Shown here one piece after another: positions 1 through 64,000 of a DNA stretch of 64,000 nucleotides; positions within the stretch are counted from its first letter, which is position 1; every line of letters begins with the position of its first letter. The DNA is from an uncultured Pseudomonadota bacterium (GTDB lineage: Bacteria > Myxococcota_A > Bradymonadia > Bradymonadales > GCA-2716585): NCBI GenBank assembly GCA_937890335.1, contig CALBXO010000841.1, positions 200 through 64,199 of the forward strand. Direction: 5' to 3'. The notes below the pieces were generated by a model, which was not told the DNA's origin, did not search any database, and saw only the letters and a list, made by a program, of their open reading frames with translations. A program made the position numbers and the translations under genes.

Positions 1-1112
1 ACATCTATGTGCGCCGGGCCACCAACCCTGACCACGCGAGGCGGTTCATCGTCTACTTCAAGGGCGGCAGCCAATGCACGACCTGGTCAAATTGTAAGCA
101 GCGTTGGTGTACCGAGCCCACGCTGATGACGAACTCCGGCCACGGCGAGTCTCAACACCGCGACGGCATGTTGAACCCTGACCTCGAAGGCAACGCCTTT
201 GGCGGTTGGAACCACGTTTATGTCCCTTACTGCACCTCCGACCATCACTCGGGTACCGGAGACAGCGCCGTGATGGTCGACCCGGAAGGGGAGGGGCCGT
301 CCTACACCATGCACTTCAAGGGCAACCACGTGTTCGCCGCGGTGCTGGACCTCCTCGAGGCCGGCGCCGTCTCTGACGACGGCAGCGAGACCCTGCCGGC
401 CATTGGTGAGGCGGACCTCGTCCTGGTGTCGGGAAGCTCCGCAGGTGCGGGCTCCGTGGTCCTCAATCTCGATCGTTTCGCGGAGCGTTTCCCCGGCCTG
501 GACGTGCGCGGCGTCATTGACAGCCACGGCGCGCCGCAGCCGGAGCACTTCACCGAGGATGGGTCCGGCGAGGGCGCCACCATTGGCGTGAACCACCTCC
601 AGACCACCTATGACAACACGTACGTCCCGCTGTGGAAGTCTCAGGTAGACGCGTCGTGCCGGGCGGCCAACCCAGAGGGCAGCGACACCGCCTGGCAGTG
701 CAACAACACCGGGTACGTGATGATGCACCACGTGACGACACCGTTCTTCTTCCACTACGACCTCCTCGACGGAAACCTGGGCCTGCCGTACCTGGCGCCC
801 CCGCCAGACGGGGCCGGTGCCACCCACCAAGCGTTCTCCACCGCGTGCGTCAACTGGCTCGAGGAGGTGTACCTCGCCGACGAGGACGGTGCGGAGGCGG
901 CCCAGATGGACGTGAAACCGGGCATTTTTGGTCCGCGGTGCCGGCACCACACTGCGCTGGGCTCAGACGCCTTCTTCGTGCGCGACTTCATCGAAGACGG
1001 CGACGAGATGAGCAGCTACCACGACGCGTTGGTCTCCTGGATCATGGGCAACCCGACCAAGTGGATCGACCCTCCGGGTGAAGGCCGCAACCGGGGCTGC
1101 CCCAGCGAGTGA
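1..1112 (+). CDS. Pectin-acetylesterase/Notum-family (PAE-like) serine esterase; 5' end probably outside the window
   Basis: ORF 9..1112 is open to the window edge. Hallmark PAE blocks are present: FIVYFKGGSQC..C..RW, VYVPYCTSD, nucleophile elbow LVSGSSAGAG and a late CRHHT histidine. Confidence 0.6.
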   Translation, partial: IYVRRATNPDHARRFIVYFKGGSQCTTWSNCKQRWCTEPTLMTNSGHGESQHRDGMLNPDLEGNAFGGWNHVYVPYCTSDHHSGTGDSAVMVDPEGEGPSYTMHFKGNHVFAAVLDLLEAGAVSDDGSETLPAIGEADLVLVSGSSAGAGSVVLNLDRFAERFPGLDVRGVIDSHGAPQPEHFTEDGSGEGATIGVNHLQTTYDNTYVPLWKSQVDASCRAANPEGSDTAWQCNNTGYVMMHHVTTPFFFHYDLLDGNLGLPYLAPPPDGAGATHQAFSTACVNWLEEVYLADEDGAEAAQMDVKPGIFGPRCRHHTALGSDAFFVRDFIEDGDEMSSYHDALVSWIMGNPTKWIDPPGEGRNRGCPSE

Positions 1113-1137
1113 CCGCCGCCTTCCGCCAGGAGAAGTG

Positions 1138-1233
1138 ATGTTTCCCACCCAGCTCCAGCTGGCGCTGGCATTGGTCGTGGCCTCGTGTGCCACCTCGAGG
1201 CTTGGCAAAGGTCTTTGCAAATTGATCTTTTGA
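1138..1233 (+). CDS. Candidate 31-aa lipoprotein-like small ORF (MFPTQLQLALALVVASCATSRLGKGLCKLIF)
   Basis: ATG at 1138 lies 4 nt after AGGAGA (1128-1133). A hydrophobic h-region is followed by a lipobox-like LVVAS-C, with stop TGA at 1231-1233. It is too short for the ORF track and has no homology support. Confidence 0.3.
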   Translation: MFPTQLQLALALVVASCATSRLGKGLCKLIF

Positions 1234-1278
1234 AACATCGGAACCAACGCCGCCAGACTTGACCTCTCGACCGCCGAT

Positions 1279-2913
1279 TTGTCTGCCGATAGTGAGAGTT
1301 ACCTGCCGATACGAGGAATGATGAACGACCCACATCCCACCAGCACCACAGAGACCCGGCGCCTGCTGGTTGTCGCCGACCGCGAGGTTCGGGTGCGACG
1401 CATCAAGTCTGCACTGGCGGGCTCCCAATTCGTCGTCGACGCTCTGAGCCCAAGCGATCTTCCGGGACGTACCGGAAGCTGGGCGGCAGCCATTGTGATC
1501 CCGGACACGCTCAGTCAGAAGCTGGTCGCCCTGGATACGCTCCGGCGAAAGTTCCCGGACCTCCCCATCGTCGCCGTGGGCTCCGACGCCCGGCCCCTCC
1601 TGGACGCCATGCGCAGGGGGGCGCAGGCCGCTGTGTTCTGGAAGGAGATCGGCGAGCTCGGCCATGTACTCGCGGACACGATCGCGGCGAGTCGTTCCGT
1701 CGCTGTCGCACCGCCAACGCCCGTGACGACCCCCCATCTGGAGGCGCTGGGAAGGCTCGCGGGAGGCATCGCGCATGACTTCAACAACATCCTCGCGATC
1801 ATTGAGGCATGCAGCGAGTGGTTGCGGGAGCAGGTCGGGCGCGACTCCCCACTCTACGAAGACGTCGAGACCATTCAGGTCGCTGGACGTCGCGGCGCCG
1901 ACCTGACCCGCGCTCTCCTGGTGTTTTCACGGCAGGAGCACCGCGGCGAGGTGGAGTATGTCATCGCCAACGACGTGGTGGAGGAGACCTTTGGGCTCGC
2001 CAGGCGCGTCGTGGGATCCAACGTCCGGACCGAGATTTCGCTGGCCCCGGAGGTCATGACCATCAAGATCGATTCGGGCCAGCTGTCCCAGGTGATCATG
2101 AACCTGATGGTCAACGCCCGTGACGCCATGCCGCACGGCGGCCTGCTGTCCGTGGAAACCAGTGTCGAGCGTCTCGACGAGCCGATGGCCCTGCACACCG
2201 GAAACCTCCCCCAGGGCGAGTACCTGTCGCTGGCGGTGCACGATACAGGCGTCGGGATCGACCCGAACGCCGTCAAACACCTCTTTGAGCCCTTCTTCAC
2301 TACCCGTGAGGACGACGGCGGCACCGGCTTGGGCCTGTTCACAGCCTACGGGATCGTCCACAACGCGGGGGGAGCGATGGACGTGTCGAGCGACCCCACG
2401 GGCACCCGGTTCCGCGTCTTCCTCCCCCACTACAACCGCGGCCCAGGTCCCATCACGCGTCAGCCAAAGGCCGCCCCCGGCGGGACGGAGACGGTGTTGT
2501 TGGTCGAAGATGAGATCGACGTGCGCGGCGTGGCGCGGCGCTTCCTCCAGAAGCACGGCTACACCGTCATCGAGGCCGCGCATGGCGCAGACGCCATGCT
2601 CCTGCTCGAAAAGCACGCCTCCTCCATCGACCTGGTGCTCAGCGACGTTCTCATGCCGGTGATGGACGGCCCGACTTTGTGTCGGACGGTGCACGGTCGC
2701 TGGCCGGAGATCCCGTTCGTCTTCGTCTCCGCCTATTCCGCGAGTGCGATCACCGAAGGCCGGGACGACCTCCCCGCCGGCGCCGTCATCGTCGGAAAAC
2801 CCTGGCGGCAATCCACCCTGCTGCGCACCCTGCGCGAGGCGCTCGACCGAGCGTCCAGGCCGAACCAGCCGTCCCCGGATGACAGCTTCTCAGGTCTGGC
2901 TGCCCAGGGTTGA
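1279..2913 (+). CDS. Hybrid sensor histidine kinase (REC - HisKA - HATPase_c - REC)
   Basis: N-terminal receiver-like domain (RRLLVVADRE...IVIPD...FWKEI). H-box GGIAHDFNNIL and ATPase blocks NLMVNARDAM, DTGVGI, GTGLGL. C-terminal receiver TVLLVEDE...LVLSDVLMPVMDG. The likely true start is ATG 1318/1321 after GAGGA. Confidence 0.85.
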   Translation: MSADSESYLPIRGMMNDPHPTSTTETRRLLVVADREVRVRRIKSALAGSQFVVDALSPSDLPGRTGSWAAAIVIPDTLSQKLVALDTLRRKFPDLPIVAVGSDARPLLDAMRRGAQAAVFWKEIGELGHVLADTIAASRSVAVAPPTPVTTPHLEALGRLAGGIAHDFNNILAIIEACSEWLREQVGRDSPLYEDVETIQVAGRRGADLTRALLVFSRQEHRGEVEYVIANDVVEETFGLARRVVGSNVRTEISLAPEVMTIKIDSGQLSQVIMNLMVNARDAMPHGGLLSVETSVERLDEPMALHTGNLPQGEYLSLAVHDTGVGIDPNAVKHLFEPFFTTREDDGGTGLGLFTAYGIVHNAGGAMDVSSDPTGTRFRVFLPHYNRGPGPITRQPKAAPGGTETVLLVEDEIDVRGVARRFLQKHGYTVIEAAHGADAMLLLEKHASSIDLVLSDVLMPVMDGPTLCRTVHGRWPEIPFVFVSAYSASAITEGRDDLPAGAVIVGKPWRQSTLLRTLREALDRASRPNQPSPDDSFSGLAAQG

Positions 2914-2948
2914 CCCCGCAGGCCGCCTGTTGGGCGAGTCACGCAACC

Positions 2949-3965
2949 TCAAGGCGTAACAGACGCTGTCCCTGAGGTCTCAAACGTCAGGTGAATCCCC
3001 CCGGCGTCGAGCTCGCCGTCGCCGTCCGTGTCCACATCAACCTGGCCGAGGACGATGTGAAGGTAGAATCCGCAAAGCCCATACACCGTGCCGCACCGCC
3101 CCTCACAGGCCTGTGTGTTGCCGACAGGGCAGCTGTAGAACCCACCGGGCAGGGACTCGATCTGAAGGTCCCCCTCCAGGCAGGTGCATTGCTCAGAAGC
3201 GAAGTAGGCATTGAGGGCACCAACGAACTCGTCTGCCGTAAGAAACCCACCGATTTGACCGCGCATTGAGCCGTCCTCGTCCAGCTCCACGCGGGATCTC
3301 CGGACGTGGATGGGTACCTCGATGGACGCGCGGCGACCCATCGGAAAAGGGACGCGGAGGAAGCCGCCATCCCCCTCATACACTCCATCCTCCACCTCCC
3401 GCATGCCGGACAGCCGTGACCGGGTGACCGCCTCGGTGGGGTGAATGTCGGCCGGGTCCACGGTCAGCTCTGACCCATCCACGGTGGAGACGGACGGGAG
3501 GTCGATGCGGCCCTCGTAGGCAAACGGAACCGCGGCGACGGACAGCTCTCCATTCTCAATCGCCCCTGCAAACTGCTCGTCGAGGTCAACACCCACGGCC
3601 CTGAACAGCTCTCGCAACACAAATGTGAACGAGTCGTCGGGCATACCGTCACCATCAAGATCCCATGCCGGTCCTCCCTCCGGGAGGGTCGCGAGTACGG
3701 TCAGCGGGCTCCCAGGGACATCGCCAGACGTCCACTCTCCAGCCTCGCACTCGGTGCCGGTGCAGGCACAATGTCCCTCCTCGCACTCCATGCCCCAGGC
3801 CGTCTCGCATGAGCCGACGCCGGCGTCATCATCGTCGCAGTCGTCGCCCCCGGACGGCTCCGAAGGGATCAGATCCATGTTCTCAGGAACCGGATCATCG
3901 CCTCCGCAGCCGGCGAGGACGGCACAGAGCAAGAGCGCTACGAGAGATGGGCACACGATACGCAT
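2949..3965 (-). CDS. Secreted Cys/Asp-rich lipoprotein of unknown function
   Basis: Signal peptide plus lipobox MRIVCPSLVALLLCAVLAGC. An acidic Cys-rich N-terminal patch (DDCDDDD...CEEGHCACTGTECE) and a second Cys cluster near the C-terminus. I recognise no family. Confidence 0.65.
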   Translation of the reverse strand: MRIVCPSLVALLLCAVLAGCGGDDPVPENMDLIPSEPSGGDDCDDDDAGVGSCETAWGMECEEGHCACTGTECEAGEWTSGDVPGSPLTVLATLPEGGPAWDLDGDGMPDDSFTFVLRELFRAVGVDLDEQFAGAIENGELSVAAVPFAYEGRIDLPSVSTVDGSELTVDPADIHPTEAVTRSRLSGMREVEDGVYEGDGGFLRVPFPMGRRASIEVPIHVRRSRVELDEDGSMRGQIGGFLTADEFVGALNAYFASEQCTCLEGDLQIESLPGGFYSCPVGNTQACEGRCGTVYGLCGFYLHIVLGQVDVDTDGDGELDAGGIHLTFETSGTASVTP

Positions 3966-4174
3966 GGATGCTCCTGGCGTGTTGGCGCAATGTCCGGGTT
4001 ACTCACCCAGAGATAGGACAAGCTGGACTTAAGTCAACCGTGTGGCGCTCCTGGTCCATAGTTGGAGTAGACCGTCGCGGACGAGGCCGGCGGATGCCGT
4101 CATGCACAGGGCAGGACGGGGTGGGCCAACGCGCGGCGCTTGAGCCCACAGGCGGATTGGGCGACGATGTCGCC

Positions 4175-5179
4175 ATGCGCACCCTCATCATCTGCCTCGT
4201 CGTCTTCGTCACAGCCTGCGCGAGCCCGTCTCCCGTCCCAGCACCCGCCACCCCACTCCCGACGGAGGTCGCCGCTGTGCGCACCCTCGACATCCAGGGC
4301 CACCGCGGCGCCCGCGGGCTGCGGCCCGAGAACACGCTGCCCTCCTTTGAGACCGCCCTCGATCTGGGCGTGACCACGCTGGAGCTCGACCTGCACCTGT
4401 CGTCGGACGGCGTGCCCGTGGTCTGGCACGACCCGTTCATCACAAGTGACAAATGTCGCCTCGCACCCGGAGCTCACGGGCCAGACCCAGAGTCGTTGTC
4501 ATCCAAGGACCCGCGGCTGGCGATCGCCAACCTGAGTGTGGCGCAGCTGGCCAACTACCATTGCGACCGCAACCCGGACCCGAGCCGTTTCCCCGATCAG
4601 AAGGCGACCCCCACCGCCATCGCCGGGGCCAACTACCAAATCGTAGACCTGGCCACTGTGCTTGATTTCGTGCACCGCTACGCGCGCAACGAATCAAAAT
4701 CGCAAGCCCAGCGCGAGGCGGCGCGCCGGGTACGGTTCAATGTCGAGACCAAGCGCGTCCTGGATCACCCGGAGTACATCGCCGACGGGTTTGACGGGGC
4801 GGTCGCAGGTAAATTTGAGGTGGCCACGCTCCAAACCCTCCGCAACGCAGGGGTGCTCGAGCGGACGACGCTTCAGAGTTTTGATCACCGCTCGCTGCGT
4901 GTCGCCCACGCGCTGGACCCCGAGGTCGACCTTGTCTGCCTGACGGTTGGGCTGCCCCCGCTGGAGGGCTACGGCATCTGGAAGGACGCCGGGGCCGTAG
5001 CCTGGTCCCCAAACCACACAGTGATGACGCCCGAGCACATCAAAGCCGCCCACGACGCCGGCCTCAAGGTCATCCCCTGGACCGTCAACGAGCCGGACGA
5101 GATCAAGACGGTTCTCGACCTGGGCGTGGACGGAATCATCTCCGACCGTCCCGACCTCGTCCTCGCGCACTCGCGCTGA
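4175..5179 (+). CDS. Glycerophosphodiester phosphodiesterase (GDPD family), lipoprotein
   Basis: Start at MRTLIICLVVFVTAC (lipobox). GDPD signature IQGHRGARGLRPENTLPSFETA...ELDLHLSSDGVPVVWHD and C-terminal PWTVNE. The track ORF 3665..5179 has a spurious Arg/Pro-rich N-terminal extension. Confidence 0.85.
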   Translation: MRTLIICLVVFVTACASPSPVPAPATPLPTEVAAVRTLDIQGHRGARGLRPENTLPSFETALDLGVTTLELDLHLSSDGVPVVWHDPFITSDKCRLAPGAHGPDPESLSSKDPRLAIANLSVAQLANYHCDRNPDPSRFPDQKATPTAIAGANYQIVDLATVLDFVHRYARNESKSQAQREAARRVRFNVETKRVLDHPEYIADGFDGAVAGKFEVATLQTLRNAGVLERTTLQSFDHRSLRVAHALDPEVDLVCLTVGLPPLEGYGIWKDAGAVAWSPNHTVMTPEHIKAAHDAGLKVIPWTVNEPDEIKTVLDLGVDGIISDRPDLVLAHSR

Positions 5180-5245
5180 GAGCAACGCAAACGACGGTCC
5201 CTCGCGGGTCCACCGTCTTGTGCACTCTCGCCAACCTGAGCCACG

Positions 5246-8200
5246 ATGAGCACGATGTACGGCACGCTTCAGCTCGCCCAGGGGGCCTTCGCGCTTCGGG
5301 AAGTCGTAGGCCGCGGCGGCATGGGCGAGGTCTGGCGAGGCGTGCACATTCCGACCGGGCGACCCGTGGCAGCCAAGTTCCTCAAGGCCGACACGGGCGA
5401 CCGGTTTCTGCGCGAATTCCAGAGCGAGGTCGAGGCCGTCGCCCGCCTGGACCATCCCCACATTGTGCGGGTCTACGACCACGGCGTGGTGGACGCGGTG
5501 GACGCCGCCGCCTCCGCGGGCCACTTCCGGGAGGGCGCACCCTATCTGGTCATGGAGTTCGTGGACGGAGGGCCGGTGTCGGGCCACGCATTGGCCCACA
5601 ATTGGGAAGGCGTTCGCGACGCACTCCTGGTGCTGCTGGACGCCCTCGCCCACGCCCACGCTCGCGCGCTGGTCCACTGCGACATCAAGCCCACCAACGT
5701 GCTGGTTGAGGACGGACCCGATGGGGCGCCGTTGCTGAAACTCACGGACTTCGGCGCCGCCGTCTCCCTCGGCCGCCCGCGACAGGCGTCGGACGAGATG
5801 TACGGTACGATCGAGTACATGGCGCCCGAGCAGCTGCGGCGCGCGGTCCGCGACATGGGTCCGTGGACGGATCTCTACGCCGTCGGGTGTCTGGCCTACC
5901 GACTCGTGGTGGGGCGGCGCCCGTTCCACGGCGACACTGTTCAGGATCTCATCCACCAGCAACTCGCGGCGGACCCGCCGCCACTGGCGCCGCGATTCCC
6001 TGTCCCGGCCGGTCTGGAGGCTTGGCTGCGGGTGCTGATGGCCAAAAACCACCGGGCACGGTTCTGGGACGCTGCCGCCGCGGCGCAATCGCTGCGCCTG
6101 CTGGGTCCTGGAACCGTGGGCTCGGTGGCGGCCGTCGCGTTTGACGAGACCGAGGCAGCGACCACCGTGGACCCTGGCCCTGACGGCCTCACCCACGAAC
6201 AAGTGCAGACCTGGGGGATCGTCTCGCACAGCGACGAATGGACCACCGGGCTCGACTGGAAGACCCCCCATGCGGCGCCGCTACCACTGTCCACCGGGCG
6301 AGGCACCTTTGGTTTGCGGGCCATCCCGATGGTGGGCCGGTCGGCTGAACGGGATGCGCTGTGGGCCCGGCTCCGGGACGTGCGCGGACTCGAAGTGGCC
6401 CTGGTTGGCGGGTCCCTGGGCGTCGGCAAGACCCGGCTGGCCAACTGGCTGGGCCACCGTGCCGCCGAGCTGGGCCGGGCTCGAGTCCTCCGTGCGCCGG
6501 CGCGGGCAGACTGGGACCGCGCGGCGCTAAGGGACGCCCTGCGTACCGTCGGACTTGATCTTGCGGACGCCTCCTCGCGGACGGCCGCCGAGCTGCCCGG
6601 TCTGACGGACGATGCGGCTGCTGAAATGGCCGAGACGCTGTCCGTGGAGGCGCTCCTGTGGTCAGCGGGCGAGCGCGCTGAACTGCTGGCCACCTACATG
6701 CGGGGCCTGGCGGACCAGCGACGACTGTTGTTGCTGATCGACGAGCCCGACGCCGACGCGCTGGCCGTGCTCGAGGCGTTGCGGGCCCGCGTCCCCGAAG
6801 GCGCGCGGATGCTCGCCGTGCTCTGCGTTCGCGACGAGGGCCTCGTCGGCGACCCCGAGCGCGAGACCGCGCTGGCTGAGCTGGCGGACCTCGCACTCTC
6901 ACTGCAGCCTCTTGTCGGCGCCGAGCGGCGCAAGTTCGTCGCCCAGATGTTGGGGCTGTCCGGACCCGCGGCGGACGAGGTGGCCGAGCGCACGGCGGGA
7001 AATCCGCTGTACGCGGTGCAACTCGTCGCAGACTGGATCGAGCGCGGACTGCTCGCGCCCGGTCCCGCCGGCTATCGAATGGTTGGGGAGCCGCCCGCCA
7101 TGGCCGAGACGCTCCGCGGCCTGGTGGAGTCACAGGTCGAAAGCCTCTCGCACACGCTGGGCCCAGGTCTCGCCGCCGTCGAGGTCGCCGCTGTCCTGGG
7201 GCAGAGCGTCGATCATTCGCTGTGGATGGCAGCTTGCCGTGGGGCCGGACTGGAGCCCGACGTACCGACGCTGATGTCGCTCTACGCCCTGCGCGTCGCT
7301 GAGCCGCGCCCCGGTGGTTGGAGATTCTCCGGGTCCCTGTTGCGCGAGGTCCTCGTGGAGCGTTTGCGCGCGGCCCCCCACTCCGCCCAGGCACACAGAG
7401 CCTGCGCCGACGCCCTGGAGGCAGTGGGGCGCCGCGACGTCCAGACCGCGCTGCTTCGCCTGGAGACTGGGGAGCCCCGGCGCGCCGTGGAGACCCTGCG
7501 GGAGCTGGCGAGCCAATCGGTCCTGAACCTGGGCGCCGCCGCCACCGACCGCCTGGTCCGAACGTTCGAGCGAGCCCTTGAAGCAGCCCAGATCCCCCAC
7601 ACGGACGAGCTCTGGGGCGAGCTGTACGTCATCCGGGCCCGGTCGCTGGGCCGCGCCGGTGACCTGAACGGCTGCCGTCACTGGGCGGACCTCGCTGAGT
7701 CGCGCGCCGAGCTCTACGGCTGGTCCATGAGCCGTGTCCACGCGTGGGGAATCCTGGGCAACCTGGCCCAGCTGGAGGGGAACCACCCAGCGTCCATCCG
7801 CTACACCGAACGGGCCCTGACGGAGCTCGGTGCCGACGGCCCGGCCGGGGTGCGGGCCAAGCTCCACCGCAACCTGACCTACTACCTGCAGATGAGCGGC
7901 GAACTCGCGGCCGCCCGACACCACGGCGAGGAAGGAATCCGTCTGTCTCGGCTCGCCGACGACGAGGCTGGAACCATCGACGCCCTGGTGGCTGCGATGT
8001 CCGTGGCGTCCAAACAGGAGGACTACGTCCTCGGTGCACGCTACGCCGCGGAGGCCGTGGAGCTCGCCGAGCGCGGCAACACGCCGCACACAGCCCCCCG
8101 CGCGTTGCTGGCGGCCGGCACTCTGGCCCGCCGGACCGGAGATCTGGCTCTGGCCCGGACCTACCTGCAACGGGCGGAGGAGATGGAGCGAGAGATCGGC

Positions 8201-8557
8201 GAACCCAGCCGGTACAGCGTCCTGAACCTGGCAGTGCTGGACCTGGACGCCGGCCTATACGAGGACGCAGCACCCCTCATCGAGCGCGCCCGAGAGGCCG
8301 TGCGACTCAATGGCCCCGCGTACCTCCAGTCCATCGTCCACCTCTGTGCCGCTGTCTGCGCCGCAGGCCAGGGGCATTGGTCCGCCTACGACACGGAGCT
8401 CAGTGCCGCAGGGGCCACATTTGACGCAATCCCGTTCTATGAGCGAAGCGCTGTGGAGCTCGCCGGGATGGCCGAGCAGATCAGCTGTCACGCCGGTTTC
8501 GCGGACCGGGCCACGCGGGCGCGCGAGCACGGGGCAAAGACCGCCGCGTTGGCGTAA
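5246..8557 (+). CDS. Ser/Thr protein kinase fused to an AAA/STAND NTPase and a TPR-like C-terminal region
   Basis: Kinase subdomains GRGGMGEVW, AAKFLK, HCDIKPTNVL, DFG, APE. Walker A GGSLGVGKTRLA with a Walker-B-like LLLLIDEPD. Long helical-repeat C-terminus. Confidence 0.85.
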   Translation: MSTMYGTLQLAQGAFALREVVGRGGMGEVWRGVHIPTGRPVAAKFLKADTGDRFLREFQSEVEAVARLDHPHIVRVYDHGVVDAVDAAASAGHFREGAPYLVMEFVDGGPVSGHALAHNWEGVRDALLVLLDALAHAHARALVHCDIKPTNVLVEDGPDGAPLLKLTDFGAAVSLGRPRQASDEMYGTIEYMAPEQLRRAVRDMGPWTDLYAVGCLAYRLVVGRRPFHGDTVQDLIHQQLAADPPPLAPRFPVPAGLEAWLRVLMAKNHRARFWDAAAAAQSLRLLGPGTVGSVAAVAFDETEAATTVDPGPDGLTHEQVQTWGIVSHSDEWTTGLDWKTPHAAPLPLSTGRGTFGLRAIPMVGRSAERDALWARLRDVRGLEVALVGGSLGVGKTRLANWLGHRAAELGRARVLRAPARADWDRAALRDALRTVGLDLADASSRTAAELPGLTDDAAAEMAETLSVEALLWSAGERAELLATYMRGLADQRRLLLLIDEPDADALAVLEALRARVPEGARMLAVLCVRDEGLVGDPERETALAELADLALSLQPLVGAERRKFVAQMLGLSGPAADEVAERTAGNPLYAVQLVADWIERGLLAPGPAGYRMVGEPPAMAETLRGLVESQVESLSHTLGPGLAAVEVAAVLGQSVDHSLWMAACRGAGLEPDVPTLMSLYALRVAEPRPGGWRFSGSLLREVLVERLRAAPHSAQAHRACADALEAVGRRDVQTALLRLETGEPRRAVETLRELASQSVLNLGAAATDRLVRTFERALEAAQIPHTDELWGELYVIRARSLGRAGDLNGCRHWADLAESRAELYGWSMSRVHAWGILGNLAQLEGNHPASIRYTERALTELGADGPAGVRAKLHRNLTYYLQMSGELAAARHHGEEGIRLSRLADDEAGTIDALVAAMSVASKQEDYVLGARYAAEAVELAERGNTPHTAPRALLAAGTLARRTGDLALARTYLQRAEEMEREIGEPSRYSVLNLAVLDLDAGLYEDAAPLIERAREAVRLNGPAYLQSIVHLCAAVCAAGQGHWSAYDTELSAAGATFDAIPFYERSAVELAGMAEQISCHAGFADRATRAREHGAKTAALA

Positions 8558-8717
8558 CGCAAGGCCGCCGTCAACCATGTGGGCCACCGCTGACCAACGC
8601 GCCGCCCTGACCGTGATCGGGCCGTCCGGGCGCCCACGTTCTGGCGCGCTGCCGCCATTGATGAAAACAATGCCACCCCACAGCGCGGCCATCTTCCCCA
8701 ACGTGGCGATGCGCACG

Positions 8718-11700
8718 CTACTCAGTGATCGTGACGTAGTGCGGCCGGGAGGCAATGGTGGGGGTGTCCTCGGTACCGGGCATCTGCCAGTAGCACTGTA
8801 CGTGGACGCGGCCACTGAGCTCGCTGGTCAGAGTCACCTCGTGAACCGTAGAGTCGTGGTCCTGAGGGCCGGTCCCGGCCAATGTCAGGTAGTCGCTCTG
8901 GTCGCGCGCGTAGAGGTCGATGTCGTCAATGTAGGCGTCCGGGTCGATCCGCGCAGGTGCTGGCCGGACAAAGCCGATGCGACGGCCGAGCACGGGCTTC
9001 ATCTCCTCTGTGAGCTCGGCGACAAAGCGGTGACGCACTCGATGACTTCCGTCACGGAGGCCCCCGGCGGTGTACTGCGTGACATAGGGGCCGACGATGT
9101 CAGGGGGAAGCGCCGAGGCGATCTTGTGCTGTGTCTGCTCGTCGTCTCCGACCTGGTAGATGGCGTGCATCGCGTCGCCGCCCAGCCACTCAGCACGGTT
9201 GCGAAGCGCCATGGCCCAGTCCAGCCGAATCGGCTGGCTGCGGTCGAACCCGTCCGGGACTTGCGTCACTGGCGGTAGCAGGATCGAGCCTGGCATCGTG
9301 GCATGGCTCCAAGACAATCCCAGTGAGCCGGTGTGTCTTGCACGGCCCTCCAAGGTGATGGAGTGGCCCTCGAAGGGGAATCTGTCGGCGAAGAAGAACG
9401 CGGCGATGTCGGCCTCCTGCGCAGGGTCTTCAAAGTACATCACCGCGTCTTCGCTCTGGTTGTTCCAGGTCCAGCGCAGGTAATCGATCTCGTCGGGAAT
9501 GGCGTCCGCATCGAGACGCCACCAGGGCACGGCGTAGATCCCCACGCTGTCCACGAAGGCGCAGCGATTGGGGTCCGTGCCACCGTTGCGCACCAGGAGC
9601 TCCAATCGGACAGTGATCGCCCCGACCCCCTGCGCGTTGAAGAAAACGTTCTGGTAGTCGCGCATGACGACGTCCGCGCTGTCTAGCGCCACCACAGGCA
9701 GAAAGAGGTCTTCGCCGTCGTTCCCGGTCAACGCGTTGCGGTAACTGACGACAAAGAGCTCCTCTTCACCCAGTCCCGTAGGGACCATGTTTTTCATGCG
9801 GATGCGCAGCATCAGAGCGGTTCCGTCGGACAACGGGGGCTGGACAAATGGACCGAGCAGCAGGCCCTTTCCGTTGCACACCTTCAGTCCCAGGGCTCCG
9901 TCGTGTGACACGCCCGACGCCACGTCCGCACCGAGGTTGCCAAGGGGAGCGAGCTCGCCATCGCCTTCGCCGAGGTCGGCGATGGTCGCAGGGTCACCAA
10001 AGCCTTCGAACCAGGTCTCAAGGCGGCCCACGCAATAAAGATTGGCGCCCTGGTTGGTCGCCTCGCCCGCCTCCACCGTCAATGTCAGGGGCCGGCCGAC
10101 CCCGCCCCCGTCGTCGCCGCCGACAGCCACACTCCCCGGCGTGATGCAGTCGGAATCGTTGTCGTCCGTGAATCCGTCACAGTCGTTGTCCACCTCGTCG
10201 GCGCAGCTGGCGTCACCCGTGGGACCCTCGGCCGGCGTAAGGCAGATGCCCGCTGTGCAGAGTCCGTTCAGGTCGCCGTGTCCGCAGTTGACCACGCAGG
10301 CTCCTTCGTCCGCGGGCGCGTAGACACATCCGTCGCCGTCGGCGTCGGCGTCATCGGGAGCGCACTGGGGGTTGCGACGGCAGCTACCGGCACAGACGTC
10401 GTGGTCCAGGATCACGTCGCACACTCCGGCGCCATCACACACACTTCCCGCGGCGCAGTTGGCGTCTCCGCAAGGTGTGTCGGCTACGGCGAAGGTGTAC
10501 TCGCAGGCGCCGTCAACGCAGGCGCCAGGATCGACGCAGCGGTTGTTGTCGTCTTCGACGCAGTCGGCGTCGACCTGGCACTCGCAGGTGTCCGTTTGGG
10601 GCACGCAGTTCTGGTTCGCGTCGCACATGTCACCCATCGTGCAGGCCAGGCCGTCGTCGCACCTGGTGCCCTGCTCCCGAGGCTCGGCCATGCAGATGTC
10701 GCCGCAGAAGTAACGCAGGCAGGGGTTGCCACCGTCGCCGGGCATGCACTCCTCGTCGTTGTCGCACGGCGCGCACTCGCCCACGTCGTGCCTGATCTCG
10801 CCGTCCGTGCAGCTGTCGACAGTGCACGGGATGCCGTCATCGATGTTTGGCGCGGTGCCATCGATGCAGCCGTTGGCATCCCGTTGGGGTGCGTCAGGAC
10901 TGCAGATCTCCTCGCCGTCGCAGAGGTCAAAGTTGCTGCAGAGGTTGTGATCGAGCTGGCCACCGCACGCACCAGAACCGTCACAGACATCGTCGAAGGT
11001 GCAAGGAACACCGTCGTCGCACAGGGTTCCCGCCTCGCGGAAGGCCACGTCGGCGGCGCCACAGGTAAACCGGTCGGAGCAGGTGTAGCCACCGCAGGCG
11101 CCGAGCGTGTCGCACCCGTCGCCAACGCAGTCGCAACCGATCCCCGGCTCCTGGCAGTCGCAAGACGCAGGGTCGTGGACGATCCTACCACCCGTGCAAC
11201 TGTCCGCAGTGCACGCGATACCGTCGTCCGTATCCACGTCCCTGCCGCGGGCGCAGCTGCCGTCTGGATTGCAGGTCTCCGCGCCATTGCATTCGTCGTC
11301 GTCGTCGCACGCGCTGTCGTCTCTGACGGGCTGACACTGTCCCTCGTCGTCGCATTGGCCGGTGACGCAACCCTGCGCGCCCCCGCAAGCAGCCCCAGGT
11401 TCAGCCTGGGCAAACTCGCACCCGAGCTGGTCGTTGCAGCTTGCGGTAACGCATGTCAGACCCCGCTGCTGGGCCGCGGCAGCGCACGCCGCGTCGTCCT
11501 GCGGCGTAGTACAGATGCAGTCCGCTCCTCGAATGTGCCGCACCTCTCCCGCGACCTCGTCGCAGATGTCCTCGGTGCAATCGATACCGTCGGTGAGAGC
11601 CGGAGCAACACCAGCGAGGCAGCCATTGGAGTCGGCCGAATCCGACCCCGGCACACAGGTCTCCACGCCATTGCAAAAAAGACCGTCCGCGCAATCAGCG

Positions 11701-11888
11701 TCGGAGACGCAGGCACCATCCGGCGCGACGCAGGCACCCCGAAGGCAGGCGCGGCCACCGTCACAGTCTACATCCGAGACGCACGCACCCGGCTCGCCGT
11801 CGGACGGCGCGGGGACGTCGTCGACGTCGAGCGCCAAGGAGCACCCACTCACGCACACCCACACAATCGGTCCCAAGATCCGCAGCAT
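8718..11888 (-). CDS. Large (1056 aa) secreted Cys-rich modular lipoprotein with a Cys-poor beta-rich C-terminal half
   Basis: Probable start MLRILGPIVWVCVSGC (lipobox) at 11888. About 600 aa of disulfide-type repeats including three CNG/CDG-E-C...DDGI-CT-D-C...H modules and a DNDCDG motif. About 450 aa of C-terminal Cys-poor sequence. Confidence 0.75.
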   Translation of the reverse strand: MLRILGPIVWVCVSGCSLALDVDDVPAPSDGEPGACVSDVDCDGGRACLRGACVAPDGACVSDADCADGLFCNGVETCVPGSDSADSNGCLAGVAPALTDGIDCTEDICDEVAGEVRHIRGADCICTTPQDDAACAAAAQQRGLTCVTASCNDQLGCEFAQAEPGAACGGAQGCVTGQCDDEGQCQPVRDDSACDDDDECNGAETCNPDGSCARGRDVDTDDGIACTADSCTGGRIVHDPASCDCQEPGIGCDCVGDGCDTLGACGGYTCSDRFTCGAADVAFREAGTLCDDGVPCTFDDVCDGSGACGGQLDHNLCSNFDLCDGEEICSPDAPQRDANGCIDGTAPNIDDGIPCTVDSCTDGEIRHDVGECAPCDNDEECMPGDGGNPCLRYFCGDICMAEPREQGTRCDDGLACTMGDMCDANQNCVPQTDTCECQVDADCVEDDNNRCVDPGACVDGACEYTFAVADTPCGDANCAAGSVCDGAGVCDVILDHDVCAGSCRRNPQCAPDDADADGDGCVYAPADEGACVVNCGHGDLNGLCTAGICLTPAEGPTGDASCADEVDNDCDGFTDDNDSDCITPGSVAVGGDDGGGVGRPLTLTVEAGEATNQGANLYCVGRLETWFEGFGDPATIADLGEGDGELAPLGNLGADVASGVSHDGALGLKVCNGKGLLLGPFVQPPLSDGTALMLRIRMKNMVPTGLGEEELFVVSYRNALTGNDGEDLFLPVVALDSADVVMRDYQNVFFNAQGVGAITVRLELLVRNGGTDPNRCAFVDSVGIYAVPWWRLDADAIPDEIDYLRWTWNNQSEDAVMYFEDPAQEADIAAFFFADRFPFEGHSITLEGRARHTGSLGLSWSHATMPGSILLPPVTQVPDGFDRSQPIRLDWAMALRNRAEWLGGDAMHAIYQVGDDEQTQHKIASALPPDIVGPYVTQYTAGGLRDGSHRVRHRFVAELTEEMKPVLGRRIGFVRPAPARIDPDAYIDDIDLYARDQSDYLTLAGTGPQDHDSTVHEVTLTSELSGRVHVQCYWQMPGTEDTPTIASRPHYVTITE

Positions 11889-11919
11889 CCGACAAGTCTC
11901 CGCGCTGTGGGAAACGGAG

Positions 11920-12381
11920 TCAATCCGGCGGCCACGCGAACCGAGCTGCTCCGTAGCCAAGCGCCAATCCGGCGCTCCAGGCGTCGGACTGAACCTTGCC
12001 GCGGTTCCAACGGACGTAGGGTCCCAACATGAGGCCAAGCCTCCCGGAGAGGAGGAAATCCAGGCTCGCCCGACCCTCCCATTCCGTCAGGAATCCGGCC
12101 CCGCGTACCCCGGGCGCCGCGCGACCGAACAACCGGATGTGATGCGCACCAGCTGACGACAGCGCAGCCGCGAACTCCGTCCAAAGGCCGACCCCTGCGC
12201 GCAGTGTGTCACCATGCGCCGCCCACGACCCCAACCAGACGTCAGTGCCCACCGCGCACAGCGCTGTGTCCTCGGCGCCGTGCCAGAGCGTCAGTCCCTG
12301 CCCGAGGCGGGCCCAACCACCGACTGCGATGTGCTGCTCGGGCAGGGCACGCCAGGATTCTGCCTGGCCCCCGGCGTGCAC
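11920..12381 (-). CDS. Hypothetical ORF with beta-barrel-like alternating pattern (weak)
   Basis: It is the only non-antisense ORF in the 11889-12422 gap. Gly/aromatic alternating stretches (GLALGYGAARFAW) resemble an OMP, but there is no signal peptide and no RBS. It could be a gene remnant. Confidence 0.25.
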   Translation of the reverse strand: MHAGGQAESWRALPEQHIAVGGWARLGQGLTLWHGAEDTALCAVGTDVWLGSWAAHGDTLRAGVGLWTEFAAALSSAGAHHIRLFGRAAPGVRGAGFLTEWEGRASLDFLLSGRLGLMLGPYVRWNRGKVQSDAWSAGLALGYGAARFAWPPD

Positions 12382-12422
12382 TTTTCGCCTCTGTTCGGAG
12401 ACGCATGGGGTGGGGGGCTTCG

Positions 12423-14075
12423 CTACGAGTTCTGACCCCCGGCCCCTTTGAGGCGGTCGTCCCCTCTTGTTGTCCTGAGCCGGCGCTCGACCCCGCTCAT
12501 GCGGGGGCTGGAGGTGTCAATGGCGGCGCGGACGACATCGGGGCTGCCCACGATGGTCACGTTTTGGATCGCCCGGGTCACCGCCGTGTAGAGCAGCTCT
12601 CGCGTCAGCAGCGGGCTGTCCTCGTGCGGGAGCAAGACGATGATTTCCTCGGCCTCGGAGCCCTGGGCCTTGTGGACCGTAGAGGCGTAGACGGTCTCGT
12701 GTTCCGGGAGGAGAGACGGCGGCAGACTGCGCAGACCCTCCAGGTCGAACCAGGCCTCGCCGTCGCGGATGAGCCCCACGTTTCCGTTGCGCAGGTCCAT
12801 CGCCCGGTCGTTGCGCCGGATCATCAGCGGGCGCCCCTCGTACCACAGTCCGCGCCGGGCGATCTTGCCGGCGTCGACCAGCCAGGCGTGGGCCAACTCG
12901 TTGACGGTGCTGACGCCGCGGGGTCCGTGGCGGTGGGCGCAGAGGATGCGAAGCTTGCGCAGGCGCGCAAGGCCCAGCTCCGGTGGGAGGGTCGCCAGGT
13001 CACCCCACACGGCCTCCACCCGCGCACGCAGGAGGGTCTCCAGGCCACCGGCGCCACGGGTGGCCGGCTCGACGAGGTTCACGTCGGGGTAGGTCTCCAA
13101 CGCCAGCAGCGCGGCGTCGGCGTCTTGTTCGCGGATCGCCTGAGAGAGGGCTTGGATGCCCTCACCGTCGGTGCGCCACACGTGGGTCAGCCGAGCGGTG
13201 GCGCTCGCCAGCGGCTCGTGGGAGGCCGCGCGGCAGATGTCTCCGAGCACCGAGCCGTAGTCCACCGAGCGCAGCTGGTCCGGGTCTCCAAGCAGCACGA
13301 CCTGTGTCTCGGGCCAGACGGCGGACAACAGCCGCGCCATCATCGCGGCGTCCACCATGGACGCCTCATCGAGCACGACCACGTCCGCAGCGATGGGGTT
13401 GGACGGCCCGTGCCGGAAGATGCCTTTGTCCACGTCGATCACGCCCAGCAGGCCGTGGAGCGTCCCTCGGGTCTGGGGAAGGTCCACGCCCTGAACCTGC
13501 TGTGCCAGACGGTCTGCCGCCTTGCCCGTAGGGGCCGCCAGGGCGACCTGCGGCCGGGCGCCGCTGCGCTGGAGACACTCGAGGAACATTCGGACGACGG
13601 TGGTTTTGCCGGTGCCCGGCCCGCCGGTGATCACGGCCAGACGCCGGGTCAGAGCGACCTGGACCGCGGCGCGGCCACTGGCCTGACGCGGATCGTCCGT
13701 AAACACCTGATCGACGAGCCCGGCCGCGGTCGCCGCCGACATCGACGTCGCTTGCGAAGCCCTGGCGCGGACAGCGTCAACGATCGTGGTCTCCACGATC
13801 CAACAGCGGTCCAGGTAGAGCGAATTGCCCTGGAGCACCAGGGGTGTGCGTCCGGGTCGGCCCGGCGCGCGGACAAGCGCGGACGGCGCCGCGCGCACCG
13901 CGTCGCACTCGGGGACGGTCAGCTCTGCGCAGAGGTGCCCTGCGGACGGGGCCCAGCAGGCGCGGGCCAGCACCTCCGACAGCAGCTCCCCGGTCGCGCC
14001 AGAGCGCCGCAGCATGGCGGCTGCAAACGCCCGGTCCACCGGACGCAGCAGATCCTCCTCGGGCTCATCGGTCAT
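12423..14075 (-). CDS. recD: Exodeoxyribonuclease V alpha subunit RecD (intact copy)
   Basis: SF1 helicase motifs VITGGPGTGKTT (Walker A), VVVLDEASMVD (Walker B) and TVHKAQGSE. Its ATG overlaps the recB stop (ATGA at 14072-14075). Its codons 1-47 lie inside the duplicated tract. Confidence 0.9.
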   Translation of the reverse strand: MTDEPEEDLLRPVDRAFAAAMLRRSGATGELLSEVLARACWAPSAGHLCAELTVPECDAVRAAPSALVRAPGRPGRTPLVLQGNSLYLDRCWIVETTIVDAVRARASQATSMSAATAAGLVDQVFTDDPRQASGRAAVQVALTRRLAVITGGPGTGKTTVVRMFLECLQRSGARPQVALAAPTGKAADRLAQQVQGVDLPQTRGTLHGLLGVIDVDKGIFRHGPSNPIAADVVVLDEASMVDAAMMARLLSAVWPETQVVLLGDPDQLRSVDYGSVLGDICRAASHEPLASATARLTHVWRTDGEGIQALSQAIREQDADAALLALETYPDVNLVEPATRGAGGLETLLRARVEAVWGDLATLPPELGLARLRKLRILCAHRHGPRGVSTVNELAHAWLVDAGKIARRGLWYEGRPLMIRRNDRAMDLRNGNVGLIRDGEAWFDLEGLRSLPPSLLPEHETVYASTVHKAQGSEAEEIIVLLPHEDSPLLTRELLYTAVTRAIQNVTIVGSPDVVRAAIDTSSPRMSGVERRLRTTRGDDRLKGAGGQNS

Positions 14076-17000
14076 GGTGCCCTCCGCTCAAGTACAGACT
14101 CAAGGCGCTCGAGGCCCGCCAGTGTCGGCCTGCGCCGCCACACGCCGTGCCCGGACCCATGCTCCGGCACCATGCCCCGCACAAAGGCGTAGATCACCTC
14201 GCCGAAGTGCGCCTCAAAGTCGTAGGTGGGACCCAGCCGCTGCTTCAGGAGACGGTGGAGCGCCAGCGCGTAGAGCTCGGCCTGGAGCAGGTAGCCGCGG
14301 TCCCACATGACCTTGGAGAGGCGGCCCGCCGCGTAGTCGGACCAGCGGGGACCCAGCCGGTTGGACTTCCAGTCCAGGAGGTAGAACCGCCCCTCGCGCT
14401 CGAAGATCAGGTCCAACCGCCCCTCGAGGAACCCGGTCACGGGGAGGAACCCCAGACCGGCCACCATCTTGGAGAGCGGCTCGTCAAAGCCACGCGAGAG
14501 CTGTTGGGCGCTCAGGGGCGACGACGGGTCGTAGCCGCCGCGCACGGGCAGCGCGAACGATGGCTCGCGCAGCGTTTGGGACCAAGGCAGGTCCGACAGC
14601 GTGAACCCATCGTCAAACAGGGGCGTGCGCAAGGCCCCGTGCAGCGACTCGCTCAGGAGCGGCACGGCCGCCGCGTCCACGCCGTGGGCAGCCGCGTACC
14701 GCGCGACCAGAGTCCGCAGCTCCGTCTCCGAAGCCTGGAGGTCGTGGTGTTCGAGCGCGTCGTGCACTGTGTCACCCACGTGACTGCCACCCTCGAGCTC
14801 AGCCAGAGGGATGAGACCCGTCGGCTGCGACTCGACGCGTGCCGCGCCTGACGTTCCTGCTGCGCCGGACGTCGGGCCGCCAGAGGGCTCGGGCCCCGTC
14901 TTGCCATTTGCGCTGCCGCCGTCCGACCCCACCCGCGCCTCATCGAGGCCGTCTCCATCCGACGCGTCGGCGTCCACCGCGTCGTCGTCGCGGTCCTCCC
15001 GCGGGACCTCCTGCCTCGCGGGGAGATCTTGTCCCCGCGTGAGGCTCGAGTACGAGACGCGCCGCCACCATGTGTCCAACGGGCGCGACCGCTTCCTCGT
15101 GCGGACCGTCAGAGAATCGGGATGTACAGGGTCCTTCTCTGTCCAACGTGTGGTCTCGATCGACCCCGTCGGGTCCCACCCTCCGGCAGAAATCTGCGCG
15201 TGTTGCGCCAGGTGGTTCAGGTCCTCCTGGATGTCGCTGTCCCTCCTGACGCGGGCGCTGGCCGATGTGCGAAGATCCTCGACCGTCGCCGCGTCGCGTC
15301 CGCGGTGGAGCAGGTAGCCCATTGCGGACTCGGTCCCGGCGGGTCCCCAATAGATGACGCAGCGGTGCCTCGCGCGGGTGACGGCCACGTAGATCTGCCG
15401 CAGGTCTTCGCGCAGCTTGTCGGTCTCCATGGCGGCGGTCGCCACCGGCAGCGTGGGTACCCGGACGTCCAGGACCCAACGCGCACCCTCCGCATCCCAG
15501 TAGCGCGGCACGTCCCCGTCCGCGGTCCCGACATAGGTCGGCATCCAGGCAAACGGCAGCCAGACCCGGTCGTACTCCAGGCCCTTGGCTTTGTGGATGG
15601 TGCTGATCTGGACCGCGTCGTCGTCGGACTCCACGCGTTGTGCGGCGAGCTCCTCGTCGGTGCCTGGACCCCCGGCGGAGAACCACGCGAGCAGGCCTGC
15701 CGGCGCCCGGCGCTCCTCGAACTCCGCGCGGTGGAGCAGCGCAAAGAGGTGACGCAGGTCGGCGGCTGTGCGGCCGCCGCCGGGCCGGGACAGGATGCGC
15801 TCCAGCACGCGGTCTTCCTGCGCCCACTGCTCGAGCGCGGCGAGCACACCCTCCTCCCGCCAGGTCGCGTTCCAGCGGCGCATGGCGGTCATGCTCTGCG
15901 CCCAGAGCACGGGTGTTGCCTTGAGGTCCACCAGATCCTGGCCGGTGCGACCCATCAGCGGTGTGGCCAGCGCCTGCGCCACCGCGGAGTGGTCGCCGGG
16001 GGCGTGGAGCGCACCCAGGATCGCGTGGAGCGCCTTGGCGACCGGGCTCTGGAACGCCGTATCCGCTGTGCGCAGCACGACGGGAACGCCGCGACGCCTG
16101 AGCGCGTCACGAACCTGCGACGCTTGCCCGTTGGTGCGGGTCAGCACGGCGCACATGGAGGGAGTCGCGCTGTGACTGCTCAGCTCACGCACGATCTCTT
16201 CGGCGACCTCCTCCACGCAGACTCGCGCCAGGTTCCACTGGTTGAACGCACCGTGCTTGAGCAGGCGATGCCATCGGTCGGTCGGGCGCTGGATGTGGCG
16301 AATGTCGAGAGGCGCGCGGTCGTCGCCGAGCCGGTTGTCCTGGTGGTGGGCGTCCACCTTCTCAAACTGGATGTCTGGGGTCGCGAACGGCATTGGCCCG
16401 TCAAAGAGGCGTCCCACCGCTTTGAGCAGCCTCTGGTCTGAGCGGAAGTTGGTCCGCAACGGTGAGCTCTTGCCCGCGGAGTTTACGGCGGCGACGTACG
16501 AGTGCACGTCCGCGCGCCGGAACGCGTAGATCGACTGCTTGGGGTCCCCCACAACCAGGAGCCGCTTGCCTGCGAACAGTTCCTTGAACACGGCCCACTG
16601 CACCGGGTCCGTATCTTGGAACTCGTCCACCATCGCCAGATCCCACCGATCCTCGACCGCGCGCTTGAACGCCACCGCCCCAGCGCTGTCGCGCACCTGC
16701 CGCAGGAGATCCTCGAACGAGCGCTCGTCGCGGCGCCGCGCTTCCTCGAGCGTTGCCACGCGGATGCGCCGCACGAGCTCTCGCCGAAGCCGCGTCGCCC
16801 AGCTCCGCAGCGCACCACCCACGCTGGCGTGCAGGGCCCGCAGCACGGCGAGCCTCTCCACAACGGGATGCACGGGCGGCGCGTGCCCCGCGCGGGTCGC
16901 CGCGGCGATGAACTCCACGGTGAACCGGTCCGCACACGTTGGGACCGGCGCGAGCAGGTTGGGGCCCGCCAGCCACTTCAGGAGCGCGTCGATGTCATCC

Positions 17001-17752
17001 CGCGTTCCCTTGCCGGGAAACGACTCCGCGTAGTTCGAGGAGCGCCGACCCACGAGCGCAGGGTTGTCCACGAAGGTCTCGTCCAGCGACCGCTGGCTCG
17101 CCACCTCCCGTACGAGGGCAAGAGCCTGCTCAAACGGGGCGAGATCCGGCGCGTCCCCCACGGGCTCCACCGGCTCCGGCAGCGCCACCACGTCTCGCTC
17201 CTGCGCCTTCTTGGCCAGCTCCGTCAGCGACCGGTGGCTGAACCCAGCCGTGTCCAGCGCACGCACAAACAGGGCCGATTGCTGGGTCGTCAGGCGCCGC
17301 AGCTCGTCCACGACTACCCGCTCGGCGGCCTCCGCAGCCGCGGAGCCTTCCGTATTTGACAGGGACGCGCCCGCCTCAAACGCGCACGTGACGAGCAGCC
17401 GGCTGCAGAAGCTATGGATCGTCGAGATGGCCGCGAGATCGAAATCCACGAGCGCCTGCTGAATCCCATCGACGGCCGCGGACCCTGCACCGCGGACCCA
17501 GCGACCCAGCACGTCGTCTGGCGGGGTCCATGGGGCCCCCGCGTCGCGGGCGCGCAGCCCCTGCAGCGCGTCTCGCAGGCGCGCGCGCACCTTGGTCTTC
17601 AGTGACGCCGTGGCCGCGACCGTGAACGTCACCACGACGATGCGGTCAATGGAAACCCCACCGACGATCTCCTCGAGCACGCGCTGCGCCAGGGTAAACG
17701 TCTTGCCGGTCCCGGCGCTGGCCTGGACCGACTCAAGGTAGTCCAGCGTCAT
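14072..17752 (-). CDS. recB: Exodeoxyribonuclease V beta subunit RecB (helicase-nuclease), copy 1
   Basis: UvrD/Rep motifs VQASAGTGKTFTL and MVDEFQDTD. C-terminal PD-(D/E)xK nuclease with YLLDWKSN and QAELYALAL. It has 4-nt overlaps with recC and recD. Confidence 0.9.
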   Translation of the reverse strand: MTLDYLESVQASAGTGKTFTLAQRVLEEIVGGVSIDRIVVVTFTVAATASLKTKVRARLRDALQGLRARDAGAPWTPPDDVLGRWVRGAGSAAVDGIQQALVDFDLAAISTIHSFCSRLLVTCAFEAGASLSNTEGSAAAEAAERVVVDELRRLTTQQSALFVRALDTAGFSHRSLTELAKKAQERDVVALPEPVEPVGDAPDLAPFEQALALVREVASQRSLDETFVDNPALVGRRSSNYAESFPGKGTRDDIDALLKWLAGPNLLAPVPTCADRFTVEFIAAATRAGHAPPVHPVVERLAVLRALHASVGGALRSWATRLRRELVRRIRVATLEEARRRDERSFEDLLRQVRDSAGAVAFKRAVEDRWDLAMVDEFQDTDPVQWAVFKELFAGKRLLVVGDPKQSIYAFRRADVHSYVAAVNSAGKSSPLRTNFRSDQRLLKAVGRLFDGPMPFATPDIQFEKVDAHHQDNRLGDDRAPLDIRHIQRPTDRWHRLLKHGAFNQWNLARVCVEEVAEEIVRELSSHSATPSMCAVLTRTNGQASQVRDALRRRGVPVVLRTADTAFQSPVAKALHAILGALHAPGDHSAVAQALATPLMGRTGQDLVDLKATPVLWAQSMTAMRRWNATWREEGVLAALEQWAQEDRVLERILSRPGGGRTAADLRHLFALLHRAEFEERRAPAGLLAWFSAGGPGTDEELAAQRVESDDDAVQISTIHKAKGLEYDRVWLPFAWMPTYVGTADGDVPRYWDAEGARWVLDVRVPTLPVATAAMETDKLREDLRQIYVAVTRARHRCVIYWGPAGTESAMGYLLHRGRDAATVEDLRTSASARVRRDSDIQEDLNHLAQHAQISAGGWDPTGSIETTRWTEKDPVHPDSLTVRTRKRSRPLDTWWRRVSYSSLTRGQDLPARQEVPREDRDDDAVDADASDGDGLDEARVGSDGGSANGKTGPEPSGGPTSGAAGTSGAARVESQPTGLIPLAELEGGSHVGDTVHDALEHHDLQASETELRTLVARYAAAHGVDAAAVPLLSESLHGALRTPLFDDGFTLSDLPWSQTLREPSFALPVRGGYDPSSPLSAQQLSRGFDEPLSKMVAGLGFLPVTGFLEGRLDLIFEREGRFYLLDWKSNRLGPRWSDYAAGRLSKVMWDRGYLLQAELYALALHRLLKQRLGPTYDFEAHFGEVIYAFVRGMVPEHGSGHGVWRRRPTLAGLERLESVLERRAP

Positions 17753-20700
17753 GGCACACTCCCGAGGATCGCCGCCGCCAGGTCGTCAAAAGCGCGCCCG
17801 GGCAACGCTGGGACGCCTACGATGGGCCCGTCCAGACGCTGGCCGCCGAAGACCCACGCCTCGTACGGGCCGGGTTCGTGGTCGTCCCGGTTTCGGGCAT
17901 CGGCAAATCTGTCCACGAAGGGCAGCGGGACACGGCGCGCGTCGTGGACGATGTCCATCCAGGCCGCCAACAACGCTCTGGCCTCCTGCTGCGGGGGCAA
18001 TTCGCACTGCCACTCCCCTCCCTTGTGCAGAAGGGTGACGCCGTCCACGGGCGCACCGCTGGCCCGGAGCGCCACGGCCTGCACCCATGCCCCCAGCTTG
18101 TGCTTGCGGCCGGCAGAGGACGAGGTCCATTCACAGACTCGCCCCCCGCGCAGCGACGCGGCACCGTAGAGACGCACGCCGTTGGTGCCGAGGTCCACCC
18201 GGTGAGGCGCTGCGGCAGGCCAAGCAAGAACAGCCCCCGCCATCCCCTCGCACACCGGCAGCACGGACTCCACAAGCAACCTTCCTCGCGTGCCCGCAGG
18301 CACGACGCCGCGGGCTTGGAGGAGTTCGGACGGATCCGCACCCGCGAGCAGCGCGCGGGTAACCTGGGTCTTGAGCTTCCACTGGCCCAGGCCTCCGCTC
18401 CACGACTCGCCATCCAGCGGCTCCGTATCCGAGAGCGGGTCCTCCGCCTCGCGCAGGTAGATGCGCAGCGAGCGCGTGCAGAAGAATTTGATGGGGTTCT
18501 TCAGGCAGGAAATCAGCCGATGCAGCCGCAACTCCACGAGGTCCGGCGGGTCCAACGGCGTCTCCAGAAACGTGTGGGGAGGGTCCTCGGCGCCCCGGCC
18601 ACGCAGCGCAGCCTTAGCGGCGGCACAGTGGTGCTCGTCAAAGCTGCGTCCCGCCAGATAGGGGCCCGCCGCGTAGGGCTGGAGCGGGTGGTCCACGGTC
18701 ACCGCGGCGGCGAGGCCCGGCTGCGCCTCCTCCAGGACATCGAGCAGCTCCGCCACCGGCACCGCCGGAGGTCGCTCCTGACCGTCGCGGGGAGAGCGGG
18801 AGGTCGTGAAGATCTCCAGCCTGTCGCGGGTGCTCAGGACCGTCTCCATAAGCAGAGCCCGGTCGTCCTGTCGCACGTTCACATCGCCATCGCGCGGGTC
18901 GGACGCCATGATGTCGTAGGCCGGTTGCGCGCCCTGCCGCGGGTAGGCGTCCTCGTCCATGCCCACCAGGCAGACCACGCGGAACGGCACGCTGCGCATG
19001 GGGACCATGGCACAGACAGTCACCCCACCTGCCAGGTAGTTGCGCCCCGGCTCTGACAGGCCAAAGCGGTGCTCCACCAGGCTCACGAAGGCGTCCAGCG
19101 GCAGCGGCTCGGTGCAGTGGGTTCCGGCACCGGCCACCTCATCGAGCGCTTGCCGGACGGCGCGCACGGTCCACCCTCCTTTCCCGCACAGATGGGCGAG
19201 CAGCTCCAGAAGCCGCTCCTGCCAGGCTGCCGCGAGGTGGAACCCAGAAAGTCTTTCCCGCGCGCGCGCGAGGCCCTCCACAAAAGAGACCAGCACACCG
19301 ACCAGGTCAGACTCCGCGTCCGGCTCGGCGACGGGCGCCAGACCCAGCACGAGATCGTCGGTCCTCACTGCCAGGCCCAGGAGCATGCGGTCCAGTCCGT
19401 GCTGCCAGGTGAAGTTCTCCAGAGCGGGCAGATCGAGGCTCGCGCGGTGGGTGTCGTCCAGTCCCCAATGAATCGCCGCGTCCCCAGCCAGCTCCCGCAG
19501 GCGAGTCATGGTGTCCGGCTCCACACCCCATTGCAGCGCCACCTCAGGCCGACCGAGCAGGTCGAGCACGCGGGTGACCTCAAACCGTCCGCGCACAAGA
19601 TCCACGGCGTCGAGCAGGGCGCTGGCCGCGGTGTTGCGGACGCGCAGACTGGCGTCTGCCAGGCGCATGGGGATGGCCGGCGACGCCGCCCCGCGATCCA
19701 AGCGCAGCGCGGCGCGGATGAGGGGCCCAAAGCGGTCGATGTCCGGCGTCATCACCAGCACATCGCGCGGTTGAAGGCCGTCGTCCTCAAAGGCCTCCAG
19801 CAACACGTCGCGCAGCGCCTCCACCTGCCGCTGCTCGCCACCACATCGGTGGACACGGATGGTCGGCGCCGACCCCGCCACAATGGGCTGCGCGGGCTGA
19901 TTGGGCGCAGCGAGCGCGCGCTGCACGGCACCGAGCACGCCCTTCGCCGGCGGCGGCCCAAACAGCTCCACGCGCTCGGCGCCTGCAAAGTGATGGTCGA
20001 GCAGCCGGCCGAACGCCGCCGCCTGCGCCCCGAGCGAGTGGTGCAGCGGGTGGCCGCGCAGCGCCCCTGGCCGGAGCACAAACAGCTCCAGCGGCACCTC
20101 CCCACCCGCCGCCGCGAGCAGCTCCATCACCGCCGGCGGCAGGATCCCCGGACAGAACACGGCGAGTCGTCCCGGCAGCGCGCGCCGATCGAGCGCCAGG
20201 CCGTCCCCGCTCCCAAAAGGACTCGCCGGCGGCACCGATCGGGGCGCTGGGCCGTCCTTGCGGGCCCCAGCGTCGGGCTCGCCTGAGCGCCGGCACACAA
20301 AGAGATGCCACAGCGTCTGCTGCCACCCCTGGCCCGGTCCCCACGCCTGTATCTCCTGAGGACGGTACAGCGCGTACCGCTCAAAGCGCGGCGCGAGGTC
20401 CAGAGCCAGCTGGGAGAGACGACGACTCTGGTACGCCGGGCCGTCTGCGAGGGACCACGTCTCCACCTCCGGCAACGCGGGCATGTGGTGGAGCAGAAGC
20501 GCCAACAGATCCCAGACCAGACGCTGACGAGACCACGCCTCGCCGCCGCCACAGAGCCTCTCCACGAGCTCCATCGGCTGAAGGAACTCGACCCCGGCAC
20601 AGACCCCCGTCTGGTGCGCCAACTGCTGCTCAATCCAGGTCCCAAGCCCGTTGGAATGAACCAGTACCACGTCCTGGACCAGAGGCCGCGCAGGCGTGGA

Positions 20701-20763
20701 CAGGAAACGCGCAAGCCCCTCCACGAGGAGCTCGGTCAGGTCGGAACAAAGAATTCGCGTCAT
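17749..20763 (-). CDS. recC: Exodeoxyribonuclease V gamma subunit RecC, copy 1
   Basis: About 1000 aa encoded immediately upstream of, and overlapping, recB. The N-terminus MTRILCSDLTELLVEGL resembles the RecC N-terminus. The track start at 20790 is a TTG; ATG 20763 is preferred. Confidence 0.8.
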   Translation of the reverse strand: MTRILCSDLTELLVEGLARFLSTPARPLVQDVVLVHSNGLGTWIEQQLAHQTGVCAGVEFLQPMELVERLCGGGEAWSRQRLVWDLLALLLHHMPALPEVETWSLADGPAYQSRRLSQLALDLAPRFERYALYRPQEIQAWGPGQGWQQTLWHLFVCRRSGEPDAGARKDGPAPRSVPPASPFGSGDGLALDRRALPGRLAVFCPGILPPAVMELLAAAGGEVPLELFVLRPGALRGHPLHHSLGAQAAAFGRLLDHHFAGAERVELFGPPPAKGVLGAVQRALAAPNQPAQPIVAGSAPTIRVHRCGGEQRQVEALRDVLLEAFEDDGLQPRDVLVMTPDIDRFGPLIRAALRLDRGAASPAIPMRLADASLRVRNTAASALLDAVDLVRGRFEVTRVLDLLGRPEVALQWGVEPDTMTRLRELAGDAAIHWGLDDTHRASLDLPALENFTWQHGLDRMLLGLAVRTDDLVLGLAPVAEPDAESDLVGVLVSFVEGLARARERLSGFHLAAAWQERLLELLAHLCGKGGWTVRAVRQALDEVAGAGTHCTEPLPLDAFVSLVEHRFGLSEPGRNYLAGGVTVCAMVPMRSVPFRVVCLVGMDEDAYPRQGAQPAYDIMASDPRDGDVNVRQDDRALLMETVLSTRDRLEIFTTSRSPRDGQERPPAVPVAELLDVLEEAQPGLAAAVTVDHPLQPYAAGPYLAGRSFDEHHCAAAKAALRGRGAEDPPHTFLETPLDPPDLVELRLHRLISCLKNPIKFFCTRSLRIYLREAEDPLSDTEPLDGESWSGGLGQWKLKTQVTRALLAGADPSELLQARGVVPAGTRGRLLVESVLPVCEGMAGAVLAWPAAAPHRVDLGTNGVRLYGAASLRGGRVCEWTSSSAGRKHKLGAWVQAVALRASGAPVDGVTLLHKGGEWQCELPPQQEARALLAAWMDIVHDARRVPLPFVDRFADARNRDDHEPGPYEAWVFGGQRLDGPIVGVPALPGRAFDDLAAAILGSVP

Positions 20764-20947
20764 CGGCAATTTTTTCAGGTGGAGCCGCAAACCTACGCCG
20801 CCCGCCCCCCGTGGTCAACGGATTCCCAGCCTGCCTCGGCCGTCCGACATCCAGTGTCGCACGCGCCCATCACGAGCGTCGGGACCGGGAGCCCGACCTG
20901 TGTTCGTGGGGCGGGAGGCGGGCCGGCCTTTGAGACGCCCTTAACGA

Positions 20948-22168
20948 TCAGACCTTGCCGAACAACAGTGATGTGTTGATGCCGCCGAACGCGAAGTTGT
21001 TGCTGGCGACGACGCTCAGCTTGATGTCGCGGGGCTCGCCAACCACGTAGTCCAGAGCTGCGCAGTCCGGATCGGCCGTGTCCAGGTTGCGGGTCGGGGG
21101 CACGAATCCGTCGCGAAGCATCGCGAGGCAAAAGATGGATTCAACTGCGCCGCAGGCGCCCAGCGTATGGGCCGTGTGCCCTTTGGTGGAGCTGATTGGC
21201 ACGTCCCCGCCGTACACGGACTGTGTCGCCAGGGACTCGCAGATGTCCCCGACTTTCGTAGCGGTCGCGTGCGCGTTGATGTACTGCACCGATGAGGCGT
21301 CGAGTCTGGCGTCCTCGAGTGCCAGGCGCATTGCAGCTGACATCCCATCCACGGATGGGGACGTGATGTGTTGGCCGTCGCAGCTCGTGCCGTAGCCCAG
21401 AACTTCGGCGTGAATGTGGGCGCCCCGCGCGCGGGCACGTTCGTAACTCTCGAGAATAAGAGTACCGGCGCCCTCACCCACCACCAGTCCATCGCGGTCG
21501 GCGTCAAAAGGCCGAGGGGAGCGCTCGGGGGCATCGTTGAACGAGGTCGAGGTAGCGTAGAGGAGATCGAAGACGCCGGAGTGCGTAAAGTGAAGCTCCT
21601 CGGCGCCCCCGCAGACCATGATATCCTGCTGGCCAAACTTGATGGCCTCGTATCCGTAGCCGATGCCCTGGCTGCCGCTCGTACAGGCAGAGCAGGTCGT
21701 GTGAATCCTCCCGCGAATCCCATAGAAGATGGCGAGATTGGCCGCGCAGGTGTGGCTCATGAACTTGATGTACGTGCTCGGCGTGAGACCCGCCAGGCTG
21801 TTGCTCTCGAACAGTTGCCGGCAGAACGCCTCAAGCGACGACGAGGACCCGTGGGTGGATCCATATGAGACTCCGGTTCGTCCGCTGGTCAGGTCGTCCG
21901 AGGTCAGACCGGCGTCCGCGACGGCCTGCTCGGTCGCGTGGAGACTCAAAAGGGCGACCCGGCCCATGCCGCGCACCTTCTTGCGCGCAAAGCTCAGCTC
22001 GAGTCCGTCGACCGGTGCCGCGAGGCGAGTCGACAGGTTCCCAATCCGGTCCCAGTCCTCCATGTACCGAACACCGTGCTGGCCGGACTGCAGGGCCGCC
22101 GAGACCTCGTCCAGGTGATTGCCGATGGGCGAGCTGATACCGATCCCGGTGACGACGACTCGATTCAC
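20948..22168 (-). CDS. Beta-ketoacyl-ACP synthase (FabF/FabB-like KS), last gene of the APE-type cluster, copy 1
   Basis: Active-site blocks [11 protein letters not shown] (Cys), NAHATAT (His), [14 protein letters not shown] (His) and C-terminal [12 protein letters not shown]. Confidence 0.9.
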
Positions 22169-22887
22169 GACAGTCCTCCATCAATGCTGATAACCTGCCC
22201 CGTGATGTACCCCGCTTCGGGGCGACACAGAAATGCGATCAAGTCAGCGACCTCCGAGGGTTGGCCCAGGCGCCGCATGGGGATCATCTTGAGAATGGTA
22301 TCGACAGGGGCACCCTCGATCATGTCGGTCTCGATGAGGCCCGGAGCGACGGCGTTGACCGTCACGCCCCGCTTGGCCACTTCCAAGGCCAGCGCCCGTG
22401 TCGCGCCGAGGATCCCCGCCTTGGCGGCTGCGTAGTTGACCTGGCCGCGGTTGCCCCGAAGCGCAGAGACGCTCGACAGGTTCACGATCCTGCCGTGCCG
22501 CCGCCGCACCATGGGCATCACGAGCGGCTGGGTCACGTTGTAGAAACCGCCCAGCGTGGTTCTCAGAACATCGTCCCACTGCTCGGGCTCCATCGCCGGA
22601 AACGGCATATCTCGGACCACGCCCGCGTTGTTGACTACGATGTTGATGTGGAGATCTTCCTCGAGGAGCGCGTCCACGGCGGCGCCGGCCGCAGCGCGGT
22701 CTCCCACGTCAAACTCGAGCAGCCGCACCTCAACTGCGCACGCCTCTTTGATCTGGGCCTGGACGGCTTCGGCCATCGCCCGGTTGGTGCGGTAGTTGAG
22801 CAGGATGGAATGGCCGTCCGCCGCCAGGCGCCGTGCCACAGCCGCACCAATCCCGCGGCTCGCTCCGGTTACGAGGGCCCAGCTCAT
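22165..22887 (-). CDS. 3-oxoacyl-ACP reductase (FabG-like SDR ketoreductase), copy 1
   Basis: Start [17 protein letters not shown] (TGxxxGIG), NNAG, and S...YAAAKAG catalytic residues. ATGA overlap with the upstream DH stop (22884-22887). The track ORF to 23604 is an antisense-type extension. Confidence 0.9.
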
Positions 22888-23330
22888 CGAGTCCTGGCTA
22901 GTTTCCATACCTCTCCCATGACCACGTTGAGGCGAGCCGTTGCGACCAGCTCGGTCCCCACATGCGCGGTGGTCTCGAACACGGCCAGCGCATCGTCCCC
23001 ACCCCACACGAGCGTGGCCTCTTGTACGACACGCTCGCCAACAGCCAGCCACTGGCGGTGCAGCGTCATTCGACGGCACCCAAGCAAAAGCCCCGGCTGG
23101 ACCGGGCTTCCCACACTCTGACACTTGAGCCCCGCAAACACCCCGACGCACTGAGCCATGTACTCGATGCTGACCAGCGCAGGCACACCTTCCGGCTCCA
23201 GGAACAGCGACTCCTCCCGAATCGTCGTCGCCGCCACAGCCCGCACACCATCGAAGTCCACGACCTCGTCCAACAGGACCATGGGATGGTCGTGCGGAAG
23301 GAGGTCTGCGGGGGACGGATACTGGCTCAT
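22884..23330 (-). CDS. Hot-dog fold 3-hydroxyacyl-ACP dehydratase (APE-cluster DH), copy 1
   Basis: [23 protein letters not shown], the N-terminal block typical of FabA/FabZ-like dehydratases in aryl-polyene clusters. ATGA overlap with the upstream gene. Confidence 0.8.
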
Positions 23331-23983
23331 GACGCGACTCCGACCACGCCAAACCAATCCGCCCCGAGCCGCACAGTCCCGTTTCCCTCGTCGACAGCGC
23401 GCAGCAGCTCCAACGTGGCCTGCGCCGGCACAACTTCACCTCCACCGGCCGCGCCAAACCTTCGCACGAGCTCGAGTGTGGGTCCCCCGGACCCCTGGGC
23501 CTCCAAACGCAGGGCCACCGCGCCAGACCGATGGTCGCTCGCGTACAGACCCGCGGGCCAATCCAACTCCGCGAGGATAACACCGACGACCGGAGCGCCA
23601 CCATGGAGGAGTCCGAGCGCCTCGAGCAGAGTCATCGCCAGCGTATCAGCGCCGGCAGCGATCGCTGTGGTGTTGGCCGTGTTCCCGCATGCGATGGCCA
23701 GCGTACTCACCGCGGCGTTGTGAACGCTCGTCTGGAACCGCAGCGGCGACAGCTCGCCGTCCGCGTCACCCATCATGTCGAGCAGTGTCACCGTTGTGTC
23801 GATTTCGCCGAGGACGGAGCCGAAGACGAGGGGGAGCGGTCGGAGGATCATTTCTCCACAGGCCTTTTCGAGTGCCGCGCCAGCCATCCGGGCAATCGAC
23901 GTGGCACGTCGATAGTGTCTCTGGGGAATGAGGCTCCATGTCGGATCGCTGACGGCGCACTGACCCGTCCCAGTGACGATCAC
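23327..23983 (-). CDS. Short KS-like subunit (chain-length-factor-type partner of the adjacent KS), copy 1
   Basis: GTG start gives (M)[11 protein letters not shown], a KS-like N-terminus. About 218 aa, lacking the His-His catalytic blocks. GTGA overlap with the upstream KS stop (23980-23983). The position matches the CLF-like gene in APE clusters. Confidence 0.6.
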
Positions 23984-25137
23984 GCCGGCACCTCGAGCAC
24001 AACGGCGGCATTGCTCCCGCCAAATCCAAAGCTGTTGCTGAGGGCAAGACGGCCGGCCACTCGCTGCGCCGATTCGGACACTGGAATCCCAAGCAGCTCG
24101 TCCAATGGCTCCGCGCCGAGCGTCCCAGGTATCTGCTGCGCTTCGAGGCATAGGATCGTGAACACGGCCTCGGTAGCGCCCGCCGCGCCGAGCTGGTGCC
24201 CCGTTAATGGCTTGGTGGAGACCACGGGCGGCACCTGGCCGAACACCCGCCGCAACGCGAGCGCCTCCGAAGCGTCGTTGTGGAGAGTTCCGGTCCCGTG
24301 GGCGTTGATGAACGCGATGTCACATGCCTCTACTTCGGCCTCGATGAGCGCGCGGGAGATGGCCGAGGACGCGCCCTCAGCCTCGGGGTGCGGGGCCGTC
24401 ATATGGTATGCATCGGTGGTCTCGCCCACGCCGCGCACGGTGGCCCTGGCGACGCCGCTGCGCTCCATCAACAGCCAGGCTCCACCCTCGCCGAGATTGA
24501 TGCCATCGCGCCCGGCAGAGAACGGGCGGCAGCGGTGCGCGGAGAGGATTTTCAGGGACGCGAAACCGCGCAGCGTGAAGTCGCACAGAGAATCGACACC
24601 ACCCACGAGGCAGGCATCTGCGAAGCCCAGGTCGAGCATTCGCGCCGCGGAAGCCAGCGCCTTCGCGCTCGACGTACACGCGGTTGAGACAACATAGCGC
24701 GGCCCAGACAGTCCGGTCTGCAGCGCAATCAGCTCCGGGACTACGTGGAACGGATGGCGGTGGGCCAGACCCCGCGCCGCGGGGATGTGGCCCTCGTGCT
24801 CGGCGTACAGTCTCTCAAGGGTGTCCATCCCACCGGTCGTCGTGCCCAGCACGAGCCCGACGCGCTCGGCGCCCCATCGATCGATCGCCACGTGGAGGCC
24901 GTCCAGAAGGTCTGACATCGAGGCGAGCGCCAACCGGGCCTGCCGCGCGTCATAGATGGCCATCGAATGAGGCAATTCCGGCAGCTTCCCTACGCGACCG
25001 ACCCAGCTCGTCTGCGTTCCCACAGCCTCTTTGCGCAGGCCCGACCGCCCCGCAAGCAGCGCGTCACGCACCTCGTCGGTGTCGGAGCCAAGAGCATTGG
25101 CCACTGAGATGTGAGTGATGGGAAATCGACCGATCAT
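23980..25137 (-). CDS. Beta-ketoacyl-ACP synthase (KS), copy 1
   Basis: VVSTACTSSAKAL (Cys), NAHGTGT (His), STKPLTGHQLGAAG (His), NSFGFGGSNAAV. Start MIGRFPITHISV is preceded by GAGGG. Confidence 0.85.
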   Translation of the reverse strand: MIGRFPITHISVANALGSDTDEVRDALLAGRSGLRKEAVGTQTSWVGRVGKLPELPHSMAIYDARQARLALASMSDLLDGLHVAIDRWGAERVGLVLGTTTGGMDTLERLYAEHEGHIPAARGLAHRHPFHVVPELIALQTGLSGPRYVVSTACTSSAKALASAARMLDLGFADACLVGGVDSLCDFTLRGFASLKILSAHRCRPFSAGRDGINLGEGGAWLLMERSGVARATVRGVGETTDAYHMTAPHPEAEGASSAISRALIEAEVEACDIAFINAHGTGTLHNDASEALALRRVFGQVPPVVSTKPLTGHQLGAAGATEAVFTILCLEAQQIPGTLGAEPLDELLGIPVSESAQRVAGRLALSNSFGFGGSNAAVVLEVPA

Positions 25138-25200
25138 CTTTCCCTCTGCTCTACCATAGAGGCCACAGCACGGCAACGGCGACCAGGTCCTCCGTGTATC

Positions 25201-26436
25201 TCAGGGATCCTGAAACTGGGCCTTGAGCCGCATGGCCTGCGCCGCCTTGCGCTCCAAGCGCTGGCGCGGCCTGACGACGAATGGATTGGCGTCGTCCCAC
25301 ACGTAGCCCGCAAGAATCGATGTGATCTGGCTTGTCATCTGCGGGCTGCGAAAATCAGCGTGGATCAGCTCTGGCAGGGTGCCGGCGTACCACCCATCGA
25401 CAAACGTGCCAAACACCGCGACGCCTCGACGCAGCCAGGCGTCGTAGTCGCCATCCCAATCCACCTTGTCCCCCGCCAGGTTCCGGACCACGAGCTCGGC
25501 GGCCCGGTGCGCCGACGCCACCGCCAGCGTCACGCCGGAGGAGAAGATGGGATCGAGGAAACCCGCGGAGTTCCCCACGAGCGCGTAGCCCGGGCCAAAG
25601 GTCCGCGTCACCGCCGACCCAAACCCCGAGACGGAGCGCGGCGGCATCGCGAACGGACGGCCACCGACGCGTTCCACCAACTTTGGCGAGCTCGCCAACA
25701 GCCTGGCGAACGCAGTGGCGGGGTCGCCCGCGACCTCTTCCTGCGGACCCACGAATCCCACTGAGGTTTTGCCACGCAGAGGAATGACCCACGCCCAGAC
25801 TCGCTCAAGACTCACGATCCAGATGCGGCCGTCGTCGCGACCGTCCAGGCCGTCACCTTCTACGTGGGCAAAGACGCTGCCGCGCCGGGGGCCGGTGCTG
25901 GGCACGCAGAGATCCAGCAAGCGCGGCAGGACGCGGGCGGGACCGGTGGCATCAATGACGAACCGCGCTTCCATCACACGCTGACCCAATGCGGAGTCAC
26001 ACGTCAGCCGCGGCCGTACACCGGGCTCGAAACCCGTGACAGTCCACCCGAAACGGAGATCTGCCCCTGCGGCAGCCGCAGCGTCAGACATCGCGGTGTC
26101 AAAGTCGGCACGCTCGACCTGCCACGTCCACCCCCAACTCGCAGCGGACGCGTGCTCGAACGAAATCACCGCGCGGCTGTCCCCACGCAAGAAGGTGGCG
26201 CCCGGCTTGCGCACATAGCCGCGTGCGCCGAGGGCCTCCACCATCCCCACCCGGTCCAGATAGTCCATGCATTGGGGCAGAAGGCTCTCGCCCAGCGCGA
26301 AGCGCGGAAACTGGGCGCGCTCCAGGACACAGACCTCGACCCCAGCCTTGCGCAAGGTAAGCGCGGCCATCGACCCGGCCGGGCCTGCGCCGACGACGAC
26401 CACGTCGATTCGTTCGTTGCGCTCCTCGACTGTCAC
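25201..26436 (-). CDS. FAD-dependent halogenase-type oxidoreductase, copy 1
   Basis: GTG start overlapping the upstream stop. Dinucleotide fold VVVVGAGPAGSMAAL. WxWxIP-type motif VWAWVIPL and FLDPIFSSG (Fx.Px.Sx.G) motif. Confidence 0.75.
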   Translation of the reverse strand: MTVEERNERIDVVVVGAGPAGSMAALTLRKAGVEVCVLERAQFPRFALGESLLPQCMDYLDRVGMVEALGARGYVRKPGATFLRGDSRAVISFEHASAASWGWTWQVERADFDTAMSDAAAAAGADLRFGWTVTGFEPGVRPRLTCDSALGQRVMEARFVIDATGPARVLPRLLDLCVPSTGPRRGSVFAHVEGDGLDGRDDGRIWIVSLERVWAWVIPLRGKTSVGFVGPQEEVAGDPATAFARLLASSPKLVERVGGRPFAMPPRSVSGFGSAVTRTFGPGYALVGNSAGFLDPIFSSGVTLAVASAHRAAELVVRNLAGDKVDWDGDYDAWLRRGVAVFGTFVDGWYAGTLPELIHADFRSPQMTSQITSILAGYVWDDANPFVVRPRQRLERKAAQAMRLKAQFQDP

Positions 26437-27023
26437 GGCCCGGAGTTCTCCAATGTCTGGAAAGTCAGCGCTACGACGTCGAGGATGTAGCCGCGACCCC
26501 CGTGGGTCAAACGAGAGTGGCGCGGAGGCGCGCCGGCCCGTGCACCCCCCTCGAACTCGACGACGACTCCGTCCTCGAACTCGCGACGCATGACGCGACC
26601 GTCGCTCCACAATTCCTCGACCCACATGGAGTGCGACCGGAACCGGTGCAAGCCATCGGGTTGCACCATGTGCGGATCTCCAGTGAGCAGCAACCGATGC
26701 ACGTCCTGAAGAAGGAAGGCCGGCGGGAAGGGCCAGCGCTGGTCACCCAGGTACATCTGCGCGTCGATCGCCGTCCCGGTCTGGACCACGGAGAACACGC
26801 GCACGCCCTGGGGCCCGAGCCCAATCACCGTGAGACGATCGCCCACCTTCTCTACGACGCAGTCGACGGCGAGCGCGCGACCGTCGTAGTCACCCGAGAG
26901 CGACTGCCGCGTCGAGAAGTCCAGTGGGTACTGCGCCGGCGCCGCGAGCGCCGGGGCCTGCACCGCCGGCGGAACCGTGGCGCAGCTTGCGACCAGCAGC
27001 AACAGCGCAACGCACGCTTTCAT
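26433..27023 (-). CDS. Small lipoprotein (DUF3261-like position in APE clusters), copy 1
   Basis: MKACVALLLLVASC lipobox signal. About 196 aa. Sits between the MMPL exporter and the FAD enzyme, as in APE loci. Confidence 0.6.
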   Translation of the reverse strand: MKACVALLLLVASCATVPPAVQAPALAAPAQYPLDFSTRQSLSGDYDGRALAVDCVVEKVGDRLTVIGLGPQGVRVFSVVQTGTAIDAQMYLGDQRWPFPPAFLLQDVHRLLLTGDPHMVQPDGLHRFRSHSMWVEELWSDGRVMRREFEDGVVVEFEGGARAGAPPRHSRLTHGGRGYILDVVALTFQTLENSGP

Positions 27024-27063
27024 GTGGCCCTCCGCAACAGGGGGAGAATCTGTACACATTCTC

Positions 27064-29406
27064 TCATGGGGCGTTCTCGGGGTCAGCCTGGTGAACGAGC
27101 AGCCAGGCAGACGGCGCGACGAGCACGGAAACCGTGACACCGATACCCACCGTGAGCCCGATGGCCTGCAGCGCCGGCGCCTGCGACATGCCCAGCAGAC
27201 CAAAGCCAAGCACTGTGGTCACGCAGGCCATCGCCATGCTCACGAGCGCCGCGACGACGCTGTCCGTCTCCCCGGTCGACTCGGCGAGAAACACCCCGTA
27301 GTCGACGCCGATACTGAGCACGAGGAGGAGACTGATCAGGTGCAGAATGTTCATCTGTACGCCAAACATCCCCAGCAGCGCCGCCGTCGTCGCTGCCGCG
27401 AGCACCGCGGGCGCAAACGCGGCCAGGACGCGCCGCGGCTTGCGCAAACGCACCGTCAGGACGAGCAGGATCGCCACAAGTCCCAACGGGACCATATGGG
27501 TCGCGCGGGAGCGAAAGCGGCCGTAGAGGTCCGCCATGAACGTGCGTTGGTCGAACAGGAGCCCGCCCTCCTCCTCGACCCGCGCCTCGACAGCAGCGGA
27601 GTCCTTCACACCGCGCAGGAACGTGAGCGCCGCTGTGCGCTCTCCCTCTCCATCACCGGGCAGCGGTACCAGGAACGGCGACAGGAGCGGCGCGAGGGGA
27701 CCGTCCTGAAGCTCAGACAACAGCAACGGCTCGGCGGGCTCCAGGAACCCTGCAAAGAGGGCGGGCTTGAACGCGTCGGCCTCCAGGGCCGCAAGTGTCC
27801 TCCGAGAGAGGTCCCCGGCCGCAAAGAACTTTTCGCCATTGCGCCGCTGCAAATCGGGGCCGAAGACCACACGGTGGAGCGACGAAAACCCCTCCAACTC
27901 TCCCGACTTCACGGCATCGCCCAACACCCTGGCCACCCGATCATTCCCGTCTAGCACACTGTCAGTCGGCCCGGAGACTACAACCAGTCGCCCGGCGTCC
28001 ACACGCGCCACACGCGCCCGCACTCTGGCGTCCTGGGCCTGAAGCTCCGGGTCCAACCGAGTCAGAACCGAGGGGTCGTCCACCCAATCGACCTGCGGCA
28101 GACCCACCGCGCACAGGAGCGCACACATGACGGGAACCACCGTGTGGGGCCAGCGTCGCCGCCGGCGTACAAGTCCGGCGGCCATCCTTGCGATGGCGGT
28201 GTGCAGGCGACCCACGCGAGGCGCGTCGGGCAGCATGACCGGGAGGACGAGCAGGGTCGTTGCGACCGCCGCCACCACGCCGGAGATCGCAAAGACCGCG
28301 ACCTCCACCAGGCCGGGAAACCCTGTGCCAGCAAGCGCCGCAAACCCCAATACAGTGGTCAACGAGCCGATCAGGATGGCGCCACCCACCGCCCGCGCCG
28401 ATCCCCGCTGCCCCACAAGCCAATGATGGTTGAACAGGTGCACCGGGTAGTCGATGGTCACGCCGATGAGCGTCGCACCGAAAGCCAGCGTCAATCCGTG
28501 GAGCGTATCGAACACCACGAGGTTGACGAACAACCCCGTGAGCAAGCCGGTGGCGATGGGAAGGTGTGCGAGCAGCCATGGGCGCGGCGTGACGAACACC
28601 CCGAGGAACAGGAGCGCCACCGCCACAATCGACATGGCGCTGATGCGGGTGATGTCCGCCTGGATGCTCCTTTGGGCCTCCACCGCGAACATCTGCACGC
28701 TGCTCTGTTCCAGGCGTGTCCCGTCGGAGCGCAGCTGCTTCACCAGCCTACCCACGAGGTCTTGGATTGGCTTCTGGGCGGACGACTCGAACGCGGACGA
28801 CCGGGTCGTCGCGAAGACCACGGCGCAGCAGCCGTCCCGAGAGACGAAGCGGCCGTTCTTGACGGCGAGCCCGCCCTGTTGCCCTGCCCGAAACCGCTCG
28901 ATGGCGTCGAGCCATGTCAGCAGCGGATCGCGGGTCGCGAATGTGCGCACCAACGGGCCGGCGGGCCCCCCCAGCTCGCGCTTGAGGCGGGCCGCAGCCG
29001 CTCGGAGCCCCGCGTCGTCCAGCCGCCCGTCAAGTCCCTCGGGATCGTCGGTAGCCAGCAGGTACCGCCGCGGGAAGAAGAGTTTGTAGAAGGCGCCCTC
29101 CATCTCGGGACTCGGCCCCGTAGACACCCAGGCGACCTCGGGCTGCTCGGCAAGCTCGGCGCGGAGCGTGTCGGCGCGGTCCAGCGCCGTGGCCAGGTCG
29201 GGGCCCTCCAGCGTGAGTATCATCGTCCGAGAAACAGGGGCGCGTGTGAGCGCACGGGAGAGAGCGCCCAGCTCCGGGTCGTCGGGCTCGGGCAGGAAGT
29301 GGGTAATCTGGGTGGTTACGTCGAACGTTAGCGCCACGCCGATGAGCATTCCGACGACCGCCACACCCCACACCACGACACCCATCCAACGGCGAGGGCC
29401 GTTCAT
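27064..29406 (-). CDS. MMPL/RND-superfamily membrane exporter, copy 1
   Basis: 780 aa with two hydrophobic bundles of about 5-6 TM, each preceded by a large soluble loop. ATGA overlap with the LolA-like gene. Confidence 0.8.
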   Translation of the reverse strand: MNGPRRWMGVVVWGVAVVGMLIGVALTFDVTTQITHFLPEPDDPELGALSRALTRAPVSRTMILTLEGPDLATALDRADTLRAELAEQPEVAWVSTGPSPEMEGAFYKLFFPRRYLLATDDPEGLDGRLDDAGLRAAAARLKRELGGPAGPLVRTFATRDPLLTWLDAIERFRAGQQGGLAVKNGRFVSRDGCCAVVFATTRSSAFESSAQKPIQDLVGRLVKQLRSDGTRLEQSSVQMFAVEAQRSIQADITRISAMSIVAVALLFLGVFVTPRPWLLAHLPIATGLLTGLFVNLVVFDTLHGLTLAFGATLIGVTIDYPVHLFNHHWLVGQRGSARAVGGAILIGSLTTVLGFAALAGTGFPGLVEVAVFAISGVVAAVATTLLVLPVMLPDAPRVGRLHTAIARMAAGLVRRRRRWPHTVVPVMCALLCAVGLPQVDWVDDPSVLTRLDPELQAQDARVRARVARVDAGRLVVVSGPTDSVLDGNDRVARVLGDAVKSGELEGFSSLHRVVFGPDLQRRNGEKFFAAGDLSRRTLAALEADAFKPALFAGFLEPAEPLLLSELQDGPLAPLLSPFLVPLPGDGEGERTAALTFLRGVKDSAAVEARVEEEGGLLFDQRTFMADLYGRFRSRATHMVPLGLVAILLVLTVRLRKPRRVLAAFAPAVLAAATTAALLGMFGVQMNILHLISLLLVLSIGVDYGVFLAESTGETDSVVAALVSMAMACVTTVLGFGLLGMSQAPALQAIGLTVGIGVTVSVLVAPSAWLLVHQADPENAP

Positions 29407-30038
29407 GGCCCTCCGATGCGGAACACGCGCTCGATCTCGGTAGGCGAGTACCTCCGGTCCGTCCGGACGCCGACAAAGACCATCTCCCGGCGGTCTCCGC
29501 TGGCTTCGAACAGGGTCATCGCGGACACATTCAGGCCGCGCCCCTTGAACGTCATGCGCTCAATCACCTTCGTCAACGTGGGCGACCGCGGTGTCAGCGT
29601 CAGCGTCCACTCGTCGTCCATCGCCACGCTGAACTCCACGCGGTACGCCTTCTCCAGCGAAGGCCGGTCGCCGGCCAGGATGTGGAGCAGGCTGCCTGTG
29701 AGCTCCGCGGCCACGGGATGGGCCGCCAGATCCACTTCGCGGCGTCCGTGTGCGTCGCCCACCGTCAGCGTGGACGCGTCGAGCACAAACGAGCTGCGCG
29801 CAGGCTTCAGGGTGTGGCGCGCGAGCCTGGACGGCGGCGCAAAGTGCACGGTGCCCTCGTGCGTCAGGGGCTGAGTGAGCAGAGCGATGTGCTGCACCTC
29901 CCGGAAGTCCGCCGATAGCCCGGGCATCTGCGCGAACTTCGTGAGCAGCCCGTCAAGATCATCTTGCGCCTGGGCAGTGTGGGGGATGACCAGGAGCAGC
30001 GCGACAATCACCGCTTCAACGACCCTGGAGTAGCGCAT
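29403..30038 (-). CDS. LolA-like outer-membrane lipoprotein carrier protein, copy 1
   Basis: Signal peptide MRYSRVVEAVIVALLLVIPHTAQA. LolA-like blocks (LSADFREVQHIALLTQPLTHEGTVHF). Synteny with the MMPL exporter. Confidence 0.7.
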   Translation of the reverse strand: MRYSRVVEAVIVALLLVIPHTAQAQDDLDGLLTKFAQMPGLSADFREVQHIALLTQPLTHEGTVHFAPPSRLARHTLKPARSSFVLDASTLTVGDAHGRREVDLAAHPVAAELTGSLLHILAGDRPSLEKAYRVEFSVAMDDEWTLTLTPRSPTLTKVIERMTFKGRGLNVSAMTLFEASGDRREMVFVGVRTDRRYSPTEIERVFRIGGP

Positions 30039-30453
30039 CGGGTGTCTGTGGGAGGAGGTTTCCCTCGGCATCGGTCGTCACCAGTGTCGTGTGCGCGCGC
30101 GCTGCTCGGCGGCCTTCAGTTACGTTGGTCACGTCGTACGCCACGACGATCCTGGGCGTCAGTTCCCGAAACCAGGCCTTCACCTGGACCCGGTCACCGT
30201 AGCGCAAAGGGTGTACATGGCGACACCTGGTTTCTGTCACCACCATGCGGCACCCGATGGCCAGCACATCCTCCACGTCCATCCCGTTTTTTCGCGCGAG
30301 CGCAGTACGGGCGATCTCCAAGTATTTGTAGTAGTGCCCGTGCCACACGATCCAGCCGGCGTCCACATCGTGGAATGGGACCTCAATCTCCACGGTCACA
30401 GACTCTCTCTGCTTCAATCGTCGCCCCCCAACGCCAGCTCGCCACGTCGCCAC
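30016..30453 (-). CDS. 4HBT/YbgC-type hot-dog acyl thioesterase, copy 1
   Basis: VEIEVPFHDVDAGWIVWHGHYYKYLEIART matches the 4HBT catalytic-Asp block. An alternative TTG start at 30417 would give a TTGA overlap with the ammonia-lyase stop. Confidence 0.75.
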   Translation of the reverse strand: MATWRAGVGGRRLKQRESVTVEIEVPFHDVDAGWIVWHGHYYKYLEIARTALARKNGMDVEDVLAIGCRMVVTETRCRHVHPLRYGDRVQVKAWFRELTPRIVVAYDVTNVTEGRRAARAHTTLVTTDAEGNLLPQTPDALLQGR

Positions 30454-31916
30454 GCGCCGAGTAGCTCCGCGATGTCCAGGTCCTGTCTGCGATCCTCCTT
30501 GACCGGCGCCACGCGCAGACGCACCTCCGCATGGACCGCCATTGTCGCGGGACGCAGTGCATCCTCGCCCCGCAGGTCGACCGCCTGGCAGGCCGCCAGA
30601 AGATTCATGATGGCCACGGTCTCCGAGAGCTCCAGGACGCGCTGGGCATCACGGGCTGCGATGGTCCCCATGGAGACTTTGTCCTGGTTGTGACACTCGG
30701 TGCTCCGGCTGAACGACGCGGCGGGCATGGTCAACTTCAGCGCCTCCGCGGTCAGCGCCGACGTGGCGATGGAGACCGCCTTGAACCCATGCCCCACCGA
30801 GCCGCCGGGCCAGGCCAGACTCGGGGTCAACGCGTTGTTGTACGCCGGGTTGCACAGGTGCTGGACCTGCCTGTCGAGCAAATCCGCGATGCTCGCCACT
30901 GCAGCCTTCAGCGCGTCCATCGCGAAAGCGATGTGGCCGCCATAGAAATTCCCGCCGTGTAGAACGTCACCCGTCGCCGGGTCAAAGATGGGATTGTCGT
31001 TGACACTGTTGATCTCCGTCTCCACGAAGGTCTCCAGCATCGGCAGCGCGTCGACGAGGACGCCAATCACGTGGGGCGCGCAGCGCAGGGAGTACCGATC
31101 CTGGATGCGCGGGGCGGGCCGGTCGGGGCCACCAACAAGCGCATCCCGTATCCACCCGGCGGCGCGCGCCTGCCCAGGGTGGGGCTTGGCCTCAAAGATG
31201 CGCGCATCGAAATGGGAGGCGTTGCCGTCCAGTACGTCCACGACCATGGCGGAGACGGTTGCTGCGGCCCGCGCCAATTTGCGCGCGCGAGAGCAGGCCA
31301 GCGCCGCAAGTCCCGTCATCACGCTCGTCCCGTTCATCAGCGCCAGGCTCTCCTTGGGCAGCAGGGCCAGCGGCTCGATCCCCAGGGCGTCGAACACGCG
31401 GGCTGTGGTGGTGAGCTCGCCCTCATAGAGGACCTCGCGCGACCCGCTCAGCACCGCCGCAATGTAGGACAGCGGCGTCAGATCTCCGCTGGCCCCCACA
31501 GAGCCCTCGCAGGGGATGCGCGGAAGGATCTGTGAGTTGACCAGCTGACACAATCGCTCGACCACTACGGGCCGCACCGCCGAATGTCCGCGGGACAACG
31601 ACACCGCCCGCACCACCATCACCGCCGTGGTCTCCTCCGGGGTCAGACAGGCGCCGGTGCCGCATCCGTGGAACCGGACCAGGTTGCGGGCCAGCTCCAG
31701 CCGGCTGTCCGCCGACTCGACATCGCGCACGCAATCATCACCAAACCCAGTCGTGACACCGTAGACCGCGCGGCCCTCTGCGAGCTGTCGCTGAAGCGCC
31801 TCGTGGGAGCAGCGACACACCTCGGCGGCGTCTGGATGCAGAGCGATGTGTTGCCGTCCGTGTGCTGCATCCACCACGTCGTCGATTCCCAAGGGCTCGA
31901 CCCCGATCATCAACAT
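30414..31916 (-). CDS. Aromatic amino acid ammonia-lyase (HAL/PAL/TAL family, MIO enzyme), copy 1
   Basis: MIO-forming triad in GSVGASGDLTPLSYIA. Family blocks GVTTGFGD, NLVRFHGCGTG, QDRYSLRC, GGNFYGG. Confidence 0.9.
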   Translation of the reverse strand: MLMIGVEPLGIDDVVDAAHGRQHIALHPDAAEVCRCSHEALQRQLAEGRAVYGVTTGFGDDCVRDVESADSRLELARNLVRFHGCGTGACLTPEETTAVMVVRAVSLSRGHSAVRPVVVERLCQLVNSQILPRIPCEGSVGASGDLTPLSYIAAVLSGSREVLYEGELTTTARVFDALGIEPLALLPKESLALMNGTSVMTGLAALACSRARKLARAAATVSAMVVDVLDGNASHFDARIFEAKPHPGQARAAGWIRDALVGGPDRPAPRIQDRYSLRCAPHVIGVLVDALPMLETFVETEINSVNDNPIFDPATGDVLHGGNFYGGHIAFAMDALKAAVASIADLLDRQVQHLCNPAYNNALTPSLAWPGGSVGHGFKAVSIATSALTAEALKLTMPAASFSRSTECHNQDKVSMGTIAARDAQRVLELSETVAIMNLLAACQAVDLRGEDALRPATMAVHAEVRLRVAPVKEDRRQDLDIAELLGAWRRGELALGGDD

Positions 31917-32830
31917 TCATCACCCCAGAAGTCGTAGAAATTGAACCAGTTGTCTGGAGCCTGCCGGGCGTAGTGCTCCACCCGGCTGGCATAGCGTTGC
32001 GCGAGATCCTCGAGTGCCCGTGCCTTGGCTTTGCCTCGAGGCAGCACGATCTTGTCGGAAAACGGCTCACAGTACAGATCGTAGCGATCGCCACCACGAT
32101 ACAGCCCGAATGTCAGGTACACCGGGCACCCCAAAAGCGCCGCAAGGATGTAGGGCCCGGTCGGAAGTCGCGCCGGTGCGCCCATAAACTGGACCGTCGC
32201 GGTGCGCGGATTGAGGCCCACACGGTCGCCCAGGAGAGCGACGAACTCTCCGGCCTCGACCCGCTCCTTGGCCGCGAAGACCGCGTCCAGGCTGCCCGGA
32301 CGGATCGCCAATACGCACGCGCCCCCCGCCGGGTCCAGCTGGCTGAGCACCTCATTGATCATCTTGGCATTGTCGACGTACGCTAGGATGTTGATCTTCA
32401 TCGCCTCCTGCTCGCCCCCGATGCGCATCGCCTCAAAGCTACCCAGATGCGCTCCGAGCAGGACCGCTCCTCGTCTGGAGTCACGCAGCGCGCTCAGGTG
32501 CTCGTGGCCTGTGCGCGTCACCGTAAATCGGGCCAGCTGGCCGCGAACCAGGAACAGCCGGTCGAGCGTGACCTGACCAAAACGTAGCAAGTGGCGATAC
32601 ACCGTCCCAAAGCCGACCTTGCGCCCATGGACACGTTCCAGGAAAGCCGCTGAGGACCGCCTGGCGGACCTGAAGAAGACGGCGTAGTACGCGATGACCA
32701 CGGTCAGAAACACCCGCGGGACGGCGCGCCCGAATACCGTCGCCAGCAGGACGAACCAGCGCATCCCCAGCGCAGTGCCTCGCTCCCGCGCGGTGAGCCA
32801 CTGGACCGAAGTGTCCCCGTTCTGTGTCAT
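31910..32830 (-). CDS. LpxL/HtrB-type (lipid A biosynthesis-like) acyltransferase, copy 1
   Basis: Start MTQNGDTS with ATGA overlap to the GT2 stop. N-terminal TM segment. The C-terminal half resembles the lauroyl/myristoyl acyltransferase family (LLGDR...VQFMGAPARLPTGPYILAALLGCPV). Confidence 0.6.
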   Translation of the reverse strand: MTQNGDTSVQWLTARERGTALGMRWFVLLATVFGRAVPRVFLTVVIAYYAVFFRSARRSSAAFLERVHGRKVGFGTVYRHLLRFGQVTLDRLFLVRGQLARFTVTRTGHEHLSALRDSRRGAVLLGAHLGSFEAMRIGGEQEAMKINILAYVDNAKMINEVLSQLDPAGGACVLAIRPGSLDAVFAAKERVEAGEFVALLGDRVGLNPRTATVQFMGAPARLPTGPYILAALLGCPVYLTFGLYRGGDRYDLYCEPFSDKIVLPRGKAKARALEDLAQRYASRVEHYARQAPDNWFNFYDFWGDEC

Positions 32831-33576
32831 CTGCGCAGCCGTCGTATGCGGCGTCCAGTAGCCACGCGCCACATCGCCTCGATTACCAGCCGGGTGTGCG
32901 CCCAGGAGATCAGCACATTGTCCTGAAAGGGCCGGAAGTGCGAGACGCCGCCCTGCGCCGCGCTCAGATACCGCACCGTGACAGGCTCGTTCACGACCGC
33001 GACCCCGGCCCACACCATGCGGACGGCAACCTCGATGTCAAAGTCCATGCGGTCGCCGCTGGCCCGCGCCGCCGGAAGCGCCGTGGCCACAGGATAGACG
33101 CGGAAACCGCACATGGGGTCCGTGATGGCGAGCCCGCCCGTCTCGATCCACGTCCACACGCGTGTGATCTGACGAGCGCAACGCCGGAGAAGTGGCGCGG
33201 AGGCGTCAAATTGTGGGGCGCCCAGAACGAGGGCGTCCGGGTCCCGGCGCGCCGCGTCTACGAAGTCGACAAGCCGCGTCAGGTCGTGCTGGTGGTCGGC
33301 GTCCACCTGCAACGCGTGGGAGAATCCGCGGGTCTCCGCCAGCGAGAGGCCGTCCTTGACCGCCGCCCCCTTTCCGCCGTTCTCGGACCTGGTATGAACC
33401 GACACGCCAGCCAGCGCGCCAATGGACTCCAGCGCAGCCCGAGCCTGCTCCGATCCCGCGTCATCCACGACGAAGACCTCGTCGACCACAGCACGCAAGG
33501 CGCGGACGACGGCTCCAATCGTGCGGGGGTTGTTGTAGGTCGGCACGACGCCGCACACGCGGAAGTCGTCGGTCAT
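32827..33576 (-). CDS. Family-2 glycosyltransferase, copy 1
   Basis: CGVVPTYNNPRTIG, VFVVDDAGSEQ and DxD-like QVDADHQHD. ATGA overlaps on both sides. Confidence 0.8.
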   Translation of the reverse strand: MTDDFRVCGVVPTYNNPRTIGAVVRALRAVVDEVFVVDDAGSEQARAALESIGALAGVSVHTRSENGGKGAAVKDGLSLAETRGFSHALQVDADHQHDLTRLVDFVDAARRDPDALVLGAPQFDASAPLLRRCARQITRVWTWIETGGLAITDPMCGFRVYPVATALPAARASGDRMDFDIEVAVRMVWAGVAVVNEPVTVRYLSAAQGGVSHFRPFQDNVLISWAHTRLVIEAMWRVATGRRIRRLRR

Positions 33577-35201
33577 GGGAACTCCCCAAAAACAAGAGTG
33601 CCGGAACTGCAGACTTCCTCTCCCATGAGCAGCCGGAACGCCACCTGATTTGGGCGCGCGATCTCCAGGCTCAGGACCAGTCGGTCGTCCGGGCCGATGG
33701 GTCGTTTGAATTTGAGCCGGTGGACCTCGTGAAGAGGGCCAAACTCGGGCCACGCGTCACGGATCTGCCGCGCGACGATTCTTTGTAATTGCACTACGCC
33801 GGGCAGGATCGGGAAGCCCTCGAAATGTCCCCTGAAGTACAGCAGATTTGCCGGCACGTGCACGTCGTACCAGCGGCAGTCGCCCTCCGAAGGCAGGGGG
33901 GTGATCGGAATCTGTGTCGTGTCCTCAAGGTCCGCCCGCCGCACCTTGCCAAGCTCGGTACGGGGCAGTTCGTCCACGACGTGGATCCTCGGAATCACGC
34001 TGCGTTGGAGGTGCTGCCCGAGGTAGCCGCGCAAGTCCCCGAGACCATCTCGCACCACGACGAACGCGGACAGAGACGCCGTACGCAAGGGCGAACCCGC
34101 CTCCGCAAACACGGCGGCGTCCACCACATCCGGGTGGGCTAGAAGCAGGTCCCGAACGTCGCCCACCGCGACACGGATGCCGCCAACCTTGACCACATCG
34201 TCGAGCCTGCCCAGGTGCTCAAACCCGTTGCCGTCGGCGCGCACCTTGTCCGCACACGAGTACGGACGAGGGCAATCCGGGGGCAGAAACGGCGAGTCGA
34301 TGAGCAGAGTTCCGTCGTCGTCGACGTCCCACACTACACCGGGAAGCGGCAGGAACGGCTCACGCGGCGACGCGCGCCGGTAGGCAATCCCCCCTGTCTC
34401 CGTGGACCCGAGCACCTCGGTGACCTGCATGTGGTGACGCGAGTCCAGTTCCCGCGCCACAGTGGGCGGCAGCGGCGCGCCCGAGGAGAAAACGTGGCAC
34501 CGGGGAGCAGTGAGGTCGGACAGCACGCAAAGCGCCTGTAGATGCGCTGGCACGGTGACAAGAACATCCGCCTCCTCCAGCTGTGCCGCCACCGCGTTGG
34601 GATGGAACGGCGCGACCCTGACGAACGACCCTCCCGAGCCAAGGGGAACAAGCACCGTGAACAGCAGGCCGTAGATGTGTCTAGGCGCGACGGTACCCAG
34701 GACGCGGGTGCCTGGTTGGATGCCGAACGTATCCCGGATGACCGCTGCCTCGCCCAGGAGTTGGCCAGCCGTTTTGGTCATCGGGCGGGCGTCACCGCCA
34801 GTGCCGGAGGTGTACAACACGACCAACGTCCGCTCTGGCGGGTGACTGCGAAAACTCTTGAGGGTCGGTGTGCTCAGAGCGGACGAGCGCCAGGGAGTGG
34901 TCAGGACAAGGGCGGACTCAGAGTGGGCTACGCTGCGGACGCCCTCGGGCGCGTCGGTCGGCGCCAGGACCACGCGCCACCCCAGCTCCCACGCGGCCAG
35001 CATCTGGACCGCGAACTCATACCGGTCGCTCTCGGAGACGAGCAACGCTGCAGCCTGGCCGCTGGCGCGAAGTACCCCCGCGCACCCAGCGACGTCCGCG
35101 AGAAGCTCCGACAAAGTGGTGGTGCCCTGCGCCCCGCGCGCTACGACGCAACCGGGTCCACGAAAGCGGTCGACCGCCTGTAGCGAGCCCGCCTCAGCCA
35201 T
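33573..35201 (-). CDS. AMP-dependent synthetase/ligase fused to a C-terminal hot-dog dehydratase domain, copy 1
   Basis: Adenylation motifs YTSGTGGDARP, GSTETGGIAY, VVKVGGIRV, LPRTELGKVRR. C-terminal FRGHFEGFPILPGVV (FabA/Z-type His block). Start MAEAGSL at 35201. Confidence 0.85.
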   Translation of the reverse strand: MAEAGSLQAVDRFRGPGCVVARGAQGTTTLSELLADVAGCAGVLRASGQAAALLVSESDRYEFAVQMLAAWELGWRVVLAPTDAPEGVRSVAHSESALVLTTPWRSSALSTPTLKSFRSHPPERTLVVLYTSGTGGDARPMTKTAGQLLGEAAVIRDTFGIQPGTRVLGTVAPRHIYGLLFTVLVPLGSGGSFVRVAPFHPNAVAAQLEEADVLVTVPAHLQALCVLSDLTAPRCHVFSSGAPLPPTVARELDSRHHMQVTEVLGSTETGGIAYRRASPREPFLPLPGVVWDVDDDGTLLIDSPFLPPDCPRPYSCADKVRADGNGFEHLGRLDDVVKVGGIRVAVGDVRDLLLAHPDVVDAAVFAEAGSPLRTASLSAFVVVRDGLGDLRGYLGQHLQRSVIPRIHVVDELPRTELGKVRRADLEDTTQIPITPLPSEGDCRWYDVHVPANLLYFRGHFEGFPILPGVVQLQRIVARQIRDAWPEFGPLHEVHRLKFKRPIGPDDRLVLSLEIARPNQVAFRLLMGEEVCSSGTLVFGEFP

Positions 35202-35832
35202 GCCCCTCGCCGATGATTCTGCGCAACGCGCGGTCGTGCAGGCCAGTGCCGAACTCCCGGAAGCGGACCTTCCGCACAATGTACTCCCCTGTGAACATGC
35301 ACCCCATCAGAGCATAGGCGATGATCCCGGTGTACAGGGCCCACCACGAGACTGGCGCCCACAGTGCCAGGCCCGCTGCGATGGTGCCGTTGACGACGAA
35401 GAAGACGCACCACACGAGCGTGACCTTGCGGCAGTACGGCAGGTGCGCGTCGGGAAGGTCTGGGTGCTGCAGACGCGCAAAACGCTCGACCATCGACACC
35501 GGCTGGCGCAACGTGACGCCAAAGCCAACGAGCAGCGCTGCGTTGATCAGTACCGGCATGAGGAGCACGTAGACTGGGTCGTTGAGAACGACGCCGAGCA
35601 CGATGAGTCCCACCACCGCCAGCGGCAGTCGCGCCACTGCCCAGAGTTCCGCCCGTCTGCGCCCCCGGGCGCGCATCACGAACGCACCGATGACGACGCC
35701 GACGAGCAGGAGGCCGCCGCCGCGCAGGCTCCAATGCGTGAGCGCAAGGTACACCAACGCCGGGTAGAGCAGGACCAGAGTCGTGTTGATAACGGCCGTT
35801 ACGACCTTGAGGGTGGTGTCAGACCGGGACAT
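35194..35832 (-). CDS. Integral membrane protein (COG4648-like position in APE clusters), copy 1
   Basis: 212 aa with about 6 hydrophobic helices. Located between the ACP and AMP-ligase genes. Confidence 0.65.
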   Translation of the reverse strand: MSRSDTTLKVVTAVINTTLVLLYPALVYLALTHWSLRGGGLLLVGVVIGAFVMRARGRRRAELWAVARLPLAVVGLIVLGVVLNDPVYVLLMPVLINAALLVGFGVTLRQPVSMVERFARLQHPDLPDAHLPYCRKVTLVWCVFFVVNGTIAAGLALWAPVSWWALYTGIIAYALMGCMFTGEYIVRKVRFREFGTGLHDRALRRIIGEGHG

Positions 35833-36346
35833 CCGCCGGTTGGGTCATCAGGGACTCCACCAGGTCGACGACATCTCGAACACGACGCACTTCCATGAGA
35901 CTCTTCTCAGGAACACGCGTCCCGGTGAACTCCTGCAGCTTCACCGCCATGTCCAGCGCGTCGATGCTGTCGAGGTCGAGGTCCTCAAACAGGTGGACAT
36001 CCAAGGTGATCTCTCCCGGGTCGATCTCGAACATCTCTGAAAGCGTATCCCGAATCTTCACGAAGATCTGCTCGCGCGGACCCAGAACCACAGCCTCGCG
36101 GCGCGCGTCTACGTAGGCGGCAAGTGACCGCAGTGATGTGAAAATCGCTCGGTTATCGTCGTCGCCCGCCGTGAACTCCACACCGTAGGCGCGCTTGATG
36201 ACCATGGCGATCTCAAGCGCGTCGATGGAGTCCAGATCCAGCTCCTCGAAGAGGTGGCCTTCCGGGGGGTGCGAATCCAGGTCGACGTCAGGCAACAACA
36301 GAGCCTCCACGATGAGACTCAGCAGCTCTCTTTCAAATGCGTTCAT
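35819..36346 (-). CDS. Tandem di-domain acyl carrier protein, copy 1
   Basis: Two phosphopantetheine attachment motifs: EELDLDSIDALEIAM and EDLDLDSIDALDMAV. Confidence 0.85.
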   Translation of the reverse strand: MNAFERELLSLIVEALLLPDVDLDSHPPEGHLFEELDLDSIDALEIAMVIKRAYGVEFTAGDDDNRAIFTSLRSLAAYVDARREAVVLGPREQIFVKIRDTLSEMFEIDPGEITLDVHLFEDLDLDSIDALDMAVKLQEFTGTRVPEKSLMEVRRVRDVVDLVESLMTQPADVPV

Positions 36347-36357
36347 TGGACCAAAGG

Positions 36358-37137
36358 CTACGACCCATGGCTGGACTTGAGGCGTCCTTCATAGGTGCGT
36401 CGCAGACCCCGCATCAAAGCGCGATCGCCAGCCTTCTGATCCGCCAACCTGACCGGATCCATGGACTCAATCGCGTAGTGGACAACGTTAAGCGGAAAAC
36501 TATACCACCCCCTACCCTTAGTCAACACGGGTGGATCGCACCGAATGAACAGTGGCTGAAGCGGCACTCCGGCCGCCCGCGCAATGCGCATCGCACCCCT
36601 TTTGAAAGGCAATAACTCACCTGGCGAGCTGCGGGTCCCCTCGGGAAAAATCAGCACAGGACAGCCACTCATGACACTGGCGCAGGTGCGCTCCACGACC
36701 TCGATTCCACCTGCCGCCGTGCCGTCACCGCCATCGAGGAAGCCGCAACAACGAAACAGGAGTCCCAGGAGCGGATTGTGGTATCGCTTGCCTTTGACCA
36801 GCACCGTGGCGTCCGGGTAGGCAGCGAGCAGCGCGATGACGTCCACGAGGGTCGGATGGTTGGCCACGAGGACAAAGCAGGGCGCCGGACGGGGCGGGTC
36901 GAAGGACCGGGGGTTGTAGTCGAAAAACCCCATCCATCGCATGTAGTCGAAGAACCACCGAAACGTCGTGGACACCCAGCGCCGGCAGCGGCGGGCGCGC
37001 ACTTCTGACGGGCCAGGGCCGAGCAGCCATACGAGGGGAAGCACCGACCACCCGAGGACGCCCCCGCCGCAGTAGAACACCACGAACGCCGCCCCGACCA
37101 GACCGCTGCGGACCCAGCGATGGACTGTCTTCCACAC
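36358..37137 (-). CDS. PlsC-type lysophospholipid (1-acyl-glycerol-3-phosphate-like) acyltransferase, first gene of the cluster, copy 1
   Basis: HX4D motif VANHPTLVD and FPEGTRS block. N-terminal TM segment. Confidence 0.85.
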   Translation of the reverse strand: MWKTVHRWVRSGLVGAAFVVFYCGGGVLGWSVLPLVWLLGPGPSEVRARRCRRWVSTTFRWFFDYMRWMGFFDYNPRSFDPPRPAPCFVLVANHPTLVDVIALLAAYPDATVLVKGKRYHNPLLGLLFRCCGFLDGGDGTAAGGIEVVERTCASVMSGCPVLIFPEGTRSSPGELLPFKRGAMRIARAAGVPLQPLFIRCDPPVLTKGRGWYSFPLNVVHYAIESMDPVRLADQKAGDRALMRGLRRTYEGRLKSSHGS

Positions 37138-37146
37138 GACGCGGCA

Positions 37147-37174
37147 TTGTGGGCGAGACGGCTGCGGCCCACAA
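37147..37174. promoter_or_regulatory. Perfect 8-bp inverted repeat TTGTGGGC-N12-GCCCACAA just upstream of the first cluster gene, copy 1
   Basis: Read directly from sequence. It lies 10 nt upstream of the plsC-like start (37137) and 135 nt downstream of the kinase stop. It could be an operator, a 5'-UTR hairpin or a weak terminator. Confidence 0.25.
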
Positions 37175-37308
37175 GAGCGTCAGCGGAATCCACATCCTTG
37201 GAATCGGCTCGAAAGATGAACGGGCCGGCGCCAAAGGAGCCAGCCCATTGCCTGCTCGCCCAGTATCCCTTCGGTGCCGACCCCTGCCTGGGTACCCCGG
37301 TACGCCCG

Positions 37309-38904
37309 TCAGGCGTTGGGAGCGGGCCGACCGACTTCCGCTTCGGACTGGTCCACAGCCGCCGCGAGTACGCGCAAGAGCGCCTCGTCTTCGAACGCGT
37401 CGGCCAGGACGCGCACGCGCGTCGCGAAGGGGCTGGGCTGCTCGCGTTCCAGCTGGCGACACAGCGCGGCGATGGCGTCGAGATTGCCCACTCTGGCCAG
37501 GGTGGACATGCGCGCCAATGTGTCGCCGGACGGCAATCGCTGGGCGTGGACCTCGTCGGACACGGCGTCGGACGCCGCACCGATGGTCGGGCCTTCATGC
37601 CCCGTTGCTGAAGCTGACCTTGTGGGCAGCGTCCCCGGCGGCGCCGCGGACAACGGCAGCGTGAAGAAGAACGTCGAGCCCGCCCCGTACTCGCTGCGCA
37701 GCTGCAGGTCCCCGCCCATCAGATCCACAAGCCGCTGCGAGATCGCCAGCCCCAGGCCGACGCCGTCGGCCTCACGCTTGCCGGCCTCCGCTTGCTGGAA
37801 GGACTCGAAGATGGTGTCCCTCGTGGATGGCTCGACCCCGGGTCCGGTGTCCTCCACCTCAAACAGGATACCTTCCGGGCCCTGTGAGACGAGCAGCACA
37901 ACGTGTCCCGTCCCGGTGAATTTGACGGCGTTGCCCACGAGGTTGAGCAGCACCTGCCGCAGGCGTTTTCCGTCCGCCCAGACCCACTCGGGAGCGGCCG
38001 GGTCGAGTCTGAGTCCGAGTGTCAGGCCCTTGGATGACGCTCGCCGGCGCAGAAGGTTCACCACGGAATCGAGCAGGGATTTGAGGTGGACCTCCGTAGG
38101 GTCGAGTTCCAGCCTGTCCGCCTCGACCCGTGCCAGATCCAGCAGGTCATCCACGACTGCACTGAGGTGCTGGCTGCTGTCTTCAATGATCCCCAGTCCC
38201 TGCGCGGTTTCTGCATCGATGCCTGCGCGGCGCAGAAGCGCTTGCGCGTAGCCTAGAATCGCATTGAGCGGTGTGCGGATCTCGTGACTCACCGTGGCCA
38301 GAAACGCGGTCTTTGCTCTGCTCGCGGCCTCGGCCGAGGCCCGCGCCGCAACCTCCAGCGTCACCTTGCGCTCCTCCTCCAGGGAGTGCGCCAGCACCTT
38401 GTGCCCAAACTCGGCGACAAAGCCCACCATGACGCCGATCGCCACCATCATCAGGCCGCGGGCGACGACCGAATGCCAGGTCCCCAGGTGCTGGATCAAC
38501 CAACCATGGTCCCCGATCGCTGCGAAGGAGGGCTGTGCGAGGTAGAACACCAACAGCTGCTGCGCCCCCGCCCAGACGCCCATCACCATGGGCAGCCGCC
38601 GCTCCAGCGTGATGCCGCTGAGCACAGTCGCGAGAATCCAGAGCAGCGCCGGCGGTCCCACGAGGATCGAGGCCGCCCCCCACGGGAAGACGGCCTGCGT
38701 CCCCAGCGCCAGCACGGTGGGCCACGTCGAGAAGAAGAAGACGTAGCCGTACATCAGGCGCCGGTGCCCTGCGGACGGGGCCCAGCAGGCGCGGGCCAGC
38801 ACCTCCGACAGCAGCTCCCCGGTCGCGCCAGAGCGCCGCAGCATGGCGGCTGCAAACGCCCGGTCCACCGGACGCAGCAGATCCTCCTCGGGCTCATCGG
38901 TCAT
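37309..38904 (-). CDS. Junction chimera: RecD residues 1-47 fused in frame to histidine kinase residues 87-570
   Basis: The 531-aa ORF starts MTDEPEEDLL...CWAPSAGH (identical to recD) and continues RRLMYGYVFFF... (identical to the kinase at 62138..63850). It retains SHEIRTPLN, DTGPGV and GVGLGLAIS. Its ATG overlaps the stop of recB copy 2. Confidence 0.85.
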   Translation of the reverse strand: MTDEPEEDLLRPVDRAFAAAMLRRSGATGELLSEVLARACWAPSAGHRRLMYGYVFFFSTWPTVLALGTQAVFPWGAASILVGPPALLWILATVLSGITLERRLPMVMGVWAGAQQLLVFYLAQPSFAAIGDHGWLIQHLGTWHSVVARGLMMVAIGVMVGFVAEFGHKVLAHSLEEERKVTLEVAARASAEAASRAKTAFLATVSHEIRTPLNAILGYAQALLRRAGIDAETAQGLGIIEDSSQHLSAVVDDLLDLARVEADRLELDPTEVHLKSLLDSVVNLLRRRASSKGLTLGLRLDPAAPEWVWADGKRLRQVLLNLVGNAVKFTGTGHVVLLVSQGPEGILFEVEDTGPGVEPSTRDTIFESFQQAEAGKREADGVGLGLAISQRLVDLMGGDLQLRSEYGAGSTFFFTLPLSAAPPGTLPTRSASATGHEGPTIGAASDAVSDEVHAQRLPSGDTLARMSTLARVGNLDAIAALCRQLEREQPSPFATRVRVLADAFEDEALLRVLAAAVDQSEAEVGRPAPNA

Positions 38905-41900
38905 GGTGCCCTCCGCTCAAGTACAGACTCAAGGCGCTCGAGGCCCGCCAGTGTCGGCCTGCGCCGCCACACGCCGTGCCCGGACCCATGCTCCGGCACC
39001 ATGCCCCGCACAAAGGCGTAGATCACCTCGCCGAAGTGCGCCTCAAAGTCGTAGGTGGGACCCAGCCGCTGCTTCAGGAGACGGTGGAGCGCCAGCGCGT
39101 AGAGCTCGGCCTGGAGCAGGTAGCCGCGGTCCCACATGACCTTGGAGAGGCGGCCCGCCGCGTAGTCGGACCAGCGGGGACCCAGCCGGTTGGACTTCCA
39201 GTCCAGGAGGTAGAACCGCCCCTCGCGCTCGAAGATCAGGTCCAACCGCCCCTCGAGGAACCCGGTCACGGGGAGGAACCCCAGACCGGCCACCATCTTG
39301 GAGAGCGGCTCGTCAAAGCCACGCGAGAGCTGTTGGGCGCTCAGGGGCGACGACGGGTCGTAGCCGCCGCGCACGGGCAGCGCGAACGATGGCTCGCGCA
39401 GCGTTTGGGACCAAGGCAGGTCCGACAGCGTGAACCCATCGTCAAACAGGGGCGTGCGCAAGGCCCCGTGCAGCGACTCGCTCAGGAGCGGCACGGCCGC
39501 CGCGTCCACGCCGTGGGCAGCCGCGTACCGCGCGACCAGAGTCCGCAGCTCCGTCTCCGAAGCCTGGAGGTCGTGGTGTTCGAGCGCGTCGTGCACTGTG
39601 TCACCCACGTGACTGCCACCCTCGAGCTCAGCCAGAGGGATGAGACCCGTCGGCTGCGACTCGACGCGTGCCGCGCCTGACGTTCCTGCTGCGCCGGACG
39701 TCGGGCCGCCAGAGGGCTCGGGCCCCGTCTTGCCATTTGCGCTGCCGCCGTCCGACCCCACCCGCGCCTCATCGAGGCCGTCTCCATCCGACGCGTCGGC
39801 GTCCACCGCGTCGTCGTCGCGGTCCTCCCGCGGGACCTCCTGCCTCGCGGGGAGATCTTGTCCCCGCGTGAGGCTCGAGTACGAGACGCGCCGCCACCAT
39901 GTGTCCAACGGGCGCGACCGCTTCCTCGTGCGGACCGTCAGAGAATCGGGATGTACAGGGTCCTTCTCTGTCCAACGTGTGGTCTCGATCGACCCCGTCG
40001 GGTCCCACCCTCCGGCAGAAATCTGCGCGTGTTGCGCCAGGTGGTTCAGGTCCTCCTGGATGTCGCTGTCCCTCCTGACGCGGGCGCTGGCCGATGTGCG
40101 AAGATCCTCGACCGTCGCCGCGTCGCGTCCGCGGTGGAGCAGGTAGCCCATTGCGGACTCGGTCCCGGCGGGTCCCCAATAGATGACGCAGCGGTGCCTC
40201 GCGCGGGTGACGGCCACGTAGATCTGCCGCAGGTCTTCGCGCAGCTTGTCGGTCTCCATGGCGGCGGTCGCCACCGGCAGCGTGGGTACCCGGACGTCCA
40301 GGACCCAACGCGCACCCTCCGCATCCCAGTAGCGCGGCACGTCCCCGTCCGCGGTCCCGACATAGGTCGGCATCCAGGCAAACGGCAGCCAGACCCGGTC
40401 GTACTCCAGGCCCTTGGCTTTGTGGATGGTGCTGATCTGGACCGCGTCGTCGTCGGACTCCACGCGTTGTGCGGCGAGCTCCTCGTCGGTGCCTGGACCC
40501 CCGGCGGAGAACCACGCGAGCAGGCCTGCCGGCGCCCGGCGCTCCTCGAACTCCGCGCGGTGGAGCAGCGCAAAGAGGTGACGCAGGTCGGCGGCTGTGC
40601 GGCCGCCGCCGGGCCGGGACAGGATGCGCTCCAGCACGCGGTCTTCCTGCGCCCACTGCTCGAGCGCGGCGAGCACACCCTCCTCCCGCCAGGTCGCGTT
40701 CCAGCGGCGCATGGCGGTCATGCTCTGCGCCCAGAGCACGGGTGTTGCCTTGAGGTCCACCAGATCCTGGCCGGTGCGACCCATCAGCGGTGTGGCCAGC
40801 GCCTGCGCCACCGCGGAGTGGTCGCCGGGGGCGTGGAGCGCACCCAGGATCGCGTGGAGCGCCTTGGCGACCGGGCTCTGGAACGCCGTATCCGCTGTGC
40901 GCAGCACGACGGGAACGCCGCGACGCCTGAGCGCGTCACGAACCTGCGACGCTTGCCCGTTGGTGCGGGTCAGCACGGCGCACATGGAGGGAGTCGCGCT
41001 GTGACTGCTCAGCTCACGCACGATCTCTTCGGCGACCTCCTCCACGCAGACTCGCGCCAGGTTCCACTGGTTGAACGCACCGTGCTTGAGCAGGCGATGC
41101 CATCGGTCGGTCGGGCGCTGGATGTGGCGAATGTCGAGAGGCGCGCGGTCGTCGCCGAGCCGGTTGTCCTGGTGGTGGGCGTCCACCTTCTCAAACTGGA
41201 TGTCTGGGGTCGCGAACGGCATTGGCCCGTCAAAGAGGCGTCCCACCGCTTTGAGCAGCCTCTGGTCTGAGCGGAAGTTGGTCCGCAACGGTGAGCTCTT
41301 GCCCGCGGAGTTTACGGCGGCGACGTACGAGTGCACGTCCGCGCGCCGGAACGCGTAGATCGACTGCTTGGGGTCCCCCACAACCAGGAGCCGCTTGCCT
41401 GCGAACAGTTCCTTGAACACGGCCCACTGCACCGGGTCCGTATCTTGGAACTCGTCCACCATCGCCAGATCCCACCGATCCTCGACCGCGCGCTTGAACG
41501 CCACCGCCCCAGCGCTGTCGCGCACCTGCCGCAGGAGATCCTCGAACGAGCGCTCGTCGCGGCGCCGCGCTTCCTCGAGCGTTGCCACGCGGATGCGCCG
41601 CACGAGCTCTCGCCGAAGCCGCGTCGCCCAGCTCCGCAGCGCACCACCCACGCTGGCGTGCAGGGCCCGCAGCACGGCGAGCCTCTCCACAACGGGATGC
41701 ACGGGCGGCGCGTGCCCCGCGCGGGTCGCCGCGGCGATGAACTCCACGGTGAACCGGTCCGCACACGTTGGGACCGGCGCGAGCAGGTTGGGGCCCGCCA
41801 GCCACTTCAGGAGCGCGTCGATGTCATCCCGCGTTCCCTTGCCGGGAAACGACTCCGCGTAGTTCGAGGAGCGCCGACCCACGAGCGCAGGGTTGTCCAC

Positions 41901-42581
41901 GAAGGTCTCGTCCAGCGACCGCTGGCTCGCCACCTCCCGTACGAGGGCAAGAGCCTGCTCAAACGGGGCGAGATCCGGCGCGTCCCCCACGGGCTCCACC
42001 GGCTCCGGCAGCGCCACCACGTCTCGCTCCTGCGCCTTCTTGGCCAGCTCCGTCAGCGACCGGTGGCTGAACCCAGCCGTGTCCAGCGCACGCACAAACA
42101 GGGCCGATTGCTGGGTCGTCAGGCGCCGCAGCTCGTCCACGACTACCCGCTCGGCGGCCTCCGCAGCCGCGGAGCCTTCCGTATTTGACAGGGACGCGCC
42201 CGCCTCAAACGCGCACGTGACGAGCAGCCGGCTGCAGAAGCTATGGATCGTCGAGATGGCCGCGAGATCGAAATCCACGAGCGCCTGCTGAATCCCATCG
42301 ACGGCCGCGGACCCTGCACCGCGGACCCAGCGACCCAGCACGTCGTCTGGCGGGGTCCATGGGGCCCCCGCGTCGCGGGCGCGCAGCCCCTGCAGCGCGT
42401 CTCGCAGGCGCGCGCGCACCTTGGTCTTCAGTGACGCCGTGGCCGCGACCGTGAACGTCACCACGACGATGCGGTCAATGGAAACCCCACCGACGATCTC
42501 CTCGAGCACGCGCTGCGCCAGGGTAAACGTCTTGCCGGTCCCGGCGCTGGCCTGGACCGACTCAAGGTAGTCCAGCGTCAT
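38901..42581 (-). CDS. recB: RecB, copy 2
   Basis: Translation identical to 14072..17752 (offset +24,829). Confidence 0.9.
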   Translation of the reverse strand: MTLDYLESVQASAGTGKTFTLAQRVLEEIVGGVSIDRIVVVTFTVAATASLKTKVRARLRDALQGLRARDAGAPWTPPDDVLGRWVRGAGSAAVDGIQQALVDFDLAAISTIHSFCSRLLVTCAFEAGASLSNTEGSAAAEAAERVVVDELRRLTTQQSALFVRALDTAGFSHRSLTELAKKAQERDVVALPEPVEPVGDAPDLAPFEQALALVREVASQRSLDETFVDNPALVGRRSSNYAESFPGKGTRDDIDALLKWLAGPNLLAPVPTCADRFTVEFIAAATRAGHAPPVHPVVERLAVLRALHASVGGALRSWATRLRRELVRRIRVATLEEARRRDERSFEDLLRQVRDSAGAVAFKRAVEDRWDLAMVDEFQDTDPVQWAVFKELFAGKRLLVVGDPKQSIYAFRRADVHSYVAAVNSAGKSSPLRTNFRSDQRLLKAVGRLFDGPMPFATPDIQFEKVDAHHQDNRLGDDRAPLDIRHIQRPTDRWHRLLKHGAFNQWNLARVCVEEVAEEIVRELSSHSATPSMCAVLTRTNGQASQVRDALRRRGVPVVLRTADTAFQSPVAKALHAILGALHAPGDHSAVAQALATPLMGRTGQDLVDLKATPVLWAQSMTAMRRWNATWREEGVLAALEQWAQEDRVLERILSRPGGGRTAADLRHLFALLHRAEFEERRAPAGLLAWFSAGGPGTDEELAAQRVESDDDAVQISTIHKAKGLEYDRVWLPFAWMPTYVGTADGDVPRYWDAEGARWVLDVRVPTLPVATAAMETDKLREDLRQIYVAVTRARHRCVIYWGPAGTESAMGYLLHRGRDAATVEDLRTSASARVRRDSDIQEDLNHLAQHAQISAGGWDPTGSIETTRWTEKDPVHPDSLTVRTRKRSRPLDTWWRRVSYSSLTRGQDLPARQEVPREDRDDDAVDADASDGDGLDEARVGSDGGSANGKTGPEPSGGPTSGAAGTSGAARVESQPTGLIPLAELEGGSHVGDTVHDALEHHDLQASETELRTLVARYAAAHGVDAAAVPLLSESLHGALRTPLFDDGFTLSDLPWSQTLREPSFALPVRGGYDPSSPLSAQQLSRGFDEPLSKMVAGLGFLPVTGFLEGRLDLIFEREGRFYLLDWKSNRLGPRWSDYAAGRLSKVMWDRGYLLQAELYALALHRLLKQRLGPTYDFEAHFGEVIYAFVRGMVPEHGSGHGVWRRRPTLAGLERLESVLERRAP

Positions 42582-45500
42582 GGCACACTCCCGAGGATCG
42601 CCGCCGCCAGGTCGTCAAAAGCGCGCCCGGGCAACGCTGGGACGCCTACGATGGGCCCGTCCAGACGCTGGCCGCCGAAGACCCACGCCTCGTACGGGCC
42701 GGGTTCGTGGTCGTCCCGGTTTCGGGCATCGGCAAATCTGTCCACGAAGGGCAGCGGGACACGGCGCGCGTCGTGGACGATGTCCATCCAGGCCGCCAAC
42801 AACGCTCTGGCCTCCTGCTGCGGGGGCAATTCGCACTGCCACTCCCCTCCCTTGTGCAGAAGGGTGACGCCGTCCACGGGCGCACCGCTGGCCCGGAGCG
42901 CCACGGCCTGCACCCATGCCCCCAGCTTGTGCTTGCGGCCGGCAGAGGACGAGGTCCATTCACAGACTCGCCCCCCGCGCAGCGACGCGGCACCGTAGAG
43001 ACGCACGCCGTTGGTGCCGAGGTCCACCCGGTGAGGCGCTGCGGCAGGCCAAGCAAGAACAGCCCCCGCCATCCCCTCGCACACCGGCAGCACGGACTCC
43101 ACAAGCAACCTTCCTCGCGTGCCCGCAGGCACGACGCCGCGGGCTTGGAGGAGTTCGGACGGATCCGCACCCGCGAGCAGCGCGCGGGTAACCTGGGTCT
43201 TGAGCTTCCACTGGCCCAGGCCTCCGCTCCACGACTCGCCATCCAGCGGCTCCGTATCCGAGAGCGGGTCCTCCGCCTCGCGCAGGTAGATGCGCAGCGA
43301 GCGCGTGCAGAAGAATTTGATGGGGTTCTTCAGGCAGGAAATCAGCCGATGCAGCCGCAACTCCACGAGGTCCGGCGGGTCCAACGGCGTCTCCAGAAAC
43401 GTGTGGGGAGGGTCCTCGGCGCCCCGGCCACGCAGCGCAGCCTTAGCGGCGGCACAGTGGTGCTCGTCAAAGCTGCGTCCCGCCAGATAGGGGCCCGCCG
43501 CGTAGGGCTGGAGCGGGTGGTCCACGGTCACCGCGGCGGCGAGGCCCGGCTGCGCCTCCTCCAGGACATCGAGCAGCTCCGCCACCGGCACCGCCGGAGG
43601 TCGCTCCTGACCGTCGCGGGGAGAGCGGGAGGTCGTGAAGATCTCCAGCCTGTCGCGGGTGCTCAGGACCGTCTCCATAAGCAGAGCCCGGTCGTCCTGT
43701 CGCACGTTCACATCGCCATCGCGCGGGTCGGACGCCATGATGTCGTAGGCCGGTTGCGCGCCCTGCCGCGGGTAGGCGTCCTCGTCCATGCCCACCAGGC
43801 AGACCACGCGGAACGGCACGCTGCGCATGGGGACCATGGCACAGACAGTCACCCCACCTGCCAGGTAGTTGCGCCCCGGCTCTGACAGGCCAAAGCGGTG
43901 CTCCACCAGGCTCACGAAGGCGTCCAGCGGCAGCGGCTCGGTGCAGTGGGTTCCGGCACCGGCCACCTCATCGAGCGCTTGCCGGACGGCGCGCACGGTC
44001 CACCCTCCTTTCCCGCACAGATGGGCGAGCAGCTCCAGAAGCCGCTCCTGCCAGGCTGCCGCGAGGTGGAACCCAGAAAGTCTTTCCCGCGCGCGCGCGA
44101 GGCCCTCCACAAAAGAGACCAGCACACCGACCAGGTCAGACTCCGCGTCCGGCTCGGCGACGGGCGCCAGACCCAGCACGAGATCGTCGGTCCTCACTGC
44201 CAGGCCCAGGAGCATGCGGTCCAGTCCGTGCTGCCAGGTGAAGTTCTCCAGAGCGGGCAGATCGAGGCTCGCGCGGTGGGTGTCGTCCAGTCCCCAATGA
44301 ATCGCCGCGTCCCCAGCCAGCTCCCGCAGGCGAGTCATGGTGTCCGGCTCCACACCCCATTGCAGCGCCACCTCAGGCCGACCGAGCAGGTCGAGCACGC
44401 GGGTGACCTCAAACCGTCCGCGCACAAGATCCACGGCGTCGAGCAGGGCGCTGGCCGCGGTGTTGCGGACGCGCAGACTGGCGTCTGCCAGGCGCATGGG
44501 GATGGCCGGCGACGCCGCCCCGCGATCCAAGCGCAGCGCGGCGCGGATGAGGGGCCCAAAGCGGTCGATGTCCGGCGTCATCACCAGCACATCGCGCGGT
44601 TGAAGGCCGTCGTCCTCAAAGGCCTCCAGCAACACGTCGCGCAGCGCCTCCACCTGCCGCTGCTCGCCACCACATCGGTGGACACGGATGGTCGGCGCCG
44701 ACCCCGCCACAATGGGCTGCGCGGGCTGATTGGGCGCAGCGAGCGCGCGCTGCACGGCACCGAGCACGCCCTTCGCCGGCGGCGGCCCAAACAGCTCCAC
44801 GCGCTCGGCGCCTGCAAAGTGATGGTCGAGCAGCCGGCCGAACGCCGCCGCCTGCGCCCCGAGCGAGTGGTGCAGCGGGTGGCCGCGCAGCGCCCCTGGC
44901 CGGAGCACAAACAGCTCCAGCGGCACCTCCCCACCCGCCGCCGCGAGCAGCTCCATCACCGCCGGCGGCAGGATCCCCGGACAGAACACGGCGAGTCGTC
45001 CCGGCAGCGCGCGCCGATCGAGCGCCAGGCCGTCCCCGCTCCCAAAAGGACTCGCCGGCGGCACCGATCGGGGCGCTGGGCCGTCCTTGCGGGCCCCAGC
45101 GTCGGGCTCGCCTGAGCGCCGGCACACAAAGAGATGCCACAGCGTCTGCTGCCACCCCTGGCCCGGTCCCCACGCCTGTATCTCCTGAGGACGGTACAGC
45201 GCGTACCGCTCAAAGCGCGGCGCGAGGTCCAGAGCCAGCTGGGAGAGACGACGACTCTGGTACGCCGGGCCGTCTGCGAGGGACCACGTCTCCACCTCCG
45301 GCAACGCGGGCATGTGGTGGAGCAGAAGCGCCAACAGATCCCAGACCAGACGCTGACGAGACCACGCCTCGCCGCCGCCACAGAGCCTCTCCACGAGCTC
45401 CATCGGCTGAAGGAACTCGACCCCGGCACAGACCCCCGTCTGGTGCGCCAACTGCTGCTCAATCCAGGTCCCAAGCCCGTTGGAATGAACCAGTACCACG

Positions 45501-45592
45501 TCCTGGACCAGAGGCCGCGCAGGCGTGGACAGGAAACGCGCAAGCCCCTCCACGAGGAGCTCGGTCAGGTCGGAACAAAGAATTCGCGTCAT
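42578..45592 (-). CDS. recC: RecC, copy 2
   Basis: Translation identical to copy 1 (offset +24,829). Confidence 0.8.
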   Translation of the reverse strand: MTRILCSDLTELLVEGLARFLSTPARPLVQDVVLVHSNGLGTWIEQQLAHQTGVCAGVEFLQPMELVERLCGGGEAWSRQRLVWDLLALLLHHMPALPEVETWSLADGPAYQSRRLSQLALDLAPRFERYALYRPQEIQAWGPGQGWQQTLWHLFVCRRSGEPDAGARKDGPAPRSVPPASPFGSGDGLALDRRALPGRLAVFCPGILPPAVMELLAAAGGEVPLELFVLRPGALRGHPLHHSLGAQAAAFGRLLDHHFAGAERVELFGPPPAKGVLGAVQRALAAPNQPAQPIVAGSAPTIRVHRCGGEQRQVEALRDVLLEAFEDDGLQPRDVLVMTPDIDRFGPLIRAALRLDRGAASPAIPMRLADASLRVRNTAASALLDAVDLVRGRFEVTRVLDLLGRPEVALQWGVEPDTMTRLRELAGDAAIHWGLDDTHRASLDLPALENFTWQHGLDRMLLGLAVRTDDLVLGLAPVAEPDAESDLVGVLVSFVEGLARARERLSGFHLAAAWQERLLELLAHLCGKGGWTVRAVRQALDEVAGAGTHCTEPLPLDAFVSLVEHRFGLSEPGRNYLAGGVTVCAMVPMRSVPFRVVCLVGMDEDAYPRQGAQPAYDIMASDPRDGDVNVRQDDRALLMETVLSTRDRLEIFTTSRSPRDGQERPPAVPVAELLDVLEEAQPGLAAAVTVDHPLQPYAAGPYLAGRSFDEHHCAAAKAALRGRGAEDPPHTFLETPLDPPDLVELRLHRLISCLKNPIKFFCTRSLRIYLREAEDPLSDTEPLDGESWSGGLGQWKLKTQVTRALLAGADPSELLQARGVVPAGTRGRLLVESVLPVCEGMAGAVLAWPAAAPHRVDLGTNGVRLYGAASLRGGRVCEWTSSSAGRKHKLGAWVQAVALRASGAPVDGVTLLHKGGEWQCELPPQQEARALLAAWMDIVHDARRVPLPFVDRFADARNRDDHEPGPYEAWVFGGQRLDGPIVGVPALPGRAFDDLAAAILGSVP

Positions 45593-45776
45593 CGGCAATT
45601 TTTTCAGGTGGAGCCGCAAACCTACGCCGCCCGCCCCCCGTGGTCAACGGATTCCCAGCCTGCCTCGGCCGTCCGACATCCAGTGTCGCACGCGCCCATC
45701 ACGAGCGTCGGGACCGGGAGCCCGACCTGTGTTCGTGGGGCGGGAGGCGGGCCGGCCTTTGAGACGCCCTTAACGA

Positions 45777-46997
45777 TCAGACCTTGCCGAACAACAGTGA
45801 TGTGTTGATGCCGCCGAACGCGAAGTTGTTGCTGGCGACGACGCTCAGCTTGATGTCGCGGGGCTCGCCAACCACGTAGTCCAGAGCTGCGCAGTCCGGA
45901 TCGGCCGTGTCCAGGTTGCGGGTCGGGGGCACGAATCCGTCGCGAAGCATCGCGAGGCAAAAGATGGATTCAACTGCGCCGCAGGCGCCCAGCGTATGGG
46001 CCGTGTGCCCTTTGGTGGAGCTGATTGGCACGTCCCCGCCGTACACGGACTGTGTCGCCAGGGACTCGCAGATGTCCCCGACTTTCGTAGCGGTCGCGTG
46101 CGCGTTGATGTACTGCACCGATGAGGCGTCGAGTCTGGCGTCCTCGAGTGCCAGGCGCATTGCAGCTGACATCCCATCCACGGATGGGGACGTGATGTGT
46201 TGGCCGTCGCAGCTCGTGCCGTAGCCCAGAACTTCGGCGTGAATGTGGGCGCCCCGCGCGCGGGCACGTTCGTAACTCTCGAGAATAAGAGTACCGGCGC
46301 CCTCACCCACCACCAGTCCATCGCGGTCGGCGTCAAAAGGCCGAGGGGAGCGCTCGGGGGCATCGTTGAACGAGGTCGAGGTAGCGTAGAGGAGATCGAA
46401 GACGCCGGAGTGCGTAAAGTGAAGCTCCTCGGCGCCCCCGCAGACCATGATATCCTGCTGGCCAAACTTGATGGCCTCGTATCCGTAGCCGATGCCCTGG
46501 CTGCCGCTCGTACAGGCAGAGCAGGTCGTGTGAATCCTCCCGCGAATCCCATAGAAGATGGCGAGATTGGCCGCGCAGGTGTGGCTCATGAACTTGATGT
46601 ACGTGCTCGGCGTGAGACCCGCCAGGCTGTTGCTCTCGAACAGTTGCCGGCAGAACGCCTCAAGCGACGACGAGGACCCGTGGGTGGATCCATATGAGAC
46701 TCCGGTTCGTCCGCTGGTCAGGTCGTCCGAGGTCAGACCGGCGTCCGCGACGGCCTGCTCGGTCGCGTGGAGACTCAAAAGGGCGACCCGGCCCATGCCG
46801 CGCACCTTCTTGCGCGCAAAGCTCAGCTCGAGTCCGTCGACCGGTGCCGCGAGGCGAGTCGACAGGTTCCCAATCCGGTCCCAGTCCTCCATGTACCGAA
46901 CACCGTGCTGGCCGGACTGCAGGGCCGCCGAGACCTCGTCCAGGTGATTGCCGATGGGCGAGCTGATACCGATCCCGGTGACGACGACTCGATTCAC
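45777..46997 (-). CDS. Beta-ketoacyl-ACP synthase (FabF/FabB-like), copy 2
   Basis: Identical to 20948..22168. Confidence 0.9.
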
Positions 46998-47716
46998 GAC
47001 AGTCCTCCATCAATGCTGATAACCTGCCCCGTGATGTACCCCGCTTCGGGGCGACACAGAAATGCGATCAAGTCAGCGACCTCCGAGGGTTGGCCCAGGC
47101 GCCGCATGGGGATCATCTTGAGAATGGTATCGACAGGGGCACCCTCGATCATGTCGGTCTCGATGAGGCCCGGAGCGACGGCGTTGACCGTCACGCCCCG
47201 CTTGGCCACTTCCAAGGCCAGCGCCCGTGTCGCGCCGAGGATCCCCGCCTTGGCGGCTGCGTAGTTGACCTGGCCGCGGTTGCCCCGAAGCGCAGAGACG
47301 CTCGACAGGTTCACGATCCTGCCGTGCCGCCGCCGCACCATGGGCATCACGAGCGGCTGGGTCACGTTGTAGAAACCGCCCAGCGTGGTTCTCAGAACAT
47401 CGTCCCACTGCTCGGGCTCCATCGCCGGAAACGGCATATCTCGGACCACGCCCGCGTTGTTGACTACGATGTTGATGTGGAGATCTTCCTCGAGGAGCGC
47501 GTCCACGGCGGCGCCGGCCGCAGCGCGGTCTCCCACGTCAAACTCGAGCAGCCGCACCTCAACTGCGCACGCCTCTTTGATCTGGGCCTGGACGGCTTCG
47601 GCCATCGCCCGGTTGGTGCGGTAGTTGAGCAGGATGGAATGGCCGTCCGCCGCCAGGCGCCGTGCCACAGCCGCACCAATCCCGCGGCTCGCTCCGGTTA
47701 CGAGGGCCCAGCTCAT
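46994..47716 (-). CDS. 3-oxoacyl-ACP reductase (FabG-like), copy 2
   Basis: Identical to 22165..22887. Confidence 0.9.
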
Positions 47717-48159
47717 CGAGTCCTGGCTAGTTTCCATACCTCTCCCATGACCACGTTGAGGCGAGCCGTTGCGACCAGCTCGGTCCCCACATGCGCGGTG
47801 GTCTCGAACACGGCCAGCGCATCGTCCCCACCCCACACGAGCGTGGCCTCTTGTACGACACGCTCGCCAACAGCCAGCCACTGGCGGTGCAGCGTCATTC
47901 GACGGCACCCAAGCAAAAGCCCCGGCTGGACCGGGCTTCCCACACTCTGACACTTGAGCCCCGCAAACACCCCGACGCACTGAGCCATGTACTCGATGCT
48001 GACCAGCGCAGGCACACCTTCCGGCTCCAGGAACAGCGACTCCTCCCGAATCGTCGTCGCCGCCACAGCCCGCACACCATCGAAGTCCACGACCTCGTCC
48101 AACAGGACCATGGGATGGTCGTGCGGAAGGAGGTCTGCGGGGGACGGATACTGGCTCAT
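47713..48159 (-). CDS. Hot-dog dehydratase, copy 2
   Basis: Identical to 22884..23330. Confidence 0.8.
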
Positions 48160-48812
48160 GACGCGACTCCGACCACGCCAAACCAATCCGCCCCGAGCCG
48201 CACAGTCCCGTTTCCCTCGTCGACAGCGCGCAGCAGCTCCAACGTGGCCTGCGCCGGCACAACTTCACCTCCACCGGCCGCGCCAAACCTTCGCACGAGC
48301 TCGAGTGTGGGTCCCCCGGACCCCTGGGCCTCCAAACGCAGGGCCACCGCGCCAGACCGATGGTCGCTCGCGTACAGACCCGCGGGCCAATCCAACTCCG
48401 CGAGGATAACACCGACGACCGGAGCGCCACCATGGAGGAGTCCGAGCGCCTCGAGCAGAGTCATCGCCAGCGTATCAGCGCCGGCAGCGATCGCTGTGGT
48501 GTTGGCCGTGTTCCCGCATGCGATGGCCAGCGTACTCACCGCGGCGTTGTGAACGCTCGTCTGGAACCGCAGCGGCGACAGCTCGCCGTCCGCGTCACCC
48601 ATCATGTCGAGCAGTGTCACCGTTGTGTCGATTTCGCCGAGGACGGAGCCGAAGACGAGGGGGAGCGGTCGGAGGATCATTTCTCCACAGGCCTTTTCGA
48701 GTGCCGCGCCAGCCATCCGGGCAATCGACGTGGCACGTCGATAGTGTCTCTGGGGAATGAGGCTCCATGTCGGATCGCTGACGGCGCACTGACCCGTCCC
48801 AGTGACGATCAC
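48156..48812 (-). CDS. Short KS-like (CLF-type) subunit, copy 2
   Basis: Identical to 23327..23983. Confidence 0.6.
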
Positions 48813-49966
48813 GCCGGCACCTCGAGCACAACGGCGGCATTGCTCCCGCCAAATCCAAAGCTGTTGCTGAGGGCAAGACGGCCGGCCACTCGCTGCGCCG
48901 ATTCGGACACTGGAATCCCAAGCAGCTCGTCCAATGGCTCCGCGCCGAGCGTCCCAGGTATCTGCTGCGCTTCGAGGCATAGGATCGTGAACACGGCCTC
49001 GGTAGCGCCCGCCGCGCCGAGCTGGTGCCCCGTTAATGGCTTGGTGGAGACCACGGGCGGCACCTGGCCGAACACCCGCCGCAACGCGAGCGCCTCCGAA
49101 GCGTCGTTGTGGAGAGTTCCGGTCCCGTGGGCGTTGATGAACGCGATGTCACATGCCTCTACTTCGGCCTCGATGAGCGCGCGGGAGATGGCCGAGGACG
49201 CGCCCTCAGCCTCGGGGTGCGGGGCCGTCATATGGTATGCATCGGTGGTCTCGCCCACGCCGCGCACGGTGGCCCTGGCGACGCCGCTGCGCTCCATCAA
49301 CAGCCAGGCTCCACCCTCGCCGAGATTGATGCCATCGCGCCCGGCAGAGAACGGGCGGCAGCGGTGCGCGGAGAGGATTTTCAGGGACGCGAAACCGCGC
49401 AGCGTGAAGTCGCACAGAGAATCGACACCACCCACGAGGCAGGCATCTGCGAAGCCCAGGTCGAGCATTCGCGCCGCGGAAGCCAGCGCCTTCGCGCTCG
49501 ACGTACACGCGGTTGAGACAACATAGCGCGGCCCAGACAGTCCGGTCTGCAGCGCAATCAGCTCCGGGACTACGTGGAACGGATGGCGGTGGGCCAGACC
49601 CCGCGCCGCGGGGATGTGGCCCTCGTGCTCGGCGTACAGTCTCTCAAGGGTGTCCATCCCACCGGTCGTCGTGCCCAGCACGAGCCCGACGCGCTCGGCG
49701 CCCCATCGATCGATCGCCACGTGGAGGCCGTCCAGAAGGTCTGACATCGAGGCGAGCGCCAACCGGGCCTGCCGCGCGTCATAGATGGCCATCGAATGAG
49801 GCAATTCCGGCAGCTTCCCTACGCGACCGACCCAGCTCGTCTGCGTTCCCACAGCCTCTTTGCGCAGGCCCGACCGCCCCGCAAGCAGCGCGTCACGCAC
49901 CTCGTCGGTGTCGGAGCCAAGAGCATTGGCCACTGAGATGTGAGTGATGGGAAATCGACCGATCAT
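48809..49966 (-). CDS. Beta-ketoacyl-ACP synthase (KS), copy 2
   Basis: Identical to 23980..25137. Confidence 0.85.
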   Translation of the reverse strand: MIGRFPITHISVANALGSDTDEVRDALLAGRSGLRKEAVGTQTSWVGRVGKLPELPHSMAIYDARQARLALASMSDLLDGLHVAIDRWGAERVGLVLGTTTGGMDTLERLYAEHEGHIPAARGLAHRHPFHVVPELIALQTGLSGPRYVVSTACTSSAKALASAARMLDLGFADACLVGGVDSLCDFTLRGFASLKILSAHRCRPFSAGRDGINLGEGGAWLLMERSGVARATVRGVGETTDAYHMTAPHPEAEGASSAISRALIEAEVEACDIAFINAHGTGTLHNDASEALALRRVFGQVPPVVSTKPLTGHQLGAAGATEAVFTILCLEAQQIPGTLGAEPLDELLGIPVSESAQRVAGRLALSNSFGFGGSNAAVVLEVPA

Positions 49967-50029
49967 CTTTCCCTCTGCTCTACCATAGAGGCCACAGCAC
50001 GGCAACGGCGACCAGGTCCTCCGTGTATC

Positions 50030-51265
50030 TCAGGGATCCTGAAACTGGGCCTTGAGCCGCATGGCCTGCGCCGCCTTGCGCTCCAAGCGCTGGCGCGGCC
50101 TGACGACGAATGGATTGGCGTCGTCCCACACGTAGCCCGCAAGAATCGATGTGATCTGGCTTGTCATCTGCGGGCTGCGAAAATCAGCGTGGATCAGCTC
50201 TGGCAGGGTGCCGGCGTACCACCCATCGACAAACGTGCCAAACACCGCGACGCCTCGACGCAGCCAGGCGTCGTAGTCGCCATCCCAATCCACCTTGTCC
50301 CCCGCCAGGTTCCGGACCACGAGCTCGGCGGCCCGGTGCGCCGACGCCACCGCCAGCGTCACGCCGGAGGAGAAGATGGGATCGAGGAAACCCGCGGAGT
50401 TCCCCACGAGCGCGTAGCCCGGGCCAAAGGTCCGCGTCACCGCCGACCCAAACCCCGAGACGGAGCGCGGCGGCATCGCGAACGGACGGCCACCGACGCG
50501 TTCCACCAACTTTGGCGAGCTCGCCAACAGCCTGGCGAACGCAGTGGCGGGGTCGCCCGCGACCTCTTCCTGCGGACCCACGAATCCCACTGAGGTTTTG
50601 CCACGCAGAGGAATGACCCACGCCCAGACTCGCTCAAGACTCACGATCCAGATGCGGCCGTCGTCGCGACCGTCCAGGCCGTCACCTTCTACGTGGGCAA
50701 AGACGCTGCCGCGCCGGGGGCCGGTGCTGGGCACGCAGAGATCCAGCAAGCGCGGCAGGACGCGGGCGGGACCGGTGGCATCAATGACGAACCGCGCTTC
50801 CATCACACGCTGACCCAATGCGGAGTCACACGTCAGCCGCGGCCGTACACCGGGCTCGAAACCCGTGACAGTCCACCCGAAACGGAGATCTGCCCCTGCG
50901 GCAGCCGCAGCGTCAGACATCGCGGTGTCAAAGTCGGCACGCTCGACCTGCCACGTCCACCCCCAACTCGCAGCGGACGCGTGCTCGAACGAAATCACCG
51001 CGCGGCTGTCCCCACGCAAGAAGGTGGCGCCCGGCTTGCGCACATAGCCGCGTGCGCCGAGGGCCTCCACCATCCCCACCCGGTCCAGATAGTCCATGCA
51101 TTGGGGCAGAAGGCTCTCGCCCAGCGCGAAGCGCGGAAACTGGGCGCGCTCCAGGACACAGACCTCGACCCCAGCCTTGCGCAAGGTAAGCGCGGCCATC
51201 GACCCGGCCGGGCCTGCGCCGACGACGACCACGTCGATTCGTTCGTTGCGCTCCTCGACTGTCAC
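50030..51265 (-). CDS. FAD-dependent halogenase-type oxidoreductase, copy 2
   Basis: Identical to 25201..26436. Confidence 0.75.
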   Translation of the reverse strand: MTVEERNERIDVVVVGAGPAGSMAALTLRKAGVEVCVLERAQFPRFALGESLLPQCMDYLDRVGMVEALGARGYVRKPGATFLRGDSRAVISFEHASAASWGWTWQVERADFDTAMSDAAAAAGADLRFGWTVTGFEPGVRPRLTCDSALGQRVMEARFVIDATGPARVLPRLLDLCVPSTGPRRGSVFAHVEGDGLDGRDDGRIWIVSLERVWAWVIPLRGKTSVGFVGPQEEVAGDPATAFARLLASSPKLVERVGGRPFAMPPRSVSGFGSAVTRTFGPGYALVGNSAGFLDPIFSSGVTLAVASAHRAAELVVRNLAGDKVDWDGDYDAWLRRGVAVFGTFVDGWYAGTLPELIHADFRSPQMTSQITSILAGYVWDDANPFVVRPRQRLERKAAQAMRLKAQFQDP

Positions 51266-51852
51266 GGCCCGGAGTTCTCCAATGTCTGGAAAGTCAGCGC
51301 TACGACGTCGAGGATGTAGCCGCGACCCCCGTGGGTCAAACGAGAGTGGCGCGGAGGCGCGCCGGCCCGTGCACCCCCCTCGAACTCGACGACGACTCCG
51401 TCCTCGAACTCGCGACGCATGACGCGACCGTCGCTCCACAATTCCTCGACCCACATGGAGTGCGACCGGAACCGGTGCAAGCCATCGGGTTGCACCATGT
51501 GCGGATCTCCAGTGAGCAGCAACCGATGCACGTCCTGAAGAAGGAAGGCCGGCGGGAAGGGCCAGCGCTGGTCACCCAGGTACATCTGCGCGTCGATCGC
51601 CGTCCCGGTCTGGACCACGGAGAACACGCGCACGCCCTGGGGCCCGAGCCCAATCACCGTGAGACGATCGCCCACCTTCTCTACGACGCAGTCGACGGCG
51701 AGCGCGCGACCGTCGTAGTCACCCGAGAGCGACTGCCGCGTCGAGAAGTCCAGTGGGTACTGCGCCGGCGCCGCGAGCGCCGGGGCCTGCACCGCCGGCG
51801 GAACCGTGGCGCAGCTTGCGACCAGCAGCAACAGCGCAACGCACGCTTTCAT
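51262..51852 (-). CDS. Small lipoprotein, copy 2
   Basis: Identical to 26433..27023. Confidence 0.6.
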   Translation of the reverse strand: MKACVALLLLVASCATVPPAVQAPALAAPAQYPLDFSTRQSLSGDYDGRALAVDCVVEKVGDRLTVIGLGPQGVRVFSVVQTGTAIDAQMYLGDQRWPFPPAFLLQDVHRLLLTGDPHMVQPDGLHRFRSHSMWVEELWSDGRVMRREFEDGVVVEFEGGARAGAPPRHSRLTHGGRGYILDVVALTFQTLENSGP

Positions 51853-51892
51853 GTGGCCCTCCGCAACAGGGGGAGAATCTGTACACATTCTC

Positions 51893-54235
51893 TCATGGGG
51901 CGTTCTCGGGGTCAGCCTGGTGAACGAGCAGCCAGGCAGACGGCGCGACGAGCACGGAAACCGTGACACCGATACCCACCGTGAGCCCGATGGCCTGCAG
52001 CGCCGGCGCCTGCGACATGCCCAGCAGACCAAAGCCAAGCACTGTGGTCACGCAGGCCATCGCCATGCTCACGAGCGCCGCGACGACGCTGTCCGTCTCC
52101 CCGGTCGACTCGGCGAGAAACACCCCGTAGTCGACGCCGATACTGAGCACGAGGAGGAGACTGATCAGGTGCAGAATGTTCATCTGTACGCCAAACATCC
52201 CCAGCAGCGCCGCCGTCGTCGCTGCCGCGAGCACCGCGGGCGCAAACGCGGCCAGGACGCGCCGCGGCTTGCGCAAACGCACCGTCAGGACGAGCAGGAT
52301 CGCCACAAGTCCCAACGGGACCATATGGGTCGCGCGGGAGCGAAAGCGGCCGTAGAGGTCCGCCATGAACGTGCGTTGGTCGAACAGGAGCCCGCCCTCC
52401 TCCTCGACCCGCGCCTCGACAGCAGCGGAGTCCTTCACACCGCGCAGGAACGTGAGCGCCGCTGTGCGCTCTCCCTCTCCATCACCGGGCAGCGGTACCA
52501 GGAACGGCGACAGGAGCGGCGCGAGGGGACCGTCCTGAAGCTCAGACAACAGCAACGGCTCGGCGGGCTCCAGGAACCCTGCAAAGAGGGCGGGCTTGAA
52601 CGCGTCGGCCTCCAGGGCCGCAAGTGTCCTCCGAGAGAGGTCCCCGGCCGCAAAGAACTTTTCGCCATTGCGCCGCTGCAAATCGGGGCCGAAGACCACA
52701 CGGTGGAGCGACGAAAACCCCTCCAACTCTCCCGACTTCACGGCATCGCCCAACACCCTGGCCACCCGATCATTCCCGTCTAGCACACTGTCAGTCGGCC
52801 CGGAGACTACAACCAGTCGCCCGGCGTCCACACGCGCCACACGCGCCCGCACTCTGGCGTCCTGGGCCTGAAGCTCCGGGTCCAACCGAGTCAGAACCGA
52901 GGGGTCGTCCACCCAATCGACCTGCGGCAGACCCACCGCGCACAGGAGCGCACACATGACGGGAACCACCGTGTGGGGCCAGCGTCGCCGCCGGCGTACA
53001 AGTCCGGCGGCCATCCTTGCGATGGCGGTGTGCAGGCGACCCACGCGAGGCGCGTCGGGCAGCATGACCGGGAGGACGAGCAGGGTCGTTGCGACCGCCG
53101 CCACCACGCCGGAGATCGCAAAGACCGCGACCTCCACCAGGCCGGGAAACCCTGTGCCAGCAAGCGCCGCAAACCCCAATACAGTGGTCAACGAGCCGAT
53201 CAGGATGGCGCCACCCACCGCCCGCGCCGATCCCCGCTGCCCCACAAGCCAATGATGGTTGAACAGGTGCACCGGGTAGTCGATGGTCACGCCGATGAGC
53301 GTCGCACCGAAAGCCAGCGTCAATCCGTGGAGCGTATCGAACACCACGAGGTTGACGAACAACCCCGTGAGCAAGCCGGTGGCGATGGGAAGGTGTGCGA
53401 GCAGCCATGGGCGCGGCGTGACGAACACCCCGAGGAACAGGAGCGCCACCGCCACAATCGACATGGCGCTGATGCGGGTGATGTCCGCCTGGATGCTCCT
53501 TTGGGCCTCCACCGCGAACATCTGCACGCTGCTCTGTTCCAGGCGTGTCCCGTCGGAGCGCAGCTGCTTCACCAGCCTACCCACGAGGTCTTGGATTGGC
53601 TTCTGGGCGGACGACTCGAACGCGGACGACCGGGTCGTCGCGAAGACCACGGCGCAGCAGCCGTCCCGAGAGACGAAGCGGCCGTTCTTGACGGCGAGCC
53701 CGCCCTGTTGCCCTGCCCGAAACCGCTCGATGGCGTCGAGCCATGTCAGCAGCGGATCGCGGGTCGCGAATGTGCGCACCAACGGGCCGGCGGGCCCCCC
53801 CAGCTCGCGCTTGAGGCGGGCCGCAGCCGCTCGGAGCCCCGCGTCGTCCAGCCGCCCGTCAAGTCCCTCGGGATCGTCGGTAGCCAGCAGGTACCGCCGC
53901 GGGAAGAAGAGTTTGTAGAAGGCGCCCTCCATCTCGGGACTCGGCCCCGTAGACACCCAGGCGACCTCGGGCTGCTCGGCAAGCTCGGCGCGGAGCGTGT
54001 CGGCGCGGTCCAGCGCCGTGGCCAGGTCGGGGCCCTCCAGCGTGAGTATCATCGTCCGAGAAACAGGGGCGCGTGTGAGCGCACGGGAGAGAGCGCCCAG
54101 CTCCGGGTCGTCGGGCTCGGGCAGGAAGTGGGTAATCTGGGTGGTTACGTCGAACGTTAGCGCCACGCCGATGAGCATTCCGACGACCGCCACACCCCAC
54201 ACCACGACACCCATCCAACGGCGAGGGCCGTTCAT
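51893..54235 (-). CDS. MMPL/RND-superfamily exporter, copy 2
   Basis: Identical to 27064..29406. Confidence 0.8.
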   Translation of the reverse strand: MNGPRRWMGVVVWGVAVVGMLIGVALTFDVTTQITHFLPEPDDPELGALSRALTRAPVSRTMILTLEGPDLATALDRADTLRAELAEQPEVAWVSTGPSPEMEGAFYKLFFPRRYLLATDDPEGLDGRLDDAGLRAAAARLKRELGGPAGPLVRTFATRDPLLTWLDAIERFRAGQQGGLAVKNGRFVSRDGCCAVVFATTRSSAFESSAQKPIQDLVGRLVKQLRSDGTRLEQSSVQMFAVEAQRSIQADITRISAMSIVAVALLFLGVFVTPRPWLLAHLPIATGLLTGLFVNLVVFDTLHGLTLAFGATLIGVTIDYPVHLFNHHWLVGQRGSARAVGGAILIGSLTTVLGFAALAGTGFPGLVEVAVFAISGVVAAVATTLLVLPVMLPDAPRVGRLHTAIARMAAGLVRRRRRWPHTVVPVMCALLCAVGLPQVDWVDDPSVLTRLDPELQAQDARVRARVARVDAGRLVVVSGPTDSVLDGNDRVARVLGDAVKSGELEGFSSLHRVVFGPDLQRRNGEKFFAAGDLSRRTLAALEADAFKPALFAGFLEPAEPLLLSELQDGPLAPLLSPFLVPLPGDGEGERTAALTFLRGVKDSAAVEARVEEEGGLLFDQRTFMADLYGRFRSRATHMVPLGLVAILLVLTVRLRKPRRVLAAFAPAVLAAATTAALLGMFGVQMNILHLISLLLVLSIGVDYGVFLAESTGETDSVVAALVSMAMACVTTVLGFGLLGMSQAPALQAIGLTVGIGVTVSVLVAPSAWLLVHQADPENAP

Positions 54236-54867
54236 GGCCCTCCGATGCGGAACACGCGCTCGATCTCGGTAGGCGAGTACCTCCGGTCCGTCCGGACGCC
54301 GACAAAGACCATCTCCCGGCGGTCTCCGCTGGCTTCGAACAGGGTCATCGCGGACACATTCAGGCCGCGCCCCTTGAACGTCATGCGCTCAATCACCTTC
54401 GTCAACGTGGGCGACCGCGGTGTCAGCGTCAGCGTCCACTCGTCGTCCATCGCCACGCTGAACTCCACGCGGTACGCCTTCTCCAGCGAAGGCCGGTCGC
54501 CGGCCAGGATGTGGAGCAGGCTGCCTGTGAGCTCCGCGGCCACGGGATGGGCCGCCAGATCCACTTCGCGGCGTCCGTGTGCGTCGCCCACCGTCAGCGT
54601 GGACGCGTCGAGCACAAACGAGCTGCGCGCAGGCTTCAGGGTGTGGCGCGCGAGCCTGGACGGCGGCGCAAAGTGCACGGTGCCCTCGTGCGTCAGGGGC
54701 TGAGTGAGCAGAGCGATGTGCTGCACCTCCCGGAAGTCCGCCGATAGCCCGGGCATCTGCGCGAACTTCGTGAGCAGCCCGTCAAGATCATCTTGCGCCT
54801 GGGCAGTGTGGGGGATGACCAGGAGCAGCGCGACAATCACCGCTTCAACGACCCTGGAGTAGCGCAT
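54232..54867 (-). CDS. LolA-like carrier protein, copy 2
   Basis: Identical to 29403..30038. Confidence 0.7.
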   Translation of the reverse strand: MRYSRVVEAVIVALLLVIPHTAQAQDDLDGLLTKFAQMPGLSADFREVQHIALLTQPLTHEGTVHFAPPSRLARHTLKPARSSFVLDASTLTVGDAHGRREVDLAAHPVAAELTGSLLHILAGDRPSLEKAYRVEFSVAMDDEWTLTLTPRSPTLTKVIERMTFKGRGLNVSAMTLFEASGDRREMVFVGVRTDRRYSPTEIERVFRIGGP

Positions 54868-55282
54868 CGGGTGTCTGTGGGAGGAGGTTTCCCTCGGCAT
54901 CGGTCGTCACCAGTGTCGTGTGCGCGCGCGCTGCTCGGCGGCCTTCAGTTACGTTGGTCACGTCGTACGCCACGACGATCCTGGGCGTCAGTTCCCGAAA
55001 CCAGGCCTTCACCTGGACCCGGTCACCGTAGCGCAAAGGGTGTACATGGCGACACCTGGTTTCTGTCACCACCATGCGGCACCCGATGGCCAGCACATCC
55101 TCCACGTCCATCCCGTTTTTTCGCGCGAGCGCAGTACGGGCGATCTCCAAGTATTTGTAGTAGTGCCCGTGCCACACGATCCAGCCGGCGTCCACATCGT
55201 GGAATGGGACCTCAATCTCCACGGTCACAGACTCTCTCTGCTTCAATCGTCGCCCCCCAACGCCAGCTCGCCACGTCGCCAC
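54845..55282 (-). CDS. 4HBT-type thioesterase, copy 2
   Basis: Identical to 30016..30453. Confidence 0.75.
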   Translation of the reverse strand: MATWRAGVGGRRLKQRESVTVEIEVPFHDVDAGWIVWHGHYYKYLEIARTALARKNGMDVEDVLAIGCRMVVTETRCRHVHPLRYGDRVQVKAWFRELTPRIVVAYDVTNVTEGRRAARAHTTLVTTDAEGNLLPQTPDALLQGR

Positions 55283-56745
55283 GCGCCGAGTAGCTCCGCG
55301 ATGTCCAGGTCCTGTCTGCGATCCTCCTTGACCGGCGCCACGCGCAGACGCACCTCCGCATGGACCGCCATTGTCGCGGGACGCAGTGCATCCTCGCCCC
55401 GCAGGTCGACCGCCTGGCAGGCCGCCAGAAGATTCATGATGGCCACGGTCTCCGAGAGCTCCAGGACGCGCTGGGCATCACGGGCTGCGATGGTCCCCAT
55501 GGAGACTTTGTCCTGGTTGTGACACTCGGTGCTCCGGCTGAACGACGCGGCGGGCATGGTCAACTTCAGCGCCTCCGCGGTCAGCGCCGACGTGGCGATG
55601 GAGACCGCCTTGAACCCATGCCCCACCGAGCCGCCGGGCCAGGCCAGACTCGGGGTCAACGCGTTGTTGTACGCCGGGTTGCACAGGTGCTGGACCTGCC
55701 TGTCGAGCAAATCCGCGATGCTCGCCACTGCAGCCTTCAGCGCGTCCATCGCGAAAGCGATGTGGCCGCCATAGAAATTCCCGCCGTGTAGAACGTCACC
55801 CGTCGCCGGGTCAAAGATGGGATTGTCGTTGACACTGTTGATCTCCGTCTCCACGAAGGTCTCCAGCATCGGCAGCGCGTCGACGAGGACGCCAATCACG
55901 TGGGGCGCGCAGCGCAGGGAGTACCGATCCTGGATGCGCGGGGCGGGCCGGTCGGGGCCACCAACAAGCGCATCCCGTATCCACCCGGCGGCGCGCGCCT
56001 GCCCAGGGTGGGGCTTGGCCTCAAAGATGCGCGCATCGAAATGGGAGGCGTTGCCGTCCAGTACGTCCACGACCATGGCGGAGACGGTTGCTGCGGCCCG
56101 CGCCAATTTGCGCGCGCGAGAGCAGGCCAGCGCCGCAAGTCCCGTCATCACGCTCGTCCCGTTCATCAGCGCCAGGCTCTCCTTGGGCAGCAGGGCCAGC
56201 GGCTCGATCCCCAGGGCGTCGAACACGCGGGCTGTGGTGGTGAGCTCGCCCTCATAGAGGACCTCGCGCGACCCGCTCAGCACCGCCGCAATGTAGGACA
56301 GCGGCGTCAGATCTCCGCTGGCCCCCACAGAGCCCTCGCAGGGGATGCGCGGAAGGATCTGTGAGTTGACCAGCTGACACAATCGCTCGACCACTACGGG
56401 CCGCACCGCCGAATGTCCGCGGGACAACGACACCGCCCGCACCACCATCACCGCCGTGGTCTCCTCCGGGGTCAGACAGGCGCCGGTGCCGCATCCGTGG
56501 AACCGGACCAGGTTGCGGGCCAGCTCCAGCCGGCTGTCCGCCGACTCGACATCGCGCACGCAATCATCACCAAACCCAGTCGTGACACCGTAGACCGCGC
56601 GGCCCTCTGCGAGCTGTCGCTGAAGCGCCTCGTGGGAGCAGCGACACACCTCGGCGGCGTCTGGATGCAGAGCGATGTGTTGCCGTCCGTGTGCTGCATC
56701 CACCACGTCGTCGATTCCCAAGGGCTCGACCCCGATCATCAACAT
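55243..56745 (-). CDS. Aromatic amino acid ammonia-lyase (MIO enzyme), copy 2
   Basis: Identical to 30414..31916. Confidence 0.9.
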   Translation of the reverse strand: MLMIGVEPLGIDDVVDAAHGRQHIALHPDAAEVCRCSHEALQRQLAEGRAVYGVTTGFGDDCVRDVESADSRLELARNLVRFHGCGTGACLTPEETTAVMVVRAVSLSRGHSAVRPVVVERLCQLVNSQILPRIPCEGSVGASGDLTPLSYIAAVLSGSREVLYEGELTTTARVFDALGIEPLALLPKESLALMNGTSVMTGLAALACSRARKLARAAATVSAMVVDVLDGNASHFDARIFEAKPHPGQARAAGWIRDALVGGPDRPAPRIQDRYSLRCAPHVIGVLVDALPMLETFVETEINSVNDNPIFDPATGDVLHGGNFYGGHIAFAMDALKAAVASIADLLDRQVQHLCNPAYNNALTPSLAWPGGSVGHGFKAVSIATSALTAEALKLTMPAASFSRSTECHNQDKVSMGTIAARDAQRVLELSETVAIMNLLAACQAVDLRGEDALRPATMAVHAEVRLRVAPVKEDRRQDLDIAELLGAWRRGELALGGDD

Positions 56746-57659
56746 TCATCACCCCAGAAGTCGTAGAAATTGAACCAGTTGTCTGGAGCCTGCCGGGCGT
56801 AGTGCTCCACCCGGCTGGCATAGCGTTGCGCGAGATCCTCGAGTGCCCGTGCCTTGGCTTTGCCTCGAGGCAGCACGATCTTGTCGGAAAACGGCTCACA
56901 GTACAGATCGTAGCGATCGCCACCACGATACAGCCCGAATGTCAGGTACACCGGGCACCCCAAAAGCGCCGCAAGGATGTAGGGCCCGGTCGGAAGTCGC
57001 GCCGGTGCGCCCATAAACTGGACCGTCGCGGTGCGCGGATTGAGGCCCACACGGTCGCCCAGGAGAGCGACGAACTCTCCGGCCTCGACCCGCTCCTTGG
57101 CCGCGAAGACCGCGTCCAGGCTGCCCGGACGGATCGCCAATACGCACGCGCCCCCCGCCGGGTCCAGCTGGCTGAGCACCTCATTGATCATCTTGGCATT
57201 GTCGACGTACGCTAGGATGTTGATCTTCATCGCCTCCTGCTCGCCCCCGATGCGCATCGCCTCAAAGCTACCCAGATGCGCTCCGAGCAGGACCGCTCCT
57301 CGTCTGGAGTCACGCAGCGCGCTCAGGTGCTCGTGGCCTGTGCGCGTCACCGTAAATCGGGCCAGCTGGCCGCGAACCAGGAACAGCCGGTCGAGCGTGA
57401 CCTGACCAAAACGTAGCAAGTGGCGATACACCGTCCCAAAGCCGACCTTGCGCCCATGGACACGTTCCAGGAAAGCCGCTGAGGACCGCCTGGCGGACCT
57501 GAAGAAGACGGCGTAGTACGCGATGACCACGGTCAGAAACACCCGCGGGACGGCGCGCCCGAATACCGTCGCCAGCAGGACGAACCAGCGCATCCCCAGC
57601 GCAGTGCCTCGCTCCCGCGCGGTGAGCCACTGGACCGAAGTGTCCCCGTTCTGTGTCAT
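56739..57659 (-). CDS. LpxL/HtrB-type acyltransferase, copy 2
   Basis: Identical to 31910..32830. Confidence 0.6.
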   Translation of the reverse strand: MTQNGDTSVQWLTARERGTALGMRWFVLLATVFGRAVPRVFLTVVIAYYAVFFRSARRSSAAFLERVHGRKVGFGTVYRHLLRFGQVTLDRLFLVRGQLARFTVTRTGHEHLSALRDSRRGAVLLGAHLGSFEAMRIGGEQEAMKINILAYVDNAKMINEVLSQLDPAGGACVLAIRPGSLDAVFAAKERVEAGEFVALLGDRVGLNPRTATVQFMGAPARLPTGPYILAALLGCPVYLTFGLYRGGDRYDLYCEPFSDKIVLPRGKAKARALEDLAQRYASRVEHYARQAPDNWFNFYDFWGDEC

Positions 57660-58405
57660 CTGCGCAGCCGTCGTATGCGGCGTCCAGTAGCCACGCGCCA
57701 CATCGCCTCGATTACCAGCCGGGTGTGCGCCCAGGAGATCAGCACATTGTCCTGAAAGGGCCGGAAGTGCGAGACGCCGCCCTGCGCCGCGCTCAGATAC
57801 CGCACCGTGACAGGCTCGTTCACGACCGCGACCCCGGCCCACACCATGCGGACGGCAACCTCGATGTCAAAGTCCATGCGGTCGCCGCTGGCCCGCGCCG
57901 CCGGAAGCGCCGTGGCCACAGGATAGACGCGGAAACCGCACATGGGGTCCGTGATGGCGAGCCCGCCCGTCTCGATCCACGTCCACACGCGTGTGATCTG
58001 ACGAGCGCAACGCCGGAGAAGTGGCGCGGAGGCGTCAAATTGTGGGGCGCCCAGAACGAGGGCGTCCGGGTCCCGGCGCGCCGCGTCTACGAAGTCGACA
58101 AGCCGCGTCAGGTCGTGCTGGTGGTCGGCGTCCACCTGCAACGCGTGGGAGAATCCGCGGGTCTCCGCCAGCGAGAGGCCGTCCTTGACCGCCGCCCCCT
58201 TTCCGCCGTTCTCGGACCTGGTATGAACCGACACGCCAGCCAGCGCGCCAATGGACTCCAGCGCAGCCCGAGCCTGCTCCGATCCCGCGTCATCCACGAC
58301 GAAGACCTCGTCGACCACAGCACGCAAGGCGCGGACGACGGCTCCAATCGTGCGGGGGTTGTTGTAGGTCGGCACGACGCCGCACACGCGGAAGTCGTCG
58401 GTCAT
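57656..58405 (-). CDS. Family-2 glycosyltransferase, copy 2
   Basis: Identical to 32827..33576. Confidence 0.8.
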   Translation of the reverse strand: MTDDFRVCGVVPTYNNPRTIGAVVRALRAVVDEVFVVDDAGSEQARAALESIGALAGVSVHTRSENGGKGAAVKDGLSLAETRGFSHALQVDADHQHDLTRLVDFVDAARRDPDALVLGAPQFDASAPLLRRCARQITRVWTWIETGGLAITDPMCGFRVYPVATALPAARASGDRMDFDIEVAVRMVWAGVAVVNEPVTVRYLSAAQGGVSHFRPFQDNVLISWAHTRLVIEAMWRVATGRRIRRLRR

Positions 58406-60030
58406 GGGAACTCCCCAAAAACAAGAGTGCCGGAACTGCAGACTTCCTCTCCCATGAGCAGCCGGAACGCCACCTGATTTGGGCGCGCGATCTCCAGGCT
58501 CAGGACCAGTCGGTCGTCCGGGCCGATGGGTCGTTTGAATTTGAGCCGGTGGACCTCGTGAAGAGGGCCAAACTCGGGCCACGCGTCACGGATCTGCCGC
58601 GCGACGATTCTTTGTAATTGCACTACGCCGGGCAGGATCGGGAAGCCCTCGAAATGTCCCCTGAAGTACAGCAGATTTGCCGGCACGTGCACGTCGTACC
58701 AGCGGCAGTCGCCCTCCGAAGGCAGGGGGGTGATCGGAATCTGTGTCGTGTCCTCAAGGTCCGCCCGCCGCACCTTGCCAAGCTCGGTACGGGGCAGTTC
58801 GTCCACGACGTGGATCCTCGGAATCACGCTGCGTTGGAGGTGCTGCCCGAGGTAGCCGCGCAAGTCCCCGAGACCATCTCGCACCACGACGAACGCGGAC
58901 AGAGACGCCGTACGCAAGGGCGAACCCGCCTCCGCAAACACGGCGGCGTCCACCACATCCGGGTGGGCTAGAAGCAGGTCCCGAACGTCGCCCACCGCGA
59001 CACGGATGCCGCCAACCTTGACCACATCGTCGAGCCTGCCCAGGTGCTCAAACCCGTTGCCGTCGGCGCGCACCTTGTCCGCACACGAGTACGGACGAGG
59101 GCAATCCGGGGGCAGAAACGGCGAGTCGATGAGCAGAGTTCCGTCGTCGTCGACGTCCCACACTACACCGGGAAGCGGCAGGAACGGCTCACGCGGCGAC
59201 GCGCGCCGGTAGGCAATCCCCCCTGTCTCCGTGGACCCGAGCACCTCGGTGACCTGCATGTGGTGACGCGAGTCCAGTTCCCGCGCCACAGTGGGCGGCA
59301 GCGGCGCGCCCGAGGAGAAAACGTGGCACCGGGGAGCAGTGAGGTCGGACAGCACGCAAAGCGCCTGTAGATGCGCTGGCACGGTGACAAGAACATCCGC
59401 CTCCTCCAGCTGTGCCGCCACCGCGTTGGGATGGAACGGCGCGACCCTGACGAACGACCCTCCCGAGCCAAGGGGAACAAGCACCGTGAACAGCAGGCCG
59501 TAGATGTGTCTAGGCGCGACGGTACCCAGGACGCGGGTGCCTGGTTGGATGCCGAACGTATCCCGGATGACCGCTGCCTCGCCCAGGAGTTGGCCAGCCG
59601 TTTTGGTCATCGGGCGGGCGTCACCGCCAGTGCCGGAGGTGTACAACACGACCAACGTCCGCTCTGGCGGGTGACTGCGAAAACTCTTGAGGGTCGGTGT
59701 GCTCAGAGCGGACGAGCGCCAGGGAGTGGTCAGGACAAGGGCGGACTCAGAGTGGGCTACGCTGCGGACGCCCTCGGGCGCGTCGGTCGGCGCCAGGACC
59801 ACGCGCCACCCCAGCTCCCACGCGGCCAGCATCTGGACCGCGAACTCATACCGGTCGCTCTCGGAGACGAGCAACGCTGCAGCCTGGCCGCTGGCGCGAA
59901 GTACCCCCGCGCACCCAGCGACGTCCGCGAGAAGCTCCGACAAAGTGGTGGTGCCCTGCGCCCCGCGCGCTACGACGCAACCGGGTCCACGAAAGCGGTC
60001 GACCGCCTGTAGCGAGCCCGCCTCAGCCAT
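58402..60030 (-). CDS. AMP-ligase fused to dehydratase, copy 2
   Basis: Identical to 33573..35201. Confidence 0.85.
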   Translation of the reverse strand: MAEAGSLQAVDRFRGPGCVVARGAQGTTTLSELLADVAGCAGVLRASGQAAALLVSESDRYEFAVQMLAAWELGWRVVLAPTDAPEGVRSVAHSESALVLTTPWRSSALSTPTLKSFRSHPPERTLVVLYTSGTGGDARPMTKTAGQLLGEAAVIRDTFGIQPGTRVLGTVAPRHIYGLLFTVLVPLGSGGSFVRVAPFHPNAVAAQLEEADVLVTVPAHLQALCVLSDLTAPRCHVFSSGAPLPPTVARELDSRHHMQVTEVLGSTETGGIAYRRASPREPFLPLPGVVWDVDDDGTLLIDSPFLPPDCPRPYSCADKVRADGNGFEHLGRLDDVVKVGGIRVAVGDVRDLLLAHPDVVDAAVFAEAGSPLRTASLSAFVVVRDGLGDLRGYLGQHLQRSVIPRIHVVDELPRTELGKVRRADLEDTTQIPITPLPSEGDCRWYDVHVPANLLYFRGHFEGFPILPGVVQLQRIVARQIRDAWPEFGPLHEVHRLKFKRPIGPDDRLVLSLEIARPNQVAFRLLMGEEVCSSGTLVFGEFP

Positions 60031-60661
60031 GCCCCTCGCCGATGATTCTGCGCAACGCGCGGTCGTGCAGGCCAGTGCCGAACTCCCGGAAGCGGACCTT
60101 CCGCACAATGTACTCCCCTGTGAACATGCACCCCATCAGAGCATAGGCGATGATCCCGGTGTACAGGGCCCACCACGAGACTGGCGCCCACAGTGCCAGG
60201 CCCGCTGCGATGGTGCCGTTGACGACGAAGAAGACGCACCACACGAGCGTGACCTTGCGGCAGTACGGCAGGTGCGCGTCGGGAAGGTCTGGGTGCTGCA
60301 GACGCGCAAAACGCTCGACCATCGACACCGGCTGGCGCAACGTGACGCCAAAGCCAACGAGCAGCGCTGCGTTGATCAGTACCGGCATGAGGAGCACGTA
60401 GACTGGGTCGTTGAGAACGACGCCGAGCACGATGAGTCCCACCACCGCCAGCGGCAGTCGCGCCACTGCCCAGAGTTCCGCCCGTCTGCGCCCCCGGGCG
60501 CGCATCACGAACGCACCGATGACGACGCCGACGAGCAGGAGGCCGCCGCCGCGCAGGCTCCAATGCGTGAGCGCAAGGTACACCAACGCCGGGTAGAGCA
60601 GGACCAGAGTCGTGTTGATAACGGCCGTTACGACCTTGAGGGTGGTGTCAGACCGGGACAT
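60023..60661 (-). CDS. Integral membrane protein, copy 2
   Basis: Identical to 35194..35832. Confidence 0.65.
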   Translation of the reverse strand: MSRSDTTLKVVTAVINTTLVLLYPALVYLALTHWSLRGGGLLLVGVVIGAFVMRARGRRRAELWAVARLPLAVVGLIVLGVVLNDPVYVLLMPVLINAALLVGFGVTLRQPVSMVERFARLQHPDLPDAHLPYCRKVTLVWCVFFVVNGTIAAGLALWAPVSWWALYTGIIAYALMGCMFTGEYIVRKVRFREFGTGLHDRALRRIIGEGHG

Positions 60662-61175
60662 CCGCCGGTTGGGTCATCAGGGACTCCACCAGGTCGACGA
60701 CATCTCGAACACGACGCACTTCCATGAGACTCTTCTCAGGAACACGCGTCCCGGTGAACTCCTGCAGCTTCACCGCCATGTCCAGCGCGTCGATGCTGTC
60801 GAGGTCGAGGTCCTCAAACAGGTGGACATCCAAGGTGATCTCTCCCGGGTCGATCTCGAACATCTCTGAAAGCGTATCCCGAATCTTCACGAAGATCTGC
60901 TCGCGCGGACCCAGAACCACAGCCTCGCGGCGCGCGTCTACGTAGGCGGCAAGTGACCGCAGTGATGTGAAAATCGCTCGGTTATCGTCGTCGCCCGCCG
61001 TGAACTCCACACCGTAGGCGCGCTTGATGACCATGGCGATCTCAAGCGCGTCGATGGAGTCCAGATCCAGCTCCTCGAAGAGGTGGCCTTCCGGGGGGTG
61101 CGAATCCAGGTCGACGTCAGGCAACAACAGAGCCTCCACGATGAGACTCAGCAGCTCTCTTTCAAATGCGTTCAT
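60648..61175 (-). CDS. Tandem di-domain ACP, copy 2
   Basis: Identical to 35819..36346. Confidence 0.85.
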   Translation of the reverse strand: MNAFERELLSLIVEALLLPDVDLDSHPPEGHLFEELDLDSIDALEIAMVIKRAYGVEFTAGDDDNRAIFTSLRSLAAYVDARREAVVLGPREQIFVKIRDTLSEMFEIDPGEITLDVHLFEDLDLDSIDALDMAVKLQEFTGTRVPEKSLMEVRRVRDVVDLVESLMTQPADVPV

Positions 61176-61186
61176 TGGACCAAAGG

Positions 61187-61966
61187 CTACGACCCATGGC
61201 TGGACTTGAGGCGTCCTTCATAGGTGCGTCGCAGACCCCGCATCAAAGCGCGATCGCCAGCCTTCTGATCCGCCAACCTGACCGGATCCATGGACTCAAT
61301 CGCGTAGTGGACAACGTTAAGCGGAAAACTATACCACCCCCTACCCTTAGTCAACACGGGTGGATCGCACCGAATGAACAGTGGCTGAAGCGGCACTCCG
61401 GCCGCCCGCGCAATGCGCATCGCACCCCTTTTGAAAGGCAATAACTCACCTGGCGAGCTGCGGGTCCCCTCGGGAAAAATCAGCACAGGACAGCCACTCA
61501 TGACACTGGCGCAGGTGCGCTCCACGACCTCGATTCCACCTGCCGCCGTGCCGTCACCGCCATCGAGGAAGCCGCAACAACGAAACAGGAGTCCCAGGAG
61601 CGGATTGTGGTATCGCTTGCCTTTGACCAGCACCGTGGCGTCCGGGTAGGCAGCGAGCAGCGCGATGACGTCCACGAGGGTCGGATGGTTGGCCACGAGG
61701 ACAAAGCAGGGCGCCGGACGGGGCGGGTCGAAGGACCGGGGGTTGTAGTCGAAAAACCCCATCCATCGCATGTAGTCGAAGAACCACCGAAACGTCGTGG
61801 ACACCCAGCGCCGGCAGCGGCGGGCGCGCACTTCTGACGGGCCAGGGCCGAGCAGCCATACGAGGGGAAGCACCGACCACCCGAGGACGCCCCCGCCGCA
61901 GTAGAACACCACGAACGCCGCCCCGACCAGACCGCTGCGGACCCAGCGATGGACTGTCTTCCACAC
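61187..61966 (-). CDS. PlsC-type acyltransferase, copy 2
   Basis: Identical to 36358..37137. Confidence 0.85.
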   Translation of the reverse strand: MWKTVHRWVRSGLVGAAFVVFYCGGGVLGWSVLPLVWLLGPGPSEVRARRCRRWVSTTFRWFFDYMRWMGFFDYNPRSFDPPRPAPCFVLVANHPTLVDVIALLAAYPDATVLVKGKRYHNPLLGLLFRCCGFLDGGDGTAAGGIEVVERTCASVMSGCPVLIFPEGTRSSPGELLPFKRGAMRIARAAGVPLQPLFIRCDPPVLTKGRGWYSFPLNVVHYAIESMDPVRLADQKAGDRALMRGLRRTYEGRLKSSHGS

Positions 61967-61975
61967 GACGCGGCA

Positions 61976-62003
61976 TTGTGGGCGAGACGGCTGCGGCCCA
62001 CAA
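61976..62003. promoter_or_regulatory. Inverted repeat TTGTGGGC-N12-GCCCACAA, copy 2
   Basis: Same element as 37147..37174 at +24,829. Confidence 0.25.
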
Positions 62004-62137
62004 GAGCGTCAGCGGAATCCACATCCTTGGAATCGGCTCGAAAGATGAACGGGCCGGCGCCAAAGGAGCCAGCCCATTGCCTGCTCGCCCAGTATCCCTT
62101 CGGTGCCGACCCCTGCCTGGGTACCCCGGTACGCCCG

Positions 62138-63850
62138 TCAGGCGTTGGGAGCGGGCCGACCGACTTCCGCTTCGGACTGGTCCACAGCCGCCGCGAGTAC
62201 GCGCAAGAGCGCCTCGTCTTCGAACGCGTCGGCCAGGACGCGCACGCGCGTCGCGAAGGGGCTGGGCTGCTCGCGTTCCAGCTGGCGACACAGCGCGGCG
62301 ATGGCGTCGAGATTGCCCACTCTGGCCAGGGTGGACATGCGCGCCAATGTGTCGCCGGACGGCAATCGCTGGGCGTGGACCTCGTCGGACACGGCGTCGG
62401 ACGCCGCACCGATGGTCGGGCCTTCATGCCCCGTTGCTGAAGCTGACCTTGTGGGCAGCGTCCCCGGCGGCGCCGCGGACAACGGCAGCGTGAAGAAGAA
62501 CGTCGAGCCCGCCCCGTACTCGCTGCGCAGCTGCAGGTCCCCGCCCATCAGATCCACAAGCCGCTGCGAGATCGCCAGCCCCAGGCCGACGCCGTCGGCC
62601 TCACGCTTGCCGGCCTCCGCTTGCTGGAAGGACTCGAAGATGGTGTCCCTCGTGGATGGCTCGACCCCGGGTCCGGTGTCCTCCACCTCAAACAGGATAC
62701 CTTCCGGGCCCTGTGAGACGAGCAGCACAACGTGTCCCGTCCCGGTGAATTTGACGGCGTTGCCCACGAGGTTGAGCAGCACCTGCCGCAGGCGTTTTCC
62801 GTCCGCCCAGACCCACTCGGGAGCGGCCGGGTCGAGTCTGAGTCCGAGTGTCAGGCCCTTGGATGACGCTCGCCGGCGCAGAAGGTTCACCACGGAATCG
62901 AGCAGGGATTTGAGGTGGACCTCCGTAGGGTCGAGTTCCAGCCTGTCCGCCTCGACCCGTGCCAGATCCAGCAGGTCATCCACGACTGCACTGAGGTGCT
63001 GGCTGCTGTCTTCAATGATCCCCAGTCCCTGCGCGGTTTCTGCATCGATGCCTGCGCGGCGCAGAAGCGCTTGCGCGTAGCCTAGAATCGCATTGAGCGG
63101 TGTGCGGATCTCGTGACTCACCGTGGCCAGAAACGCGGTCTTTGCTCTGCTCGCGGCCTCGGCCGAGGCCCGCGCCGCAACCTCCAGCGTCACCTTGCGC
63201 TCCTCCTCCAGGGAGTGCGCCAGCACCTTGTGCCCAAACTCGGCGACAAAGCCCACCATGACGCCGATCGCCACCATCATCAGGCCGCGGGCGACGACCG
63301 AATGCCAGGTCCCCAGGTGCTGGATCAACCAACCATGGTCCCCGATCGCTGCGAAGGAGGGCTGTGCGAGGTAGAACACCAACAGCTGCTGCGCCCCCGC
63401 CCAGACGCCCATCACCATGGGCAGCCGCCGCTCCAGCGTGATGCCGCTGAGCACAGTCGCGAGAATCCAGAGCAGCGCCGGCGGTCCCACGAGGATCGAG
63501 GCCGCCCCCCACGGGAAGACGGCCTGCGTCCCCAGCGCCAGCACGGTGGGCCACGTCGAGAAGAAGAAGACGTAGCCGTACATCAGGCGCCGGTTCAGAC
63601 GCCCCTGGCGCGCCAGGTACCACATGGAAGCTGTAACGGGGACCATCAGCGACATGGCCGCGGGCTCCCTCGCCCACGGATTGACGCCGTCACCGTCGGC
63701 TCCGACAAACCATGCGGCCAGGACGAGGAGCTGCATTGCCAGGCCCAGCATGGCAACGCGGTGCATGGTCCAGTTGAGGCGACGGTACACCAGCTCGTCG
63801 AGCGTCCGAGTTCCGGACGCGGGGGCCCGTGACGGCGTCAACGCGCCCAT
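62138..63850 (-). CDS. Membrane sensor histidine kinase (about 6 TM - HisKA - HATPase_c - C-terminal extension), intact parental gene
   Basis: 570 aa. Hydrophobic N-terminal 230 aa. H-box FLATVSHEIRTPLNAILGY, N-box LLNLVGNAVKF, DTGPGV, GVGLGLAISQRLV. Its codons 87-570 lie inside the duplicated tract. Confidence 0.9.
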   Translation of the reverse strand: MGALTPSRAPASGTRTLDELVYRRLNWTMHRVAMLGLAMQLLVLAAWFVGADGDGVNPWAREPAAMSLMVPVTASMWYLARQGRLNRRLMYGYVFFFSTWPTVLALGTQAVFPWGAASILVGPPALLWILATVLSGITLERRLPMVMGVWAGAQQLLVFYLAQPSFAAIGDHGWLIQHLGTWHSVVARGLMMVAIGVMVGFVAEFGHKVLAHSLEEERKVTLEVAARASAEAASRAKTAFLATVSHEIRTPLNAILGYAQALLRRAGIDAETAQGLGIIEDSSQHLSAVVDDLLDLARVEADRLELDPTEVHLKSLLDSVVNLLRRRASSKGLTLGLRLDPAAPEWVWADGKRLRQVLLNLVGNAVKFTGTGHVVLLVSQGPEGILFEVEDTGPGVEPSTRDTIFESFQQAEAGKREADGVGLGLAISQRLVDLMGGDLQLRSEYGAGSTFFFTLPLSAAPPGTLPTRSASATGHEGPTIGAASDAVSDEVHAQRLPSGDTLARMSTLARVGNLDAIAALCRQLEREQPSPFATRVRVLADAFEDEALLRVLAAAVDQSEAEVGRPAPNA

Positions 63851-64000
63851 GGCCGCCTCCGGTCAAGCGAACGAGGGCAGCTGCGGGCCGAGACTGGGCA
63901 CACTGTGGCGCGTGGGTTTGGTGTCATCGTGCGAACTCACTCTGGACGTCGCCCAAAGGTACCGACAGCGCACGGGTCTGGTCTTTCGTCCGCGTGACGA

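Follow-up and report, generated by a model that had tools for sequence, protein, structure and literature searches.

The locus considered here, a window of 64,000 bases out of a 64,981-bp public metagenome-derived contig, raises the question of whether a long and perfect tandem repeat is carried by the cells of an uncultured aquatic bacterium or was created between those cells and the assembled sequence, and, if cells do carry it, how and how recently it was formed. A perfect 24,829-bp tandem duplication had been claimed in the first-pass annotation, with a self-comparison of the window proposed as one check. That comparison bears the claim out: at an offset of 24,829, window positions 13934-38765 equal 38763-63594 as direct head-to-tail copies with a period of 24,829 bp, 24,832 consecutive positions matching with 0 mismatches, 0 indels and 0 N. 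The two copies are thus 100% identical, and nowhere in the whole window does this offset give a second run of at least 15 bases. The ORF pairs that had first drawn attention to the repeat (14072..17752 and 38901..42581, 27064..29406 and 51893..54235, 36358..37137 and 61187..61966) each lie exactly 24,829 apart. Chance cannot produce a perfect repeat of 24.8 kb. The repeat and its junction are placed as follows, none of the three having a strand.

13934..38762, no strand: unit copy 1, each position equal to its counterpart in 38763-63591
38763..63591, no strand: unit copy 2, from the self-comparison, its right flank continued by the public contigs L002 and L005 (ENA k141_244004)
38763..38765, no strand: novel junction, a GGT common to unit end and unit start, the same GGT standing at 13934-13936 and 63592-63594

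Around these three GGT triplets, the left end reads ...ctgcgcaga-GGT-gccctgcgg (13934), the junction ...catcaggcgcc-GGT-gccctgcgg (38763), or at greater length ...CATCAGGCGCC-GGT-GCCCTGCGG..., and the right end ...catcaggcgcc-GGT-tcagacgcc (63592). Outside the repeat the bases diverge, 13933 being a vs c at 38762, and 38766 being g vs t at 63595. All three contexts and both pairs of differing bases are as originally reported, as is the unique DNA on either side, the right flank measuring only 406 bp within the window and being lengthened by 960 bp in L002.

How the two ends came to be joined depends on what they have in common. When 200,000 random breakpoint pairs were drawn on the collapsed sequence, an accidental overlap of at least 3 bp was found in 7.0% of them, and the 3-bp microhomology is therefore compatible with chance (P = 0.07). 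Extended homology between the endpoints was not found: in register they are 32% identical within ±150 bp, and locally they match best over 15 nt, out of register. The collapsed sequence contains no repeat of at least 20 nt at which a de Bruijn-graph or overlap assembler could have made a false join, and its self-BLAST returned as the sole repeat a 57-bp, 77% match of one ACP domain to another. No tRNA was found in the window, no Rfam family in window 1-40000, and no transposase or integrase Pfam domain in the genes scanned, which cover the unit and the flanking genes apart from two left-flank ORFs, a partial one at 9-1112 and the GDPD gene at 4094-5179. These searches agree with the earlier statement that no tRNA, transposase, integrase or long flanking repeat lies at the ends. 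The description of the event as illegitimate and microhomology-mediated fares less evenly: its first half fits ends without long homology, but "microhomology-mediated" is unsupported because 3 bp fall within chance, and "no long homology" is the safer wording. Because the endpoints lack homology, formation would appear to have been RecA-independent.

One end of the unit lies at recD codon 47 and the other at codon 86 of the gene for a membrane histidine kinase, with reading frames intact over both outer boundaries. The following genes bear on what the duplication doubles, what it leaves single and what it creates.

12423..14075, minus strand: intact recD, 550 aa (Pfam AAA_30, AAA_19, UvrD_C_2, RecD_N)
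14072..17752, minus strand: recB copy 1, 1226 aa (Pfam UvrD-helicase, UvrD_C, PDDEXK_1)
38901-42581, minus strand: recB copy 2, identical to copy 1
17749..20763, minus strand: recC copy 1, 1004 aa (Pfam Exonuc_V_gamma, RecC_C; gene call in L001)
42578-45592, minus strand: recC copy 2, identical to copy 1
20948..37137, minus strand: aryl-polyene/flexirubin-type cluster, copy 1, ~17 genes (Pfam, NCBIfam)
45777-61966, minus strand: aryl-polyene/flexirubin-type cluster, copy 2, identical to copy 1
62138..63850, minus strand: intact membrane sensor histidine kinase, 570 aa (Pfam HisKA, HATPase_c)
37309..38904, minus strand: junction-spanning chimeric ORF, 531 aa, RecD(1-47)-kinase(87-570), in frame (translation, codon reading)

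The recC, recB and recD domains recognised by Pfam, together with translational coupling through 4-nt ATGA overlaps, identify a RecBCD (exonuclease V) operon, and the same recCBD form is found in a relative at 64% identity. The homologues of RecB, which their source annotations call exodeoxyribonuclease V beta subunit, begin at that 64% for the nearest one beyond this population, and the next reach at most 37%. Upstream in the direction of transcription lies the pigment cluster, whose genes are listed below for copy 1 by rising window coordinate, transcription on the minus strand running the opposite way.

20948-22168, minus strand: KS
22165-22908, minus strand: KR
22884-23330, minus strand: ApeP-like dehydratase
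23327-23983, minus strand: KS-like
23980-25137, minus strand: KS
25201-26436, minus strand: flavin halogenase-like
26433-27023, minus strand: DUF3261
27064-29406, minus strand: MMPL/RND
29403-30038, minus strand: LolA-like
30016-30399, minus strand: 4HBT thioesterase
30414-31910, minus strand: aromatic ammonia-lyase
31910-32830, minus strand: LpxL-like acyltransferase
32827-33576, minus strand: GT2
33573-35201, minus strand: AMP-ligase + ApeI-like dehydratase
35194-35832, minus strand: 212-aa protein
35819-36346, minus strand: double ACP
36358-37137, minus strand: acyltransferase

The set combines type II FAS-like KS, KR, DH and ACP functions, dehydratases of the ApeI and ApeP types and an aromatic starter-unit pathway with LolA-like, MMPL/RND and DUF3261 proteins and acyl- and glycosyltransferases, as is characteristic of aryl-polyene/flexirubin-type clusters; gene calls with precomputed Pfam domains are also present in L001 and L002. 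Among NCBIfam models, NF006587 (KS) scores above its cut-off and FabG is matched, while the similarities to FlxA, FlxB, tyrosine ammonia-lyase, 4-coumarate-CoA ligase and CmlS all fall below theirs. With the FlxA and FlxB equivalog scores below cut-off, the predicted assignment of the cargo is to the aryl-polyene/flexirubin-type class only and to no specific product. The Pfam and NCBIfam content agrees with the first reading of the unit as one that doubles recBC and a pigment cluster; recD is not duplicated.

At the left, the breakpoint falls in recD codons 47/48, and only the first 47 recD codons are inside the unit; the recD gene call is the same in the public contigs L001, L003 and L004. 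At the right, the breakpoint falls in kinase codons 86/87, past the first 2 of ~6 hydrophobic segments in the hydropathy profile. The same 570-aa kinase is called in L002 and L005, and a LuxR-type response regulator precedes it. The chimeric ORF made by the junction keeps HisKA and HATPase_c (Pfam), and its ATG overlaps the stop of recB copy 2 (ATGA), just as that of the native recD overlaps recB. A random fusion has a prior of 1 in 3 of being in frame. An identical 531-aa protein (P0002, MTDEPEEDLL...SAGHRRLMYGY...) is present in a public protein collection from 2 contigs, the longest of 64,981 bp. NCBI and ENA, the sources of the two, share their records, so that a single record has probably been counted twice. 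This in-frame RecD'-'kinase fusion gene is absent from the first-pass annotation.

Whether the duplicated form is the usual one can be asked of other samples. Three MEGAHIT contigs from other metagenomes, one of them from the Baltic Sea, are 99.96-100% identical to the window over the stretches read. All three pass unbroken over a unit boundary, and the coordinates of one prove that it has a single copy: in ENA k141_244004 (40,428 bp), the kinase occupies record positions 1111-2823 and the recD stop is at 27709, so that the distance between them is exactly one unit, as the alignment predicts (r = 40132 - w). At the left boundary, contigs k141_548550 and k127_108656 run on without a break, with 99.98-100% identity, and L002 and L005 (ENA k141_244004) match window 51187-64000 at 100%, running on into the right flank. 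Because near-identical single-copy alleles occur in three other metagenome assemblies, we take the duplication, seen in one assembly only, to be derived and not fixed. Given the 99.96-100% identity to those alleles, the event would also be younger than the few SNPs that separate the populations. A search with the 42-nt junction gave 0 matches among GTDB species-representative genomes and 0 among JGI metagenome contigs. Neither absence is informative: a 38-nt unit-start pattern, common to the single-copy and the duplicated allele, is missing from the JGI contigs as well, and the kinase has no close relative among the GTDB representatives (best match 45%, over the catalytic core).

The reading that we favour, at a probability of roughly 60%, is that an uncultured aquatic bacterium carries in its chromosome a very recent, non-fixed tandem duplication, which was formed without homology and is present in at least a sizeable share of the population in the source sample. 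The ancestor would have been single-copy, with the LuxR-type regulator, the sensor kinase, the aryl-polyene cluster, recC, recB and recD on one strand. One homology-free join would then have connected kinase codons 86/87 to recD codons 47/48, 24,829 bp apart and with GGT alone in common, through a long-distance template switch in replication or through homology-free end joining. In the product, L-U-U-R, recB, recC and the pigment cluster would each be present twice, and recD and the kinase once each in intact form, with the new in-frame RecD(1-47)-kinase(87-570) gene occupying recD's place after the second recB. Duplications of this sort are easily lost again through homologous recombination of one copy with the other, and this instability fits the absence of the duplication from other samples. 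The structure, the ends without homology, the single-copy allele in other samples and the fusion ORF are observed directly, whereas it is inferred that cells, and not reads alone, contain the junction, as are the way of joining, the copy number of two and any selection.

The serious rival is an artefact of library or assembly, or a graph loop written twice, which we consider unlikely, though by less than any other alternative. Here the genome would hold one copy, the junction would come from chimeric molecules, from PCR duplicates of one chimera or from a chimeric long read, and the assembler would have threaded the unit twice via the false link. Several observations suit this: the window belongs to a metagenome-derived contig; each of three independent short-read assemblies of this population either has a single copy or continues over the boundaries without a break; and a 3-base overlap is reached by chance 7% of the time. 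A tandem repeat looks like a cycle once it is part of an assembly graph (plasmidSPAdes preprint, 10.1101/048942), and where a self-loop can be entered and left at one point each, the path through it is forced (PMC2821320); the perfect identity of the copies is then automatic. The window does resemble the de Bruijn graph cycles known as "whirls", in which traversal of a tandem repeat cycle gives perfectly identical copies, and the contig, which is metagenome-derived, appears to end near short-read contig end points. The differences in contig ends (64,981 bp vs 40,428 + 24,829 = 65,257 bp) gave no consistent value for the assembler's k. If a de Bruijn-graph assembler unrolled a loop, zero divergence and a copy number of two follow by construction. 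The first-pass annotation had named the right alternatives in a recent or heterogeneous event and an artefact, but the zero divergence on which it drew tells neither age nor copy number in that case. A graph cycle nevertheless still requires junction k-mers from reads, and alters what copy number and identity mean rather than whether the junction exists.

It is on the origin of the junction that the artefact loses ground. Misassembly is classically caused by a repeat common to both sides of the join, and this cause is excluded: a repeat-induced misjoin needs ~20 nt or more (the k-mer or overlap length) vs the 3 nt that are common here, so that "artefact" can mean only chimeric reads or the unrolling of a loop. 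Because the collapsed sequence has no repeat able to cause a false join, the junction must be spelled by at least one actual read. Chimeras form between random places, and a same-strand join of two points 24.8 kb apart in one rare genome, frequent enough to pass coverage filters, is improbable. MEGAHIT-type unitig assemblers are not known to output one sequence twice, so that the junction needed positive support in whichever assembler was used. In metaSPAdes, breakpoint edges are disconnected when their coverage is below ~1/10 of that of their neighbours (PMC5411777), and if such an assembler made the contig, the survival of the junction speaks for something beyond one stray chimera. Merging or cutting up of contigs was considered separately and rejected: a Baltic MAG pipeline does cut contigs into 10-kb pieces (PMC7070063), but any merge depends on sequence that both sides of the join have in common, and 24,829 bp is no round length. 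A very improbable alternative has a real junction but places it on a free 24.8-kb circle, popped out for example on loss of the duplication, beside a single-copy chromosome, the assembler having merged the two into a tandem array. A circle of U with a single-copy chromosome would yield the same assembly graph as L-U-U-R (10.1101/048942 for the general ambiguity), but the unit carries no replication, partition, integrase or excision genes in the Pfam scans and ends inside recD and the kinase gene, a non-replicating circle would be diluted out and hardly reach assembly-level coverage, and its formation presupposes an earlier tandem duplication.

Homology-driven routes through repeats, IS elements or att sites are the commonest sources of bacterial duplications. 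Homologous recombination at repeats, IS elements or phage/island att sites, or an old duplication held identical by gene conversion, is nonetheless scarcely credible here: no flanking repeat, tRNA or, in the genes scanned, transposase or integrase domain is present, and single-copy genomes that are 99.96-100% identical over the stretches read imply that the event is not old. When IS elements, rrn operons or REP sequences give rise to duplications by the RecA-dependent route, the end product is likewise a tandem direct repeat, but a repeat is needed at both endpoints (R-D-R-D-R), and none of that kind exists here. For scale, the "tandem" class of one published classifier requires at least 35 bp at no less than 92% identity (bioRxiv 10.64898/2026.05.22.727201).

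The very recent, homology-free duplication that we favour belongs to an ordinary, known class of unstable bacterial duplication and calls for no new kind of mechanism. In E. coli, the amplified lac units form direct repeats in tandem, 7-32 kb long, with G-rich homology of 4-15 bp at their borders (PMC1428787). Like the lac amplification of E. coli and Salmonella, the present repeat is head-to-tail with a single novel junction, at 24.8 kb here vs 7-32 kb there (PMC1428787), and has few, G-rich junction bases, no repeated element and endpoints inside unrelated genes. It differs in that the lac junctions have 4-15 bp, whereas the 3 bp here are not beyond chance, and in that lac amplification reaches high copy number under a known selection, whereas two copies are written here. 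The lac events were also verified in clones by PCR and sequencing, whereas this organism is uncultured and its duplication is seen in an assembled contig. Amplifications of sdrM in S. aureus, 7-13 kb long, likewise have junctions with microhomology or with no homology (review, PMC11721125). Heteroresistance amplifications (PMC11721125) share with the present case unstable copies in a heterogeneous population, which fits the absence of the duplication from other samples, but here there is no resistance determinant or obvious dosage-selected gene, the unit carrying recBC and a pigment cluster, and the setting is environmental rather than clinical or laboratory.

If the duplication is real, an unstable duplication has been caught segregating in a natural, uncultured population, and one homology-free event doubles a biosynthetic cluster, shifts the RecBC:RecD ratio and makes a fusion gene. 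Duplications of this kind are well studied in laboratory and clinical strains and are seldom documented in the environment. The exact junction would in that case be a simple marker, countable in public metagenome reads. A stronger version, in which a real duplication has become common within a single natural population of an uncultured Baltic-type bacterium and is kept by selection for dosage, whether of the doubled pigment cluster or of RecBC in excess over RecD, seems improbable to us; were it true, the junction could be tracked through the Baltic Sea metagenome series as the amplification rises or falls in the wild, and the RecD'-'sensor-kinase fusion after the second recB would be expressed from the recCBD operon. 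If the repeat is instead an artefact, it is a warning that long perfect tandem repeats in metagenome-derived contigs may reflect an assembler's walk around a loop, so that neither their copy number nor their "zero divergence" should be given a biological meaning. One further feature lies close to the right breakpoint.

63604..63617, no strand: perfect 14-bp palindrome CCTGGCGCGCCAGG

The palindrome lies 10 nt outside that breakpoint and occurs once in the window, and that it took part in the event is speculation.

Aligned to itself with a shift of 24,829, the window gives 24,832 identical positions in one unbroken run (13934..38765 = 38763..63594), free of mismatches, indels and Ns, which bears out the perfect 24,829-bp head-to-tail duplication reported in the first-pass annotation. 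Identity ends at 13933/38762 (a/c) and 38766/63595 (g/t), and the three boundary contexts read there match the sequence exactly. The two ends of the repeated unit (U) have GGT in common at the U-U join (38763-38765).

Segments of the window, from self-comparison at an offset of 24,829
1-13933, left unique flank (L)
13934-38762, U copy 1
38763-63591, U copy 2
63592-64000, right unique flank (R)

Coding ORFs were chosen by GC3 and refined with the gene calls of public contigs, while identities were taken from profile matches. Every gene of the unit lies on the minus strand.

Genes of the unit and flanks, with the ORF created at the junction
2949-3965, minus, 338-aa protein, no credible Pfam family
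5246-8557, plus, Ser/Thr kinase of 1103 aa, adjoining the gene for the 1056-aa protein
8718-11888, minus, 1056-aa protein directly downstream of recD, no credible Pfam family
11920-12381, minus, 153-aa protein, no credible Pfam family
12423-14075, minus, recD (profile match)
14072-17752, minus, recB (profile match)
17749-20763, minus, recC (profile match)
20948-37137 (copy 2 at 45777-61966), minus, aryl-polyene/flexirubin-type cluster of about 17 genes (profile matches)
35194-35832, minus, 212-aa protein, no credible Pfam family
37309-38904, minus, in-frame fusion ORF of 531 aa, RecD 1-47 + kinase 87-570 (from translations)
62138-63850, minus, membrane sensor histidine kinase of 570 aa, sole intact copy (profile match)

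The pigment cluster has a two-component pair on one side and recCBD on the other, the LuxR-type response regulator that precedes the kinase lying just outside the window on L002, a public contig that extends the right flank by 960 bp. By profile matches, its fatty-acid-type genes encode three KS or KS-like proteins, a KR, ApeP- and ApeI-like dehydratases and a double ACP, and its aromatic genes an aromatic ammonia-lyase and a 4-coumarate-CoA-ligase-like AMP-ligase fused to an ApeI-like dehydratase. A flavin halogenase-like (CmlS-like) protein, DUF3261, an MMPL/RND transporter, a LolA-like protein, a 4HBT thioesterase, a GT2 and two acyltransferases are also encoded; on the cluster proteins, scores for the FlxA and FlxB equivalog models fall short of the model cut-offs. 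The gene content of the unit upholds the earlier statement that the pigment cluster and recBC are doubled, with recD remaining single.

Compared in register over ±150 bp, the unit ends are 32% identical with nothing common beyond GGT, and their best local alignment spans 15 nt, includes two mismatches and is out of register. No tRNA was found in the window, no Rfam family in 1-40000, and no transposase or integrase domain among the scanned unit and flanking genes, in agreement with the first-pass annotation; a homologous, IS- or phage-driven origin is ruled out, with no such element or repeat at the ends. The collapsed sequence (L-U-R) contains no internal repeat except a 57-bp, 77% match between two ACP domains, which likewise rules out misassembly through a shared repeat or k-mer. 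The junction must therefore have been spelled by some real read, from a genuine or a chimeric molecule. The label "microhomology-mediated" is not demonstrated: when 200,000 pairs of breakpoints are drawn at random from the collapsed sequence, 7.0% overlap by at least 3 bp by accident, and the GGT is weak evidence. At 63604-63617, 10 nt outside the right breakpoint, is a perfect palindrome of 14 bp, CCTGGCGCGCCAGG, with no second occurrence in the window; that it stalls replication or favours a break is speculation.

The breakpoints fall in recD codons 47/48 (left) and kinase codons 86/87 (right). By translation, recD and the kinase are both intact across their outer boundaries, and the progenitor must therefore be L-U-R. 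The fusion, whose reading frame has a prior of one third, keeps HisKA and HATPase_c and, of the roughly six hydrophobic segments in the kinase, has lost the first two; its ATG overlaps the second recB stop codon (ATGA), as the recD ATG does. An identical 531-aa protein (P0002) is in a public protein collection on two contigs (NCBI and ENA; longest 64,981 bp), probably one record present in both archives. It shares a 90% cluster with the intact kinase, which is on five contigs.

The window makes up 64,000 bases of this 64,981-bp contig from environmental sequencing, and 13 other window proteins are also in the collection, most on five contigs, with 64,981 bp the longest for all. Three further contigs carrying the locus come from MEGAHIT assemblies of other ENA metagenomes and are 99.96-100% identical to the window over the stretches read.

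Further contigs with the locus
k141_548550, ERZ1283799, 43,378 bp
k141_244004, ERZ27056333, 40,428 bp
k127_108656, ERZ964670 (run ERR2206771, PRJEB22997, Baltic Sea metagenome series), 30,943 bp

k141_244004 is demonstrably single-copy: its kinase at record 1111-2823 and recD stop at 27709 are the one-unit prediction (r = 40132 - w), and it is too short to hold a second unit. The other two span the left boundary unbroken. A unitig assembler such as MEGAHIT cannot traverse a branch point, so in those samples the junction edge was absent or too rare to survive pruning; by an analogous rule, metaSPAdes disconnects edges with coverage below one tenth of their neighbours' (PMC5411777). Over 23.7 kb, k141_548550 differs from the window only at 6896, 8086, 11383 and 26487 (= 51316), the last with the same allele in both unit copies. 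In ERZ964670 the locus is split over two contigs with an overlap near 9175-9199, suggesting that strain variation creates a branch there. All three contigs, from three samples, appear to stop some 1.36 kb past the right boundary of the duplication, in the receiver domain of the LuxR-type regulator, as read directly in k141_244004 and deduced from lengths and coordinates for the others; the k127 contig would end 14 bp before a k141 contig, as expected at repeated or strain-variable sequence.

We favour, at a probability of about 0.6, a genuine and very recent tandem duplication formed without long homology, present in one sampled population in at least a sizeable fraction of its members. L-U-R would have become L-U-U-R by a single join. 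Of the two states, the single-copy one is ancestral and still current in other samples; the duplicated one, seen in one assembly, is derived and younger than the handful of SNPs separating these populations. The event belongs to a well-known textbook class. Amplicons at E. coli lac are similarly tandem direct repeats (7-32 kb, 24.8 kb here), with 4-15 bp of G-rich homology at their borders, and are attributed to long-distance template switching (PMC1428787); at the junctions of S. aureus sdrM amplifications there is microhomology or no homology (PMC11721125). Arrays of this kind are unstable and vary within populations (PMC11721125), which fits the absence from other samples.

The choice posed in the first-pass annotation between a recent event and an artefact still stands, with single-copy alleles now known elsewhere. 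An artefact is the main rival, less probable than the favoured reading: the junction would come from chimeric molecules or reads, and the assembler would have passed through the unit twice. The source contig is metagenome-derived. Two further places of the left-flank gene were grouped with k141_244004, whose end is 297 bp to the left of the window; should these be the source contig, its left end is near those of the short-read contigs, and a path-resolving de Bruijn-graph assembler may have produced it. A tandem repeat is a cycle in the assembly graph (10.1101/048942), and a loop that has a single entry and a single exit can be traversed in only one way (PMC2821320). Where the assembler unrolls such a loop, perfect identity and a copy number of two follow by construction, leaving the presence of junction k-mers as the sole informative feature; the zero divergence is confirmed as an observation, and as a sign of recency it may carry no information. 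The same graph as for L-U-U-R would arise from a single-copy chromosome accompanied by a free circle of 24.8 kb, which is improbable because replication and excision genes are absent from the unit. An old or homology-driven origin is contradicted and least credible of all.

If the duplication is real, pigment cluster dosage would be doubled, RecB and RecC would be doubled against a single RecD, and a truncated sensor kinase with a 47-residue RecD leader would replace recD behind the second recB. The fusion would presumably share a transcript and translational coupling with recCB, and not be under its own promoter beside its partner regulator. Nothing in this analysis shows selection for any of these effects. 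Of most use from this analysis is the junction sequence: its occurrences can be counted in the public read sets from the Baltic Sea.

No close kinase relative was found among GTDB representatives, nor the species in the JGI contig set. The nearest RecB relative is 64% identical (next ≤37%) and comes from Logan assemblies of ERR34841xx runs, with the same coupled recC-recB-recD operon and SMC-like ATPase and WYL-domain genes downstream; the short upstream stretch read has no pigment cluster. Most window proteins are on only about five contigs among some 15 billion proteins, and the organism belongs to a lineage that is deep and seldom sampled.

Follow-up and report, generated by a model that had tools for sequence, protein, structure and literature searches.

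Gene clusters for aryl-polyene pigment lipids are very common in bacteria, and a gene-function scheme is available for the aryl-polyene (APE) genes (PMC8253772; bioRxiv 10.1101/2020.12.19.423268). We report that the locus described here has the architecture of the E. coli CFT073/V. fischeri APE class, to which it adds two accessory enzymes, an aromatic amino-acid ammonia-lyase and a flavin-dependent halogenase, neither of which has a counterpart in the E. coli APE cluster. The 64-kb stretch of DNA that was analyzed (hereafter the window) likely holds one intact operon for an aryl-polyene lipid (APEL-type outer-membrane pigment), with a second copy that is recent and population-variable or an artifact.

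Gene content and order of the operon

The minus strand of the window carries 17 intact, closely spaced genes, from the stop of the last gene at exactly 20948 to the start of the first at 37137. Pfam and NCBIfam scans reproduced all 17 gene calls and the order given in an earlier note on this DNA, with coordinates exact, and gene calls on identical public contigs likewise give 17 genes. All 17 reading frames are free of internal stops, and catalytic motifs are present wherever checked. Overlaps of 1-25 nt occur at 11 of the 16 gene junctions and the widest gap is 63 nt, a dense packing that fits a single operon.

When compared by BLASTP with ApeA-R of E. coli CFT073, 15 of the 17 proteins pair off one-to-one with ApeC-ApeR in reciprocal-looking best hits, and their genes run D, E/F, G, H/I, J, K, L, M, N, O, (C), P, Q, R. 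Synteny is thus nearly complete, the sole displaced gene being the ApeC-like one, which lies here between ketosynthase (KS) and dehydratase genes but upstream of apeD in E. coli. These matches, the Pfam families of ApeP and ApeI and the match of the chain-length factor (CLF) to PDB 6QSP_B (E 7e-8) bear out the earlier view of a type-II-PKS-like aryl-polyene cluster with lipid-anchoring and LolA/MMPL export modules.

The PlsC-type acyltransferase (PF01553, E 3e-19; 32% identity to CFT073 ApeD, E 2e-26) carries an HX4D motif at residue 94. Both phosphopantetheine sites (DLDSI, Ser at residues 40 and 127) are found in the di-domain acyl carrier protein (di-ACP), which scores above the cut-off for NCBIfam NF006617 and NF003757 and whose N- and C-terminal halves show 38% identity to ApeE and 43% to ApeF, respectively. 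No Pfam family scored above cut-off in the scan of the ApeG-like protein. The ApeH-ApeI fusion contains AMP-binding, AMP-binding_C, FabA and ApeI-like Pfam domains (27% identity to ApeH, 31% to ApeI), while the two products that together correspond to ApeJ align with its residues 1-240 (GT2; 41% identity, E 9e-52) and 246-549 (LpxL-type; 36%, E 2e-58). Among the export proteins, the LolA-family carrier has a signal-like segment at its N-terminus and the DUF3261 lipoprotein a lipobox (VASC, residues 11-14). Chain-building enzymes include an ApeO-like KS with Cys153, His280 and His313, a CLF with 29% identity to CFT073 ApeC (E 3e-10), an ApeQ-like reductase with TGASRGIG and YAAAK motifs, and an ApeR-like KS scoring 549.5 bits against NCBIfam NF006587 (cut-off 470).

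Features of the operon, its surroundings and the duplication (window coordinates)
Feature	Length	Position	Strand	Details
ApeD-like lysophospholipid (PlsC-type) acyltransferase	259 aa	36358..37137	-	First gene of the operon
Di-domain acyl carrier protein (ApeE-ApeF fusion)	175 aa	35819..36346	-	Two PP-binding stretches
ApeG-like integral membrane protein	212 aa	35194..35832	-	CFT073 ApeG 44% identity, E 7e-30
ApeH-ApeI fusion	542 aa	33573..35201	-	Aryl-acid adenylating/ACP-loading enzyme with C-terminal hot-dog dehydratase
GT2 glycosyltransferase	249 aa	32827..33576	-	PF00535; N-terminal half of E. coli ApeJ
LpxL-type acyltransferase	306 aa	31910..32830	-	PF03279; C-terminal half of E. coli ApeJ
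MIO-dependent aromatic amino-acid ammonia-lyase	498 aa	30414..31910	-	PF00221, E 4e-156
ApeK-like 4HBT (hot-dog) thioesterase	127 aa	30016..30399	-	PF13279, PF03061; ApeK 31% identity, E 1e-23
ApeL-like LolA-family periplasmic carrier	211 aa	29403..30038	-	PF19574, PF03548; ApeL 26%, E 1e-9
ApeM-like MMPL/RND exporter	780 aa	27064..29406	-	PF03176; ApeM 24% over 630 aa, E 1e-22
ApeN-like DUF3261 lipoprotein (LolB-like)	196 aa	26433..27023	-	PF11659; weak ApeN match, E 4e-5
Flavin-dependent halogenase	411 aa	25201..26436	-	PF04820 Trp_halogenase, E 6e-23
ApeO-like elongating ketosynthase	385 aa	23980..25137	-	PF00109, PF02801; ApeO 38% identity, E 2e-75
ApeC-like chain-length-factor subunit	218 aa	23327..23983	-	PF13723 (Ketoacyl-synt_2), E 7e-25
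ApeP-like 3-hydroxyacyl-ACP dehydratase	148 aa	22884..23330	-	PF22817, 47.9 bits (cut-off 27); ApeP 33% identity
ApeQ-like 3-ketoacyl-ACP reductase (FabG2-type SDR)	247 aa	22165..22908	-	PF13561; ApeQ 51%, E 3e-75
ApeR-like ketosynthase	406 aa	20948..22168	-	Last gene of the operon; ApeR 50% identity, E 6e-141
Intergenic region	171 bp	37138..37308	-	Upstream of the operon; presumed regulatory region
Junction chimera ORF, in frame		37309..38904	-	RecD residues 1-47 fused to histidine-kinase residues 87-570
Native membrane histidine kinase	570 aa	62138..63850	-	HisKA and HATPase_c domains
Tandem-duplication unit, copy 1		13934..38765		Period 24,829 bp; copy 2 at 38763-63594
Operon copy 2, all 17 genes		45777..61966	-	Base-for-base identical to copy 1, offset +24,829

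Accessory enzymes and the predicted head group

The ammonia-lyase, which has an exact public protein match (P0001), shows the MIO triad ASG at 140, F-H at 80-81 and NQD at 408, and reaches the cut-off of none of the NCBIfam equivalogs (HutH, FlxA, BagA, PAL, TAM). At motif 2, Gln denotes TAL/PAL and Glu denotes HAL (PMC3992019); the lyase carries the TAL/PAL-type Gln (NQD) and the phenol-binding His, and it does not appear to be a histidase. The halogenase displays all four hallmark motifs (GAGPAG at 16, KPGATF with its Lys at 77, WAWVIP at 214 and FLDPIFSSG at 293), which align with CmlS (3I3L, E 7e-41). Its closest PDB structure is 3NIX (E 9e-93), without assigned function; Bmp2, Mpy16, CndH and PltA are matched as well, and its length falls in the class of these halogenases (~410-450 aa). 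With the motifs of both enzymes checked, the earlier proposals of a cinnamate- or coumarate-type starter and of a halogenated aryl head appear reasonable.

The lyase probably converts tyrosine to 4-coumarate, phenylalanine to cinnamate being less likely. Its His aligned with the phenol-binding His93 of SgTAM is invariant across 80 related loci, in which the lyase motif is conserved, and the coumarate route finds a basis in the ApeH-ApeI fusion, for which the 4-coumarate-CoA ligase family (TIGR02372, E 7e-38) is the top NCBIfam match, although its 130 bits lie far below the cut-off of 335. Against tyrosine, Phe comes first in motif 1 (F-H), which by the Watts rule means PAL and not TAL, and the phenol-binding His is present in HAL too. 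If the lyase were instead a phenylalanine ammonia-lyase or an aminomutase, the head would be an unsubstituted phenyl and the "halogenase" would act elsewhere or as a monooxygenase. Consistent with this, the Watts selectivity position (motif 1; PMC3992019) is Phe or Tyr with a single exception among the 80 loci, the lyase's top PDB matches are aminomutases, and FlxA has some PAL activity (PMC3992019). We nevertheless consider this alternative rather unlikely: it sits poorly with the invariant His, the intact WxWxIP motif and Lys of the halogenase point to halogenation rather than oxygenation, and the joint presence of lyase and halogenase in 45/80 loci would better fit a phenol, the electron-rich ring that the reaction needs. 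Because electrophilic halogenation requires an activated (phenolic) ring, a tyrosine-derived head is favored. The cluster contains no methyltransferase gene, so halogenation of the head is more probable than methylation. We predict a head group that is probably both tyrosine-derived and halogenated.

Related pigment clusters and a proposed pathway

The layout of Ape genes plus lyase was found in most of the 80 related loci, from Pseudomonas, Vibrionaceae, Shewanella and Myxococcota; 13 core genes occur in 58 of them, and in 45 a halogenase occupies the same slot. The lyase and halogenase variant, found in dozens of loci of Pseudomonas, Shewanella, Photobacterium and Myxococcota, is therefore widespread and not peculiar to the present lineage.

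The earlier label "flexirubin/xanthomonadin-type" is too loose, the architecture being that of the E. coli/V. fischeri class. A flexirubin-type cluster, making a polyene acid esterified to a dialkylresorcinol, is suggested by the top PDB match of the halogenase, 3NIX, a protein of Cytophaga hutchinsonii (Bacteroidota), and by matches to the NCBIfam models FlxA, FlxB and LolA2, although all three fall far below cut-off (333 vs 700, 290 vs 340 and 52 vs 125 bits). Flexirubin biosynthesis likewise begins with an ammonia-lyase and a coumarate-ligase-like enzyme (PMC3992019), but a scan of the coding-like ORFs of the window found no DarA/DarB-like (dialkylresorcinol) genes, and the cluster retains both the synteny of E. 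coli and the ApeD- and ApeJ-type enzymes for glycolipid anchoring, so that a flexirubin assignment is hardly plausible. A xanthomonadin-type cluster, which would use 3- or 4-hydroxybenzoate to make a brominated aryl polyene, is also very unlikely. It would account for the halogenase, found as arcA in the xanthomonadin-like arcuflavin clusters of Azoarcus, and for the glycosyltransferase, LolA, acyltransferase, exporter and AMP-ligase, which also occur in xanthomonadin-type clusters (PMC3949708), and one related locus comes from Pseudoxanthomonas (L022). However, no XanB2-type chorismatase gene was found in the cluster or the other scanned ORFs of the window, the starter would be supplied by the ammonia-lyase instead, and the genes are ordered as in E. 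coli ApeD-R and not in the split fashion of Xanthomonas/Azoarcus (PMC3949708).

For the aryl-polyene lipid that we favor, we propose a pathway based on the homology above, with chemistry inferred from the characterized E. coli and Xenorhabdus systems. The MIO ammonia-lyase would deaminate tyrosine to 4-coumarate, which the ApeH-like domain would adenylate and load onto the di-ACP, at its ApeE-like half. Extension by malonyl units would fall to the ApeR-like KS and the ApeO:ApeC-like KS/CLF pair, each unit being left as a conjugated double bond by the ApeQ-like ketoreductase and the ApeI-domain and ApeP-like dehydratases, and the short flavin-dependent halogenase would halogenate the phenol ring, probably on an ACP-bound intermediate. 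The thioesterase, the ApeD PlsC-type acyltransferase and the split ApeJ (GT2 and LpxL-type) may then fix the chromophore to a sugar-phosphoglycerolipid anchor, and the homologues of ApeG, ApeM (MMPL), ApeL (LolA) and ApeN (DUF3261 lipoprotein) would carry the product to the outer membrane where, as with characterized APEs, it may protect against oxidative stress.

The apparent tandem duplication and the upstream region

In a self-BLAST, the two copies of a head-to-tail duplication with a period of 24,829 bp aligned without gaps over 24,832 bp and were 100% identical (13934-38765 against 38763-63594). The cluster is thus present twice in the window, as the earlier note had it, whereas three other public assemblies appear single-copy. 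Besides the APE operon and the 171-bp spacer, each unit carries recB, recC, the first ~47 codons of recD and, from the histidine-kinase gene, the 3' 1,457 nt. At the junction, which has a 3-bp microhomology (GGT) and reads CATCAGGCGCC followed directly by GGTGCCCTGCGG, lies a chimeric ORF without the first predicted TM segment of the histidine kinase.

The second copy most likely reflects a recent duplication that some members of the population carry, or an artifact of assembly, and not something established in the lineage, since three public MEGAHIT contigs (43,378, 40,428 and 30,943 bp), which match the window at 99.98-100% where compared, map single-copy. From contig sizes, coordinate mapping and de Bruijn-graph logic, these assemblies appear to hold one copy; only under a single-copy reading do the contigs share one right-hand end base. 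The left boundary is read straight through in two contigs (L082/L089, L090) and the right boundary in one (L088), and none of the three breaks at a boundary, whereas an abundant junction in the graph would force breaks. The two copies have not diverged at any base, GTDB species representatives do not contain the junction sequence, and JGI metagenome contigs lack the unit-start sequence. All this makes it unlikely that the duplication is real and fixed, which would give two functional APE operons, two recB-recC pairs, a RecD-kinase chimera and a doubled pigment-lipid dosage. In favor of such a duplication, the unit encloses the operon together with its upstream spacer and a further 1.46 kb beyond it, and the 3-bp overlap does not have the k-mer size expected of one made by an assembler; the clean microhomology, typical of illegitimate recombination, and the in-frame junction also argue against an artifact.

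The earlier expectation that both copies should be functional calls for revision, as it rests on a duplication seemingly missing from three assemblies and no promoter was found. The 171-bp upstream region does lie within the repeat, so its location was given correctly; its description as a promoter region was not upheld, a search of these 171 bp finding neither a sigma-70-like promoter nor a terminator, nor any Rfam family match. Directly upstream of the operon, in the same orientation, is the full-length histidine-kinase gene, which also adjoins the operon in the public contig L088, making the kinase a possible candidate regulator.

Gene content and synteny of the aryl-polyene operon

The locus that the earlier note had read as an aryl-polyene (APE) cluster is a complete APE operon, and the 17-gene content and minus-strand order claimed there were borne out gene by gene by ORF listing and by Pfam and NCBIfam scans. 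Read in the direction of transcription, the genes encode a PlsC-type acyltransferase, a protein with two phosphopantetheine domains, a membrane protein, an AMP-binding enzyme with a C-terminal FabA/ApeI-like hot-dog domain, a GT2 glycosyltransferase, an LpxL-type acyltransferase, an aromatic amino-acid lyase (PF00221, E 4e-156), a 4HBT thioesterase, a LolA-like protein, an MMPL transporter, a DUF3261 protein, a Trp_halogenase/FAD_binding_3 protein, a ketosynthase, a Ketoacyl-synt_2 protein, an ApeP-type dehydratase, an SDR ketoreductase and a second ketosynthase. The same 17 genes appear in the gene calls of public contigs with identical sequence, from which we refined the start codons. None of the genes contains an internal stop, and since 11 of the 16 gene junctions overlap by 1-25 nt and the widest gap is 63 nt, we treat the 17 genes as one operon of about 16.2 kb. 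The catalytic motifs checked are in place: HX4D in the acyltransferase, two DLDSI motifs in the di-ACP, ASG in the lyase, Cys and His in both ketosynthases, YxxxK in the ketoreductase and a VASC lipobox in the DUF3261 protein.

Features of the window discussed in the text
Feature	Coordinates	Strand	Remark
ORF	2949-3998	minus	large, coding-like GC3, no Pfam match
Ser/Thr kinase	5240-8557		AAA and TPR domains
ORF	8718-12086	minus	large, coding-like GC3, no Pfam match
recC-recB-recD operon	12423-20763	minus	184-bp gap to the APE operon
recD	12423-14075	minus	contains the left boundary of the repeat
Repeat unit, copy 1	13934-38765
APE operon, copy 1	20948-37137	minus	17 genes
Halogenase gene	25201-26436	minus	lies with the polyene genes
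Junction chimera	37309-38904	minus	RecD(1-47)::histidine-kinase(87-570), in-frame ORF
Repeat unit, copy 2	38763-63594
APE operon, copy 2	45777-61966	minus	17 genes
Membrane histidine-kinase gene	62138-63850	minus	contains the right boundary of the repeat

When compared by BLASTP with the RefSeq record of the E. coli CFT073 cluster (apeA-apeR, c1204-c1186), 15 of the 17 window proteins each pair best with one Ape protein, and the pairs follow the order D, E/F, G, H/I, J, K, L, M, N, O, C, P, Q, R, at identities from 24% (ApeM) to 51% (ApeQ; 50% for ApeR, E 6e-141). Synteny is kept and apeC alone is displaced, its counterpart lying between those of ApeO and ApeP in the window but upstream of ApeD in E. 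coli. The window di-ACP corresponds to a fusion of ApeE and ApeF and the ligase-dehydratase to a fusion of ApeH and ApeI, whereas the glycosyl/acyltransferase ApeJ, fused in E. coli, is represented by separate GT2 and LpxL-type genes. The ApeA lipoprotein and ApeB methyltransferase of E. coli are absent from the window cluster. The ApeC-like subunit matches PDB chain 6QSP_B, which we take to be Xenorhabdus ApeC, the partner of ApeO.

Grammbitter et al. define ape clusters by the KS genes apeO and apeR, the ACP genes apeE and apeF, the CLF gene apeC, the DH genes apeI and apeP, the KR gene apeQ and the transporter gene apeM (bioRxiv 10.1101/2020.12.19.423268). This core set is complete in the window; the best BLASTP match of each protein is the corresponding CFT073 protein, and the core yields Pfam matches to the ApeP-like, ApeI-like and Ketoacyl-synt_2 families. 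The part of ApeH would be played by the AMP-binding domain (27% identity, E 2e-17) fused to the ApeI-like DH. A lipid-anchoring module is present, with matches to ApeD (E 2e-26), to the N-terminal (E 9e-52) and C-terminal (E 2e-58) halves of ApeJ and to ApeK (E 1e-23), as is a dedicated export module of ApeG, LolA-like ApeL, RND/MMPL ApeM and DUF3261 ApeN, the last carrying the lipobox. These two modules and the type-II-PKS-like core are common to the window and to the aryl-polyene lipid (APEL) clusters of E. coli and Xenorhabdus doucetiae. The X. doucetiae homologue of the CFT073 cluster makes APEL aryl-polyene lipids, and the mechanism proposed below follows the gene functions assigned in E. 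coli and Xenorhabdus (PMC8253772; bioRxiv 10.1101/2020.12.19.423268). Four features rule out a locus for primary fatty-acid synthesis or for lipid A: the ApeP and ApeI families, a CLF subunit, an adenylation enzyme and complete Ape synteny.

Probable starter unit and halogenated head, and cluster class

The lyase and the halogenase are the sole genes of the operon without a counterpart in E. coli. In the lyase, the MIO triad stands at residue 140 and an NQD at 408 aligns with the NQD of SgTAM. Motif 1 is Phe-His, and its His aligns with that of SgTAM 'RSH', numbered His93 by our own count after the SEQRES offset had been calibrated on the catalytic Tyr63; we take His93 to contact the substrate phenol. 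Immediately before the motif-1 His stands Phe, which the Watts rule assigns to PAL. Among NCBIfam families the adjoining ligase matches the 4-coumarate-CoA ligase family best, though far below its cut-off.

Motif 2 holds Glu in histidases and Gln in TAL and PAL, and motif 1 is His-Leu in TAL, Phe-Leu in PAL and Ser-His in HAL, FlxA and SgTAM, FlxA being a proven TAL in spite of its 'HAL-like' motif 1 (PMC3992019). The window lyase has the MIO triad together with the motif-2 Gln that marks TAL/PAL rather than HAL; its motif 1 fits none of the reference classes. Its motifs recur among its relatives: [F/Y]-H-G-C-G is found in all but one of 80 related loci and HNQDKVSMG in 78 of them, and the APE-linked lyases form a distinct, conserved clade. 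The motif-1 state of this clade differs from that of HAL, FlxA and SgTAM (S-H), of RsTAL (H-L) and of PAL (F-L). No substrate assignment for the clade was found in the literature searched.

The halogenase carries GAGPAG, a Lys in VRKPGATF, WAWVIP and FLDPIFSSG, matching all of GxGxxG, the catalytic Lys, WxWxIP and FxxPxxSxG. Its Lys aligns with that of 'KKPSATF' in CmlS, presumably the catalytic Lys71. Among PDB entries the halogenase is closest to 3NIX, a flavoprotein not yet characterised (E 9e-93), and next to CmlS; further matches bear the names of halogenases, Bmp2, Mpy16, CndH and PltA among them. All four motifs align with those of the phenol- and pyrrole-type halogenases of solved structure (CmlS, CndH, PltA, Bmp2 and Mpy16), and at 411 aa the window protein falls in the same class as the entries of about 410-450 aa among the PDB matches; unlike the CmlS-type set, it has 3NIX as its closest structural relative. 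The short enzymes among these matches act on carrier-protein-bound substrates, the substrate of Bmp2 and Mpy16 being a carrier-protein-tethered pyrrole, and flavin halogenases require an electron-rich ring. Because of this last property, the conversion of tyrosine to 4-coumarate would be the favoured source of the starter, and halogenation of the ring ortho to the phenol may follow once the 4-coumarate starter has been made. The starter would then be made by the cluster's own lyase, whereas in E. coli it is 4-HBA from UbiC. The operon probably has a lyase-derived starter and a halogenated head, as the earlier note had suggested from the sequence.

The cluster had also been labelled flexirubin/xanthomonadin-type, a label that is right at the level of the superfamily but imprecise on the class. 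A recent survey recognises four APE classes, namely xanthomonadins, arcuflavin, flexirubins and the 'flexirubin-like' APEs of E. coli and V. fischeri; the clusters of Pseudomonadaceae and marine myxobacteria are assigned to the last of these (PMC10165715; PMC6226438), and those of marine myxobacteria have been likened to the Photobacterium, E. coli and V. fischeri ones. The window cluster belongs to this fourth class, because its synteny is that of E. coli, the flexirubin equivalogs stay below threshold and the coding-like ORFs scanned across the window gave neither dialkylresorcinol nor XanB2-type genes. The flexirubin NCBIfam equivalogs all fall under their cut-offs (FlxA TAL NF053541, 332.6 against 700 bits; FlxB SDR NF053542, 289.8 against 340; LolA2 NF053544, 52.4 against 125). 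The 17 cluster genes and the remaining coding-like ORFs scanned along the 64 kb include no darA or darB dialkylresorcinol gene, and none of the window proteins scanned has a XanB2-type chorismatase domain (3-HBA/4-HBA supply), a feature of xanthomonadin clusters (PMC3949708).

As in the flexirubin systems of Chitinophaga pinensis (FlxA TAL and FlxY 4-coumarate-CoA ligase) and Flavobacterium johnsoniae, an ammonia-lyase comes at the start and activation of a cinnamic-type acid next, with Gln in lyase motif 2 and a HAL-like His in motif 1 (PMC3992019); unlike them, the window has Ape-type anchoring enzymes, F-H rather than S-H in motif 1 and no DAR genes that we could find. With the xanthomonadin (Xanthomonas) and arcuflavin (Azoarcus sp. 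BH72) systems it has in common a halogenase, AMP-ligase, ACP, DH, glycosyltransferase, acyltransferase, LolA and exporter, the halogenase gene standing with the polyene genes as a xanthomonadin-like trait, and arcA of Azoarcus is annotated as a halogenase (PMC3949708). It differs from both in being a single contiguous operon rather than two loci, in its E. coli Ape synteny and in that no XanB2 chorismatase was found.

Distribution of the lyase- and halogenase-bearing variant

A protein-guided scan for the lyase over one genome per GTDB species gave at least 573 confirmed matches, from which 80 loci were kept and searched by tblastn with all 17 proteins. In 58 of these loci the 13 easily detected core genes follow the order of the window, and in 45 a halogenase occupies the same slot, between the exporter/DUF3261 genes and the KS. 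The hosts are mainly Pseudomonas, along with Shewanella, Photobacterium, Grimontia, Methylomicrobium and Myxococcota MAGs, and the variant with lyase and halogenase is widespread. The window gene order, lyase included, is common to the loci from Pseudomonas, Shewanella, Photobacterium/Grimontia and Myxococcota MAGs, at protein identities of about 25-66%; the Myxococcota loci L002, L008 and L009 also have the CLF gene between KS and DH.

The closest relative of the lyase has 63% identity, the window Ape proteins find their nearest counterparts in Myxococcota/Polyangia MAGs, and a protein scan of GTDB species representatives gave relatives at no more than 60% identity among the matches listed. 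For RecB there is one relative at 65% identity (Logan runs ERR3484126-40) and the rest lie below 40%, which points to a very poorly sampled host lineage. [quoted passage not shown] The literature searched gave nothing specific on the lyase-bearing APE variant and no description of its product, and we know of no product described for the halogenase-bearing one. The combined variant, common in Pseudomonas, Vibrionaceae and Myxococcota, would offer a reasonable route to a halogenated APE lipid by heterologous expression.

The 24.8-kb tandem repeat and its surroundings

Self-BLAST finds the two copies of the repeat unit to be 100% identical over 24,832 bp and arranged head to tail with a period of 24,829 bp. 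A GGT is common to both sides at the junction, the point where the copies meet, which reads ...GTACATCAGGCGCC/GGTGCCCTGCGGACG..., with the slash at the junction. Inside the unit are recB, recC, the operon, a spacer of 171 bp and the greater part of the kinase gene that lies directly upstream of the operon. The chimera at the junction begins at the native recD start codon, overlapping the recB stop, and lacks the kinase's first predicted transmembrane segment.

Exact-protein look-up recovered three public MEGAHIT contigs of the same DNA, which we compared only over the parts fetched: ERZ1283799 k141_548550 (43,378 bp; 3-4 mismatches in about 22-24 kb), ERZ27056333 k141_244004 (40,428 bp; 100% over 11.9 kb) and ERZ964670 k127_108656 (30,943 bp; 100% over 14.9 kb). 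The sample behind one of the contigs that match at 100% in the part compared is recorded as 'aquatic metagenome' (PRJEB22997, ERR2206771). All three share a right-hand end at the window equivalent of 64,960, or 64,946 for the k127 contig, the offset of 14 nt being 141 minus 127. A single unit per contig is the sole reading that makes these ends agree. The fetched parts of the 43,378-bp and 30,943-bp contigs cross the left boundary unbroken and that of the 40,428-bp contig crosses the right one; the rest of the single-copy inference draws on contig sizes and coordinate mapping. A de Bruijn unitig cannot hold one k-mer twice, and an abundant junction would split contigs at the boundaries. As the contigs run unbroken there and map to a single unit, the junction is absent or rare in their read sets. 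The longest contig recorded for these proteins has 64,981 bp, equal to 40,152 + 24,829, and is probably the one from which the window comes.

The earlier note had read the cluster as present twice and expected both copies to be functional. The repeat is indeed 100% identical within the window, but the claim of two functional copies was too confident given public contigs that map as single-copy, and a duplication fixed at the level of the lineage, with two functional copies, seems unlikely to us. The 3-bp microhomology, with no overlap the size of a k-mer, looks like a real illegitimate-recombination junction, for which reason a subpopulation variant or a recent duplication is somewhat more likely than a pure assembly artefact. 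The junction sequence has no exact match in GTDB species representatives and the unit-start sequence none in JGI metagenome contigs. Exact-protein look-ups returned no record for MMPL, RecC, the chimera or the lyase, the last tried from either start site, a result that carries no weight with an incomplete index. The missing chimera record is not evidence against a duplication, since the index also misses genes plainly present on contigs found otherwise. A circular 24.8-kb element is ruled out by the unique flanks on both sides, with native recD and kinase genes reading through the outer boundaries; nor did the gene content of the unit show any mobility gene.

Should the junction be real, it would mark a 24.8-kb tandem amplification of recBC and a halogenated, coumarate-primed APE-lipid operon in a natural aquatic population, with an in-frame chimera as by-product and an undescribed chemotype as outcome; we regard this whole as possible, though doubtful. 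A pigment-lipid pathway would then have been observed adapting through gene dosage in nature, in an uncultured, deep-branching Myxococcota-like bacterium, and its product would represent a halogenated chemotype of APE lipid not described before, primed by a lyase clade with its own [F/Y]-His selectivity motif. Before reads confirm it, the 24.8-kb repeat, with its 100% identity, is not to be counted as biology.

Neither in the 171-bp spacer nor after the last operon gene did scans pick up a sigma-70-like promoter, an intrinsic terminator or an Rfam element, which is weak evidence at 67% G+C, and the window as a whole yielded no Rfam or tRNA match. A promoter lying within about 1.6 kb upstream of the operon would have been copied along with it. 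The upstream neighbour of copy 1 is the chimeric kinase, translationally coupled to recB, and not the native one. The native kinase, on the same strand as the operon and with no adjacent response regulator, may regulate it; in Azoarcus a histidine kinase likewise adjoins the arcuflavin cluster, kinase and regulator genes (arcW, arcX) lying beside its ACP gene (PMC3949708).

Just beyond the window, the three independent MEGAHIT contigs stop at an identical point about 960 bp past its right end (position 1 of the contig labelled L088), which suggests a repeat or a strain-variable boundary there. The recC-recB-recD operon follows the pigment operon directly downstream and on its strand, and its recB and recC fall within the unit. 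In the only close relative (RecB 65% identical; loci L083-L087, from Logan runs ERR3484126-40), the genes after recD are SMC/AAA_23-like and WYL-domain ones, unlike the left flank of the window, and no more than about 0.8 kb is visible upstream of recC. For the larger of the two ORFs without a Pfam match on that flank, public gene calls give two proteins, of 1056 aa and 153 aa. Both ORFs have as neighbours the Ser/Thr kinase, a GDPD phosphodiesterase and a hybrid kinase/receiver protein.
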